Source of the DNA: a virus
Taxonomy: Duplodnaviria; Caudoviricetes
Virus record (IMG/VR): IMGVR_UViG_3300013122_000001
Span: 1-47,765 of that record
Strand: one strand, 5' to 3'
DNA length: 47,765 nt
Shown here: piece by piece, positions 1 to 47,765 of the stretch
Layout of the letters: each line of letters starts with the position of its first letter
Position numbering within the stretch: the first letter of the stretch is position 1
Program-made: the position numbers and the translations under genes
The notes under the pieces: model-generated
The model's database searches: none
What the model was told of the DNA's origin: nothing
What the model saw: the letters and a program-made list of their open reading frames with translations, nothing else

Positions 1-20
1 AACCGGATAACTGGGAGGCA
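1..20 (+). repeat. Terminal direct repeat (copy at 47746-47765), probably assembly overlap of a circular contig
   Basis: AACCGGATAACTGGGAGGCA identical at both ends. Confidence 0.9.
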
Positions 21-332
21 GAACGTCACATTGATGTAGAGGTAACAGAGAACCAAAACGGTATATTAATTAAGCACATGAAAACTATCCGGCCCGATGC
101 CAGGTTCACCATTAACGGACAGTGGCACTTGCTGGAGGTAGATCGCACAGCCAAGATGAAAACAAATGAAGACAAAATTCGACTATATAATCAAATTTTG
201 CCGAGTTTCACTAAATCGTTTCATCGGCCTAAAATAATCTTTTACACGGATAAGGAGAGTAGAAAAGAGAAGTTGATGCAGCTAGGGAAGGGGTTGGATA
301 TAGAGGTGTTGACGAAGAGGGACATCTATTAA
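3..332 (+). CDS. Replication-relaxation (Replic_Relax) family protein, 3' part (continues from 47442-47765)
   Basis: Frame open from the junction; IRPDA..LEVDRT PD-(D/E)xK-like motif; follows FtsK gene on the circle. Confidence 0.8.
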   Translation, partial: PDNWEAERHIDVEVTENQNGILIKHMKTIRPDARFTINGQWHLLEVDRTAKMKTNEDKIRLYNQILPSFTKSFHRPKIIFYTDKESRKEKLMQLGKGLDIEVLTKRDIY

Positions 333-605
333 AAAAAGGTTGGAGTAACAAGGTTTACGCCCGTCACTTCCAACCACAATTTTACCACATGGAAAGTCAC
401 AAAATTATTTTGGATAACGTGGTTATTTGCAAACTTAAAACAAAAACCCACAAACATAGCGAATTATCGTGGAAAAATTAATTAAAATAAATATACAAAA
501 ATAATTAACATTAGTCAGATGTTTGTGAACGCTTGTCCATAATTCCTTTCACAACAAGGGTTATGGACGTTTTTAATTTACCGTTACCACATATTTTTAC
601 CACTT
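333..605. other. Probable attP region
   Basis: Non-coding gap downstream of integrase with arm-type repeats TTTACCACAT (381-390), GTTACCACAT (583-592), TTTACCACTT (596-605), CAACCACAAT (371-380), an AT-rich centre and two hairpins. Confidence 0.7.
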
Positions 606-1652
606 TTTAAGAATTTCTTCAATTTTGTCCGATGATTCTTTCAGTCTATCGTCATGTACTCTTGAATATACATTTAGAGTCATGCTAATATCAGAGTGAC
701 CCACTCGTTTTGCGACAATGTGTACTGGAACGCCAGCATCCAATAACATTGTAATGTGGGTGGCTCTCATATCGTGGAAGTCGATATCAGGTAATTCGGT
801 GTTAGCGACAAGTCGATTAAAGTCATTGCGAATAGTGTTGGGGATGATGAACTGATTCTTGCCAGAGAACAGCCAGTCATCCTTTTTGTATTCCTTCCAG
901 ATTTCCAGTTTTTCTTCTAATGTTTTATTGAGTGGTATTTCTCGAATAGATCCGTCTGTTTTCGGTGTCTGGATAATCCATCTACCTTTAACTTGAGCTG
1001 CCGTTCTTTCGATGAATATAGAACCTTCTCGAATATCTTCCCATCTAAGCGCACATATCTCTCCTATACGCATACCACCATATAATGCAAGGTAATAAGC
1101 TAACCAGTAAAGGGAACGCTCCTCGCAGAATTCTAAGAACTCTTGTGCTTCTTCTACCTTCCAAACCACTTTATTCTTTTTCTCTTTCTTCACTTTAATA
1201 TTAGAAACAGGATTCTTCTCAACTAATTCAAGGTCTACCGCTTTATTAAACAAGGCTAGTAAATAACCCCTTACATTTACCACGCTACTTGTTGCCATTC
1301 CCTTAGATTTCAACCATTGTATAAAATTCTCCACATCCATCGGTTTTACCTTCTCCACTTTCTTTTTTGCGAAATAAGGGAGGATGTGCGCTCTTACAAT
1401 GTAATCTCTTTGGGATAGAGTGGACTCCTTCGCTTCCGCCGAACGGTTCCAGATGTCATATAGACCTTCAAACGTTAAAGAGGTAGCCTGTTTCTTGCCA
1501 TATTCCTTCTTTAACCTAGCAGCTTCTTCTTGCGCTTCTGTCTTTTTCGCAAAGCCACTTCTAGTTAGTTGTTTCCTCTTTCCGGTGATTGGATCGCGAC
1601 CAACATCAATCGTAAATCTCCAACCACTCTTTATCTTCTGAAAATAGGCCAT
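597..1652 (-). CDS. int: Tyrosine integrase with N-terminal arm-binding domain
   Basis: GGMRIGEICAL, PKT, FHDMRATH, VGHSDISMTLNVY catalytic motifs; start placed at ATG 1652 after GAAAGGAAGTG. Confidence 0.95.
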   Translation of the reverse strand: MAYFQKIKSGWRFTIDVGRDPITGKRKQLTRSGFAKKTEAQEEAARLKKEYGKKQATSLTFEGLYDIWNRSAEAKESTLSQRDYIVRAHILPYFAKKKVEKVKPMDVENFIQWLKSKGMATSSVVNVRGYLLALFNKAVDLELVEKNPVSNIKVKKEKKNKVVWKVEEAQEFLEFCEERSLYWLAYYLALYGGMRIGEICALRWEDIREGSIFIERTAAQVKGRWIIQTPKTDGSIREIPLNKTLEEKLEIWKEYKKDDWLFSGKNQFIIPNTIRNDFNRLVANTELPDIDFHDMRATHITMLLDAGVPVHIVAKRVGHSDISMTLNVYSRVHDDRLKESSDKIEEILKKW

Positions 1653-1681
1653 AAATTCACTTCCTTTCCCGAAAAGTATAA

Positions 1682-1696
1682 CTGAATATGCGTCGC
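1682..1696. promoter_or_regulatory. Putative CI/Cro operator upstream of int
   Basis: Reverse complement GCGACGCATATTCAG matches the operator family at 2480-2773. Confidence 0.55.
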
Positions 1697-1722
1697 ACAT
1701 AAAGTGGATATTTTTTCTCCAA

Positions 1723-1748
1723 TAAAAAAAGACTCAAGCAAGGAGCCT
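1723..1748 (-). terminator. Intrinsic terminator after the small ORF
   Basis: AGGCTC-loop-GAGTCT followed by a T run on the minus strand. Confidence 0.65.
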
Positions 1749-1841
1749 TCCTTTTTTTGAATCTCTAGTACCTACATATACGGTGTCCCCTGTCGAAACC
1801 CTGATGCCTAAATCTAATTTGTCTGTATAAATGATATTCAC
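1734..1841 (-). CDS. 35-aa small protein, candidate SOS-induced antirepressor
   Basis: GAGGGGG RBS, GTG start, MNIIYTDKLDLGIRVSTGDTVYVGTRDSKKGRLLA; own promoter, SOS box and terminator. Confidence 0.65.
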   Translation of the reverse strand: MNIIYTDKLDLGIRVSTGDTVYVGTRDSKKGRLLA

Positions 1842-1875
1842 GTAATCGACCCCCTCGAATTAGAGAACAAAAATA

Positions 1876-1928
1876 AGAACGTGCGTTCGGCTTATTCTTA
1901 TTATACTACTATTTTCTCACAATTTGAA
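1876..1928 (-). promoter_or_regulatory. sigma-A promoter with LexA (DinR) box
   Basis: TTCAAA-17-TATAAT on the minus strand (1928-1900); CGAACGCACGTTCT at 1876-1889 versus consensus CGAACRNRYGTTYC. Confidence 0.75.
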
Positions 1929-1980
1929 GGGTTTAGGATGTGTACTATTTCTACATTAAAATACAATTTTCGACATATTT

Positions 1981-2331
1981 TTACGATAAATTGAGTTTTT
2001 TTACAAATTCAACGATATTTTCTAATTGTTCCGGTGTGATGTCCTTCTCCTTCATGTTCTTTGCTAAAGAAATCCATTCCACCCCAATATCTTTTAACTC
2101 TGCTGGGAGTTCTTGTTCCTCTCCAAATAACGAAGCGACATTTGTCCCATATAATTCACATAAATCCTTGAGTAATTTTAAAGAGGGTATCATTCCACCT
2201 TCAATCTTACTAATATAAGAGCGGTCTATCCCTACTAATAATTCTACTTCTTTTTGAGAATAACCCCTTGCATTCCTCAAAGCACGTAATTTCTCGCCTA
2301 CTTCTTTATCTATGTTGCGTTCCTTGCTCAT
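1981..2331 (-). CDS. CI-like XRE HTH repressor lacking an S24 autoprotease domain
   Basis: LRALRNARGYSQKEV..IDRSYISKIEGG HTH; 116 aa; divergent from cro. Confidence 0.85.
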   Translation of the reverse strand: MSKERNIDKEVGEKLRALRNARGYSQKEVELLVGIDRSYISKIEGGMIPSLKLLKDLCELYGTNVASLFGEEQELPAELKDIGVEWISLAKNMKEKDITPEQLENIVEFVKKLNLS

Positions 2332-2479
2332 AGTCCCAACCTCCTATTACTTTTGGGTGTCTTTACACTGTATATAATTCTACATCGTTTCTTATTATAC
2401 CTTTTTCCGTATAGAAACGTAAAAGGGTATGTGCAAAACCCCAACTAAAAAAAATATAAAAAATATTTACACGGATATG

Positions 2480-2536
2480 TTGACACATATTCACACATGA
2501 TATAAGATGTAATTAACCCTAGTGACACATGTTCAC
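2480..2536 (+). promoter_or_regulatory. Lytic promoter with two operators
   Basis: TTGACA-17-TAAGAT; operators TTGACACATATTCAC (2480-2494) and GTGACACATGTTCAC (2522-2536). Confidence 0.75.
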
Positions 2537-2554
2537 ACAAAGCGAGGTGAAGAG

Positions 2555-2737
2555 ATGAATGGTAAATTGAAAAAACTCCGAGAAGAAGCTGGAATGACAC
2601 AAACAGAACTAGCTCAACGCGTAGGAGTAGATAGATCATATATAAACAAGATTGAAAACAAGAACGTTAAGCCTAGTTTAGCCTTATTGGAAAGGATAGC
2701 TGCTACGTTTAATATCTCTGTAAAGGATTTTTTTTAG
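2555..2737 (+). CDS. Cro-like XRE HTH protein
   Basis: LKKLREEAGMTQTELAQRVGVDRSYINKIEN; ATG after GAGGTG. Confidence 0.85.
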   Translation: MNGKLKKLREEAGMTQTELAQRVGVDRSYINKIENKNVKPSLALLERIAATFNISVKDFF

Positions 2738-2744
2738 TCATAGT

Positions 2745-2773
2745 GTGAAAATACGTCACTGAATATAAGTCAC
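2745..2773. promoter_or_regulatory. Two tandem operators downstream of cro
   Basis: GTGAAAATACGTCAC and CTGAATATAAGTCAC, reverse-orientation copies of the operator family. Confidence 0.65.
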
Positions 2774-2794
2774 ATACCTTGAGGGAGGATAAAT

Positions 2795-2968
2795 ATGAAA
2801 CCAGTTATGAACGCAAAAGACATCAAGAATTTTCTTGGAGTATCAGAAACAAAAGCGTATGAGTTGATGCGCCAAACAGATTTTCCAACTTTAATAATCG
2901 GTGGCCGTCGCTTGGTAAAAACTGAAGATTTTATGGTCTGGTTAGATAAGCAAAAACAGGTGGTGTAA
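2795..2968 (+). CDS. Excisionase-like HTH_17 DNA-binding protein (57 aa)
   Basis: MKPVMNAKDIKNFLGVSETKAYELMRQTDFPTLIIGGRRLV..WL; GGGAGG RBS. Confidence 0.8.
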   Translation: MKPVMNAKDIKNFLGVSETKAYELMRQTDFPTLIIGGRRLVKTEDFMVWLDKQKQVV

Positions 2969-2970
2969 AA

Positions 2971-3378
2971 ATGTCCTTGTCTCCAGAGAGAAAGAAAGGT
3001 AACAAATTACGTGCGAAGATCCTCAAACATGATAATTACAAATGTCGTAATTGCAGCTCTGATGAAGAATTAGAAGTGCATCATATGTTAGCCCTTCATT
3101 TGGGTGGTACGTCAAAAGAAGATAACTTAATCACCTATTGTGCTGAATGCCATGTATTTGCTCCTGAAACTGGAGAAGAAGATAATATGCGGTACATCGA
3201 AGAGAGAAACAGAGTTGTATATGAGCAGTTGATGAAAAGTAAAGGTGTAGCTCAGATGGTTACAGTGGCCTTCACAGAATTAATGAAAGATCGCTTGGAT
3301 GATTATGTTGAACATGGTTTTATCTCGAAGGAACAAGCAAGAAAGATATGGATGTATCAACGTTCTAAGTTGTATTAA
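2971..3378 (+). CDS. HNH endonuclease
   Basis: CRNC..LEVHH..GGT..NL..CAECH. Confidence 0.85.
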   Translation: MSLSPERKKGNKLRAKILKHDNYKCRNCSSDEELEVHHMLALHLGGTSKEDNLITYCAECHVFAPETGEEDNMRYIEERNRVVYEQLMKSKGVAQMVTVAFTELMKDRLDDYVEHGFISKEQARKIWMYQRSKLY

Positions 3379-3404
3379 TAACCGAAAGATAACAGGAGGT
3401 AGTC

Positions 3405-3524
3405 ATGATAACTATTGAGAAGGGTCCTAACTGGAAACAGGCTGAAGCGAACTTCTATCGACTGGCAGCGAAAATCATTACAGAAAAATCTAATGAAGAT
3501 AAGAAAGAAGTTAAAGCAGGGTAG
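3405..3524 (+). CDS. Hypothetical protein (39 aa)
   Basis: AGGAGG RBS, ATG to TAG. Confidence 0.6.
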   Translation: MITIEKGPNWKQAEANFYRLAAKIITEKSNEDKKEVKAG

Positions 3525-3549
3525 ACCGATATAGCGAAGGAGAGAGGAT

Positions 3550-3804
3550 ATGACAATCGAAGAGTTAAACGATATCAAAAAAAGATTGAATAATGCTATT
3601 TCTGTCGGAAAAGGAATTGACCATAAATTAGACTTAATGTCTGATGTAGATAGAGTTATAGCTGAATATAAACAACTTCAATCTTTTTATAACTACTTTT
3701 CTGAATTAAATGGTCAAGGTTTAGAGGTCGCCAATTGGCATCAAAACGGAGAACTAGAACCGTTTGACAACTTCTTTGACAGTGCAGAAGATTCATTAAA
3801 GTAA
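3550..3804 (+). CDS. Hypothetical protein bracketed by 8-6-8 sites
   Basis: ORF with RBS; sites at 3516-3537 and 3806-3827. Confidence 0.7.
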   Translation: MTIEELNDIKKRLNNAISVGKGIDHKLDLMSDVDRVIAEYKQLQSFYNYFSELNGQGLEVANWHQNGELEPFDNFFDSAEDSLK

Positions 3805-3839
3805 CGAACATTACGACAAAACAATGAAGGAGGAAACCC

Positions 3840-4001
3840 ATGCAACGCTACAAAAAATTTCTAGGCTCTGTCATCAACGGCATGATCCTAATGGAAATCG
3901 TCCCATACTTCGACCTATCCACAAACAAAGAAGAACTTGCTTTCCAGACGAACAAAGGCGTCTCCATCAATTGTGAATTAGCAGTAAAAAAATATTTCTA
4001 A
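3840..4001 (+). CDS. Hypothetical protein (53 aa)
   Basis: AGGAGG RBS, MQRYKKFLGS... Confidence 0.6.
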   Translation: MQRYKKFLGSVINGMILMEIVPYFDLSTNKEELAFQTNKGVSINCELAVKKYF

Positions 4002-4004
4002 GGA

Positions 4005-4448
4005 GTGATTGGTATGTGTCAAAAATGTAAAAATGTTGAGCTTGAAACGAAGGTTGTTCCTGTCCAGTTTGATGATATGGAAATTGAAATGGAGCTTTGT
4101 GAAAGTTGTGAGCAAGAGTTTGCGGAACAGGATGCTCGTATGCAGAAGGAAGCTGAACAACTGGAGCTGGCGAAAAAGATTGTTGCTGCTATGGAAATTG
4201 GTGGAAGAATCAGCATTTCATTCCACACGGATTTGAATTATTCAGAGGAAATGGCTCGCCAATTGGTTAGTGAATTTGCGGATAATCCCGAAAAGGATAG
4301 CAATGGAGGGACACAGTGGATTAGCGGTACAAAGGGTTCTGTGAGTTGTACGGTATTTATCAAGCCGACAAAAGAAGATGAAATTGCAAACCTTGAAGAA
4401 AGAATTCGCCAACTCAAAGAGGGTGATTCGCATGAACGTACTGCGTGA
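4005..4448 (+). CDS. Hypothetical protein with N-terminal Zn ribbon
   Basis: CQKC..CESC; likely start at ATG 4014. Confidence 0.65.
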   Translation: MIGMCQKCKNVELETKVVPVQFDDMEIEMELCESCEQEFAEQDARMQKEAEQLELAKKIVAAMEIGGRISISFHTDLNYSEEMARQLVSEFADNPEKDSNGGTQWISGTKGSVSCTVFIKPTKEDEIANLEERIRQLKEGDSHERTA

Positions 4449-4641
4449 GTACCTGGAGCGCAAGTGGGATGAAGATGGAGTGATTCCCGAATGGCATACC
4501 ATTGCTGATGACCTATCTGATAAAGTCCCTCTGGAAACGTTAGAGGACATTGATAAAGAGGTTAATCGACTGATGCAGTACATCATTAAGAGTGAGGGTG
4601 TTATCGAATACGAGGGGGAGCCTAAACGCAAAATAAGCTGA
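4432..4641 (+). CDS. Hypothetical protein
   Basis: GAGGGTG RBS before MNVLREY. Confidence 0.6.
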   Translation: MNVLREYLERKWDEDGVIPEWHTIADDLSDKVPLETLEDIDKEVNRLMQYIIKSEGVIEYEGEPKRKIS

Positions 4642-4702
4642 CCACCGCCAAGTCATCAGCTTAAAAAATATTACACGTCCATTATAACAGGGAGGAACTA
4701 AA

Positions 4703-5542
4703 ATGAATAGCTTACAAGCACAATTTGAGGGGCAACAGGCTCCTTCATATAATATCGAAGCATCCAAAAGTCGTGAAATGGCTGAGGTTCAATCACAAAT
4801 ATTCTTAGCGAAGCAATTCCCGAGAAATGAGTATCAAGCTGAAATGAAGATAGCAGAAGCTTGCAAACGTCTGTCACTTGCAGAAACGGCTTTGTATCAA
4901 TTTCCTAAAGGCAATCAGAAGGTTATCGGGCCATCTATCCGATTAGCTGAAATGGTTGCTAGATACTGGGGAAACATTAGTTACGGCATTAAAGAAGTGG
5001 AGCAAAAGAAAGGTGAATCCACCATGTTAGCTTACGCATGGGATATGGAAACTAACACCCGTGTTGAAAAAACATTCCATGTGAAGCACGAACTTTACAC
5101 CAAAAACGGAATCAAGCAGCTCAACGATCCCCGCGACATTTACGAACATACTGCAAATCTCGGAACAAGACGGTTAAGAGCTTGCATTCTTGGAGTGGTA
5201 CCGGGTGATGTAGTAGAAAACGCAACAGAGATATGTAAACAGACCATGCAGAACGGATATAAAGAGCCTTTGAAAGACCGATTGGTTAAGGCTACATCGT
5301 GGTTAAAAGATAATTACGGCATTACACAAGAAATGGTCGAGGAAACGTTCGGCTATAAGTTTGAGTCATTTAATGAACAGGATTTTCAGAAATTAAGAAC
5401 TATTTCTCAATCACTCAAAGATGATATGGCGAAAAGGGAAGACTTTTTCAAACTAACCAGTACGAAAGAACCAAAAACATCCCTAGAGAAGCAATTCAAG
5501 GAGGGCGCAACTGATGGAGCTGCTGAAACTAACGAAGGATAA
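4703..5542 (+). CDS. Putative single-strand annealing/recombination protein
   Basis: FPR..GPSIRLAE..WGN motifs; directly upstream of the exonuclease as in Red/RecET-type pairs. Confidence 0.5.
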   Translation: MNSLQAQFEGQQAPSYNIEASKSREMAEVQSQIFLAKQFPRNEYQAEMKIAEACKRLSLAETALYQFPKGNQKVIGPSIRLAEMVARYWGNISYGIKEVEQKKGESTMLAYAWDMETNTRVEKTFHVKHELYTKNGIKQLNDPRDIYEHTANLGTRRLRACILGVVPGDVVENATEICKQTMQNGYKEPLKDRLVKATSWLKDNYGITQEMVEETFGYKFESFNEQDFQKLRTISQSLKDDMAKREDFFKLTSTKEPKTSLEKQFKEGATDGAAETNEG

Positions 5543-6326
5543 CTACTATTCCCAGGAGGCGGATAAAGCTTACTTTTCCGTCTCCCAATACAAAAGCTTT
5601 CTAAAGTGTGAATCCTCTGCATTAGCTAGACTGAATCGGACATATGAAGAACCGAAGAGTGATGCTTTATTACTGGGCTCTTATGTTCACTCTTGGTTAG
5701 ACGGGACCATGGAAGACTTCAAGAAAGAGAATCCATCTATATTCAGCACCCGTGGAGCTTCCAAAGGTGAACTAAAAGCCAACTTCAAACACGCTGATGA
5801 AATGGTGAAGGTTCTGGAGAAAGATTCCCTTTGCATGATGGCCCTTGAAGGTGAAAAGGAAGTAATCATGACCGGGCAACTATTCGGCGCACCTTGGAAA
5901 ATAAGGATGGATGTATACGCGCCAAACTTAGGTAGATTCGCAGATTTAAAGACCGTCAAGGCTATACGTGATAGGCACTGGATAGAAGGTGTCGGATGGG
6001 GTTCATTTGTTCAAGCATATGGCTACGTAACCCAAATGGCAGTCTATTCTCAAATAGAAATGCAAAACCGTGGTGGAGAACGTCTGGAGAACTATATTGT
6101 AGCAGTCTCCAAAGAAGAGATCCCCGATAAAGAAGTAATTACGGTGGATTTTGAAAGCATTGAGGAAGAACTGAAAGTAGTGGAAGAGAACATGCAGCGA
6201 TTGATCCGTGTGAAATCCGGTGAGCTATCCCCTAAACGATGTGGTAGCTGTGGTCATTGTAAGCGAACGAAGCAATTAACTGGTGTCACAAATTATCAAG
6301 ACTTAATAAATAATCCAGGGGCTTAA
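5514..6326 (+). CDS. PD-(D/E)XK exonuclease (DUF3799/RecE-like)
   Basis: SVSQYKSF, GSYVH, KIRMD..ADLKT, YxxQMAVY, C-terminal CGSCGHC. Confidence 0.8.
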   Translation: MELLKLTKDNYYSQEADKAYFSVSQYKSFLKCESSALARLNRTYEEPKSDALLLGSYVHSWLDGTMEDFKKENPSIFSTRGASKGELKANFKHADEMVKVLEKDSLCMMALEGEKEVIMTGQLFGAPWKIRMDVYAPNLGRFADLKTVKAIRDRHWIEGVGWGSFVQAYGYVTQMAVYSQIEMQNRGGERLENYIVAVSKEEIPDKEVITVDFESIEEELKVVEENMQRLIRVKSGELSPKRCGSCGHCKRTKQLTGVTNYQDLINNPGA

Positions 6327-6351
6327 TGCCCCTTTGGAAAGGGAGAGAAAA

Positions 6352-6546
6352 ATGAACGAAAATCAAATGTTTATAGTCGGTCACGCGCTCAACAATCAGA
6401 ATCGATTCTATACTGAGAGAACTGACCCAGACTGGAATGATTTAGTGACAAAAGGGTTTGCCAGTAAACATCCGGGTTGGGAAGATGATATGGCTTATTA
6501 TCGAGTTACTGAAGAAGGTCGTAAAGCTTACGGGGAATTATTATGA
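6352..6546 (+). CDS. Hypothetical protein
   Basis: ORF in early operon with RBS. Confidence 0.6.
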   Translation: MNENQMFIVGHALNNQNRFYTERTDPDWNDLVTKGFASKHPGWEDDMAYYRVTEEGRKAYGELL

Positions 6547-6800
6547 ACATCATCCGTCAACAAATCCTAGAAACCGTAACCAAACAACCTACCACCCTTA
6601 CAGACTTATCCCGTCAATATAAACTACCACGAGAATACATACAGACGGTGCTTGTACGCTTAATAGAAGAAGGTCACTCCTTATGTATCGAAAAGGAGGA
6701 ATACGTTTATATCGCAAAGGACAGGCTTCTGGACTACATGGTTATGGTGTCCATTCCATTAAGTTTAGTTGGATTGTTTGTCTATGGGTTGAGCATATGA
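6543..6800 (+). CDS. Winged-HTH-like protein with C-terminal transmembrane helix
   Basis: TLTDLSRQYKLPREYIQTVLVRL; hydrophobic tail. Confidence 0.55.
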   Translation: MNIIRQQILETVTKQPTTLTDLSRQYKLPREYIQTVLVRLIEEGHSLCIEKEEYVYIAKDRLLDYMVMVSIPLSLVGLFVYGLSI

Positions 6801-7018
6801 CACCACTCGTCTTAAAGCGGTCGGATCTACGCTCTCTGGCGCTGGCGATTATAGAACACGAAAAGAGGGGTTACGAATGTGTGGCCCCTTACAAGAAAAT
6901 GAAAACCCTTCGCAAAAATTGGAACTACAACCGCAGCAATAACGATTTCAAGGACTTTCGCGGAGTGGATGAATATGAATACTACATTGTGAAAATGAGG
7001 AAGGTGGAGACTGCATGA
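6797..7018 (+). CDS. Hypothetical protein
   Basis: ATGA overlap with neighbouring genes. Confidence 0.6.
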   Translation: MTPLVLKRSDLRSLALAIIEHEKRGYECVAPYKKMKTLRKNWNYNRSNNDFKDFRGVDEYEYYIVKMRKVETA

Positions 7019-7437
7019 GAGAGATTAAGTTTCGTTATTGGGATATGGCCAATAAAGAATTCATAACTGACGGCGATGTATATTTTGTTGCTGAAGATTG
7101 CATTTTAGCCGGGGATTTTGATAATCCTCCAGTTGTTGATATCACTGGCACTACTCTAATCAGTCAATACACAGGATTAAAGGATAAGAACGGAACGGAG
7201 ATTTATGAAGGTGATGTAGTCACCTTTGAAGATGCTCATTACTCCATAAGTGAAAACGGACAGGAATTTGGGATCTTTAAAAATGCTGGTGTCATCGAGT
7301 GGGATAACGAACAAGCACAATTCTTCGTTACTAATCGTCAATCTGTTGATTTAGAAACTTTCTTTAATTACATCCACGAAAGTGAAGTGATTGGAAATAT
7401 ATATACACACCCTCACTTACTGGAGGAATTAAAATGA
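7015..7437 (+). CDS. YopX family protein
   Basis: MREIKFR..QYTGLKDKNGTEIYEGD..EVIGNIY. Confidence 0.9.
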   Translation: MREIKFRYWDMANKEFITDGDVYFVAEDCILAGDFDNPPVVDITGTTLISQYTGLKDKNGTEIYEGDVVTFEDAHYSISENGQEFGIFKNAGVIEWDNEQAQFFVTNRQSVDLETFFNYIHESEVIGNIYTHPHLLEELK

Positions 7438-7676
7438 ACTGCCCCTTGTGTCAATCGAAAATGAAGGTACTCAATAGCCGACCACATAAAGAAGGGGTCT
7501 GGAGAATGAGGGAGTGCCTAGAGTGTTTAACTCGCATTCCGTCCATTGAGAAGTTTAATCTAGCTAATCTCCATCCCTTCCTATACAAACAACTTATAGA
7601 GAAGGAGGATAGCCTTGAATCTACTAATCAAGCAAATAGAAACACTTCAGGAATCATGCGTAAGGTGTCCCATTAG
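7434..7676 (+). CDS. NrdR-like Zn-ribbon protein
   Basis: MNCPLC..KVLNSR..RMRECLEC. Confidence 0.65.
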   Translation: MNCPLCQSKMKVLNSRPHKEGVWRMRECLECLTRIPSIEKFNLANLHPFLYKQLIEKEDSLESTNQANRNTSGIMRKVSH

Positions 7677-8088
7677 AATCGAGATCCGCAAGAAGTTCAC
7701 TGAAACTACCGCCAAGAATTTCTGCAATACTCAATGTCCCACGGGTAAAGTGGTTAGTGAAAAGCAGAAGAAATTGGAATTAGGTGTATCTTGGTTGTCT
7801 GATATTGCGGATAATCTCACACAATCGCAATACAAAAAACTATCCAAACTTTACACTGATAAAGAGATAACCCAAATGACTGGTTTATCCTCCTCCACCT
7901 TGACTGTTAGAAAACGGTCATGGGGACTAACCAGAATAGAACCGCTATTATCCGATAAGACATATGAGGACTATCTGGAGCTACGCAGGAAGGATATGAG
8001 CTACCGGGAAATAGCAAATGCCTGGGGAGTGGGAAAAAGTACGCTACATCGCTTTATAAACCGTTGTATAAGGGAGGGGAAGAAATGA
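7615..8088 (+). CDS. Zn-finger + HTH DNA-binding protein
   Basis: CVRC..C..CPTG; MSYREIANAWGVGKSTLHRF. Confidence 0.65.
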   Translation: MNLLIKQIETLQESCVRCPIRIEIRKKFTETTAKNFCNTQCPTGKVVSEKQKKLELGVSWLSDIADNLTQSQYKKLSKLYTDKEITQMTGLSSSTLTVRKRSWGLTRIEPLLSDKTYEDYLELRRKDMSYREIANAWGVGKSTLHRFINRCIREGKK

Positions 8089-8213
8089 CACTAGATGTCT
8101 ATGTATGTGGATGTGGTGAAGAGTTTGCGACCAAAGACGGCCATGATCCAAACGGTTGCCCGTTTTGCTACTCACCAGAGATTGAGTTTAGTCATGAAGT
8201 AAAGGATGTTTAA
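8085..8213 (+). CDS. Small Zn-ribbon protein (42 aa)
   Basis: CGCGEEF..CPFC; GGGAGG RBS. Confidence 0.6.
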   Translation: MTLDVYVCGCGEEFATKDGHDPNGCPFCYSPEIEFSHEVKDV

Positions 8214-8254
8214 TAGACCGTAGACCGAGAATGTTCGATAAGGAGGAATGTTGA

Positions 8255-8524
8255 ATGGACGAATTGGAAAAGTCAGCTTATAGATTTATGAACCAACCGA
8301 GAAATGAAAGAGAAAAGTTAGAACAAATTCTTCAACATGACATTATCCAAGCAATAGAAGATGGATTTAACGGTCATGACGTTAGACGAGAAGAAATATT
8401 AAAAGATGTAAATTGGCTTATTGAAACGGTCATAAGGTTGGGAACAGAAGTCAAAATGTCTGATGAATTGTTAGACCAAAAACAAGAAACCATTAACCAC
8501 TTGTTAGAACAACTTAACGAATAG
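8255..8524 (+). CDS. Hypothetical protein bracketed by 8-6-8 sites
   Basis: AGGAGG RBS; sites at 8215-8236 and 8519-8540. Confidence 0.7.
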   Translation: MDELEKSAYRFMNQPRNEREKLEQILQHDIIQAIEDGFNGHDVRREEILKDVNWLIETVIRLGTEVKMSDELLDQKQETINHLLEQLNE

Positions 8525-8535
8525 TCCGAGGAGGT

Positions 8536-8655
8536 ATGACATTGAGGTTAAGGGAAAATGATAATCTGTTAGGTTGTGGATGGATTTTGTTTGAAATAAG
8601 CTTAATGATTTTTGCAGTATTACTATTTTCAATATTTTTGATTGATTGGAATTGA
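8536..8655 (+). CDS. Small single-TM membrane peptide
   Basis: GAGGAGG RBS; ILFEISLMIFAVLLFSIFLI. Confidence 0.55.
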   Translation: MTLRLRENDNLLGCGWILFEISLMIFAVLLFSIFLIDWN

Positions 8656-8706
8656 CGCACTGTCCGACCATACGGAATTGACCGATATAGTGAGGGAGTG
8701 TTTTCT

Positions 8707-8862
8707 TTGAAAAGAACCTTTAATCAGGCCGTAAAAGAGCAAATGGGGAAAGGTGTAGAGGTGTTCGTAGCAATTAAAACAGTAGAGGAAAGCGGAGAGT
8801 TTACCGAAGAGGAAATTCAAGGTTGGTGGGATAGGTTTAACGAACTGAAAAGTAAAAGTTAA
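8707..8862 (+). CDS. Hypothetical protein (51 aa) bracketed by 8-6-8 sites
   Basis: GAGGGAG RBS, TTG start; sites at 8672-8693 and 8864-8885. Confidence 0.6.
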   Translation: MKRTFNQAVKEQMGKGVEVFVAIKTVEESGEFTEEEIQGWWDRFNELKSKS

Positions 8863-8966
8863 CGAACATTCCGACCAAAATGCGCGGAAGTAAAATTCAA
8901 CCCATATTATACAGTGAGTGCGCGAAATTGTAACGAAGCACGTACAATCTAATAGGCGGTGAAAAC

Positions 8967-9137
8967 ATGGAAGAAGAAAAATACGTTCGTACAGATGAAA
9001 TCACAGATTACGTGTACAAAGGATTACTGGCCAGAGGTTTAGTTCCTGCAAGTGAAGAGGTGGAGATCATCGGGGATATCGTTTTTGACTTCCTGGTTCA
9101 CAAAGGGGTACTGGTAGAAGAAGGAGAGAATGGATAA
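8967..9137 (+). CDS. YozD-like protein (56 aa)
   Basis: TDEITDYVYKGLLARGLVPASEEVEIIGDIVFDFL resembles the YozD family as recalled. Confidence 0.55.
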   Translation: MEEEKYVRTDEITDYVYKGLLARGLVPASEEVEIIGDIVFDFLVHKGVLVEEGENG

Positions 9138-9271
9138 TGAAGAAGTGTAATTATTGCGGAGGTAAAGGAAAGGTATACATCGGAATTAAACATGTTTCTC
9201 AAGGATTTAGTCTCAAAGCTGTCAATTTAAAAACACTGTGTACCAAATGTCATGGGTCAGGAGTTAGGTAA
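9137..9271 (+). CDS. Small DnaJ-type Zn-finger protein (44 aa)
   Basis: CNYCGGKG..CTKCHGSG. Confidence 0.6.
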   Translation: MKKCNYCGGKGKVYIGIKHVSQGFSLKAVNLKTLCTKCHGSGVR

Positions 9272-9272
9272 T

Positions 9273-9307
9273 AAAAAAGAGGATAACCCACATTAGGATT
9301 ATCCTCT
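9273..9307 (-). terminator. Terminator between convergent genes
   Basis: AGAGGATAA/TTATCCTCT stem with an A run on the left. Confidence 0.6.
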
Positions 9308-9490
9308 GGCAGCTCTCTTTTTATCACGAAGCTCAATGTACTTTAAGCCATACTTGATTAGCTCTTCAATTGCGATGCTGCGGTTATCCTTACGTTTACC
9401 AAATCTGTAGTCATCAACCAAAGAAAGAATTGCTGGATCCCAAGAAATTGTAGTAGATAGTTTGCTTGAATCTTTTCTGATATGTGCCAT
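9299..9490 (-). CDS. Ribbon-helix-helix protein
   Basis: TTISWDPAILSLVDDYRF..NRSIAIEELIKYGL. Confidence 0.7.
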   Translation of the reverse strand: MAHIRKDSSKLSTTISWDPAILSLVDDYRFGKRKDNRSIAIEELIKYGLKYIELRDKKRAARG

Positions 9491-9547
9491 TTGTGTTCGC
9501 TCCTTTTTTTATAAGTTTTCGTAATACGATGTTACGAAAGGGGTTGG

Positions 9548-9700
9548 TTAGTTTTCCTTAGATTCATCTTTCAAGTAAGTTTCCAGCAACAGTTCAATCT
9601 CTTTAGCAACAGATCGCTTATTTTCCTCAGCACGTTTCTTGATAGTTTCGAATAAATCATTGTCCATTCTAAGAGTAAAACGTTTCTGTTCGTTCGTCAT
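9548..9700 (-). CDS. Arc-family RHH repressor (50 aa)
   Basis: MTNEQKRFTLRMDNDLFETIKKRAEENKRSVAKEIELLL; AAGGAG RBS. Confidence 0.85.
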   Translation of the reverse strand: MTNEQKRFTLRMDNDLFETIKKRAEENKRSVAKEIELLLETYLKDESKEN

Positions 9701-9782
9701 TTTACATTTCTCCTTTTATATAGGTGTCAGTTAGCACCATTATAAATCATGAGAAAAATTTTGTAAAGACAAAAGATGAACA

Positions 9783-9842
9783 TTGACGTCACTTAGATGA
9801 CGGGTTATAATTATCTTATGGAGGTGACGTCACTTTGATGAC
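9783..9842 (+). promoter_or_regulatory. sigma-A promoter with two 18-bp operators
   Basis: TTGACG-17-TATAAT; TGACGTCACTT(A/T)GATGAC at 9784-9801 and 9825-9842. Confidence 0.8.
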
Positions 9843-9993
9843 TAAAGATGACCAAAAAAATAATAAAGTCAGCTACACTTTGCGTCTTAATAGCGAGATC
9901 AATGAAAGAATCGCTAAAGAAGCTAGTGAACTAGGACTCTCTAAACAAGCATACATCACGATGGTACTACATAAGGCGATTAAAAACGTTTAG
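9838..9993 (+). CDS. RHH (Arc/Mnt-like) protein (51 aa)
   Basis: KVSYTLRLNSEINERIAKEASELGLSKQAYITMVL; GGAGG RBS. Confidence 0.8.
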   Translation: MTKDDQKNNKVSYTLRLNSEINERIAKEASELGLSKQAYITMVLHKAIKNV

Positions 9994-10086
9994 TGGGTTC
10001 CTGGGGAATGAAAGGAGTTGATTTATATGTAATACGGACAAGTCATCTATTAGTTTCATAATCTAAAAAAATATTTGGAGGTTATT

Positions 10087-10347
10087 ATGAAAAGTTTAGG
10101 TATCGTTCGTAAAATTGATGATTTAGGCCGTGTTGTTATCCCTAAGGAAGTAAGGGACACGCAACAATGGAAGAGTGGTCAACCAATGGAAATGTTCATG
10201 AGTACAGAAGGTCTAGTGCTTCGTCCATATGGTGAGGATCGTGAGAAAGCTGAAATCCTTTTCGCTCTGAATGACCTATTAAACTCTCAAACTCCAGAAG
10301 TTCAGTACATCGCAGCTCAAACAATCAAATTCTTAAAGAAGGGATGA
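10087..10347 (+). CDS. AbrB-family DNA-binding protein
   Basis: MKSLGIVRKIDDLGRVVIPKEVR closely matches the AbrB N-terminus. Confidence 0.9.
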   Translation: MKSLGIVRKIDDLGRVVIPKEVRDTQQWKSGQPMEMFMSTEGLVLRPYGEDREKAEILFALNDLLNSQTPEVQYIAAQTIKFLKKG

Positions 10348-10351
10348 TTCA

Positions 10352-11068
10352 ATGAACGAATTAATCAGCACTAACCAAAATGAAAATGGTGAAATTATAG
10401 TTAGTGGTCGAGAGTTACACAGCTTTCTCCAAGTGAAAGACAACTACACGGATTGGTTCAAGAGAATGACTATTTATGGTTTTGAGGAAAACGTTGATTT
10501 CATAGGTTTCTCGGAAAAATCCGATAAACTAGGAGGCCGGCCAAAACAAGAACACCATTTAAAACTTGATATGGCTAAAGAAATTGCGATGTTGCAACGT
10601 ACCGAAAAAGGTAAACAAGCTAGACAGTATTTCATCCACTTAGAAAAAATGTGGAACAGTCCTGAAATGGTCATGAAGAGGGCTTTGGAGTATGCGGATA
10701 AAAAAGTGCTGGAGCTTAAACAGAAGATAGAATCAGACAAGCCTAAAGTATTATTCGCTAATGCACTTGAAACATCGTACACTTCCATCCTGATTGGAGA
10801 ACTATCCAAGTTGATTAAACAGAACGGAGTAGACATTGGACAGAACAGACTTTTTGACTGGATGCGTGATGAAGGTTATCTCATAAAGAAACGCGGAGAT
10901 ATGTTCAACCTTCCTACTCAATACAGTATGGACCTTGGATTATTTGAAATCAAAAAAAGAACCATCAATAATCCAGATGGATCCGTAAGAACTACCAGGA
11001 CTCCTAAAGTCACCGGAAAAGGCCAAGTATATTTCATCAACAAGTTTTTGGACAAAAAAGATGCCTAG
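10352..11068 (+). CDS. Phage antirepressor (AntA/AntB + KilA-C)
   Basis: VSGRELH..LDMAKEIAMLQRTEKGKQARQYF; KPKVLFA..TGKGQVYF. Confidence 0.9.
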   Translation: MNELISTNQNENGEIIVSGRELHSFLQVKDNYTDWFKRMTIYGFEENVDFIGFSEKSDKLGGRPKQEHHLKLDMAKEIAMLQRTEKGKQARQYFIHLEKMWNSPEMVMKRALEYADKKVLELKQKIESDKPKVLFANALETSYTSILIGELSKLIKQNGVDIGQNRLFDWMRDEGYLIKKRGDMFNLPTQYSMDLGLFEIKKRTINNPDGSVRTTRTPKVTGKGQVYFINKFLDKKDA

Positions 11069-11112
11069 TGTTGGCGCACTAGACAAAGGATTCGCTCGTT
11101 TTTAATTATTAT

Positions 11113-11172
11113 GTTCCCTGTAGTCAATTATATACTAAAAATCTTTGATTGACTATAGGGAACGTTTATTCG
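11113..11172. promoter_or_regulatory. Long inverted repeat with overlapping LexA-like box upstream of the replication gene
   Basis: GTTCCCTGTAGTCAAT...ATTGACTATAGGGAAC; GGAACGTTTATTCG at 11159-11172. Confidence 0.55.
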
Positions 11173-11201
11173 TGTGAAAGTATCAAAAAGTAGGTGAAAG
11201 A

Positions 11202-12080
11202 ATGGCTAGACCACAAAAAGAAGGATTGGATTACTTTCCTTTGGATGTAGACATAGATCAAGACGATAAAGTGGCTCTTATAGAAGCGCAGCACGGTCTT
11301 GAAGGTTTCGGGATAGTCGTAAAACTACTGATGAAGATTTATAAAAATGGTTACTTCTATCCTTGGACAGAAAGAGAACAGATACTCTTTTCAAAGGTAG
11401 TTAATGTAAACATTAATACCCTTAAAGAGATTGTTAATGATTGCATTAAATGGGGTTTATTCTCCGAAAAAATATACGAAAACCAGAGTGTTCTTACGTC
11501 AAAAGGCATTCAATTAAGGTATCTGGAGGCTACGTCCAGACGGCAAACGGTGAAGATTGAAAAGAAATACCTCCTTATCTGTAAAGGGAAGGTTAATGAA
11601 TACAAAAACCTATCCATCGAGGGAGTTAATGTTGACATTAATCCCGTTGAAGAGGTAGTTAATGATGACATTAATCCCCAAAGTAAAGTAAAGGAAAGTA
11701 AAGAAGAGAAAAGTAAAGAAAAGAAACCTCTTCGTCACAAGTACGAGCCTTGCGACATGGAGCTTGCCAAATTGCTTTTTTCTCGAATGCTTGATAATAA
11801 TCCAACCACCAAAGAACCTAACCTCGAAAAATGGGCCAATGAATTTAGATTGATCCGTGAACGTGATGAGAGAAAAGAAGAACACATTCGCTACATGATT
11901 GATTGGTGCCAAGCTGATAGCTTTTGGAAGATGAATATATTGTCTCCTTCCAAGCTAAGAGAGAAATACGATCAGTTAGTCCTAAAAGCGAAAGAGGATT
12001 ATCACAGGAAAAATAATAATGCTCCAACAAATAAACCGAGAGCATATCAAAGTTTACAAGATTGGGCGGATGAAGAATGA
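11202..12080 (+). CDS. Replication initiator (DUF4373/Lin1244-like N-terminus)
   Basis: MARPQKEGLDYFPLD..LTSKGIQ; C-terminal FWKMNILSPSKLREKYDQL; internal iterons. Confidence 0.85.
   Translation: MARPQKEGLDYFPLDVDIDQDDKVALIEAQHGLEGFGIVVKLLMKIYKNGYFYPWTEREQILFSKVVNVNINTLKEIVNDCIKWGLFSEKIYENQSVLTSKGIQLRYLEATSRRQTVKIEKKYLLICKGKVNEYKNLSIEGVNVDINPVEEVVNDDINPQSKVKESKEEKSKEKKPLRHKYEPCDMELAKLLFSRMLDNNPTTKEPNLEKWANEFRLIRERDERKEEHIRYMIDWCQADSFWKMNILSPSKLREKYDQLVLKAKEDYHRKNNNAPTNKPRAYQSLQDWADEE
11592..11725 (+). repeat. Replication origin iterons plus A-rich tract
   Basis: GTTAATGnnnACATTAAT-like palindromes at 11592, 11625, 11658 (33-bp period; also 11400 and 11433) followed by AAAGT repeats. Confidence 0.75.
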
Positions 12081-12598
12081 ACCGAAAAGAGATTATTAAT
12101 CTACTAGGGATTGCAACTGCAAACTTCCCTAATATGCAAAATAAAGATATGCAACCTACTGCGGTACTATGGGAAAAGTCACTTTCTGATATTGAATACA
12201 GGGTTGCGGAGGCTGCGCTAATTAAAGTGTTATCCACTTCAAGATTCTTCCCAACGATTGCTGATATTAGAGAAGCAGTATCACAACTTACTCAACCAAA
12301 AGTAATGGATGCTATGGATGCCTGGGGGCTAGTAGGACAGGCCATTAAACGATACGGCTATTACAACGAAGGTAAAGCGATGGAAATGTTGCCAGAGGAC
12401 GTAAGAGCCATGGTTAAACAGTTTTCTTGGAAAGAGCTTTGCCACAGTGAAAACGTTGATACTTTGAGAGCGCAATGGAGAATGGCTTGGGATACTCAAA
12501 GTAAGCGCAGAAAAGAACTGAACGCTTTACCTGATGGAATCAGAATGATGCTAGAAGATACAACAAAGCAATTTAGGTTAGGTGATGGGAATGGCTAA
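12077..12598 (+). CDS. Replicative helicase loader/inhibitor (G39P-like)
   Basis: FP..W..L.D..FFPTIADIRE; follows the initiator. Confidence 0.75.
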   Translation: MNRKEIINLLGIATANFPNMQNKDMQPTAVLWEKSLSDIEYRVAEAALIKVLSTSRFFPTIADIREAVSQLTQPKVMDAMDAWGLVGQAIKRYGYYNEGKAMEMLPEDVRAMVKQFSWKELCHSENVDTLRAQWRMAWDTQSKRRKELNALPDGIRMMLEDTTKQFRLGDGNG

Positions 12599-12887
12599 TA
12601 CATTAGGCGGTCAACATCAAGAAGAACTAAGAGCAGACGCGATGAAGTATCGCTCATTCGATAAATTGATGAAAGAAGAGCGAATGGACACTTATATTTC
12701 TTTGGAGGAACTGGACTTTGTCTGGGATCTCCAAGAAGTCCATGAATTCGATGAACTATGGACCACCGGCAGAGAAGAAGGAAAATCCCCGGAATACCTG
12801 ATACGAGATATCGCAGAGTATTTTGGAAGGGAAGAAGACGAGATCGCAATCCTAGCCTTGGATAGAGGGAGGAAGAACAAGATATGA
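12591..12887 (+). CDS. Hypothetical phage protein
   Basis: ORF in replication operon. Confidence 0.6.
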   Translation: MANTLGGQHQEELRADAMKYRSFDKLMKEERMDTYISLEELDFVWDLQEVHEFDELWTTGREEGKSPEYLIRDIAEYFGREEDEIAILALDRGRKNKI

Positions 12888-13019
12888 ACCTCAATTATGA
12901 AGACATACCTCAACCCAGCAAAAAGAACATAGCCATTATCCTTCTGGAGTACGCCAAAGAAGAGGATAACAATAAGGCTTATATAGAAGCTGCCATTCAG
13001 TTGTTAAAAGGTAATTGAT

Positions 13020-13841
13020 ATGAGAAAAGCCATCACCTACCGTATAGGCGATTTGCTAGAAACTCATTGTGAAGGTTGTAAGAAGATACCGTTCGCCAGA
13101 AGTTCGAGTAAAGGGATCGCGTGGTGCGGAAAAAATTGCGATATCGGAAAAGAATTAAAGAAGCTCGGTGAACAACTCGATAAAACGGTTAATCCAAGAA
13201 GGGAGCCAGAAACTATGTCAAGTAGAGGGGTATTAACACAAGAATCATATGAGCAAGCAAAATCAGAGGGGTTATCAGAAAAAGAGGTTGCAAAAGCGTT
13301 TGGGATTTCTGTTGGGACATTATGGAACCGTAAAAATGTTTGGAATATAAACAATCATGATGAAAAGTTGGTTAAAAAGCAGACTACACCAAAAAAGAAA
13401 AAGAGGAAAGCTGCCGAATCGACTTCACTTGCTGTTGCTTGGAAAGAAGAATACGCAGAGCTTGAAAAAGCAAACGATACTCTGCAACGAAAATATGAAG
13501 CAGCTATCAATGAGAATACGGAATTGAAAGAGAAATATGACCGCCTTTATCTGGACAAGCAAGAGATTCGAGATCAGTTCAATAAAACGTGTGAAGACTT
13601 AGAAGAAGAGATTGAGAGTCTAAAAGAAGAACTCTCCAAGAGAAAAGACCTCCAATTGGAATTTTCAGAAGGTGCAGCAAACCAACTTCTTAAGATGAAT
13701 GAAGTGGTAAAAGAAAAGGATGCGCTTCTGGAGTCCATAGAAAGCCGATATGGGAAAGAAACAGACAGGCTGAATGCTATTAACCTAGAATTACATGAAA
13801 AGCTGGAAGCGTACAAAATGGCGCTCAAGGTATCGTTGTAA
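13020..13841 (+). CDS. Zn-finger + HTH + coiled-coil protein
   Basis: HCEGC..C..CDIGKE; LSEKEVAKAFGISVGTL; long coiled coil. Confidence 0.65.
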   Translation: MRKAITYRIGDLLETHCEGCKKIPFARSSSKGIAWCGKNCDIGKELKKLGEQLDKTVNPRREPETMSSRGVLTQESYEQAKSEGLSEKEVAKAFGISVGTLWNRKNVWNINNHDEKLVKKQTTPKKKKRKAAESTSLAVAWKEEYAELEKANDTLQRKYEAAINENTELKEKYDRLYLDKQEIRDQFNKTCEDLEEEIESLKEELSKRKDLQLEFSEGAANQLLKMNEVVKEKDALLESIESRYGKETDRLNAINLELHEKLEAYKMALKVSL

Positions 13842-14582
13842 ATGTTAGGTGATTGGAACCCTGTACCCAAGCCCGAAACTTACAAAAAAGGCAACAGACA
13901 TTACAAAAAAATAAAATGCAAAGAGTGCAAAAAAGAAGTAGAAAAACGTTCAGATTTCAAAGGTAAATACTGTTCATCAAGCTGTTCCAATAAGGCTAAT
14001 GGCAGAAACAACATTGGTAAAATACTTGAAAAAGCAAGAAAGGGAAAATATCAAAATTGTCAAATTTGCAATAAAGAATTTTATGTAACAGCCGCCAGAT
14101 TAAGGGCTCATAAAAGCATTAGGTTTTGTTCATCTAAATGCCAAGGTAAATGGCAATCCGGACAACCATTACCGAAGGGTTTTATAGGGGTTGATAATTC
14201 GGGATCTAAAAACGGTAGATATAAAAACGGAAAACGAGTAGGGGAACATGTTACAAAGCCAAAAGTAAGGGATTTAGTTAAAAAGAGAGACGGAAACTGG
14301 TGTTTGCTGTGTGGTGTTTCTATAAAAGGTTTACATCTTCATAGGGTAGAATATGGTTCACAGGGTGGAAAATACGAAAAACATAATTGTATTCAACTAT
14401 GTTCCCGTGACCACGAATTGGTACATTCGAATAAAAGAAAATGGCAACCTTTATTATTAGACTACATCGAAACAGCTACACAAAACGAAACAGATAACGA
14501 AATAATTGAACCAAAAGATTTTTATTGGGATTGGAAAGAAAGGGTTCAACAGGTTTTTGATGAAGAGGGGAATCGAAAATGA
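13842..14582 (+). CDS. HNH nuclease with repeated Zn-finger modules
   Basis: CKEC..YCSSSC and CQIC..FCSSKC; RDGNWCLLCG..HLH..NCIQLC..H. Confidence 0.75.
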   Translation: MLGDWNPVPKPETYKKGNRHYKKIKCKECKKEVEKRSDFKGKYCSSSCSNKANGRNNIGKILEKARKGKYQNCQICNKEFYVTAARLRAHKSIRFCSSKCQGKWQSGQPLPKGFIGVDNSGSKNGRYKNGKRVGEHVTKPKVRDLVKKRDGNWCLLCGVSIKGLHLHRVEYGSQGGKYEKHNCIQLCSRDHELVHSNKRKWQPLLLDYIETATQNETDNEIIEPKDFYWDWKERVQQVFDEEGNRK

Positions 14583-14687
14583 TACCAAAGACAAGAAATC
14601 CTATTCGTAAAGATGTCGAGGATGAAGATATAGAAGATTGGTGTGAAACGTATTTCGGTCATAAGGATGACGAAGAGGGGGAGTAAT

Positions 14688-15077
14688 GTGGATGCAGAAC
14701 AATCCTTATTAGCGATTAGAGAACTATTCGTAGAAGCTCCTAAGAGATACGAACATAACGAGGAAGCCTTGAAGAAAGTCGATGAAGAAATCCAAGACTT
14801 GCTGCATGTACTAGAGTTAGGAACATTTAATGCAAGCGAAGGATACAAGTTAGCGAAAGAGATTCAGAAGCTAAGAAAAGAGCGCCGCATACTGAAGGAT
14901 GAAATGGAGCTATTCAAACCCATTAAAGAATTCTTAACCTACCAAAAGCCGACTGAAAAGAACATAAGTAAGACCATCGGAGACATACGTAATATGAAAA
15001 ACAGACACCAGGCTAGAGGATATAGAATGAGAGTGCGGAATGACCTTGAAAACTTTATAACGAAAAACGGGGGATAA
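14688..15077 (+). CDS. Hypothetical coiled-coil phage protein
   Basis: DLLHVLE..FNASEGYKL..RKERR..KDE; GTG start after GAGGGGG. Confidence 0.6.
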   Translation: MDAEQSLLAIRELFVEAPKRYEHNEEALKKVDEEIQDLLHVLELGTFNASEGYKLAKEIQKLRKERRILKDEMELFKPIKEFLTYQKPTEKNISKTIGDIRNMKNRHQARGYRMRVRNDLENFITKNGG

Positions 15078-15404
15078 AGCCATGACAGATTATGAAAAAT
15101 GGTTTCGCTGGCAAAAGGAAGTCCTCAACTCAGAAGATTATACAGAAGTAATCAAGCGAGCAAGACAGAACGCACAACGTCAATTCAACCATACAAGCAA
15201 GGAAAGTCTGGTAAAGGTGGCGGTGAAGGATGAAGATCTATGTTCAAGATAAGACGGAGAGAACAGCCGATGGGGAGAAGTTGCAAGTGGTCCAGACATA
15301 CGAGAGTAAACCGAAGAAGTACCAGTATTTAATCTTTCTTGAAAAATAGGCAAAGAGAGTCGATTTTAATTATAGGTCAAGTTTGGAGGGAACAGCAACC
15401 GAAC

Positions 15405-16382
15405 ATGAAGAATCACATCATATTTTTTAGCGGTGGTAAATCCAGCTTTTCTGTTGCGGACTGGGTAAAGACGAACTTTCCTGACGATAACATTGTCCTT
15501 TACTTCACAGATTCCAAGTGGGAGGACAAAGACTTATATAGATTCATAGCAGAAGCCAGCACGAAACTTGAGCTCCCACTTCTCTATCATGCAATGGGAC
15601 TTAATCCTGTTGAGCTGATGTTTGAAAAGAAACTAGTTTTTAACAGTCGTTTGGGTGACTGCAGCAAGATACTAAAAATGAAAGTGGCGAGGGATTTCTT
15701 GAAAAAAGGAATCTCTCCCAAAGAAGAATACTGGATGAACAAAGAATATCTGAGGAACGAGAACTTTAGAGAAGATGCAGTCCTGTATTTCGGTATCGGT
15801 TTTGATGAAATGCACCGTGAAGGGCCTATAAGAAAGAATTGGAAGCCTTTTGAGGTAGTAATGCCGATGATTGACCATGTGATAGATAACGCTGAAACTT
15901 TACGGAAATACGAAATAGACGAACCACAACTTTACAAAGAGGGTTTCACTCACAATAATTGCGCTGGAAGATGTGTGAAAGCTGGTCAAGCTCACTTTAA
16001 GAATTTGAAAGAACAACGTCCAGAAGAGTTTGAAAAGCTCATGGAACAAGAAATTGTCCTCAGTGATTATGTGAGATATGTGAAACAACCTCAGATTAGA
16101 AGTGGGAAGCAAAAAGACCACATGAAGAAAGATGTATGGGAGTTTCTAAGCGAAGGAAAGAAATCTCCTAAGATAAAACACATCATTGAAACCAACAAAC
16201 ATACTAAACGATTCAATATAGGGGGAAGGAATAAGCCGTACACCTTCATGAAGAAGTCCAAAAACGGTGAAACCAACCCTTATATGCTGGAAGAATTGAA
16301 TCAAGACATCAAGGAAGATGAAAACCAATTAGATTTATTCGACTTTGGCGGCTGCGGTTGCTTCGTCAATTATGAAAATTAG
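15405..16382 (+). CDS. PP-loop / PAPS-reductase-like protein with Cys cluster
   Basis: FFSGGKSS PP-loop; CSKILK, HNNCAGRCVKAG, GGCGCF. Confidence 0.75.
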   Translation: MKNHIIFFSGGKSSFSVADWVKTNFPDDNIVLYFTDSKWEDKDLYRFIAEASTKLELPLLYHAMGLNPVELMFEKKLVFNSRLGDCSKILKMKVARDFLKKGISPKEEYWMNKEYLRNENFREDAVLYFGIGFDEMHREGPIRKNWKPFEVVMPMIDHVIDNAETLRKYEIDEPQLYKEGFTHNNCAGRCVKAGQAHFKNLKEQRPEEFEKLMEQEIVLSDYVRYVKQPQIRSGKQKDHMKKDVWEFLSEGKKSPKIKHIIETNKHTKRFNIGGRNKPYTFMKKSKNGETNPYMLEELNQDIKEDENQLDLFDFGGCGCFVNYEN

Positions 16383-16393
16383 GAGGAAATTAA

Positions 16394-16846
16394 ATGTTAA
16401 ATAGAGTCGTACTTACAGGGAGATTGACTGCAGATCCAGAATTAAGGTACACACCATCGGGAGTAGCGGTAGCGACATTTACATTGGCGGTGAACAGAAG
16501 TTTCGCTAATCAACAGGGCGAGAGGGAAGCTGACTTTATCAATAATGTTGTATGGAGAAAACAAGCTGAGAACGCAGCTAATTTTTTGAAGAAAGGTTCC
16601 CTTTGCGGAGTAGACGGAAGAATCCAAACTCGGAACTACGAGGGGCAAGATGGCCGGAGAGTATATGTAACTGAAGTGGTGGCAGAGTCAATTCAATTCC
16701 TGGAGCCGAAAGGAAACAATCAAAACTCAGGTAATGCAGCACCACCACCAAGTAACAACAATACAGGCTATACAAGAGTAGATGATGACCCATTCAAAAA
16801 TGACGGACAACCAATAGACATCAGCGATGATGATCTTCCTTTCTAG
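16394..16846 (+). CDS. ssb: Single-stranded DNA-binding protein
   Basis: [26 protein letters not shown]. Confidence 0.97.
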
Positions 16847-16962
16847 GATAGAGCTATGGACAAACTAACATTAGGAGAGCTGTTATGGCTCTCCAGAAAC
16901 TCAAAGATTCATAGATACGAAGCTATTAGAGAATTAGACAAACGCCTGGAGGAATATCGAAA

Positions 16963-17238
16963 ATGACCAAAGATGAATTACTCAGAATGGATGTAATGGT
17001 TGACGTAGATAGAGAAAGAGAAAGACAGAATCAAAAATGGGGAGTGCAACGGCACAATATTAATGTGTGGCTAGGCATACTTTCGGAAGAGTTTGGGGAA
17101 GTAGCTCAAGCTATCAATCGTATTAATTTTCCTAATGACGCAAAAGAAACGGATGCGGATGATTTATATAAAGAGCTTATACAGGTGGCTGCTGTTGCCG
17201 TAGCTATAGCGGAACAAATGAAGGAGGAACAACAATGA
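16963..17238 (+). CDS. MazG-like NTP pyrophosphohydrolase
   Basis: ILSEEFGEVAQA..ELIQVAAVA. Confidence 0.8.
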   Translation: MTKDELLRMDVMVDVDRERERQNQKWGVQRHNINVWLGILSEEFGEVAQAINRINFPNDAKETDADDLYKELIQVAAVAVAIAEQMKEEQQ

Positions 17239-17456
17239 CAATTAGAGAAGGACAAATATACAGACACTTTAAGGGTGGTAAATATGTAGTGGTAGGATTT
17301 TCCAAGTACTCAGAGAACGGAGAAATGCTAGTTGAGTACAGGAATATTGAAACTGGTGAAAAGTGGTCCAGACCTTTAGTGGAGTTTGAAGGTATGAAGG
17401 AAACTGGGAACGGTAGAGTGAAAAGATTCATGAAACTACACCCATCGGAGCTATAA
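17235..17456 (+). CDS. DUF1653-family protein
   Basis: YRHFKGGKYVV..SE..VEY..WSRP..F..RF. Confidence 0.8.
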   Translation: MTIREGQIYRHFKGGKYVVVGFSKYSENGEMLVEYRNIETGEKWSRPLVEFEGMKETGNGRVKRFMKLHPSEL

Positions 17457-17582
17457 CCATGAAACAAACAAGAGAAGAACTAATAAGCAGACTAGAACAC
17501 CTGACCAACTTCAGTTATGAGTATCTACGCAACTTATCGGAAGCAGAGCTGGAACAGATGTTATGGAAGAGGATCCAGAACC

Positions 17583-17879
17583 GTGGGTAAAATGCAGAGA
17601 GATAAAGGCCAAAGAGCAGAAAGAGAGTTTGCCAAGTTAATAGGAGGGATTCGCGTCCCTCTTTCTGGCGCTCAAGAAGGCTACAGAAACGATGTTATAG
17701 GATTAGGGTTAGAGTGGGAAGTAAAGCGCCGGAAAAGTGGCTTTAAACAACTCTATGAATGGATAGAGGATGAACGTGAGAAACCAGACGCAGTTGCTTT
17801 GAGGACGGATAACAAGCAATGGATCGTGTGCATGACGCTAGACAAATTCCTGGAGATAAAGGGTGATGACAATGCCTAA
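17583..17879 (+). CDS. Putative Holliday junction resolvase (PD-(D/E)XK)
   Basis: RDKGQRAERE..PLSGA..DV..EVKRRK. Confidence 0.7.
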   Translation: MGKMQRDKGQRAEREFAKLIGGIRVPLSGAQEGYRNDVIGLGLEWEVKRRKSGFKQLYEWIEDEREKPDAVALRTDNKQWIVCMTLDKFLEIKGDDNA

Positions 17880-18008
17880 AAACGATATCCAATACGTAGG
17901 TAACTATAAGCAGCAGTTAGAGGAATTTAACAAGCAGATCAATCCGAAAATGAGTAAAGAAGAACGGTTGAAAATTCTGGAGCAATACAAGAAGGAACGT
18001 GGGTTGTA

Positions 18009-18335
18009 ATGGAGCTTACTCCAGTTGTCAAAGAACTACACCAAGCTACCAAGCGATTGAGTACGGCGAGTAAAGAAATATTCAAACTTGCATCTGACAA
18101 AGCTCTGAAAGAAAATGCGTACCGGAAAGCATTAGCTGTAGAGATTCTGAAATTAAGAGATGAAAAGATTCCAGCTACACTCATAAGTGATTTAGCAAGG
18201 GGAAACGTTGCTTACTTCAAATACGAGCGTGATTTAGCTGCCGACACATATAAGAGTGGCATAAGTGCCATGGAAGCCTTAAAAGCCGAAATAAACGCTC
18301 TGCAAAGTATAGCGAAGTATCAGAGTGAAGTGTAA
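18009..18335 (+). CDS. Hypothetical coiled-coil protein
   Basis: Helical ORF near the late regulator. Confidence 0.6.
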   Translation: MELTPVVKELHQATKRLSTASKEIFKLASDKALKENAYRKALAVEILKLRDEKIPATLISDLARGNVAYFKYERDLAADTYKSGISAMEALKAEINALQSIAKYQSEV

Positions 18336-18402
18336 AAGATGACACTATCATGACACTTTTCGTATCAACTTTCATTGTAAGATAAGTGTAAGAGGTGATT
18401 AT

Positions 18403-19302
18403 GTGAGATACAAATGTTTCTGTGAAACCAATCCATATGATTTAACAAAAGAAGAAATAAGGTTCATGTTGCGAAAATCAAACAGATATCAACCAGAAGA
18501 ATTTGTGAAACATTACAATATAGACGGTGATACCTTTAAAAAAATAATTAAGATAAAAGGTCTTGTTCTTACAAGGGTCGAGAGATCCATGCTTCGTGAG
18601 ATGAGTAAAGCTGATGAAGAGGGTTTTACTTCTACGAAGAATGGTATGCCATACGACCCGTTAAACGTTGATGAAATACCAAAAGTGTTAATATGCGCTC
18701 TTTATGGAGTGGATTTTGAAATAGTAAATGGGAAAAGGCATTACGACGTTGAACAATTCGAAAGAGCGAAAGAAGATGTGGGAAACAAGATTGAAAAGTA
18801 CGAGAGAATCATGAAAGGTCCGGAAAAAACACAGGGATACTCCAAGTTAAGCAGATTAGACTTAATCGCCATGCGGATATTCAGAGGATATAACAGGCAG
18901 AAATTATCGAAAGAAACTGCATTAACCATCAACATGATAAAGGAATACGAAAGTAAAGGTTCTAAAATCCCACTTTATGTTGAGAACACATATAAAGAAG
19001 TTCTGGGTATTAAGAACAGACACATCATTCAACTAAGAGAAATTATGAGTGGGCAGAGTAAAAGTATAACTGATGACAGAGAAATTCCAAAGATCATAAA
19101 ACTTAAAGTTTGGAAAAGAGATAAAGGAAAGTGCGTGAAATGTGCTGCCAGAGATAAACTACATTACCATCACATCAAAAGGTTTGCAGAAGGTGGTCAG
19201 CACACTGAAGAAAATTTGATGTTGTTGTGCGCAGGATGTCATGCAGAGGAACATAAGGGCGAAAAAGCCTATTACATGTTAAAAAAGATGGCGGAGGGAT
19301 GA
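18403..19302 (+). CDS. HTH-HNH endonuclease
   Basis: XRE-like HTH (RIFRGYNRQKLSKETAL..YE) plus RDKGKCVKC..HHI..GG..NL..LCAGCH. Confidence 0.8.
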   Translation: MRYKCFCETNPYDLTKEEIRFMLRKSNRYQPEEFVKHYNIDGDTFKKIIKIKGLVLTRVERSMLREMSKADEEGFTSTKNGMPYDPLNVDEIPKVLICALYGVDFEIVNGKRHYDVEQFERAKEDVGNKIEKYERIMKGPEKTQGYSKLSRLDLIAMRIFRGYNRQKLSKETALTINMIKEYESKGSKIPLYVENTYKEVLGIKNRHIIQLREIMSGQSKSITDDREIPKIIKLKVWKRDKGKCVKCAARDKLHYHHIKRFAEGGQHTEENLMLLCAGCHAEEHKGEKAYYMLKKMAEG

Positions 19303-19739
19303 TTACTTTGAAAACCTTTCATGAAATAGAGAACGCGTTACGTGATTATAACTGGATGACAAAAGAGGTTACTAGATTGACAGAGGAATTAAAAGGGGTT
19401 AATGCTAAACTAACCGCACAATATGGGATTGAAGCGACCATGCCGAAAAGTGATGGAGTAAGCAACCCGACAGAAACAGAATACATCAGCAAAGAGAGAA
19501 AACAAAAAACCCTTGATAAGTTCAAGAAAAAAATCGAGTTTATCGGCACTCATTCATCTTGCATTGAGGATGACAGACAACTAACCGTACTGAATTGTAT
19601 GCTGGATGGAATGAGTATTGTGTCTATCTCGCAACACATGGGATTTAGCGAACGAAAAATTTACACAATCAAGGATGAAATCGTGAGGAATATGAAGGAA
19701 AATGCAGAAAAAGCGGGATATGCGGGAATTGCAGGATGA
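19299..19739 (+). CDS. ArpU/RinA-like late transcriptional activator
   Basis: TAQYGIEATMPK; C-terminal sigma region-4-like HTH; last gene before the late region. Confidence 0.75.
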   Translation: MITLKTFHEIENALRDYNWMTKEVTRLTEELKGVNAKLTAQYGIEATMPKSDGVSNPTETEYISKERKQKTLDKFKKKIEFIGTHSSCIEDDRQLTVLNCMLDGMSIVSISQHMGFSERKIYTIKDEIVRNMKENAEKAGYAGIAG

Positions 19740-19769
19740 TTGAACTAGAGTAATGAAATAAATTATAAT
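19703..19769 (+). promoter_or_regulatory. Late promoter with four 9-bp activator repeats
   Basis: TGCAGAAAA AGCGGGATA TGCGGGAAT TGCAGGATG then TTGAAC-18-TATAAT. Confidence 0.6.
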
Positions 19770-19842
19770 TAGAGTATCGAGAGGTAACGGAAATTACCTT
19801 CTCTATCGGGAATTACTTCGACAAAATTTGTTTGTGATTGAT

Positions 19843-19875
19843 AAGCATCTATCCATTGGGTAGGTGCTTCTTTCT
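19843..19875 (+). terminator. Intrinsic terminator
   Basis: AAGCATCTATCC/GGGTAGGTGCTT stem then T-rich tail. Confidence 0.65.
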
Positions 19876-20012
19876 TTGTAAACCGCTAGAACCAGTAAGA
19901 CGGTGGGAATAGACTCGCTGCATGGTTTGGCGGTTTAGAGGGAAAGAATATTGAATAATGTTGTGTATATAGAGTAATATGGTCTTTAAGACAATAAGGA
20001 AGGTGAATCAAG

Positions 20013-20192
20013 ATGAAATTCGAAGTCGATTGGTCGAAGATGACACCTAAACACAATATTCATATTCCAGAACACGACCATAAGATGACTGATTACGCAA
20101 GAGACAATCTCGCTACCATGTTGGTGGAGCATAGAGAGTCCAAGAGAAATCGTTTTATAAAGTGGATAAAACAATTAAAAGCATCCAAATAG
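20013..20192 (+). CDS. Moron, hypothetical protein (59 aa)
   Basis: AAGGAAGGTG RBS; ends in terminator 20177-20204. Confidence 0.6.
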   Translation: MKFEVDWSKMTPKHNIHIPEHDHKMTDYARDNLATMLVEHRESKRNRFIKWIKQLKASK

Positions 20193-20230
20193 GGTGCTTT
20201 TTTCTATGTCAAAAGTAAAGGGGTGAATAC

Positions 20231-21415
20231 ATGGAATGGACACCAGAGAAAGATAAAAAGCTACTGGAGTTAAAAGAACGGAAGCTAACCTATGAGGATA
20301 TAGCAAAGGAAATGGAAACAACACTCAATTCCGTTGCCAAGAGATTGCAGAAGCTTAGACAGAAACCTCGGGCCGAGCGTGTGAAGGGTGTAGAGGAATA
20401 CAAGTATAAAGAGTCTCACGAAATTATGCCAGACGGATCTCATAAGAGTGACAAACTCGTGTGGATGGATGATAAGAAAAAGAAAGATGCAAATTTCCTG
20501 TTGGATGCTCATGGTTTCGATGCAGATGCATGGGACTTAACTAAAGCAGAAAACAATATCTGGAATGGCTACTCCAAACAAGATGGAATCATGACACTGT
20601 ATTCATCCAGGATATCAGCAAAACCGAAAGTATTGAAATTCGACTGGACGAGATTACATAACCTTATCGAACAAAAACCATCTATCCATGTAGACAGGAT
20701 AAGTTATGTAGGGGGAGACAGATATCTAGTCATTCCTCTGTTCGACTTACATTTCGGGATAAACGATTGTGAACATTATAAACCGACTCAGGCTAAAGTA
20801 TTAAACCTCTTAGACAAAACCTATAAAGAAACACTCATCATCTTAGGAAGTGACTTATTCCATCACAACGATCACCGCAACAGAACGGCATCAGGTAGAG
20901 AGATAGAACATGCAGATATGACGATTGCATGGGAGGAAGCAGAGAAGTTCTATTCTCCAATTCTTCACCAATCATTAAAGAATAGCGAAAAGGTATCGGT
21001 TATGTTCGTGAAAGGGAATCACTCGGAGTCATTGGAGTGGGCCTTTACGAAGATGATTAAGAAAGCTTTTCCTCAATTACATGTAGATGATTCATTCCGA
21101 GAGAGAAAAGCGCACCTTATGGGACGCATAATGATAGGTTCGACACATGGTGATAAAGCAAACCTCAATAAGATAGCTGAACTATTCACCACAGAATTTC
21201 CTCTGTTATGGGCGCAAGCAAAAACAAGAGAAGTCTTATGCGGAGACAAACACCATGAAGAGGTAAAGGATAAGGGTGGAATAGTAGTAAGGCAGTTCAG
21301 CACCAGGAATAAAACAGATAAGTACCATGATGATTACGGTTATACTGCAGCACATAAGAGATTCCAAGTGCTTGAGTATAGTGAGGAAGAATTAGAACAC
21401 ATTTATATTGTATAA
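20231..21415 (+). CDS. HTH + calcineurin-like metallophosphoesterase
   Basis: DLHFG, GSDLFH, KGNH, THGD, GDKHH motifs; N-terminal WT..TYEDIAKEM HTH. Confidence 0.8.
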   Translation: MEWTPEKDKKLLELKERKLTYEDIAKEMETTLNSVAKRLQKLRQKPRAERVKGVEEYKYKESHEIMPDGSHKSDKLVWMDDKKKKDANFLLDAHGFDADAWDLTKAENNIWNGYSKQDGIMTLYSSRISAKPKVLKFDWTRLHNLIEQKPSIHVDRISYVGGDRYLVIPLFDLHFGINDCEHYKPTQAKVLNLLDKTYKETLIILGSDLFHHNDHRNRTASGREIEHADMTIAWEEAEKFYSPILHQSLKNSEKVSVMFVKGNHSESLEWAFTKMIKKAFPQLHVDDSFRERKAHLMGRIMIGSTHGDKANLNKIAELFTTEFPLLWAQAKTREVLCGDKHHEEVKDKGGIVVRQFSTRNKTDKYHDDYGYTAAHKRFQVLEYSEEELEHIYIV

Positions 21416-21419
21416 GGGT

Positions 21420-21446
21420 GCAGGTTAAATCCTCCTTCTGTTGAAT
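21420..21446 (+). promoter_or_regulatory. sigma-H-type promoter
   Basis: GCAGGTTAA-11-GTTGAAT. Confidence 0.6.
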
Positions 21447-21472
21447 ATTAATAGTGTAGGAGGGATATAAAA

Positions 21473-21697
21473 ATGGATGAACTATGCTATTCAGATATAC
21501 AAATAGGTGATCGTGTTAAGATAAAGTTCGATGAATCTAATCCAAAGATACCTAAGAACATTCACGGTTTATGGATTACAGTAGAAGGTATTAATCAAGT
21601 AGGTAATCCTACATTCTGGTGTCCTAGAAAGAACAATAGAAGGACTATTAGAGAAGGCAATGTAGACCGAATCGAAAGACACTTCATAAGAAAATAA
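21473..21697 (+). CDS. Moron, small beta-rich hypothetical protein
   Basis: AGGAGGG RBS; IQIGDRVKI. Confidence 0.65.
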   Translation: MDELCYSDIQIGDRVKIKFDESNPKIPKNIHGLWITVEGINQVGNPTFWCPRKNNRRTIREGNVDRIERHFIRK

Positions 21698-21778
21698 GCA
21701 TTCCTCTGGGTGATTTATATATTTCCGGGTATCTTAACCAACCTCCTTTGTCATATAATGGTATGAAGGAGGGATGCC

Positions 21779-21910
21779 ATGAAGATAGAGACTGATATCC
21801 AGTTCATTTGTGAGATAGATGGAATGCACGTATTTTGGGTGAAGTTCGGAGACTCTGGAAGAATGGTGACCGTGCGGCCGGAGGATTTAGAAGAAGAGGA
21901 TGATCCGTAG
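21779..21910 (+). CDS. Moron, acidic hypothetical protein (43 aa)
   Basis: AAGGAGGG RBS, MKIETDIQFICE... Confidence 0.6.
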   Translation: MKIETDIQFICEIDGMHVFWVKFGDSGRMVTVRPEDLEEEDDP

Positions 21911-21912
21911 TT

Positions 21913-21940
21913 AAAGGAATTTACCTCCTGTTTGTCGAAT
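21913..21940 (+). promoter_or_regulatory. sigma-H promoter
   Basis: AAAGGAATT-12-GTCGAAT, full match to RNAGGAWWW-N11/12-RNNGAAT. Confidence 0.75.
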
Positions 21941-21968
21941 CAAGATTTAGACGAAGGGAGAGGTTTAA

Positions 21969-22175
21969 ATGAGACATAAGAATTACTACTTAATAAAACA
22001 TAACAACAATAACCATCTTGTTATGGCTTACGACGGAATAGAAGCTACAAACATATGGTATGAGACAAGAGTGAAAGAAAGGGAAGAGGAAGGGATTAAA
22101 GTCCGATTCAACCCTAAAGAGTTTTCAGTCTTAGAGTTATGTACTGAAGGAACAGTAATGCGGGCATCCGAATAG
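21969..22175 (+). CDS. Moron, hypothetical protein
   Basis: Own promoter, RBS, and terminator 22163-22190. Confidence 0.65.
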   Translation: MRHKNYYLIKHNNNNHLVMAYDGIEATNIWYETRVKEREEEGIKVRFNPKEFSVLELCTEGTVMRASE

Positions 22176-22214
22176 ACGGGTGCTTTTTTCTATGTTAGGA
22201 GGGAGTGAGATGAT

Positions 22215-22637
22215 GTGAAACTTACAGAGAAGCAGAAGAGATTCGCTGATTATTATATAGAGACAGGTAATGCGACAGAAGCAGCAAGAAAAGCAGGCTA
22301 CAAAGGGAAGAACCTAAATAAGCTTGCTTCAGAAAACTTGGCAAAACTAGACATTCGAACATACATTGACGAACAAATAGCCAAAAAGGATGCAGAGCGC
22401 ATCGCCAAGCAAGACGAAATTCTGGCTTATCTCTCCAGTATCATGCGTGGTGAACATACAGAACAAACGCTCAGAGGTGTTGGTGAAGGTGCTCAGGTCA
22501 TTGATGATATCGACATATCAGCCAAGGATAGAATTAAAGCTGCTGAACTACTCGGTAAACGTTATGCGATGTGGACAGATAAGCAACAGGTAGAAGGTCT
22601 GGTACCTGTTACGATCGTGAATGATTTAGATGACTAA
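22215..22637 (+). CDS. terS: Terminase small subunit
   Basis: LTEKQKRFADYYIETGNATEAARKAGY..RIKAAELLGK. Confidence 0.95.
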   Translation: MKLTEKQKRFADYYIETGNATEAARKAGYKGKNLNKLASENLAKLDIRTYIDEQIAKKDAERIAKQDEILAYLSSIMRGEHTEQTLRGVGEGAQVIDDIDISAKDRIKAAELLGKRYAMWTDKQQVEGLVPVTIVNDLDD

Positions 22638-23874
22638 CGGCGTTACAGTCAGCCTGAAAGAAATCGTGGGCGGCGGCTACAAAGAATATTGGAATTACAA
22701 AGGTCGTTACCGTGTCGCGAAGGGTGGACGTGGTTCCAAGAAATCCACAACAACCGCACTGAACACCATTAATCGTATGATGGAATATCCATTGGCGAAT
22801 ACACTGGTACTGAGGAAAGTATTTAAAGATCATAAGGATTCCACTTACGCTCAGTTGAAATGGGCGATAAGAAGATTAAAGGTGGAACATCTATGGGTGG
22901 CGAAACTATCACCATTAGAAATAATCTATAAACCAACAGGGCAAAAAATAATGTTCCGAGGGTTAGATGACCCAATGAGTGTTACATCCATCACTGTGGA
23001 AACTGGTTACCTCTGCTGGGCATGGTTTGAAGAGGCCTATCAAATCATGAACGAAGATGACTTTGACAAAATTGATATGTCCATACGTGGTGAATTGCCA
23101 CCAGGATACTTTAAACAACTAACGCTTACTTTTAACCCGTGGAATGAAAAACACTGGTTGAAGAAGCGTTTTTTTGATGCCAAATCTAATAATATCCTAG
23201 CCGTAACCACTAATTACAAATGCAATGAGTTCCTTGGTGAAGATGATAGAGAGTTGTTTGAGTGGATGAAGATCCACAACCCCAGACGTTACAAAATCGA
23301 AGGATTAGGCGATTGGGGTATTGCTGAGGGTGCTATCTTCGCTAACTGGATGGAATTAAACTTCGATAAGACAGAAATTGCAAAGAGAATTGGTGTAGAA
23401 GCTGTATTCGGATTGGATTTTGGTTATACAAACGATCCTACTGCATTAAGTTGTGCATTTGTTGACGTGAAGAACAGGGAATTATTCATATTTGATGAAA
23501 TGTATGAAAAAGCATTACTTAATGATGAAATAGCCAAACAGATATCTGAAAAAGGATATGGTAAAGAGCTTATTATTGCAGATAGCTCGGAACCTAAATC
23601 TATTGTCGATTTAAAGAGATATGGTTTGAGAAGAGTGAAAGCAGCTGATAAAGGACCGGATAGCGTGAAGAATGGTATCCAGTTCATTCAACAGTTCAAA
23701 ATATATGTCCATCCATCGTGCCAGAACTTCCAAGTGGAGTTAGCTAACTATGTGTGGGACCGAAACAAAGAAGGCCAGATGATTAACAAACCAATTGATG
23801 AATACAACCATCTTATAGATGCGTTGAGATATAGCTTGGAAATCAGCAGAAAACGAAATAGGACATTAAGGTAG
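22630..23874 (+). CDS. terL: Terminase large subunit, PBSX/SPP1 family (headful)
   Basis: KGGRGSKKS, WFEEA, TFNP, GLDFGYTNDP, NHLIDALRY. Confidence 0.95.
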   Translation: MTNGVTVSLKEIVGGGYKEYWNYKGRYRVAKGGRGSKKSTTTALNTINRMMEYPLANTLVLRKVFKDHKDSTYAQLKWAIRRLKVEHLWVAKLSPLEIIYKPTGQKIMFRGLDDPMSVTSITVETGYLCWAWFEEAYQIMNEDDFDKIDMSIRGELPPGYFKQLTLTFNPWNEKHWLKKRFFDAKSNNILAVTTNYKCNEFLGEDDRELFEWMKIHNPRRYKIEGLGDWGIAEGAIFANWMELNFDKTEIAKRIGVEAVFGLDFGYTNDPTALSCAFVDVKNRELFIFDEMYEKALLNDEIAKQISEKGYGKELIIADSSEPKSIVDLKRYGLRRVKAADKGPDSVKNGIQFIQQFKIYVHPSCQNFQVELANYVWDRNKEGQMINKPIDEYNHLIDALRYSLEISRKRNRTLR

Positions 23875-25416
23875 GTGAAACCAATGCAAAAATACCTCAA
23901 AAAAATTAAAGAGAACAACGATCAGATAGATTCCGAATTACTGCGTGATATTATCGCGGACCACAAAGAGGAACGTGACCGCATGATTAAGCTATATGAG
24001 CGCTACAAAGCCAGCCAGAAGGGTGTACCTATCCTAAGACGTAACCTCATTGATTACGAGGATTTCAAGTCTGACAGGATGAAGCGTATCGATAATAAGG
24101 TCAATAACATGCTGAACAACGCATTTGATGCGGATATAGTAGATACAAAGGTTGGGTATATGTTCGGCCATCCAATTACGTATGAGTTCGATGATAAGCG
24201 TGAGCCTGGTACTTCTTCACCAACGAAAGACCTGATAGACGAGTTCAATATCCGTAACCATGTAGAGGATGAAGATAGCGAGCTTGGAAAGATGGCTGCT
24301 ATATGTGGGAGAGCTGCACGGTTGGCCTACATCGACATTGAAGGTAATGAACGCGTGAAGAATATCAACCCGTGGGAAGTTATTTTCATTGGTGATGACA
24401 TACATGAGCCTAACTACTCTATCCGTTATTACGATGGATTAGACAAGGAACAACATGCAGAGTTCTATAATGGTTCCGATATCCAGTTCTTCACTACCAA
24501 TGAAGCTGGGGATTATGTAGAAGCAGAGGTAAAAGAACACCTCTTCGAGTTTAATCCGTTATACGGGGTAGCCAACAACAAAGAGCTGCAAGGGGATGCG
24601 GAAAAGGTATTAAGCTTGATTGATGCCTATGACAGAACACTCTCTGATGCTTCTAATGAGATTGAACAGTATCGCCTAGCTTACCTAGTCATCAAAGGTT
24701 TAACCGCCGGAGACGGAACAGAGGATGAGATGAGACGCGGGAAAATCATCGAGCTTCTGGAAAAGGATGATGATGTGTCCTACTTAACCAAGGACATTAA
24801 CGATGCGTTGATTGAACATCACCTTGACCGATTAGAAAAGAACATCTTGAAATTTGCCAAGAGTGTGGATTTCACGGATGAATCATTTGCTGATGGAGCT
24901 TCAGGTGTTGCGCTAAAACAGAAGCTTCGTTCACTGGAGAATAAATGTATCACTATGGAACGTAAATTTAATGCTATGCTGCGCTATCAATGGAAGGTTA
25001 TCTTCTCGGCATGGTCCACTAAGAGTAAGGTGCAGAAAGAGGACTACTTAAAGGTGTGGCATGGATGGAAGCGAAACAATCCTATCCACCTACTGGAAGA
25101 AGCGCAAGCGACACAGGCTCTACGTGGTCATGTAAGCGAGAGAACGCGACTTGCAGCACTTAGTATTGTCGATGATGTTGATTACGAAATGAAGGAAATG
25201 CAAGAGGACGAGAAAATCTTCGGGAGTTTGCTAGGTGGTTCTATGGGCGGTTCACTAGACATTGACGAGGATGAAGAGGAATCTGGCGAATCAGATGACA
25301 AGTCCAAGAGTAAAACGTGTCCTCAATGTGGAGGTAGTGGGAAGGCGACCAGTACCAGAACCGGCAGACCAATACAGTGTAATCGTTGCGGTGGAGACGG
25401 TGTGATTAGCACATGA
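23875..25416 (+). CDS. SPP1-type portal protein with C-terminal DnaJ-type Zn finger
   Basis: IVDTKVGYMFG, SLIDAYD..SD, SGVAL motifs; tail CPQCGGSG..CNRCGGDG. Confidence 0.9.
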   Translation: MKPMQKYLKKIKENNDQIDSELLRDIIADHKEERDRMIKLYERYKASQKGVPILRRNLIDYEDFKSDRMKRIDNKVNNMLNNAFDADIVDTKVGYMFGHPITYEFDDKREPGTSSPTKDLIDEFNIRNHVEDEDSELGKMAAICGRAARLAYIDIEGNERVKNINPWEVIFIGDDIHEPNYSIRYYDGLDKEQHAEFYNGSDIQFFTTNEAGDYVEAEVKEHLFEFNPLYGVANNKELQGDAEKVLSLIDAYDRTLSDASNEIEQYRLAYLVIKGLTAGDGTEDEMRRGKIIELLEKDDDVSYLTKDINDALIEHHLDRLEKNILKFAKSVDFTDESFADGASGVALKQKLRSLENKCITMERKFNAMLRYQWKVIFSAWSTKSKVQKEDYLKVWHGWKRNNPIHLLEEAQATQALRGHVSERTRLAALSIVDDVDYEMKEMQEDEKIFGSLLGGSMGGSLDIDEDEEESGESDDKSKSKTCPQCGGSGKATSTRTGRPIQCNRCGGDGVIST

Positions 25417-26429
25417 CACAGAACCAACGTGAAATAGATCTCTACCTGGATAAATTACTGGACCAAACAGAATCAGAGCTTGATAGATTGTTTCTGTTAC
25501 GTTTAAGAGATATCCAGAACCAAGTAGCGGCCATGTATCGGAAATACTCCAAGAATGGTGAGCTGACATTCACCGACATCAACAAATACAACCGATTCCA
25601 AAAGGAAATGGCTATCATCGCAGAGAAGATGACCATGGACTACCGCACGATCATAAAGAAGATGAACGCAACCCTCGAAACGCAATATGTCGAGGATTAT
25701 TTACGTTCTGCCTATGTATATGAGTTTGAAGCACAGGTGCCGATGGGGTTCGCTCCACCTTCACAGGAAATCATCAAACAGGCGATTACCAATCCTATTA
25801 AAGCACTTACGCTTCCGGCTATCTTTGAACAACATCGCAATGAGATTGTGAGAAAGATAAATATCGAGATTGCGCAGGGCTTACAAGCCGGAGAGAGTTA
25901 TTCAAAGGTGGCAGCAAGACTTGAGAAAGTAGTGAAGTTCAGCCAGAAGAAAGCTCGGGCAGTCGCAAGGACAGAAGGCGGAAAGGTTCGAAGCATCGCC
26001 CGGCAGGAATCGGCAGACCATGCAACCAAACACGCGGATATGACCAAGGTGTGGGCAAGTAACTTGGATTTAGAGGTTAGAACGTCACACAGGGTTCTGG
26101 ACGGTCAAGAAGCTGATAAGGATGGTAACTTCCATCACAAGGGAGCCAAAGCGCAAGGCCCACATCTTTGGGGAATAGCAAGCATGGACATTAACTGTCG
26201 TTGTTCCATCATTTTTAAGGTAAACGGAAAACTACCACAAGTAAGACGTGCCAGAAACGTTGAGGATGCCGGATATCAGCAGAAATTAGCCGACCGAATA
26301 GATAAGTATATGGAACAGGGAATGACCGAGAAGCAAGCTGAGAAGAAGGCGAAACGTGAGATTAAAGCTCCATCGTTAGTGGTTCCATATCAGCCGTATG
26401 AACAGTGGGTTAAAACATTGAAAGGGTGA
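25413..26429 (+). CDS. Minor head protein (SPP1 gp7/MuF)
   Basis: VARTE..W..VRTSH..LDGQ..INCRC. Confidence 0.9.
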   Translation: MTQNQREIDLYLDKLLDQTESELDRLFLLRLRDIQNQVAAMYRKYSKNGELTFTDINKYNRFQKEMAIIAEKMTMDYRTIIKKMNATLETQYVEDYLRSAYVYEFEAQVPMGFAPPSQEIIKQAITNPIKALTLPAIFEQHRNEIVRKINIEIAQGLQAGESYSKVAARLEKVVKFSQKKARAVARTEGGKVRSIARQESADHATKHADMTKVWASNLDLEVRTSHRVLDGQEADKDGNFHHKGAKAQGPHLWGIASMDINCRCSIIFKVNGKLPQVRRARNVEDAGYQQKLADRIDKYMEQGMTEKQAEKKAKREIKAPSLVVPYQPYEQWVKTLKG

Positions 26430-26620
26430 TAGAAATGGATTATCAAAAATTACAAGAAGAAGCATCAGAAGTGTTGAAGGTTTTAGGACAAAAAATTAAG
26501 GCGGAAATTGTTATGGAATCGGATGAAGGGGCAGCCATTCAGATTGGTGGAGAAAATGGAGAACTTGCTAAGTTGGTAGATTCCTATACCCAACTATACG
26601 CAACTGTAATGAAAGGGTAA
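26426..26620 (+). CDS. Hypothetical protein
   Basis: Overlapping ORF in head operon. Confidence 0.55.
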   Translation: MIEMDYQKLQEEASEVLKVLGQKIKAEIVMESDEGAAIQIGGENGELAKLVDSYTQLYATVMKG

Positions 26621-26622
26621 AA

Positions 26623-26910
26623 ATGATGAGTAAATACAGAAAGAAACCAGTGGAAATTGAAGCTTTTAAGTTTTATGTAGACCCTATGCCTGATTGGTTT
26701 ATGGATAAAGTCACAACCAATGAAGTTAGTCTGAGAAATTGTGGATATAGTCACTCCACTATTGAAGAAGCATATTGTGAAATTAAAACACTCGAAGGAA
26801 CAATGAAAGGCAATGGTGGAGATTACATCATAAAAGGGGTTCAAGGTGAGATATACCCTTGCAAACCCGATATTTTTGAATCTACCTATGAAAAGGTAGA
26901 CGCATTTTAA
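26623..26910 (+). CDS. Conserved phage protein (PGDYG-like)
   Basis: YRKKPVEIEA..IKTLEG..GDYIIKGVQGEIYPCKPDIF. Confidence 0.75.
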   Translation: MMSKYRKKPVEIEAFKFYVDPMPDWFMDKVTTNEVSLRNCGYSHSTIEEAYCEIKTLEGTMKGNGGDYIIKGVQGEIYPCKPDIFESTYEKVDAF

Positions 26911-26982
26911 TCATACTTGACCGAAACGTCGTTAAACTAACACATTAAGGCTCGTACTTAATGGGTAAAAAGGAGGATTCAC

Positions 26983-27594
26983 ATGAACTTAGCAGAAATC
27001 AAAGCTTGGCTTGAAGCCAACAAATCAGATAGTGAAGTATCTGCCTATCTCGGAGAACTTTCAGCGCCTACGGTTGAAGGAGTGGAAGGGTTCTTAGATA
27101 CTGCAGAAGGAAAGAAAATTTTACAACCTCGATTGGATTCCAATTTTACAAAGGGTTTGAATTCTTGGAAGGAAAAGAACCTAGACAAATTGGTCGATGA
27201 AGAGGTAAAGAAACGCAACCCGGATAAAACACCGGAACAATTGGAAATCGAAAAGCTTCGCAAACAGATTGAGGATGCTGAAAAGGCTCGCAATCGTGAA
27301 GCGCTTGTCAATAAAGCCTTGAAGGTAGCGAAGGAAAAGAACCTACCAGATAGCGTTATTGACTTTTTTATTGGGGAAAACGAGGACACAACCCTCGAAA
27401 ACCTTACCAAACTTGAAACAGAGTACACGAAAGCGGTACAAGCTGCAGTCGATGCGAAGTTTAAAAGTGGTGGTCGTGAGATCCCTGGGGGTAATCCTCC
27501 AAAGGATGACAGTCTTGGTGCAAAGTTCGCGCAAGGTGCCAATCAGCAAGCAAAGCCAATTGAATCTAATATCTGGAATACGAAAGGGGAATAA
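26983..27594 (+). CDS. Capsid scaffolding protein (DUF4355)
   Basis: Coiled coil upstream of the capsid genes. Confidence 0.8.
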   Translation: MNLAEIKAWLEANKSDSEVSAYLGELSAPTVEGVEGFLDTAEGKKILQPRLDSNFTKGLNSWKEKNLDKLVDEEVKKRNPDKTPEQLEIEKLRKQIEDAEKARNREALVNKALKVAKEKNLPDSVIDFFIGENEDTTLENLTKLETEYTKAVQAAVDAKFKSGGREIPGGNPPKDDSLGAKFAQGANQQAKPIESNIWNTKGE

Positions 27595-27596
27595 CC

Positions 27597-27908
27597 ATGT
27601 ACGTTAAAAACTATGGGAAAACAGAACAAATTAACTTTTTAGCATCAGCGAAGTTTCAAAACTTTACGGTTCAAGTCAGTGATGCGGGTGTAGCCGCTAA
27701 TGCAGAGGGTCGTAAAATCGTTCCAGCGGGTACAGTATGGCCGGCTAACGATGCAACGGCAGAAGGTATCCTATTCAACGATGTAGACGTAACAGAAGGA
27801 CCACAAGCTGCAGCATTAATGGTAGAAGGCTACGTATTAGAAGCTCGCTTACCTGTTGCGCCAGATGCTACTGCAAAAACTGCAATGACAGAAATTAAAT
27901 TTCGATAG
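27597..27908 (+). CDS. Head decoration protein
   Basis: GRKIVPAGT..GILFNDVDVTEG; precedes capsid gene. Confidence 0.75.
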   Translation: MYVKNYGKTEQINFLASAKFQNFTVQVSDAGVAANAEGRKIVPAGTVWPANDATAEGILFNDVDVTEGPQAAALMVEGYVLEARLPVAPDATAKTAMTEIKFR

Positions 27909-27927
27909 GAAGAAGGAGAGATAAACT

Positions 27928-28950
27928 ATGGCAAACATTTTAGAGCTTTTTAACCAACCGGAAGTATTAAACTACCAATCTAACCGACAATATCCTGCAT
28001 TACTTGGGGAGTCTTTGTTCCCTGAAGTAAAGCGTCAAAGCTTAGAGTTCGAACTAATTAAAGGAGCTGGCAAAATCCCTGTCGTGGCAAGTGTACACGC
28101 ATTTGATACAGAAGCAGAAATCGGCAGCCGCGAAGCATCTCGTCAAGCGCTAAAACTAGCATTAATTAAACGTAAAATGGGAATCAGCGAGAAAGACATC
28201 ATTGCCCTTGAAAACCCTCGAAATGCGGCCGAGCAACAATACTTGATGCAGAATGTCTTTAATGACATTGATGCGCTTGTAGCTGGTGTTCGCGCTCGTG
28301 TGGAAGCAATGCGTATGGAAGCTCTTGCGAACGGTACTGTGACACTTGCGGAGAATGGATTAACTGCAACTCTTAATTATGAAGTTCCTGACGAAAACAA
28401 AGAAGCTCTTGCGGGTGCATCTCGATGGACAGATGAAACATCTGACCCTATTGCCGACCTAGAGCGATGGGCAGATGTGCTGAACGGTTCTGCTACACGT
28501 GCATTGACATCCAAATCGGTACTTAGCACATTGATGCGTCACCCGAAAGTAGTTGCTGCTATCTTTGGTGCTGGCTCTGGTCGTATTCCAACTCGCGCAA
28601 ATCTAAATGCTTTCCTTACTCAACACGACCTACCAGCTATCGCTGTCTATGACCAAAAATACCGTAAGCAAAACGCGGACGGAACCTACACATCTCACCG
28701 TTACTTCCCGAATAACAAGTTTGTTTTATTCGGTGATGGCCCGTTAGGTGAAACTATCTACGGTCCTACGGCTGAAGAAATTCGCTTAACTCGTGACCCG
28801 TCCATTGACACTACGAAAGTAGGAAACGTATTGGCAATGGTGTACGAAGAGAACCTTGACCCGGTATCCACTTGGACAAAAGCGGTAGCAACAGCATTAC
28901 CTTCTTTCCCTGCTGCTGATGAAGTATTCCAAGCTCAACCAATCGCATAA
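27928..28950 (+). CDS. Major capsid protein (Phage_cap_E family)
   Basis: 340 aa; RVEAMRMEALANG, DPIADL, GETIYGPT, ALPSF. Confidence 0.9.
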   Translation: MANILELFNQPEVLNYQSNRQYPALLGESLFPEVKRQSLEFELIKGAGKIPVVASVHAFDTEAEIGSREASRQALKLALIKRKMGISEKDIIALENPRNAAEQQYLMQNVFNDIDALVAGVRARVEAMRMEALANGTVTLAENGLTATLNYEVPDENKEALAGASRWTDETSDPIADLERWADVLNGSATRALTSKSVLSTLMRHPKVVAAIFGAGSGRIPTRANLNAFLTQHDLPAIAVYDQKYRKQNADGTYTSHRYFPNNKFVLFGDGPLGETIYGPTAEEIRLTRDPSIDTTKVGNVLAMVYEENLDPVSTWTKAVATALPSFPAADEVFQAQPIA

Positions 28951-28961
28951 GGAGTGATTCG

Positions 28962-29102
28962 ATGAAAGCGAAAGTAAAAGGAATCCCGGTTCGATACAAC
29001 GGTAAGAAGTATCAGCCGGGCGAAACGGTAGAAGTAGCCGAGAAGTATTTCGATGAAAACCTGTTCGAGAAGGTAGCCGAGAAAAAGCAAGAAAAGAAGT
29101 GA
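28962..29102 (+). CDS. Small head-associated protein (46 aa)
   Basis: VRYNGKKYQPGETVEV; AAGGAG RBS. Confidence 0.65.
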   Translation: MKAKVKGIPVRYNGKKYQPGETVEVAEKYFDENLFEKVAEKKQEKK

Positions 29103-29106
29103 TCCT

Positions 29107-29400
29107 ATGAATCTCATAGATGACGTAAAGACCATTCTTCGAGTAGAGGGCCATGATGATTATTTTTACGTCATGGTTCCTGCTTTAGAGGAATATGTAA
29201 AGGAATATTGTAACAACCCCTTCAATGAGATTCCGGGTCCAGTTAAGATATTCATCGCTAAAGCTTGCGAGTATAATCTGAACAACTCGGGTCTGGAATC
29301 CAGAAAAATGGGGACTGTTTCTTACTCGTATAACATGGATTTTCCGAAACATCTAAAAGACCTTCTTCGGCCGTATAGGAGGATGAAGTTCCATGGATGA
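29107..29400 (+). CDS. Head-tail adaptor (SPP1 gp15-like)
   Basis: YCNNPF..GTVSYSY..LRPYRR; gene position. Confidence 0.8.
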   Translation: MNLIDDVKTILRVEGHDDYFYVMVPALEEYVKEYCNNPFNEIPGPVKIFIAKACEYNLNNSGLESRKMGTVSYSYNMDFPKHLKDLLRPYRRMKFHG

Positions 29401-29710
29401 ATTTCCGCATGAAGTGACTATCCTAACGTATCAAGACCGTTTATCAGACGGGGGCGGAGGGTATCTGCCTGCTGAATGGGTTCCATTTACTACCTTAATG
29501 GGGTTTGTGGACACTCCTTCTTCTCGTGAACGATACCAGGCGCAACAATTGCAGAATCCATTAGACCGAAACCTATACTTCCCTTACCGTACCGACATTA
29601 AGCCGTCCATGAGGGTACTATTCGACAATGATACCTATGAAATCAAAGGGAAACCGATGGATCAGGGTGGAATGAAAGAGATTATGATGGTGCCGTTGGC
29701 GGTGGTTTGA
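29393..29710 (+). CDS. Head closure protein (SPP1 gp16-like)
   Basis: EFPHEVT..DGGGGY..DTPSS..DQGG. Confidence 0.8.
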   Translation: MDEFPHEVTILTYQDRLSDGGGGYLPAEWVPFTTLMGFVDTPSSRERYQAQQLQNPLDRNLYFPYRTDIKPSMRVLFDNDTYEIKGKPMDQGGMKEIMMVPLAVV

Positions 29711-30135
29711 TGGCGAGGAATATTAAGTTTGGGAATAAAAATATGGAGATTGCCTTAGAAAGATACGAAAAACATGTTATCGGGAAAATTAAGTCTATCG
29801 TTGCGGAAACGGCTGGTATTCTGAAATCTCAAGCCACTCTATTAGCACCTGTTGATGAAGGGAACCTAAAACAATCCATTGAGATTCAGTTCCTTAAAGG
29901 CGGGTTAACGGCCATTGTTACGGTTGGGGCGGAGTATGCAGTATACGTTGAATATGGCACTGGCATTTATTCTGAGCATCCAACGATACCTGGAAGAAAA
30001 GAACCATGGGTATACTGGTCTGATAAACTCAAACGATATGTATATACACGCGGTATACATGCTCAGCCTTTCTGGAATCCGAGTCTTGATGTTGCAGCCA
30101 GACACTTCCAAACCGAAATGAGAAAACTGGGGTGA
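29707..30135 (+). CDS. HK97 gp10-like tail completion protein
   Basis: APVDEGNLKQSI..YAVYVEYGTG..AQPFW. Confidence 0.85.
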   Translation: MMARNIKFGNKNMEIALERYEKHVIGKIKSIVAETAGILKSQATLLAPVDEGNLKQSIEIQFLKGGLTAIVTVGAEYAVYVEYGTGIYSEHPTIPGRKEPWVYWSDKLKRYVYTRGIHAQPFWNPSLDVAARHFQTEMRKLG

Positions 30136-30139
30136 TACC

Positions 30140-30565
30140 ATGTCCGCTTTATGGCCTTTACAAGTAGCATTATTCCAACGGTTATCCAATGACCCCAGTG
30201 TTTCGAGTTTGGTGACAGGGGTGTTTGACCATATACCAGAGGAATTGAGGGATGAAAACGGTGAATTAAAGCCAGTAGCATTCCCTTACGTCCGAATAGG
30301 GGAGCCTAGTGTTCTGCCATTCGACACGAAAAATAAGATAGGCGAAGAGATTTCTATCGTCATTCATACATGGAGCCAAGCAAGTGGAAAGAAACAGTCT
30401 TACGACATTCTGGAAGCATGTTTTCGCTCTATCTTCTTACAACCACTCTCCTTGCAGGGTGGTTTTTCAATTAAACGCATAACCCGTCAAACCATTCAAG
30501 TGATTGATGACATTGACGGAAAGACCTACCACGGAGTATTAAGGCTCCAAGCAAACATCCAATAA
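30140..30565 (+). CDS. Tail terminator (DUF3168/SPP1 gp17)
   Basis: LQVALFQRL..GVFD..FPYVRIGE..HGVL. Confidence 0.85.
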   Translation: MSALWPLQVALFQRLSNDPSVSSLVTGVFDHIPEELRDENGELKPVAFPYVRIGEPSVLPFDTKNKIGEEISIVIHTWSQASGKKQSYDILEACFRSIFLQPLSLQGGFSIKRITRQTIQVIDDIDGKTYHGVLRLQANIQ

Positions 30566-30576
30566 GGAGTGATACC

Positions 30577-31098
30577 ATGCAAAACGGTAAAGATACTATT
30601 CTATTAGTTCAAGCAGTAGATGCAGCATTAGGGACAGATGGTTTTGTTATCGGACATTTAACTGAAAACAGTTACTCAATCGAAAACGAAATCGTAGACG
30701 AACAAACGAAGTTCGGGCGCATTGTTGCTTACGGTAACAACAGTGAATCTTTTGAGTTCACGGCCTATGGCGAAAAAGGAGATCCCGGCCAAAAGGCGGT
30801 CCTTGATGCCATCAAGAATAAAAAGCAGTTGAAGGTTTGGGAGGTGGACTTGAACCAAAACGAAAACTTGATGCACGATGCAGTATTTGCATTTTGCGTA
30901 GTGGAGAGTGTAGAGAAGTCCAGTCCGGGTGAAGGATTCCAAGAGGTTTCCGCGACAGTACAGGTTATCGGTTCCTCACAAGAAGGGGAAATCGACCCAC
31001 TACCACCTGAAGTAATCGCATTTGCTCAATATGCATTTGAAGCACCTGGAACTACAACAGGCGAATTCCCTGATAATGAACCTGCACCGACACCATAA
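30577..31098 (+). CDS. Major tail protein (TP901-1/SPP1 gp17.1-like)
   Basis: GKDTILLVQ..DEQTKFGR..VWEV; gene position. Confidence 0.85.
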   Translation: MQNGKDTILLVQAVDAALGTDGFVIGHLTENSYSIENEIVDEQTKFGRIVAYGNNSESFEFTAYGEKGDPGQKAVLDAIKNKKQLKVWEVDLNQNENLMHDAVFAFCVVESVEKSSPGEGFQEVSATVQVIGSSQEGEIDPLPPEVIAFAQYAFEAPGTTTGEFPDNEPAPTP

Positions 31099-31151
31099 GA
31101 GGGCGAGTTTTTCTCGCTCTTTTTTACTTATAAATTAGGAGGAATATCATA

Positions 31152-31604
31152 ATGGCACTTTTAGAAATCAAAGGTAAATCATACGAAGCGAAATGTACAT
31201 TTAAGTTTGACCGATTAGCGGATAAGAAATATTCCGAAGAGGATAAAGATGGTAACTCCATGGGTGGATTTATGTCCCTATACATGAACCTGCTGCAATA
31301 CTCTCACAAACATCTATTAGCATTCTGGGATTGCGCCTTAGAATATCTCGGAAAAGAAAAACCTTCAATGGCAGAAATTGAAGAAGCACTGGAAGCGCGT
31401 ATTGAGGAAGATGATGACACAGAAAAGTTGTTCCAAGAAGCTTTCAATGCGGTGGACCAATCGGGTTTTTTCAAGAAACAAGCCAAGAACTTCTGGAAAG
31501 ACTTCGAGACAGTAAAAGAACAAGGGAAAACGGACGAAGAGAAAGCGGACAATCTGAAAATGTACAACATGATGATCGCTCGCCGAAACGAGCTGAAGGC
31601 ATAG
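31152..31604 (+). CDS. Tail assembly chaperone G
   Basis: Between major tail and tape measure genes; SGFF slippery site. Confidence 0.8.
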   Translation: MALLEIKGKSYEAKCTFKFDRLADKKYSEEDKDGNSMGGFMSLYMNLLQYSHKHLLAFWDCALEYLGKEKPSMAEIEEALEARIEEDDDTEKLFQEAFNAVDQSGFFKKQAKNFWKDFETVKEQGKTDEEKADNLKMYNMMIARRNELKA

Positions 31605-31966
31605 ATTATGACGAAATGTTGGTTAACTCTTCCCATTATCTCGAAGTCTACGATACGGATTTAATCTATTCGTGGACTCCCAGAGAGTATAAGAACTTTG
31701 TGAAGGGCGCTCAACATCGTGAGATAGATAGATATGAACAAATGGCAAAAGGGGCCATGATGAATCGTTATGCGAATAATGCTAAATCCGTGAAAGAGAA
31801 GAAAATGTTTGATGCGGATAAGGCGCGTAAAAGGCTTAATTCTGATTCGAAAGAATGGAAAGATAGCAAGGATAGCGTAATGGATTTAACTCGCTACAAG
31901 AAGGCGAGAGAAGCCTTAAACAACTATAAGCCGACATTCAAATCGAAAGGGGGCAAACGCAAATGA
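31463..31966 (+). CDS. Tail assembly chaperone GT extension via -1 frameshift
   Basis: G GGT TTT heptamer at 31463-31469; -1 frame open to 31966. Confidence 0.7.
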   Translation, partial: GFFQETSQELLERLRDSKRTRENGRRESGQSENVQHDDRSPKRAEGIDYDEMLVNSSHYLEVYDTDLIYSWTPREYKNFVKGAQHREIDRYEQMAKGAMMNRYANNAKSVKEKKMFDADKARKRLNSDSKEWKDSKDSVMDLTRYKKAREALNNYKPTFKSKGGKRK

Positions 31967-34758
31967 GAGAAAACTTCTCGGCAGTCATAGGTGCTAAGAT
32001 TTCAGAATTCCGTAAAAAGATGGCGCAAGTGGATCGTATCGTGAAAAGAACGGCGATGGAGACGGTTAAACCTATTGGTGCGAATATTAATCGTTTTAGA
32101 AAGCAAATGGCGAAAGTGGAAGCGACCAATAAACTTCTGTTAAAACGTTCTGATAAGACGATTGGCGCGGACATCCGTGAATTCATGCGTAAAGCGTCAC
32201 TTGTGGCTGCTGCTACCAGAGCATTAAACAAGCGAGTGATTATTGATATAGACGCGAGAGTGAACAATTTTCAACGTGTCATCGGCAAAATTGCTAACAC
32301 GATTAGATCCGTGGATACAGTCCTATTAAATGGTATCGGTGGTTCCCTTGTTGCAATGATCCCGGCATTAGTTCCGATGATAGCCGGATTAACTGGAGTT
32401 ATCGCGATGCTCGGAAACATGATAGGAGTAGTGAGTGGTTCAACATTCGCCTTAGTAAGCGCGCTATTTTTTGCCGGAACTGCAGCAGCTGCGTTTGGGG
32501 CTATTGCTATTCCTACTATCATGAATGTATTTGGCGAAACAGAGAAGCTTACAAAAGCACAAGCGGCCGCCAGAGCTGAATTCGATAAATTTACTGATAC
32601 GTACAAAGACATCGTGAAATCATTAGAACAACCCGTGTTAGATGCATTCTCAAAGGCCATGAAAATTGCTACTCGCCTACTGGAAATGTCCAGACCTTTA
32701 TTCGAAGCATCCGCAACCGCCATGAACAACCTCTTAGACGCGTTTAATCGCACCTTAGATAGTAAGCCTATGATTGCATTTTTCGATTACATGAATAAAG
32801 CAGCAGGACCTTTGTTTGAGCAAGTGATGAAAGGTATCGGTTGGATGGTGCAAGGGTTACTGAATATGTTTGTCGCATTCGGTCCACTTGCTGAAGCAAC
32901 GGCAAAAGGCTTTACCGATATGAATAAACGCTTTGCGGATTGGGCGGGGAATCTTGGAAGCAACAAAGGGTTTCAAGCGTTTGTAGATTACGTCCAGGAG
33001 AATATGCCAAAAGTCCGCGCTATCTTCCGAGATATGATAAGTGGAACAATCCGGTTGTTTGCTGCATTCAGTGGTCAGTCAGGGGAAATGATTGACGGTT
33101 TCGCTGATATGATGGCTCGCTATAAGGATTGGGCTTCGAACTTGGGTAACAACAAACAATTCCAAACATTTTTAGACTACATCCGAAAAACGGGGCCTGG
33201 AGTATTAAAATTCCTTGGTAATTTCATTAAATTTATCGTCAATATCGGGATTGGTATGGCTCCTTTGGGTGCTTGGTTGATTAAAATAGCCAACAACTTC
33301 TTTGAATGGGCTAATAGCATGATGAAAGCGAATCCGATTATTGGAATGATTTTCGCTGCTATCGTTTCCTTGACGGGTGTATTTATCGCATTAGTTCCGT
33401 TTTTAGTAGCCATGAGAGTGTTGTTTGCCGGATTTGGCAAAGCACTAATGGGATTTGCTAAAGGAGCATTAAGTAATTTAGCTAAAGCTTTTAAGTTCTT
33501 AATGGGACCAATCAGAACCGTGGCTTTATCCCTTATGATACTTGGGAAAGGCGCTTTAGTTGCAGTAATTGTACCGATTCTTGCAGTTATAGCAGTAATC
33601 GCATTGTTGGTCGCCGTTTTCGTCCGATTGTGGAAAGAGAACGAAGCATTTAGAGAAGGTGTCCTTGCGGTATGGGAAGCGATTAAAACCGCGATTACTA
33701 TTGCAATTGACTATATAGTTCAGTGGATCACTACGGTATGGGGTGCACTCACTACATGGTGGGATGAAAACAATCAAACATTCTATGCTGTAGCTCAAAA
33801 AGTTTGGGATACGGTCTATACCGTTATTACAGAGGTCTTGTATTTAATTTGGGACATCTTTGTTCAGATTACCAATAGCATTATGGATTTATGGGCGGAA
33901 CACGGAGACTTAATCACGGCCATCATCAAGGGTGCATGGGACATCATATCCGAAATCATAGGCAACACCATCACTTTGGTATGGAACCTGATTAAAGCGG
34001 GATTAAAATTTATCCTCGGCTTATTCCAGTCGGTTTGGCCTATCATTTCAGGAGTCGTTCAAATTGCTTGGGCGCTCATTAAATCAATCATCAAAATTGG
34101 AATCGACTTTATCGCCGGCATCATAGATTTCTTCTTAAATGTATTCCAAGGAGATTGGGACGGAGCTTTTGCTGCAGTCTTAGAAACCACTATCAAGATA
34201 TGGAACACCATTGTTGATACCTTCGAGGGAATTGATTTATGGCAGATTGGTAAAGACATTGTACAAGGTTTAATCAACGGAATAACAAACATGGCTGGAG
34301 CGGTTTGGGATTCGGTTAAATCACTTGCAAACAGTATTCCGAGTGGAATCAAGTCCTTGCTTGGTATTCATTCTCCTTCAAGGGTGATGGAAGGTATTTC
34401 GAAGTGGATCCCAGCTGGAGTGGCGAGTGGTATCAATGGAAATCTAAATACCATTAAATCAGCAATGTCAAAAGTGAAGGATGCAACGATGTTCGAACCA
34501 GAACAAACAAACCTTTCTTTTGGTAATGCAATCGACCAAGGAATCCAATCTATCAAACATGAGCTAGAAGTAACTTTAAATAGATTAAGTGGTGATACTC
34601 CTGTTGCAGCTGGGGGAACCACTAACACTTACAACAATGAAAGAATGCTAGAAGGCGCTATCTTCCAAGTGAGAGAAGAAGCAGACATTGAGAAAGTAGC
34701 TAAAAAGCTTGGCGATCACATGAAACATCAAGCGAAGTCGAGGGGAGCGGGACGATGA
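31963..34758 (+). CDS. Tape measure protein
   Basis: 931 aa helical protein with W/F periodic repeats and LGIHSPSRV. Confidence 0.92.
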   Translation: MRENFSAVIGAKISEFRKKMAQVDRIVKRTAMETVKPIGANINRFRKQMAKVEATNKLLLKRSDKTIGADIREFMRKASLVAAATRALNKRVIIDIDARVNNFQRVIGKIANTIRSVDTVLLNGIGGSLVAMIPALVPMIAGLTGVIAMLGNMIGVVSGSTFALVSALFFAGTAAAAFGAIAIPTIMNVFGETEKLTKAQAAARAEFDKFTDTYKDIVKSLEQPVLDAFSKAMKIATRLLEMSRPLFEASATAMNNLLDAFNRTLDSKPMIAFFDYMNKAAGPLFEQVMKGIGWMVQGLLNMFVAFGPLAEATAKGFTDMNKRFADWAGNLGSNKGFQAFVDYVQENMPKVRAIFRDMISGTIRLFAAFSGQSGEMIDGFADMMARYKDWASNLGNNKQFQTFLDYIRKTGPGVLKFLGNFIKFIVNIGIGMAPLGAWLIKIANNFFEWANSMMKANPIIGMIFAAIVSLTGVFIALVPFLVAMRVLFAGFGKALMGFAKGALSNLAKAFKFLMGPIRTVALSLMILGKGALVAVIVPILAVIAVIALLVAVFVRLWKENEAFREGVLAVWEAIKTAITIAIDYIVQWITTVWGALTTWWDENNQTFYAVAQKVWDTVYTVITEVLYLIWDIFVQITNSIMDLWAEHGDLITAIIKGAWDIISEIIGNTITLVWNLIKAGLKFILGLFQSVWPIISGVVQIAWALIKSIIKIGIDFIAGIIDFFLNVFQGDWDGAFAAVLETTIKIWNTIVDTFEGIDLWQIGKDIVQGLINGITNMAGAVWDSVKSLANSIPSGIKSLLGIHSPSRVMEGISKWIPAGVASGINGNLNTIKSAMSKVKDATMFEPEQTNLSFGNAIDQGIQSIKHELEVTLNRLSGDTPVAAGGTTNTYNNERMLEGAIFQVREEADIEKVAKKLGDHMKHQAKSRGAGR

Positions 34759-35606
34759 CGGACTATCTAGGAGATAAATCATTCGAGGAATTGGGAATAG
34801 TGATGTTGCAAAGTTATCAGCACCCGGTCCCTAGCACTCGTGATATGACATTAACCATACCAGGTAGACACGGTACTTACGATTTTGGGGCGACCCTTGA
34901 TAGTAGGTACTTTGATTTACCTGTCGCTTTGATAGAAAATGACAGCGCTTCTGTACAAAAAGGAATAAGAGTTCTAACAACTCACTTATTCGATTCAAAG
35001 GGAAAGCCTAAAATCATGAAACTTATTTTCGATGAAGAACCGGAAAAACACTATTGGGTGCGGTATGGTGGATCCATGCCAATACAAAGAATTGTTGGAG
35101 TGGGAATATTCAGTCTGCCTTTAATCGCATTCGACCCTTTCGCATACGCAGAACAATCCTTTACTCCAAGTTACGTAGACACGAATTTACGTTATGACAC
35201 AGGACAAACGTATGAACCCCAACCCAATGCGTTGCAGTATGGAGAAATGAAAGAATTCTTTTATGAAAATGTACAAGAGTTCGAGTGGAAGTATTCTCGG
35301 CATTATAGTTTCTTGCACAATCATTCAGACTATGAGTCCTCTTTGATAATAGAAGTAGAAGGGACAGTAATAAACCCGAGAATAACGAACCTGACAACGG
35401 GGAAAAAGATATTTTTACCTTCTATAAGTAATAAATTGTTGCAAATGGATAGTGGGAAATTTTTGGTGAAGGTGGAAGGTATTTCTAATTTTACTGATTA
35501 TAGAGGGGATTTTCTTGTTCTTGCACCCGGAACGAACGACCTAGTATTTGAAGGTGGATTACCAGACGCGGTTGTTCGTTATAATTGGCAACATAAATTT
35601 TTGTAG
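34755..35606 (+). CDS. Distal tail protein (Dit)
   Basis: IPGRHG..LIFDEEPEKHY..AFDPFAY..LAPGTN. Confidence 0.85.
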   Translation: MTDYLGDKSFEELGIVMLQSYQHPVPSTRDMTLTIPGRHGTYDFGATLDSRYFDLPVALIENDSASVQKGIRVLTTHLFDSKGKPKIMKLIFDEEPEKHYWVRYGGSMPIQRIVGVGIFSLPLIAFDPFAYAEQSFTPSYVDTNLRYDTGQTYEPQPNALQYGEMKEFFYENVQEFEWKYSRHYSFLHNHSDYESSLIIEVEGTVINPRITNLTTGKKIFLPSISNKLLQMDSGKFLVKVEGISNFTDYRGDFLVLAPGTNDLVFEGGLPDAVVRYNWQHKFL

Positions 35607-35611
35607 AAAGG

Positions 35612-37549
35612 GTGAATGTGATGGTAATAAAGTTAAAAACGACTGACTCATGGGACACGTTCCGATATACACTCCCTTCAGATACTGGGGCTCCCATTGA
35701 CTTAACTGGCGCAAGTGTTTCATTCGTTATGGCGAAATCGAACAAATTAGCACCAGTCATTAACAAGCCCGCAGAAATTATAGATGCAGCAATCGGAAAG
35801 GTTCAATATAAATTTGAAGGGTCAGATACACTCTTGCATGGTGATTTTCTAGCGGAATTTCATGTTGTATTTCCAAATGAGGATAGAAAAACTTTTCCTA
35901 CCTCGACATATTTGAAAGTACAAATAGCGCCGAACCTAGACATCTCCTTACCTGGATCCATCGAAGAAAACATCATCATCCAAGTATCGGAGATTGAGCA
36001 ATTTAAAACGGAAATTACTGCTGAGGTTGAAAAGGTTAATAATTTCCAATCCCAAATTGACCAGATGACGATTGAGGGTGATTCGAGCGTTGAAGCAGCA
36101 CAGGCGCGGGTGAAAGCGGATGGTAGTTCGTTCACTACTTTGCGTGATAGGCTGAATAATGCTGATGAACATTTGGCACAAACTGCGACGGACTTAGATC
36201 AGAGAGGATTGAATGTAAAATTATTCGGAGCAGTAGGTGACGGTTTTAGTCACCCTTTGAGTAATTACTATTCCACCTTAACTGAAGCTCGAATAATTTA
36301 CCCAAAGGCAACTGCGTTAACAGATGAAATAGACACTTGTGCAATACAGAAAGCAATTGATAGTGGTAGAAAAGTTTATATACCCGAAGGAACATATCTA
36401 ATATCAAACACGATAAATATTTCTCGTGAGGGTGTATATATAAGTGGAGCTGGTTTAAAAAGCACCAGGCTAACATATAAAGGAACTCAGTTAGACTTTT
36501 CAATCTTTTATTTGTCTTCCTCCTCTTTTGCAACAATAGAGAAACTAAATACTCACAACCCTGCAAATAAAGGAATTGGAATCAGAGTTAAAAGCGGCAC
36601 AGGTAACTTAGTAACCAGAGATTTTGGAGCCTATTTCTTAGACGTAGGAATTTACTATGAAGAAAACACATTTCTGCATTATATTGAGAATTGTCATTTT
36701 TACGGTTGTAGCTTTGGAGTTAAATCGGTTTGGAATTTCAACGCAATTACTTTTATTCGCACATCTTTTGGGTCGTGCGACGTTGGATTGGAAGTCGGTG
36801 AAGGAAGAACTGTTTCAATAGAAAGTTGTCATTTTGAAGAGAACAGAATAGGATTGAAGAAAATTAACGGAGGTAATATATCCGTTTCTAAATCTTACTT
36901 TGAAGCTAATTCTGACAACTCTATACAGATCGTTTGGGGAACTGAAAGTCCTGAAATAGTTACCATTGATTCTTGTGATTTTTATCGAACGACTTCCACA
37001 GGTGCAGAAATTAGTTATCATTTAGCTGAGAACAGGTTTGTTAATATTCAAAACTGTTTGTTTAAAGCTGGCGTGCCTGCATATGCTGTAACACAATATC
37101 AATACACTTTAGCTAAATTCACATGGTTAAACAATACATTGGTTAATAGTGAAATCATGCAAGATAAACCATCTCTTGAAAGATTGTTAAAAAATACAGA
37201 TCAAAGATCAATTTATTCTAATCATAATGGGATATATAAACTAATAACCGAGGACAATATTAATTTAAAAAATTATATTGCAAAAGGTGAAACTTGTTTA
37301 AGATTTGTCCTAAGTAGCACAAGTAAAGTGATTACTCTCCCTAGAATATCATCATTGGTCGATGCTCCAGCCGTCTCATTTTTCTTTCAGGGTGCTACGG
37401 ATACAGTTACCGTATCATTCGCAAATGAGGATGCGAACACATGGATGAATGGGGTAAGGACATTAACAACAGCAGACAATAATAAAGAATTTAAAATTGT
37501 ATGTTTACGAGCAACTGCTGCACAAACAGAATATAGACTTCTTTCATAA
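35612..37549 (+). CDS. Tail spike 1: BppU-like N-terminus + beta-helix (pectate-lyase-like) receptor-binding/depolymerase domain
   Basis: IDLTGASVSF..GKVQY..AEFHV..TFP; NVKLFGAVGDG..IQKAID..VYIPEGTY. Confidence 0.8.
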   Translation: MNVMVIKLKTTDSWDTFRYTLPSDTGAPIDLTGASVSFVMAKSNKLAPVINKPAEIIDAAIGKVQYKFEGSDTLLHGDFLAEFHVVFPNEDRKTFPTSTYLKVQIAPNLDISLPGSIEENIIIQVSEIEQFKTEITAEVEKVNNFQSQIDQMTIEGDSSVEAAQARVKADGSSFTTLRDRLNNADEHLAQTATDLDQRGLNVKLFGAVGDGFSHPLSNYYSTLTEARIIYPKATALTDEIDTCAIQKAIDSGRKVYIPEGTYLISNTINISREGVYISGAGLKSTRLTYKGTQLDFSIFYLSSSSFATIEKLNTHNPANKGIGIRVKSGTGNLVTRDFGAYFLDVGIYYEENTFLHYIENCHFYGCSFGVKSVWNFNAITFIRTSFGSCDVGLEVGEGRTVSIESCHFEENRIGLKKINGGNISVSKSYFEANSDNSIQIVWGTESPEIVTIDSCDFYRTTSTGAEISYHLAENRFVNIQNCLFKAGVPAYAVTQYQYTLAKFTWLNNTLVNSEIMQDKPSLERLLKNTDQRSIYSNHNGIYKLITEDNINLKNYIAKGETCLRFVLSSTSKVITLPRISSLVDAPAVSFFFQGATDTVTVSFANEDANTWMNGVRTLTTADNNKEFKIVCLRATAAQTEYRLLS

Positions 37550-37597
37550 TGAACAGTTGGACACTACTGGGTAGTAACACATTTTAATAAAACACAA

Positions 37598-37627
37598 AGA
37601 AGCTCACGGATTTCCGTGGGCTTTTTA
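37598..37627 (+). terminator. Intrinsic terminator
   Basis: AAGCTCACGG/CCGTGGGCTT stem plus T run. Confidence 0.75.
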
Positions 37628-37646
37628 TTATGGAAGGAGTGAGGAT

Positions 37647-39611
37647 ATGCTACCACACGCTATAGGCGGACAGGTGAACTCACAAGATTTAAACGACAAC
37701 TTTTCTTATTTGGAAAGCGAGAAAATAGGAAAACAAGAGTTGATGTATATCAACGCTAAAGATACTGGTGCTTTAGGAGATAGTGTGACAGATGACACAT
37801 TATCATTACAGGCAATCTTCGATTCTATTCAAGATGGCGATGAAGTCATTATCCCGAATGGTGTCTATATCGTCAACAAGAATACAAATCTTACTGATTT
37901 TCCGAATAATGACCAACCATGCTTATTACTTAGAGGTAAGAAAGACATTCGGATTATCGCTCACGGAGCCAAATTCAAAACGAATACCCACGCACAAGGT
38001 ATTTTAGAGCTTCAACTATGTGAAAACGTGGTTGTAGAAGGGTTGAAGTTGGAAGGGCGCGGAAGTTTCCCTGCACTTGACGGAACTACAGGAAGAGGCG
38101 AAAAAGGAACACCGGATGCGGGATATGCCACTCAACAACAATGGGGCTTCTATAAAAATAATGCTGCTAATTTAGGTCATGGTTCCTTCGGCGGTGGATA
38201 TATCGGTAACATTGCAGTTGGCGCTTTAGTTCATCGAGGATGTAAAAACATTCGGTTCATCGGATGCGAAGCGAAAGGATTCAACTATACAGGGTTTGGG
38301 GTCGGTCATAATGGCGATTACAACCCGAATTTCTTGAATTATGCAGATTCAGCAAATGTAATTTTCGAGAAATGTATTGCAACAGATAATTACAGTTCGA
38401 ACTTTCACTTCCTAGCAGTAGATGGCGGAAAAATGATTAATTGTGTATCGGAACGTTCGGGGCATCCAAATGCTTTATATACTCATGCTGCTGTAGATCC
38501 GGGATACGGAGTTACATTGATAGGCTCTGATTGGTCTAACTCTAAAAACGTGGAAATCATGAATTCTACATTTAAAGATGACAAGCGAAAAGGAATAGAC
38601 GTACATGGTGGAGATGGAGTCAGAATCGAAGGAAATACAGTTTCCAATGCGATAATGTCAGGGATATTCGCCAAATCCACTTCTGTTAATATGCCAGCAA
38701 AAAACATCACGATTGAAGGAAACACCATCATCAACTCTTCGTACCATAGCGCTAGCTTTGGTGCTATTTTAGTTGGTGGATTAAACGGAGTAGACTACTC
38801 TAAAGCAAATGCTTATTTCAATGGTAAAGTATCCAAAAATAAAATCATCAATTGTGGACGTGGAATAATTTGCGCGCCATTTGATACATTGGAAATATCG
38901 GACAATACCATTGACGGAGTAGATAACCGGGCAACCGTAGCTTTCGAGGGAATCCGAGCAGGGACTCTGGCCTTTGCCGAACGAAATTACAACGGAATAG
39001 TTAGAGGGAATGTCGTGAATAGCAGAGGCCACGCTTTAATGACTCAAGGAATTACAGCTAGGTATCTTGAAGAAGGAAACGTAAACGATAATATCATCAT
39101 CTTGGAAAATGATGCAGTAGGAACAGGGCTATACTTGGTAGCTTGTGGAGATGTCAATGCAGTTAATAATTACGCAAAACTTCTGAATGCTGGTACTGCA
39201 ATCGCCGACACGCAAACAAGAGGAAGAGTATCGAATACTGGATTAGGCGGAGCGCCTTCCGTAAAGCAGACCACGGGTCAAGTTATCCACTTTTTCATTA
39301 CTTGTAATGGGGGGGACGGGACGAAAACTTTTTACTCGGGCGCTAATTTAGTGGAGTCTGTTGTATCAAATAGTAATGGATTAGCTATCAATTTACAGGG
39401 TGTCTCTCCGGGTGTGAGACCTTACGCAAGTGTTTCTATCGCATCCCCGGACGGAATCAAAAATGCGAGTGATGTTCTTCACTCTTACTTTTACAATCGT
39501 TCAGCTTCCTCAAGCCAAGTTGTGATAGGTATCAAGTCGGGTCCAAGTTCGGGACATAGCCCTTTTAACACGCTAACAACAGGTTCATTAGAAATAAGAA
39601 TTGAATTGTAG
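37647..39611 (+). CDS. Tail spike 2, right-handed beta-helix
   Basis: INAKDTGALGDSVTDDT..IIPNGVY; repeated I.GNT/I.DN beta-helix rungs. Confidence 0.75.
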   Translation: MLPHAIGGQVNSQDLNDNFSYLESEKIGKQELMYINAKDTGALGDSVTDDTLSLQAIFDSIQDGDEVIIPNGVYIVNKNTNLTDFPNNDQPCLLLRGKKDIRIIAHGAKFKTNTHAQGILELQLCENVVVEGLKLEGRGSFPALDGTTGRGEKGTPDAGYATQQQWGFYKNNAANLGHGSFGGGYIGNIAVGALVHRGCKNIRFIGCEAKGFNYTGFGVGHNGDYNPNFLNYADSANVIFEKCIATDNYSSNFHFLAVDGGKMINCVSERSGHPNALYTHAAVDPGYGVTLIGSDWSNSKNVEIMNSTFKDDKRKGIDVHGGDGVRIEGNTVSNAIMSGIFAKSTSVNMPAKNITIEGNTIINSSYHSASFGAILVGGLNGVDYSKANAYFNGKVSKNKIINCGRGIICAPFDTLEISDNTIDGVDNRATVAFEGIRAGTLAFAERNYNGIVRGNVVNSRGHALMTQGITARYLEEGNVNDNIIILENDAVGTGLYLVACGDVNAVNNYAKLLNAGTAIADTQTRGRVSNTGLGGAPSVKQTTGQVIHFFITCNGGDGTKTFYSGANLVESVVSNSNGLAINLQGVSPGVRPYASVSIASPDGIKNASDVLHSYFYNRSASSSQVVIGIKSGPSSGHSPFNTLTTGSLEIRIEL

Positions 39612-39619
39612 GTGACGCA

Positions 39620-41503
39620 ATGCTTACCATTAAGAATAGAGAGTTAAAGCAGATAGCCGAATTAGAAAACGCTTTTAGTGTAGGATATGAGTTGTTATTT
39701 AATGATATCTCAAGTATGACTTTCTCATTGCCATTGGATGACCCTAAAAATAAAGAGTGCGTACCCTTCAATTTTGTGGAGTTAAAAGACGGAGAAAGAT
39801 ACATTGGAATGTTCCGTATTGTTCCAACGTTGACCGTAAAAGATGAATCTACGAATGTAATCCAATATAAGGCATGGCACGTCATTTCCACTCTACTGGA
39901 TGACGTGCTTTTTCGTTTCCACCAAACAACCAACTGGACCACTAGACAAAACATTGAATACATCTTAGCGCAGCAGACAACGGTTCACTGGGTTTTAAAG
40001 GACTGTGCGTTCACCAGATATTTTCATTATGGCTACGAAAACGAAAACGGACTCTTAGGACCTTTATTCTCCATCTCTAAGCCGTTTGACCAAGAGTATG
40101 AATGGAAGTATAACACAGAGGTTTATCCCTTTGAATTAAGCCTTGTGGAACCTTCGCACACTCCTACTTGCGAGATAAGAGAAGCGCACAATCAAATTGG
40201 CATAGAGAAGGAAGAGCCGAATGAAATTATCAACCGGATCTATGCGCTTGGCTACGGGGAAGGTGTGAATCAACTCGGCATCGAGGAAGTGAATAACGGT
40301 CTACCCTATGTAGAAGATGCTGCATCCATCGCAAAATACGGATTGCATAGTTATGTATGGATTGACCGGAGATTCCAAGATGCTGCAAGTTTGAAAGCAA
40401 ATGCGGAGAGCTTGCTGAAAAAGTGGGCGAATCCCATTCCGATGTACAGAGTGAATGCCGGGGACGTATCTTATTTCACGAATGAAGATATCCATAAATT
40501 AATATGTGGACGCGTGGCCCGTACTCATGACAGTGACTTAGGAACATTCGATTTACGAATTATGCGCGAACGGAAAAATGATATGTTCGGTTCTCCAGGT
40601 GATGTGAAAATAGAGGTTGGTAGTTTAACGGATGATATCGCCACTCTTCAGTATGATTTGGATAAGAAGATGCGGATTAATGAAGCGTATAGTCAAGGTG
40701 CGACCAATCTATTAGCATATTCTTATAATGATAATGCTGATAGTGAAAATCCAGCAGAAATCTTAATCTTCCTTCCTGAAGAAATGGTTAATATCAATGA
40801 ACTTACTCTATGGTTTGAGACAGACTATTTCAGGGGATATTCAAGGGGGATAGAGGGTGGGGGTTCCTTTGTATCAACTGAAACCTCTTCAGCCGGAGGG
40901 GCGCGTTCTAGCACGGTGCAATCGACCGCTGGAGGTGGAGCTAGGTCTAGTACGGTTCAAACAAGCGCTGGCGGTGGTGGAGCATCTACTACTAGTGGAC
41001 AGGCAAATGGTTATCCAGCCACAATTATTCCATATATGACGGGTATGGCTATACCGGATGGAAGTAGTCATATTCACGGGGTAACGATTGATACGGCAGA
41101 TTTTGACCACTGGCATACAATTAATTTAGATCCGCATACTCATGGTTTTACAATACCAGCTACACCAGAACATACGCATGATTTTACAATACCAGCGATA
41201 CCAGAACATACACATGAAACCACTATTGAAATACCGGAACATACTCACCCAATCGAACATGGTATTTTTCAACTGGACTCTCTTCCTACAAATGTTCAAA
41301 TTAGAGTAGACGGGAATTTAGTTCCCTTTAGCGGGACTAGCACGGATGGATTGAACCTTGTTCCGTATCTTAGTAAAGATGATGGAGGTAAAGTGACAAG
41401 GGGTAAACATATGATTTCATTAACGCCAAACGAAAGGGGGAGAATAAATGCTCAAGTAAACACACAATTTTTCATACAATCTCGCGGCAAATATAATTTG
41501 TAA
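39620..41503 (+). CDS. Tail tip protein (Tal/prophage endopeptidase-tail family) with His-x-His repeats
   Basis: LENAF..FSLP..NRIYALGYGEGVNQL; six HxH motifs near the C-terminus. Confidence 0.8.
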   Translation: MLTIKNRELKQIAELENAFSVGYELLFNDISSMTFSLPLDDPKNKECVPFNFVELKDGERYIGMFRIVPTLTVKDESTNVIQYKAWHVISTLLDDVLFRFHQTTNWTTRQNIEYILAQQTTVHWVLKDCAFTRYFHYGYENENGLLGPLFSISKPFDQEYEWKYNTEVYPFELSLVEPSHTPTCEIREAHNQIGIEKEEPNEIINRIYALGYGEGVNQLGIEEVNNGLPYVEDAASIAKYGLHSYVWIDRRFQDAASLKANAESLLKKWANPIPMYRVNAGDVSYFTNEDIHKLICGRVARTHDSDLGTFDLRIMRERKNDMFGSPGDVKIEVGSLTDDIATLQYDLDKKMRINEAYSQGATNLLAYSYNDNADSENPAEILIFLPEEMVNINELTLWFETDYFRGYSRGIEGGGSFVSTETSSAGGARSSTVQSTAGGGARSSTVQTSAGGGGASTTSGQANGYPATIIPYMTGMAIPDGSSHIHGVTIDTADFDHWHTINLDPHTHGFTIPATPEHTHDFTIPAIPEHTHETTIEIPEHTHPIEHGIFQLDSLPTNVQIRVDGNLVPFSGTSTDGLNLVPYLSKDDGGKVTRGKHMISLTPNERGRINAQVNTQFFIQSRGKYNL

Positions 41504-41559
41504 AAAAATGAAACTTTTAACCAGTTTTAGAGTATAATGATTATAGAGGGGGGAAGCTT

Positions 41560-41739
41560 ATGAATATAATGATAAAAATAATAGGATTACTTCTGATATT
41601 CCTAACAACAAAGTCGATTATTATTTTGGTCAGTTATTTATTAGGCTTCTTCTTAATAGCGGTAGGTATCTATGTATTAAAACTTCAGGTGGATCAATTC
41701 CATTTTAAAAATATATTATATCTAAATAAGCGACCTTAA
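41560..41739 (+). CDS. Moron, small hydrophobic membrane protein (59 aa)
   Basis: TATAAT, GAGGGGGG RBS, MNIMIKIIGLLLIFLTTKSIIILVSYLLGFFLIAVGIYVL; ends in terminator. Confidence 0.6.
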   Translation: MNIMIKIIGLLLIFLTTKSIIILVSYLLGFFLIAVGIYVLKLQVDQFHFKNILYLNKRP

Positions 41740-41751
41740 GTGGTCGTTTTT
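41728..41751 (+). terminator. Terminator, near-identical to 42793-42817
   Basis: AAGCGACCTTAAGTGGTCGTTTTT. Confidence 0.75.
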
Positions 41752-41866
41752 ATTATGGGAATGTGGTAAAATAATAATTAAGGAACTAGCCCTGTACAGG
41801 CGAAAAGAAGGCACCCACCTTCCTGTTCCCCTATATTTTTATGGGGTAACTGTGGGAGGTTACAAT

Positions 41867-42775
41867 ATGGATAAAGTATGTTCCAAGTGCGGTATTTCAA
41901 AACCATTAACTTCGGAATTTTTCCACCGTGGCAAAGACACAAAAGAAGGTTTTAAGTCCGCGTGTAAAGATTGTAGAGCCAAAGAAAAGAAAACTTGGCG
42001 GGATGAAAATAAAGATCGAATTAACGAACAATCGAGAGAGTATTATAAAAATAACAAAGAAGTAATAGGTGAGAAGAGTCGCGAGAGATACTTTGCTAAT
42101 CATGAAGAAAATCGTATGAAATATAAAAAGTATTATGCTGAAAACAAAGAAAAAGAAAGAGAAAGATTGAGAAATTTTTATAACGTACCTGAAAATAGAA
42201 AGAAAAAACTCGCTTATTCTAAAAGGTATGCAGAAGAAAACAGAGAAAAAGTTAACTATATGCAGAGTGAATGGCGTAAGAAGAACAAAACTAAATACCT
42301 TCAATATTTAAAAGAGTACAGACTAAGAGATCATGTAAGGGCATATCGAAAAAAATACAAACGCAGACCAGATGTTTTAGAGAAAATAAAAAAATATAAA
42401 CAATCAGAACAAGGTCGTCAGGTTAATAAACGTTCTAAACACAAAAGAAGATCTATAGAACGGGAAGTTTTAGCAACACTAACTCTTAGTCAATGGAATA
42501 AATGTTTGGAACACTTCAATAAGAAATGTGCATATTGTGGACAAGGTCCAAACGAAATAGTATTAACTCAAGAGCACTTTGTTCCTGTAATAAAAGGCGG
42601 GGAATATACCGTTAAAAATATAATTCCTGCTTGCGGAAGCTGTAATTTCAGCAAGAGTGATAGAGATTTCTTCGACTGGTTTAAAAATCAGAAATTCTAC
42701 TCTATCCGCAGGCAAAAGAAAATATTGAAATACCTAGACATCAAAGATAACCAACAACAAATAGCATTATTTTAA
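41867..42775 (+). CDS. HNH endonuclease with Zn finger and helical Y/K repeats
   Basis: CSKC..CKDC; CAYCG..QEHFVP..GG..NIIPACGSCNFSK. Confidence 0.85.
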   Translation: MDKVCSKCGISKPLTSEFFHRGKDTKEGFKSACKDCRAKEKKTWRDENKDRINEQSREYYKNNKEVIGEKSRERYFANHEENRMKYKKYYAENKEKERERLRNFYNVPENRKKKLAYSKRYAEENREKVNYMQSEWRKKNKTKYLQYLKEYRLRDHVRAYRKKYKRRPDVLEKIKKYKQSEQGRQVNKRSKHKRRSIEREVLATLTLSQWNKCLEHFNKKCAYCGQGPNEIVLTQEHFVPVIKGGEYTVKNIIPACGSCNFSKSDRDFFDWFKNQKFYSIRRQKKILKYLDIKDNQQQIALF

Positions 42776-42792
42776 AAATATAAATCACTATA

Positions 42793-42817
42793 AAGCGACC
42801 TTAACGGGTCGTTTTTT
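42793..42817 (+). terminator. Terminator, near-identical to 41728-41751
   Basis: AAGCGACCTTAACGGGTCGTTTTTT. Confidence 0.75.
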
Positions 42818-42840
42818 CGTTGTAAAAGGGGGTAAAAAGA

Positions 42841-43107
42841 GTGGAGGAAACCGATATGGCTCAATATGACAAAGACATAATCGAAATGAAATCGGATATC
42901 AAGGTCTTGGAAAAAGAAGTGGATAGCCTGAAAGAAAAGGCCATTCGACACGATGAACAGATATCATCTATCAACCGCACTCTAGATAGCATTAATGACA
43001 ATACAAAATGGATTAAGCGCACGATTACAGGTGCTATCATAACAGCCGTTGTTTCAGGAATAATCCTTGGAGCAATCGGCATTTTTTATGTCATGTTACA
43101 ACAATAG
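42841..43107 (+). CDS. xhlA: XhlA-like lysis protein
   Basis: Coiled coil + INDNTKWIKRTITGAII transmembrane segment. Confidence 0.8.
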   Translation: MEETDMAQYDKDIIEMKSDIKVLEKEVDSLKEKAIRHDEQISSINRTLDSINDNTKWIKRTITGAIITAVVSGIILGAIGIFYVMLQQ

Positions 43108-43119
43108 GAGGGAAAATAT

Positions 43120-43362
43120 ATGTCTAGTCAATTAAAAGAATGGTTAATTTTATTCGGTGGTTTCTTAGGAACGCTCAAGTTATTCCTAGCATCAGTGGGG
43201 ATCCATTTCTATACACAGGAGCAAGCGGATAGTTTGATTGCTTTATTAGAATCCATGATACCTCTTGTGTTAGTGGGATTTGCGATTTATAAGAATACGT
43301 ACATCATCACTGATAAGGCGAAGAAACAGGATGAAGTATTGAAGAAGGAGGGGTTAAAATGA
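43120..43362 (+). CDS. Holin (SPP1-like)
   Basis: Two hydrophobic segments; YKNTY..KAKKQ.E.LK..GLK. Confidence 0.8.
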   Translation: MSSQLKEWLILFGGFLGTLKLFLASVGIHFYTQEQADSLIALLESMIPLVLVGFAIYKNTYIITDKAKKQDEVLKKEGLK

Positions 43363-44060
43363 GATTTGTAGTAGACGGAGGGCATCACCCTTCAACTGCC
43401 GGGAAGCGTACTCCAGACGATTCCATGCGGGAATCACACTTTAACTTTGTTGTAGCTGATTACGTAAAAGAAGAGCTTCTAACCTATGAGGATGTTGAGG
43501 TCTTATTTACTCATGATGATAAAAGGGACGTACCACTTAAAGAGCGTACCGATAAGGCGAATAAATGGGATGCTGATGCTTTAGTATCCATTCATGCTAA
43601 CGCATTCGGAAATGGAACGTGGAACGGTGTCAGAGGTATTGAAACATTCTCATGGAGCGGTCACTCTCCTAACGGTGATGTCCTAGCCTCTGAAATTCAG
43701 CGCCAAATGATGTTGCATACTAAACACCCGAATAACCGAGGACACAAGCGAGCGAACTTCCATATGCTTCGTGAGTTTAAACGCGCTTCAGCTCTTGTGG
43801 AATGTGGTTTCATGACTAATAAAGAGGATGCAGCTCTCCTTAAATCGGATGCTTACCGCCGTACATGCGCCAAAGCTATTGTGGCAGCACTCGTGAGTGT
43901 GTATGGATTAAAGAAGAAACCTACACCGAAGCCAGCGCCAAAACCATCTGGAAAGCTTTATAAAGTACAGGTGGGTGCATTCGGTGAGAAATCTAACGCT
44001 GATCGCATGGCTGATAAACTGAAAAAGGACGGTTATCCTGTTTATATCGTTCAAGAATAA
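43359..44060 (+). CDS. Endolysin: N-acetylmuramoyl-L-alanine amidase (Amidase_3) + SPOR domain
   Basis: DGGH, E, SIHANA, LVECGFMTN; YKVQVGAF..NAD. Confidence 0.93.
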   Translation: MRFVVDGGHHPSTAGKRTPDDSMRESHFNFVVADYVKEELLTYEDVEVLFTHDDKRDVPLKERTDKANKWDADALVSIHANAFGNGTWNGVRGIETFSWSGHSPNGDVLASEIQRQMMLHTKHPNNRGHKRANFHMLREFKRASALVECGFMTNKEDAALLKSDAYRRTCAKAIVAALVSVYGLKKKPTPKPAPKPSGKLYKVQVGAFGEKSNADRMADKLKKDGYPVYIVQE

Positions 44061-44088
44061 CAAAAAGGGGCCTCTTCTCAGGAGGTCC

Positions 44089-44274
44089 CTAATATTTTAC
44101 CCACGACTTTTCAAATGCCCTCAACTTATCATTCCCCGTTACCCACTTGCCAGCTAATTCATGAACGCCCTCTACATAATACAATCCATCGTTATCATGT
44201 TGCTTCAGTGTACCGACTAATTTTGTTTCCGTGTTTTGCACTCTATCCCCAGCTTTAAGACTCTTTTTGTCCAT
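44089..44274 (-). CDS. Hypothetical protein
   Basis: Overlaps the upstream HNH-HTH gene; followed by a minus-strand terminator (44062-44089). Confidence 0.55.
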   Translation of the reverse strand: MDKKSLKAGDRVQNTETKLVGTLKQHDNDGLYYVEGVHELAGKWVTGNDKLRAFEKSWVKY

Positions 44275-44830
44275 ACAGATCATCCACTTTAACCCCTAAT
44301 AAGATAGCAAGAGTGAAGGCTTTATCCATAGGGATGTAATGATAATTATTACACCAACTTGAAAGCGTTTGTGATGTGACATTTATTTTTTGTGCTATAT
44401 AGTTGCTTTTCAAACCTCGGTCATTTAACAGGCTTCTTAAATTGCAAACAAGCGGATTTCTTTTTTCGTTTTCTTCCCGTGTTTCTTTATATTTTCTATT
44501 TGTTGATTCCGAAGCGTTGCTGGCTTTGGTAACTTGCAAAAGATTACCTTTTTGATTATTTAATTTGTCATTATCTATATGGTGGATAGTCATTTCATCA
44601 TCTAATAAATTAAGGCCATAATAATAAGCAAATAATAATCTGTGTTGCATTACAAAAACGTTTTTACCGTTAATTTTTACAGATATTCTTTTATAACCAT
44701 CCGACGTAAGAATATTACACGGTTTTTCAGTTCCGTTTTTAAAAGTTCTCCAAATATTCCCCTTATCATCAACTCTTAATGTTCCTTCGTTTATCAATTC
44801 TATTAGTTTTGAAATAGCCAACCTTTGCAT
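44255..44830 (-). CDS. HNH_3 endonuclease fused to XRE HTH
   Basis: GY..HRL..IHHIDNDKLNN..NL; C-terminal HTH. Confidence 0.8.
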   Translation of the reverse strand: MQRLAISKLIELINEGTLRVDDKGNIWRTFKNGTEKPCNILTSDGYKRISVKINGKNVFVMQHRLLFAYYYGLNLLDDEMTIHHIDNDKLNNQKGNLLQVTKASNASESTNRKYKETREENEKRNPLVCNLRSLLNDRGLKSNYIAQKINVTSQTLSSWCNNYHYIPMDKAFTLAILLGVKVDDLYGQKES

Positions 44831-44843
44831 TTTTTCACCTCAG

Positions 44844-45032
44844 TTATTCATCATATAGATCCTCTATCTTGCAATCTAACACCTTTGCCAGTGCAAACAA
44901 CTTTTCTATTCTAGGGTACGAGTTACCCGATATCCAGTTACTCATTTGTTGAGAAGATACTCCTACTTTATTTGCAACGTATATGTGCTTATAACCTCTA
45001 TCTGCAATAATTTCTTTAATTCTTGGTTTCAT
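44844..45032 (-). CDS. XRE HTH regulator divergent from the FtsK module
   Basis: MKPRIKEIIADRGYK..VGVSSQQMSNW..LAKVLDCKIEDLY. Confidence 0.85.
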   Translation of the reverse strand: MKPRIKEIIADRGYKHIYVANKVGVSSQQMSNWISGNSYPRIEKLFALAKVLDCKIEDLYDE

Positions 45033-45068
45033 TTCTACAACCCTTTCTATATCCAACATACCATTAAT

Positions 45069-45096
45069 ATTCACCATCCCCCTTGAATATTCCTTC
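45069..45096 (-). promoter_or_regulatory. sigma-H promoter for the HTH regulator
   Basis: GAAGGAATA-12-GGTGAAT on the minus strand. Confidence 0.65.
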
Positions 45097-45302
45097 TTAT
45101 ACCATTATACCATAAATTAAAATAATAGTGTACTTTTATATAAATTTTAGGAACATTTACAAGCAGTCGGTAGTAAGTATATACCATACCACGATGAAAG
45201 GAAGATTCGATATGAAAAACTTCAAGATTTATCTATCCAAAGAGGGCCAGAAGAAAGTTGCTGCTGGTCAAATGCCTGAACAGTTAAAGAAGGTGTTATC
45301 CG

Positions 45303-45566
45303 TTGTCACTAATAGGTAGTGTTTTCGAAGGTGCCAGGAATTCGCGAGAGAAGAAATATCGGAAGCGTGAGTATGACCGTTTAACCACTACACCTTTCTT
45401 GCACGGATCCGAATACTTGAATGAACTGTACAATGCAGCGGAGAAGAAATCGGAGCATGAGTGTATCTTGCAACACCTATATAACCATCAAGAAGTAGGG
45501 GTGCTGGAGATTGAGTCTTATCAGTCATTGGAGAAAAAGATTGTAGATACGTATTGGGGGGATTAG
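45303..45566 (+). CDS. Hypothetical protein
   Basis: AAGGTG RBS, TTG start. Confidence 0.55.
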   Translation: MSLIGSVFEGARNSREKKYRKREYDRLTTTPFLHGSEYLNELYNAAEKKSEHECILQHLYNHQEVGVLEIESYQSLEKKIVDTYWGD

Positions 45567-45849
45567 GTTGAATGCGAACTATTATTACATGTTAGTTATC
45601 GACTTAGAAAAAGTAATTTGTTATCACACTTATGGAATTACAGAAGGGAATGCAAACATCTTGTGCACATCACATGAAACTAAACACCCTAATGAACAAG
45701 TCATAGCAATTATTAAAGTCGAAAGAAATGAAATGAGGCTTTAATAAGATGATGACGATAATTATTTCTCATGTATTGATATTTGCTCTTGGTTTATTGT
45801 CAAAAACAGCGGAAGAGGAAACCGTTGTTGTAAGGAGGTTGAGAGATAA

Positions 45850-46122
45850 ATGACGTACACTACAATTCCGTTTAATGATTTCATGGCTGGCAAAGTATCT
45901 ACAGGTTTTATCGCACCATCCCCATCGTTTGAATATGGTCTGGATCTCGGCTTGATATTTTTCGGTGGTCTGGCCGTTATAACCATCGGTCTAGCATTAG
46001 CGGAAAAGCTTGGCTACAACATCGACTCGTCCAAAGTAGTAGCAACACTATCTGTCCTATTCTGGCTCGGGTTGTTTCTTCTCCTTGTGCTAAAGAATCC
46101 ACTATTAGGGTTCATTCGATAA
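45850..46122 (+). CDS. Small two-TM membrane protein of the FtsK module
   Basis: TIPFNDFM N-terminus and two hydrophobic helices; AAGGAGG RBS. Confidence 0.7.
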   Translation: MTYTTIPFNDFMAGKVSTGFIAPSPSFEYGLDLGLIFFGGLAVITIGLALAEKLGYNIDSSKVVATLSVLFWLGLFLLLVLKNPLLGFIR

Positions 46123-46252
46123 GAATGTTCCCTTTCTTCTCTAATACATTGTCTATACTTGTTCGGTACGTTCGTTAATTTTGGGATTATCCTACTTTTT
46201 TATCTGTTTTTTTGTTGATATTTTAAAAAATATCATTTTTGGGGGTGCTGGC

Positions 46253-47506
46253 TTGCTCGAAATTTTACTCATTCCGGCTGCAGTCGGAGCAATTGGAATA
46301 CTTGGCCCGAAGTTTGGAAAGATGTCCGATAGGAAGAAAGTGGAGAAGATATTCAAAAATGTAGGAATTGGGATAAAGGATAAAGTGATGAAAGATGGTC
46401 ATGAGGTGACAAAGTGGACGTATCCGCGATTCCACAAGAAAGAAGTCATAAAGGATGGCGAGGAACAAGTAGGGACCAGGTACATCTATTCCATGCCACT
46501 TGGTAGCAGCTCGAAAATACTGGATAAAGTAAAGGAAGCACATATCTTTGTAGAGGGCTTAAATAAGCCTGTAGACGTGGAATATGACAAGGTGATAGGT
46601 AAGGTTCACATAGATGTATTTGACCGCCATACACCGGAGATGGTGGAGTTAAAAAGCATCCCCGATACAAAAGGGTGGAAGGTGCCGATAGGACAGAATT
46701 ACAAGGAAACCATCTGGCACGATTTTGAAAAAATACCGCATCAAACTGTGGCCGGGACCACCCGTTATGGGAAAACAGTATTCATGAAATCGTCCATGAC
46801 CTATTTAATCGAGCAACATCCGAAAGATGTAGAGTTTATCATCATCGACTTAAAAGGTGGTTTGGAGTTTCACGCTTATAGAGGGTTACAACAGGTTCAA
46901 TATGTAGCATCTAATGCAAGTGATGCTTATAAAATTTTGAAATCAGTAAAAGAAAATATGCGGAAATTAGAAATACTTTTTAAACAACGGAACTATACAA
47001 ATGTTGTAGATTCGCCTATTAAAAGAAGAACATTCATCTTAGTGGATGAAGCTGCACAATTAGCTTCTGAGCCGTGGATGAAACCGGAAGTTAAAAAGGT
47101 TCTTGGTGAATGTCAATCTATATTAAGCGAAGTTGCTAGGATTGGGGGTGCTTTAGGGTATCGCCTTATATACGGCACACAGTACCCCACCGCCGATACT
47201 TTGCCACGCCAAATAAAACAGAATGCAGATGCAAAGATAAGTTTCCGTCTACCAACCGGATATGCTTCAGCAGTAGCGATAGATGATTATGGGGCCGAAG
47301 AACTGCCAAGTGGAAAGCCCGGACGGGGATTATTCAAAACGCACGAATTAAGAGAGTTTCAAGCTCCTTACATCAGTGATGAAGAAATGAGGGAAAGGCT
47401 CATGAAATATGAGATTGTGAAAATATTGGATGTGAACCCAGATGATGTTGTCGAATATGCAGAAGAAAATGATACGAGAGGAACAGATCTTGTTAAGTTT
47501 AGATAA
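46253..47506 (+). CDS. FtsK/SpoIIIE-family ATPase with N-terminal membrane anchor
   Basis: Walker A AGTTRYGKT, IIDLKGG, Walker B FILVDEAAQ, TQYP; TTG start after GGGGGTG. Confidence 0.9.
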   Translation: MLEILLIPAAVGAIGILGPKFGKMSDRKKVEKIFKNVGIGIKDKVMKDGHEVTKWTYPRFHKKEVIKDGEEQVGTRYIYSMPLGSSSKILDKVKEAHIFVEGLNKPVDVEYDKVIGKVHIDVFDRHTPEMVELKSIPDTKGWKVPIGQNYKETIWHDFEKIPHQTVAGTTRYGKTVFMKSSMTYLIEQHPKDVEFIIIDLKGGLEFHAYRGLQQVQYVASNASDAYKILKSVKENMRKLEILFKQRNYTNVVDSPIKRRTFILVDEAAQLASEPWMKPEVKKVLGECQSILSEVARIGGALGYRLIYGTQYPTADTLPRQIKQNADAKISFRLPTGYASAVAIDDYGAEELPSGKPGRGLFKTHELREFQAPYISDEEMRERLMKYEIVKILDVNPDDVVEYAEENDTRGTDLVKFR

Positions 47507-47765
47507 GATGGAGTTTGCTACACGTAGTCAATTACAGGAGCTTCACGGACTATCTAGCAAGCGAAATGCTTCAAGAGTCTTACACAACATGAAGGAATAT
47601 TTACACGTAAGGAGGATGGAAGAGAATATCTACTGGCTTAATTCATTAGGTAGGAGGGTAATCGGCAGCAAGAAGGGAGAACCGAAATTCACTTTACAGG
47701 TCCAGCACACCATCATGAGAAATGACATCTTTATTTACTATAATCAACCGGATAACTGGGAGGCA
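47442..47765 (+). CDS. Replication-relaxation (Replic_Relax) family protein, 5' part
   Basis: REEQILLSLDKMEFATRSQLQELH..RNASRVL..HTIMRND; runs in frame into positions 21-332. Confidence 0.8.
   Translation, partial: MMLSNMQKKMIREEQILLSLDKMEFATRSQLQELHGLSSKRNASRVLHNMKEYLHVRRMEENIYWLNSLGRRVIGSKKGEPKFTLQVQHTIMRNDIFIYYNQPDNWEA

Follow-up and report, generated by a model that had tools for sequence, protein, structure and literature searches.

Directly oriented two-armed sites with slot-typical 6-bp centres border gene cassettes in a temperate phage genome and are likely crossover points of a recombinase acting in trans

Nine related 22-mers lie on the plus strand of the window, the whole 47,765-nt stretch of phage DNA analysed here. 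A first-pass annotation had described them as 8-6-8 bp sites bracketing gene cassettes, and this observation was confirmed: all nine (9/9) were found, each once and at the coordinates reported there. The carrier is a temperate phage of Bacillus-like bacteria. In the early region, site 3516–3537 (spacer GACCGA) overlaps the TAG of the ORF at 3405–3524 and ends 12 nt upstream of the ATG at 3550, which opens an 84-aa cargo gene (3550–3804) without a PHROG, Pfam or NCBIfam family; the protein database contains 51 further homologues. Site 3806–3827 (CGACAA) follows this gene. Site 8215–8236 (GACCGA, 8223–8228) precedes an 89-aa cargo gene without family (8255–8524), the end of which is overlapped by site 8519–8540 (CGAGGA, weak right arm). 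A 37-aa cargo ORF with a TTG start, predicted by our own gene caller (8542–8655), leads to site 8657–8678 (CGACCA), whose right arm shares 7 nt with the left arm of site 8672–8693 (GACCGA). The latter is located upstream of the ribosome-binding site of a 51-aa cargo ORF without family (8707–8862; 54 aa from GTG 8698), and site 8864–8885 (CGACCA) lies behind it; all of these cargo genes and ORFs are on the plus strand too. The remaining two belong to the tail fibre or spike gene (35612–37549, plus strand), which encodes a BppU-like N-terminus and a GDSSVEAA linker followed by a pectate-lyase-like beta-helix cargo domain. Site 36167–36188 (GGCACA) is in frame within this gene, encodes E-H-L-A-Q-T-A and marks the junction of anchor and receptor domain; site 37551–37572 (GGACAC) follows the stop codon, with an identical spacer in phage BhaS-171 and in L035. 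Searches of cargo genes against a phage collection and 91 genomes gave one weak match, none and none, and the exact 8864 site had 0 matches in viral contigs.

Eight of the nine sites are at gene borders; the ninth is internal to the tail-fibre ORF. Counted from the first base of the stop codon, sites 3806, 8215, 8657, 8864 and 37551 start at +4, site 8519 at -3 and site 3516 at -6. The ends of 3516, 8215 and 8672 are 12–18 nt upstream of a start codon, so that 8215 counts as downstream of one gene and upstream of the next. Two additional plus-strand elements were noted: a probable decayed tenth slot at 3372–3393 (centre AACCGA, score -8.4) and an uncertain extra site at 26911–26932 (GACCGA), which is located directly 3' of the stop of ORF 26623–26910 and reached rank 12 with the 22-position matrix described below.

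The arm consensus is G(C/A)RCART(T/C) and the spacer junction reads TT/TC-N6-AA/TA. The arms reach approx. 12 bp; T and A occupy -4/-3, and the right side shows their mirror image. The two arms are slightly unlike each other: among 70 sites, position 2 is an A in 19 left and 2 right arms. Single sites are poor palindromes (2–5 of 8 arm pairs) and fold weakly as DNA (-0.2 to -3.5 kcal/mol). Co-variation between the arms was not detected in the 70 sites (4.03 vs 3.88 ± 0.12, p 0.10), which argues for a double-stranded dyad and not a hairpin. All nine sites scored higher in gene-sense than in reversed orientation with a 22-position matrix and hence point the same way, which corrects the first-pass annotation. 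Boundary sites of relatives are gene-sense too, though they were collected that way. Better conservation of the arm facing into the cassette was found in 6/9 sites and was lacking in the rest.

Core sites of tyrosine recombinases have two inverted arms and a fixed spacer of 6–8 bp; a strict 6-bp centre of this geometry was supported by selection for the 6-bp gap near stops and after tail genes. Near the stops of 2928 genes, the 6-bp gap yielded 55 matches compared to 19–34 for gaps of 3–5 and 7–10 bp; these 55 matches, which peaked at +4/+5, exceed the 46 expected from the genome average by a factor of only 1.2. Directly oriented post-stop sites form arrays in L152, L183 and L164, and the site family extends from Bacillaceae to Paenibacillus and Herbinix prophages.

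The 22-position matrix was trained on 47 sites, all from outside the window, and used to rank about 95,000 position-strands. Site 36167 ranked first, followed by 8864 (2), 8672 (3), 3806 (4), 3516 (5), 37551 (6) and 8657 (8), while 8215 and 8519 were weak (ranks 293 and 803). Against shuffled sequence, the yardstick proposed in the first-pass annotation, the bare count was only borderline: 6 matches exceeded 12 bits, while 30 shuffles averaged 1.9 and reached at most 6. A matrix of the arms only displayed no window-wide excess at the 6-bp gap and placed the nine sites at ranks 1, 6, 10, 12, 48, 93, 245, 1712 and 15273. The main support is positional and comparative. Of 26 pattern matches in viral contigs, many were intragenic or in unrelated viruses and were left out of the site counts, and an EM motif search on pre-start windows was discarded after it had drifted to terminators.

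Sequence comparison with relatives revealed that sites 3806, 8215, 8519 and 8864 contain points at which identity begins or ends, in agreement with the expectation that breakpoints fall there. In L181, which was found by protein, identity to the window begins at the first spacer base of site 8215 (8223), next to a new consensus arm. In run X2 it ends at the last spacer base (8228), past which the run has a new consensus arm, ribosome-binding site and ATG; the same run joins the window again at 8870, in site 8864, with a different left arm. Run X5 joins at 8523 (site 8519) with different upstream sequence and left arm, run X7 at 3819 (site 3806) with a different left arm and the spacer CGAGCA, and run X10 leaves at 3378 in the decayed slot, where it carries a consensus right arm. 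Judged by such alignments, the breakpoints of relatives confirm the weak sites 8215 and 8519. The foreign arms at the breakpoints (6/6) fell into the top 0.04–1.9% of window 8-mers when scored with a matrix trained without them. At the junctions the shared identity comprises only 6–10 bp, and at site 8215 it is delimited by mismatches at both spacer edges. Loose alignment ends occurred in sites in 4/21 cases among the ends listed, compared to a site cover of 2.2% (P ~0.001); this uniform null disregards that gene borders are hotspots anyway, and 29 further ends lie outside the 21 listed. Borders without a site switch as well (17/21 of the ends listed, e.g. 7437 and 9122).

In homologues of the tail fibre, the domains past the junction are pectate-lyase-like, GDSL, deacetylase, peptidase and others. 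The window and BhaS-171 share Dit (52%), the fibre N-terminus (45%) and the next spike (81%). Both carry the spacers GGCACA and GGACAC at the ends of the tail slot, while the cargo in between is unrelated (best E 0.37), supporting the postulated replacement of cargo between two unlike conserved spacers. The leucine codon of the in-gene site is TTG in 22/26 cases compared to a background of 19% of Leu codons and 21/123 other Leu-Ala pairs, and codons -2 and +4 are mostly NCG/NCA. Codon usage of this kind indicates that the in-gene tail site is constrained at the DNA level. Because loci were selected on Leu-Ala, the GGC of this spacer is in part predetermined. Alignments between tail loci end in the spacer, as in L047/L064 (96.7% over 1412 bp) and L074/L076 (92.6% over 1228 bp), at spacer offsets 10–11; together with the early positions 8223 and 8228, these ends place the apparent crossover within the spacer. 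Strong sites contained 15 alignment ends compared to 4.0 expected, and ends were likewise frequent in the DNA to the left of this site (17 vs 6.9). Loci with the linker lacked the site in 51/77 cases. A matching right site 3' of the stop was present in 8/22 tails with and 2/50 tails without the left site (Fisher 0.0008), an association specific to the 6-bp gap (8/22 vs 0–1 for other gaps); in the other 14/22 tails with a left site, no right site was scored beside the stop. The fibre N-terminus gave no confirmed match in viral contigs. Among sequencing reads aligned to the tail stretch, none spanned either of the two tail sites, so these reads are uninformative.

Spacers are typical of their slot: GGC.. 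on the left and GGA.. on the right of the tail cargo, GAC.. and CGA.. in the early region. Fixed left GACCGA and right CGAnnA spacers had been postulated; a slot-typical first triplet was retrieved, but only this triplet is constant. A strict need for matching spacers received no clear support, as 7/11 breakpoint pairs of this first family share just the first 3–4 bases and 4/11 are identical, a smaller share than a classic tyrosine recombinase would require. Unlike spacers had also been regarded as a design blocking excision. However, direct repeats of like spacers occur inside single genomes (GACCGA three times and CGACCA twice in the window, CAAATA three times in L121, CGAAAC twice in L127), and in L183 a 67-aa gene is flanked by two GAATCA sites. 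Excision is thus not generally blocked, and the earlier interpretation as a whole is partly supported.

Relatives switch to unrelated genes inside the sites and keep the central six bases, which suggests that the sites are crossover points. On these sequence data, they are probably used by a tyrosine-type site-specific recombinase that acts in trans and is apparently not encoded by the phage. Such an enzyme would bind each 8–12-bp arm and cut at the spacer edges, and the partner site would be selected by the spacer, in particular by the first triplet. If co-resident phage genomes crossed over twice, once per slot end, the cargo would be replaced; a single crossover between like spacers of the same genome would remove or add a cassette. 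Neither an excised circle nor a reaction was observed. Second-triplet mismatches may be tolerated and then sorted out by replication, as with IntDOT of CTnDOT, for which the available part of PMC2817482 describes that identity is needed only beside the first cut and that a mismatched overlap is tolerated. The element moved by IntDOT is a single large one that carries the enzyme's gene and arm sites (PMC2817482), a linkage that was not seen here.

A single tyrosine recombinase was found in the genome, an integrase with an arm-binding domain (597–1700, minus strand). As proposed before, it is the only such enzyme found in the window, being the sole PF00589 match; nothing matches PF00239 (resolvase family). 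Sites of the family described here are absent from the presumed attP region (331–600), where the best score was 3.0. A search for a co-occurring tyrosine recombinase yielded no enzyme, and 11 site-bearing records have no unannotated gene in common, sharing only HTH, integrase and structural genes. An orphan tyrosine recombinase of approx. 180 aa, which adjoins what we take to be a RinA/ArpU-type regulator, occurs in 7/50 records and 18/26 host genomes and is absent from complete site-bearing phages. Its candidacy was unsupported: the downstream DNA was family-1-like in 22/71 cases compared to 25.6% in shuffles, and it carries a dyad pair of its own.

An alternative that we consider unlikely is that the sites focus homology-driven exchange, with a protein binding or nicking the dyad and a phage RecE-like nuclease and annealing protein finishing the swap via a few shared bases. 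The window does encode a two-gene module resembling homologous recombination (4703–6326, plus strand), composed of an unassigned 279-aa protein with a weak Rad52-like lead and a DUF3799/exonuclease VIII-like nuclease; a RusA-like resolvase is encoded as well. Spacer mismatches are common, and conserved motifs around receptor domains are read as homologous hotspots in the available part of PMC10408124. This mechanism fits poorly with the mere 6–10 bp of identity at the junctions, the exchange of arm sequence with retention of its consensus, and the DNA just left of the left tail site, which differs between the window and BhaS-171 while the spacer is shared; moreover, annealing needs no fixed 6-bp gap. 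Use of the sites as relaxed dif sites by host XerC/XerD (CodV/RipX), the enzyme in trans suggested initially, appears improbable. The 6-bp centre and the slightly unlike arms are compatible with it, the hosts searched encode tyrosine recombinases of approx. 300 aa, and Bsdif is an 11-6-11 site (PMC5357621, available part). In contrast, dif-like sites, found in 2/5 host genomes, read AA-N6-TTATGT, which does not fit the phage junction, and the orientation of the phage sites does not alternate.

Operators of a transcription factor or RNA-processing marks, at which swaps cluster merely because they are gene borders, would account for the border position of eight sites, for the many breakpoints at site-free borders and, in the case of a dimeric regulator, for the dyad symmetry. 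This explanation is highly improbable, since the top-ranked site is located within the tail-fibre ORF, at the very point where the domains change, the sites are touched by only 1/14 promoter-like and 0/2 terminator-like matches, and slot-specific centres are unexpected for an operator. In addition, the strict site pattern was matched in 1/401 Bacilli genomes, the same as a control pattern. The consensus of the LexA (Cheo) box is GAAC-N4-GTTC; the only exact match in the window is at 1877 and none is at the nine sites, which are therefore not LexA boxes. A LexA half-site had been named beforehand as a possible refutation. Most improbable are integron-like single-strand hairpin sites of the attC type. 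One directly oriented site just past each stop, the arrays and the short identity at the crossover resemble such sites, but the arms neither co-vary nor fold appreciably, and the phage integrase scored 53 bits on the integron-integrase model TIGR02249, for which the cut-off is 265.

In this reading, the system would work like the dif modules of Acinetobacter without belonging to them. According to the available part of PMC13141974, pdif/dif modules of Acinetobacter plasmids are gene modules between two-armed sites whose 6-bp spacer picks the partner, two crossovers replace single modules, the enzyme acts in trans and a single spacer mismatch is tolerated. Their arms are XerC/XerD sites (..TAA-N6-TTATGT..) of alternating orientation, whereas the phage arms point in one direction and have neither the XerD-type arm TTATGT.. 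nor the AA-N6-TT junction; inversely oriented module ends were not found. Unlike pdif sites, the phage sites overlap stop codons and one is in frame within a gene. The tailspike motifs around receptor domains of E. coli phages (Pas et al. 2023, PMC10408124, available part) are 20–95-nt homology blocks, one of them a terminator; the element described here is a 22–30-bp dyad with a fixed spacer and serves early genes too. PeSL cassettes of T4-type phages, as far as the available part of PMC2839356 describes them, are likewise repeated intergenic elements driving modular shuffling in variable regions, but consist of a sigma-70 promoter plus terminator hairpins, while the phage sites are neither promoters nor hairpins. 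Integron cassettes, including attC in phages (PMC9892861, available part), also have directly oriented sites 3' of small genes, arrays and possibly a host enzyme. There, attC are folded single strands for IntI; in the phage, no hairpin, IntI or attI was found, and the single PF00589 gene is the integrase already mentioned. For a Bacillus phage, Xer-like genes are only named in the available part of PMC6669507. The literature searched, mainly open-access main texts, contained no description of these sites.

Phage mosaicism at gene borders is an old question, for which illegitimate or homology-driven exchange followed by selection is the usual answer. In the present case, relatives switch at a defined 22–30-bp word with a slot-specific centre. 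A wider reading, to which we give slightly less than even credence, is that temperate phages of Bacillota share a host- or helper-borne system in which genomes are sets of addressed slots named by 6-bp spacers. A new recombinase would swap accessory genes and in-frame receptor-binding domains with almost no flanking homology, and the arms would differ by lineage (G(C/A)RCARTT; YAAAA). If true, phage mosaicism would have an enzymatic basis, and nature would offer a tool for cassette exchange. Identification of the enzyme would add a new recombinase specificity. A second, parallel family, YAAAA-N6-TTTK, shows similar behaviour in 52 related loci, and 48/70 of its breakpoint site pairs have identical spacers.

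The nine-site feature of the phage genome is real, and its sites are real swap points. All nine 22-mers, proposed in the first-pass annotation as 8-bp arms around a 6-bp spacer, are present in the window (starts at 3516, 3806, 8215, 8519, 8657, 8672, 8864, 36167 and 37551). Counted from a stop codon's first base, the start lies at +4 in five sites, at -3 in one more and at -6 in another; of the remaining two, one lies only ahead of a ribosome binding site and one within the tail-fibre gene. To avoid circularity, matrices were trained on sites of other phages, from loci retrieved through the protein linker GDSSVEAA (29 from genomes and 79 from viruses, 77 unique after duplicate removal; set extended by 40 regions). 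A matrix from 47 non-window sites placed seven of the nine at ranks 1-6 and 8 among approx. 95,000 position-strands, with the weak sites 8215 and 8519 at ranks 293 and 803. Against this ranking stands the count above 12 bits (6), which was equalled by the best of 30 shuffles. An arms-only matrix displayed no preference for a 6-bp gap across the whole window. The gene-sense direction gave the best score for all nine sites, and the expected better conservation of the inner arm held for six and failed for three. The sites in 8657-8693 have one arm in common (7-nt overlap), as if the segment between them had shrunk to nothing.

Related sequences break at these sites in the early region. Locus L181, found via an 89-aa cargo protein, agrees with the window over approx. 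150 bases, with two differences, starting at the first spacer base (8223); its left arm differs from that of the window, and the match stops inside a gene, away from any site. Positions 2500-9300 were then compared with contigs from four public sequencing runs, each of a different study. Of the 21 loose ends listed, out of 50, four fell within sites, which make up 2.2% of this stretch (P ~0.001, from a null that is too kind because other ends fall at site-free borders, e.g. 7437 and 9122). Run X2 breaks at 8228, followed by a new arm, RBS and ATG, and again at 8870; run X5 breaks at 8523, and at 3819 run X7 carries the spacer CGAGCA where the window has CGACAA. An X2 contig links 8228 directly to 8946, a junction known from its ends alone that would fit a replacement of the entire block. 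A stronger point than the P value is the score of the foreign arms: with a matrix trained without them, all six, one of them from a decayed slot near 3378, ranked among the best 0.04-1.9% of the 8-mers in the window.

The in-gene site at 36167 codes for E-H-L-A-Q-T-A. Among 60 other proteins with this fibre N-terminus, many lose similarity at the motif and continue into unrelated catalytic domains. In 26 of 77 linker loci, the linker is followed after 30-39 residues by an LA[QEDHN] motif. Its leucine codon is TTG in 22 of the 26, compared with 19% of leucine codons in the same genes, 21/123 other Leu-Ala pairs, and 19/68 and 23/61 at two other linker leucines; the codons beside the TTG spell out the dyad. 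Alignments of close tail pairs end within the spacer, after GGC or GGCA (L047/L064, 96.7% over 1412 bp; L074/L076, 92.6% over 1228 bp; also L067/L094, L081/L047, L043/L081 and L043/L047). Of 3267 alignment ends, 15 lay within sites above 14 bits versus 4.0 expected; the left flank of the tail site was also rich in ends (17 versus 6.9), an effect of centring the loci on the linker. Of 22 tails with a left site (window included), 8 also have a right site at most 13 bases from the stop, versus 2 of 50 tails that lack the left site; this holds for the 6-bp gap only, and seven of the eight spacers start with GGA. Comparison with Bacillus phage vB_BhaS-171, the closest named relative, revealed a double replacement in the order Dit (52%), fibre N-terminus (45%), GGCACA, unrelated cargo, GGACAC, the same terminator and the next spike. 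This second spike (37647-39611), without a flanking family-1 (window-type) site, is 81% identical between the two phages; its neighbours reach 45-52%. Locus L053 has tandem tail genes at 10049 and 11705, each with a GDSSVEAA linker, and left and right sites at the second.

Family 1 extends to other phages. Near the stops of 2928 unique genes, 55 hits had a 6-bp gap versus 19-34 with other gaps; 13 lay at +4 and 7 at +5, versus approx. 2.7 per position, and EM assigned +4/+5 to 37 of 76 sites. Site arrays are present in L152, L183, L164, L156, L121, L127 and BhaS-171. Arms follow the consensus T-A-n-n-G-(C/A)-R-C-A-R-T-(T/C). In the left arm the outer TA also serves as stop codon; the right arm has its mirror image, and the TA is retained within the tail gene. 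No arm co-variation was detected in family 1, and folding was poor. The strict pattern matched 1 of 401 Bacilli genomes, equal to the control, and this match lies in a prophage array. In L120, two 60-80-bp inserts without an ORF (12858-12935 and 13191-13270) split a family-1 site and carry two or three copies of a third arm type (TTTGGACTGATAA / GGTCTGAT); a similar hybrid, GCGTAGTT-CGTCAA, is found in L116, L198, L229, L230 and L251.

A different dyad, YAAAA-N6-TTTK, occupies stop+4/+5 in other prophages (23 versus 4-10 for other gaps); it was seen in L132, L134, L142-L145, L148, L150 and L190-L269. One record is titled Bacillus dicomae; from gene content, the others presumably belong to the B. 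cereus group. In 52 related loci, 232 contexts had the 6-bp gap versus 58-114, and alignment ends accumulate on the dyad, so the principle is repeated with a different arm sequence. Its spacers form a small set (TAATCC, ATTTCA, GCGTTA, TAGTTA, ACGCTA). Among 70 aligned site pairs, 48 had identical spacers; the rest matched in the second triplet alone (15), in the first alone (5) or in neither (2). Several tails that lack the LAQ site have an I-G-I-L motif at their junction, which may represent the in-gene form of this second family.

Spacer identity, previously assumed to be required for exchange, does not hold generally in family 1, where 4 of 11 breakpoint pairs were identical and the other seven had the first triplet in common. 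Across 44 boundary sites there are 8 different first triplets (CGA 21, GGA 10, GAC 5) and 20 different second ones, a contrast that is partly a product of the matrix, which scores the commoner first triplets higher. In tail pairs the variable triplet belongs with the downstream side; at 3806 it accompanies the upstream side. Such behaviour would fit an overlap left mismatched and then resolved by replication, as described for IntDOT (PMC2817482), and later drift would also account for it. The idea that unlike spacers block excision applies to most single window cassettes. Like spacers recur as direct repeats (three copies of GACCGA and two of CGACCA in the window, GAATCA flanking one L183 gene, three copies of CAAATA in L121), so excision is open elsewhere.

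As mechanism, we moderately favour a site-specific recombinase acting in trans. A search for this enzyme in the phage came up empty: the integrase is indeed the sole tyrosine recombinase found in the window (one PF00589 gene in six frames); the six frames contain no PF00239 gene, and no family-1 site lies near the integrase. Host Xer, suggested earlier, is made unlikely by host dif-like sites, which carry opposite bases at the spacer edge. Four such sites in G536 (Peribacillus) and three in G537 (Mesobacillus) have spacers differing within each genome. An orphan recombinase of ~180 aa occurs in 18 of 26 hosts but in 7 of 50 of these phages, and is an unsupported candidate; its own downstream dyads do not score as family 1. 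These dyads, an inverted pair of ~30 bp each and ~90 bases apart, lie 30-150 bases past the gene (L142, L144, L193, L197, L278 and others) and are likely its own sites. Homology-assisted exchange is kept alive as a rival to a recombinase in trans, as the phage encodes a RecE-like pair and a RusA-like resolvase. Pas et al. describe longer homology motifs at tailspike junctions (PMC10408124). Compared with the Acinetobacter dif modules (PMC13141974), the window sites work alike but differ in arms and orientation. Integron, PeSL and LexA box readings were rejected. A literature search that covered abstracts and main-text passages turned up no description of these sites.

The window comprises the entire genome of a temperate siphophage (100% complete, 20-base overlap between its ends), which carries integrase, repressors, early genes, replication, packaging, tail and lysis modules. 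Since its nearest named relative is BhaS-171, the host is probably a member of the Bacillaceae. The sole exact GAAC-N4-GTTC, which we take to be a LexA-type box, lies at 1877-1888 between repressor and integrase, adjoining a promoter-like site at 1928-1900 (minus strand). Five HNH endonuclease genes (2971, 13842, 18403, 41852 and 44255) are present within this one 48-kb phage. The lysis module is followed, as in BhaS-171, by an FtsK/SpoIIIE-like gene and a replication-relaxation-type gene (44844-47765 and 78-332), the 78-332 piece running on across the contig ends.

Follow-up and report, generated by a model that had tools for sequence, protein, structure and literature searches.

The window analysed here (IMGVR_UViG_3300013122_000001, 47,765 nt) is the complete circular genome of a temperate siphophage, with a 20-nt terminal repeat and a last open reading frame that continues at the start of the record, and its nearest annotated relative is Bacillus phage vB_BhaS-171, with 70% identity over part of the tail region. 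Tail spike 1, the gene under study, lies on the plus strand at 35612..37549 and codes for 645 aa from a GTG, with ATG starts just downstream. Its N-terminal part shows a weak match to the Pfam family BppU_N (aa 24-89, E 8e-5, just under the cut-off), and is followed by a conserved linker (GDSSVEAAQAR...TLxxRL; 36047..36166, plus strand) common to tail proteins with unrelated C-termini, by a first 22-nt site, A (36167..36188, plus strand), and by a low-GC beta-helix receptor-binding domain, the cassette (36177..37558, plus strand), for which no close relative was found and which carries no passenger gene. A second 22-nt site, B (37551..37572, plus strand), is non-coding and begins 1 nt after the stop codon. 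The backbone 3' of site B contains a hairpin with a T run, seen in the sequence and terminator-like on the plus strand (37601..37626), and then tail spike 2 (37647..39611, plus strand), which is outside the cassette, is conserved with vB_BhaS-171 and has no flanking sites. In KU160496, the annotation gives the corresponding hairpin as a terminator; the terminator scan lists that of the window only in its minus-strand reading, and a promoter scan of the window performed no better than shuffle level.

Several other features of the genome have been recorded. Three genes carry HNH domains (18403-19302, 41852-42775 and 44255-44830), one of them fused to a Cro-type HTH; the HNH gene located between the tail and lysis genes has a GC content of 32.6%, as low as that of the cassette. 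A gene of the FtsK/SpoIIIE family is followed by an open reading frame across the circular junction (46181-47765 and 1-332), an arrangement which we take to resemble the replication-relaxation pair of Bacillus prophages. Finally, the C-terminus of the tail endopeptidase (40860-41260) contains short repeated Gly/Ser/His-rich units, with a 36-nt direct repeat at 41135-41206.

Regarding the tip of tail spike 1, a match to PF12708 (aa 241-295) marks the pectate-lyase-like start of the beta-helix, and the C-terminal part matches tail spike gp49 (PDB 4RU4; E 3.5e-19, 85 residues, query 15-99) as well as pectate-lyase-like Atlas clusters at 0.96. Judged from these domain matches, the tip may act as a depolymerase and influence host range. 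No relatives of the cassette were found in viral contigs, and one match in a protein search (P0063) covers only a short N-terminal stretch common to many spikes. The enclosed DNA has a GC content of 34.5% (GC3 0.25), compared with 41.4% in the N-terminal part, 45.6% in the capsid gene and 42.2% in the tape measure gene, so that the impression of an earlier note on this DNA, that the enclosed 1.4 kb is AT-richer than the latter two genes, is borne out by measurement. Among relatives, cassettes are lower in GC than the DNA upstream at 36 of 42 loci.

Site A reads GAACATTT-GGCACA-AACTGCGA and lies in frame, as EHLAQTA, at the junction between the BppU/linker part and the beta-helix, the crossover falling probably at or just after the GG at 36175-36176. 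Site B, a weak copy, reads GAACAGTT-GGACAC-TACTGGGT, with its GG at 37559-37560. By their sequence, both belong to one 22-nt family with imperfect inverted arms around a centre starting with GG, and the copies in the window keep only 4 of 8 arm pairs. The two sites are in direct orientation, one inside the spike gene and the other directly 3' of its end; no inverted site was found near the spike gene in the window, nor any invertase, DGR or spare-tip library in this genome. The earlier note had paired two 23-mers, at 36165-36187 and 37549-37571, which do exist with 16 of 23 positions identical, the second overlapping the last base of the TAA stop codon, and the limits that it gave to the module (36167-37572) coincide with those derived here for the 22-nt sites. 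The identity put forward there as evidence is nevertheless at chance level, since 6.5% of window positions match so well within 2 kb. Site A matches another position of the window, 8862, better (17/23), and the A/B pair is not among the 20 largest families listed by a generic repeat search. The significance of the pair derives from relatives, and not from the 16/23 identity.

Cross-trained matrices were used to avoid circularity, and held-out tests were preferred over de novo motif search. Using a matrix built from in-frame junctions of other phages only, site B of the window scores 10.6 bits, a value reached by 1 of 359 control stop regions. Under a matrix built only from the post-stop DNA of other phages, site A ranks first in the window, both strands included, with 20.5 bits (next position, 16.5), and site B scores 13.3 bits, below several chance sites. 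Moreover, the right half of site B can be aligned to the vB_BhaS-171 site that comes last, the point from which the two backbones are again alike.

A search with the N-terminal 190 aa gave 62 proteins, including the window's own, most of which match only the linker of about 55 aa; after this common linker, the C-termini include GDSL esterases, deacetylases, M14 peptidases, beta-helices, phosphodiester glycosidases and other domains. Three collection scans provided 191 linker matches, 145 of them distinct, and the junction was located by a protein-only pattern in 70 of 144 (window excluded). The junction Leu is encoded by TTG in 65 of these 70, as against 60/131 for the linker Leu and 400/2302 in the tips, and the junction Gln by CAG in 47/54, as against 174/896 in the tips; such a bias among synonymous codons implies that the DNA, and not merely the peptide, is constrained. 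Furthermore, Ser replaces the junction Leu at two loci, yet TYGG is kept. The consensus is GCGCAGTT-GGCGGA-AACTGCGA for 70 A sites and TCACAGTA-GGAACA-TACTGCGC for 52 B sites, where GGA was required in the scan (its A being present in 94% of the unconstrained set). Taken over these 70 A and 52 B sites, the consensus has the layout of a tyrosine-recombinase core site, with inverted arms and a centre of 6-8 bp.

With respect to the 3' side, a de novo motif search, run without a shuffled null on 66 nt at the stop of 106 genes, found a junction-like motif in 32. The junction-only matrix reached at least 10 bits after 12 of 106 spike stops versus 1 of 359 other stops; over all loci, its score after stops showed no significant shift (Mann-Whitney p 0.068), because about half of the linker family lacks the sites. 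Site B follows the stop at 27/63 loci with A versus 1/47 without A, in a partly circular comparison between related loci, and the position just after the stop is a frequent one for B in relatives. When passengers are allowed for, B is found with at least 11 bits within 1.7 kb of the stop at 36 of 46 loci with A, versus 3/46 on the reverse strand and 2/39 upstream, the matrix being partly trained on the same loci. Reverse-strand (inverted) sites of at least 14 bits were found neither at 17 loci picked by recombinase nor at the 46 loci with A, and there were no headless spare tips among the relative loci examined. Fisher p values, calculated without a tree-based correction, overstate the independence of the loci.

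Two or three B sites occur in tandem at L003, L186, L194, L198 and L210, and none such in the window. In the cultured phage vB_BhaS-171 (L003:5175-5601), a stop codon immediately precedes each of three tandem B-type sites, between which lie two small ORFs; this cassette array in miniature would be usable as a test system. The same small gene, with a weak match to DUF6290, follows a B site at differing array positions (L194:4970-5176, L198:6191-6364, L210:6819-7025), and it is also found near a truncated linker in a decayed locus (L083:8672-8845). The 23 genes scanned after the spike include five matches to Wzy_C (three above the cut-off), three hexapeptide acetyltransferases, two GDSL genes and one EpsG, the latter at L139, where no B was found. 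Genes of the Wzy-like or acetyltransferase type lie between the spike stop and site B in L053:7953-9116, L164:8026-9249, L185:1899-3065, L017 and L196; and in L123, L190 and L207. Such passengers might couple receptor conversion to the tip, or they might have been captured from polysaccharide loci of the host.

The limits of sequence identity fall at the sites. Within 60 pairs sharing the linker, identity extends through TTGGC and drops at the next base, while in 10 pairs that have the downstream backbone in common it sets in again at about the GG of B. Nine loci on one backbone have unrelated tips (at most 42% local protein identity), with B present in eight; between the prophage records L203 and L204, identity is 95% as far as A and 98.5% beginning at the GG of B, with unrelated DNA in between, and L199 and L211 are 98.7% identical from A onward. 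After dropping 42 duplicate loci of 211, in-register sites hold 61 of 382 alignment ends (starts 25/188, ends 36/194) versus 2 of 2020 in shifted controls, bearing in mind that 21 of the 25 starts, which are resumptions at B, come from one 7-member clade and that the ends are favoured by the picking of loci on the linker. The window itself agrees with vB_BhaS-171 in the BppU part and again from B on, the tips being a beta-helix and a GDSL domain, respectively. Homologues are thus not colinear through the module: identity ends at A and resumes at B within a few bases, with unrelated tips between them, so the two sites do bound a module which has been replaced among related phages. This is the part of the proposed site-specific import that holds; switching within the present population was not seen, contigs showing one allele. 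Among the linker loci, no two different backbones were found to carry an identical cassette delimited by sites on both sides.

A 330-aa XerD-like recombinase is encoded downstream of the spike at L002, L011, L026, L082 and L139. A search with the recombinase alone returned 20 loci, three of which repeated earlier ones, and the remaining 17 provided a held-out test: A was present upstream in 16/17, compared with 0/17 on the reverse strand, and B lay no more than 800 nt upstream in 11/17, compared with 0/17 on the reverse strand and 1/17 downstream. The recombinase and the sites occur together in tail modules of both siphoviruses and myoviruses, whose N-termini are unrelated. Three further genomic loci gave one with A and B, one with B at a contig edge and one with weak scores only; in a Terrisporobacter phage whose homologue has 37% identity, the stop is immediately followed by a perfect 7-bp inverted repeat, and no site was found in a Clostridium phage with a recombinase homologue. 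The enzyme is armless and keeps R-K-HxxR-H-Y (R185, K209, H276, R279, H302 and Y311, invariant in 9/9 recombinases), and its nearest solved structure is XerD (1A0P). The pairing of enzyme and sites is guilt by association, and it is likely that this armless XerD-like recombinase, found beside the sites in other phages, does the swapping. A second, distant type of tyrosine recombinase (about 25% identity) occupies the same position downstream of the spike in L064, L072, L110 and L178; its site scores are weak and it was left out of the counted support. Host Xer proteins (32-38% identity) were also considered as the enzyme and discarded, no link to the sites being seen.

In the present genome, the only tyrosine recombinase detected is the prophage integrase, which has an arm-binding domain (597..1700, minus strand) and scores 46 bits with the profile of the recombinase family, versus 300-609 for true members; by this profile search, the adjacent recombinase of the cassette family is absent from the circular genome. 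The same holds for many relatives: no recombinase was found nearby in 17 of 19 linker-picked loci having both sites and 2.6 kb or more of sequence past B, in five whole viral records (one complete), or in the five host genomes reached from linker loci, where only Xer-level matches (32-38%) appeared. The enzyme is uncommon in hosts, being found in 0/49 and 3/301 genomes. At L122 (5723-5883) both sites are present, and after B come a terminator-like run and no more than the final ~40 codons of the recombinase, a 3' remnant that suggests loss by deletion. Since the enzyme is absent here, swapping either would need it in trans or predates its loss. The earlier note had proposed an exchange without invertase or DGR, neither of which was found; it cannot be called enzyme-free, given that, in relatives, sites of this family are closely tied to an armless tyrosine recombinase of the tail module. 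No alternative alleles or excision joints were detected in the contig set of the one run containing this DNA, probably its source, contigs being known to drop rare variants.

On the basis of what is observed (the sites, the breakpoints at GG, the linkage between site family and recombinase, and the absence of the enzyme here), the tip half of tail spike 1 is best regarded as a cassette between two 22-nt sites, and we think it fairly probable that it is exchanged through the action of an armless XerD-like recombinase, either borrowed from a co-resident phage or since lost. The lack of inverted sites, spare tips and alternative alleles points to exchange between genomes rather than to a shufflon. 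Between two phage genomes in one cell, each site would recombine with its own kind (A x A', B x B'); one crossover would yield a cointegrate and a second, at the other site, would leave the cassette swapped. The reading frame would be kept because every incoming cassette begins in the same Leu-Ala phase, and the different centres, GGC in A and GGA in B, would disfavour A x B deletion. The centre beyond GG varies with the cassette and travels with it, so that the exchange would have to tolerate mismatches, about 2 bp of identity being enough. A precedent is IntDOT (PMC2817482), a tyrosine recombinase for which identity over just 1-2 bp where the first cleavage takes place is sufficient.

These crossovers between like sites are the route which we favour as the probable one; an integron-style alternative, in which A x B recombination releases the cassette as a circle and the emptied site takes up a foreign one, is rather unlikely. 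Its final products would be the same as those of the double crossover, and it accounts for the small genes separated by tandem B sites in vB_BhaS-171 (three sites), L194, L198, L210 and L186, although such arrays fit either crossover or circle insertion. It is also consistent with the in-frame sites with a B-type GGA centre in L155 and L108, and with the site directly followed by a stop in the decayed locus L083. However, after insertion into filled loci the former tips should remain, headless, behind a GGC site, and no such tips were found; one pattern scan of viral contigs revealed no clear empty A-left/B-right allele, its sole match being an ordinary B site; no excision joint was seen; and an empty spike locus would probably be non-infectious.

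Less likely still is a reading in which the sites offer short stretches of homology to phage annealing proteins or to host recombination and persist through selection for the domain boundary, with the Xer-like gene having some other job. Motifs flanking coliphage tailspike domains, patches of 20-95 nt, have been proposed as hotspots of homologous recombination (PMC10408124, accessible part), the linker before A offers about 100 nt of homology, and most site-bearing loci have no recombinase. Nevertheless, homology is absent from the cassette side of B, identity returning at its GG, palindromic sites stand beside the recombinase in unrelated sipho- and myovirus N-termini, even with the 37%-identical clostridial homologue, and the synonymous codon bias would be left unexplained. 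As for a mere coincidence in this phage of a Leu-Ala hinge with an AT-rich stop region, this reading is already largely refuted and very improbable: the chance level of the 16/23 identity and the several chance sites that outscore B would fit it, but A is the top site of the genome under a matrix of non-coding DNA from other phages, and B, 1 nt after the stop, lies at a position frequent in relatives and aligns with the last vB_BhaS-171 site.

Exchange of receptor-binding domains between phages is commonly put down to homologous or illegitimate recombination. Here, the breakpoints, the defined site of 22 nt and the candidate enzyme open a dedicated mechanism to direct testing; if true, this would be recombinase-mediated cassette exchange as it occurs in nature, using two types of site and tolerating mismatched centres. 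The site marks the cassette limits even in enzyme-less phages, and can be used to mine for cell-surface-degrading enzymes and the polysaccharide-modifying genes linked to them. What this case adds is a complete genome free of the recombinase, the fact that such orphans are the majority in the linker family, and the polysaccharide-modifying passengers. More speculatively, and with less than even confidence, it may be suggested that Bacillota phages of different tail types share one receptor-binding-domain plug, a rare phage recombinase serving as a public good by which whole cassettes are swapped among genomes residing in one cell, the sites-only majority included. As many cassettes would bring both a tip and a polysaccharide-modifying gene (Wzy-like, acetyltransferase), attack and receptor conversion might then change in one step.

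A literature search, covering mainly main texts outside subscription journals, found no description of such a cassette system. As in integrons (IntI, attI, attC), crossover would take place at a very short invariant core, and the gene-site-gene-site runs after the spike in some relatives recall integron arrays. However, the recombinase scores 89-127 bits against the IntI model TIGR02249, below its cut-off of 265 and with the match split in two, the sites are 22-nt sequences with a centre of 6-8 nt rather than attC hairpins, and the first of them lies inside a gene and makes a fusion protein. The coliphage motifs differ from the present system in its palindromic site, sharp GG breakpoint and recombinase linkage, the accessible part of PMC10408124 naming no recombinase. 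IntDOT is an arm-bearing transposon integrase, likened to the present enzyme by mechanism only. The closest known system is the Rin shufflon of Bifidobacterium prophages, for which the accessible part of PMC6109161 describes an armless XerD-like tyrosine recombinase beside a receptor-binding protein gene, with one site inside this gene and another directly after its 3' end in direct orientation, a constant N-terminus and a variable C-terminus. The likeness fails on the reservoir and the inverted sites: according to the same part of that report, Rin has inverted sites and stored alternative C-termini that flip within one genome, whereas the phage described here has only direct palindromic 22-nt sites of two centre types and one expressed tip, with neither reservoir nor recombinase in its genome.
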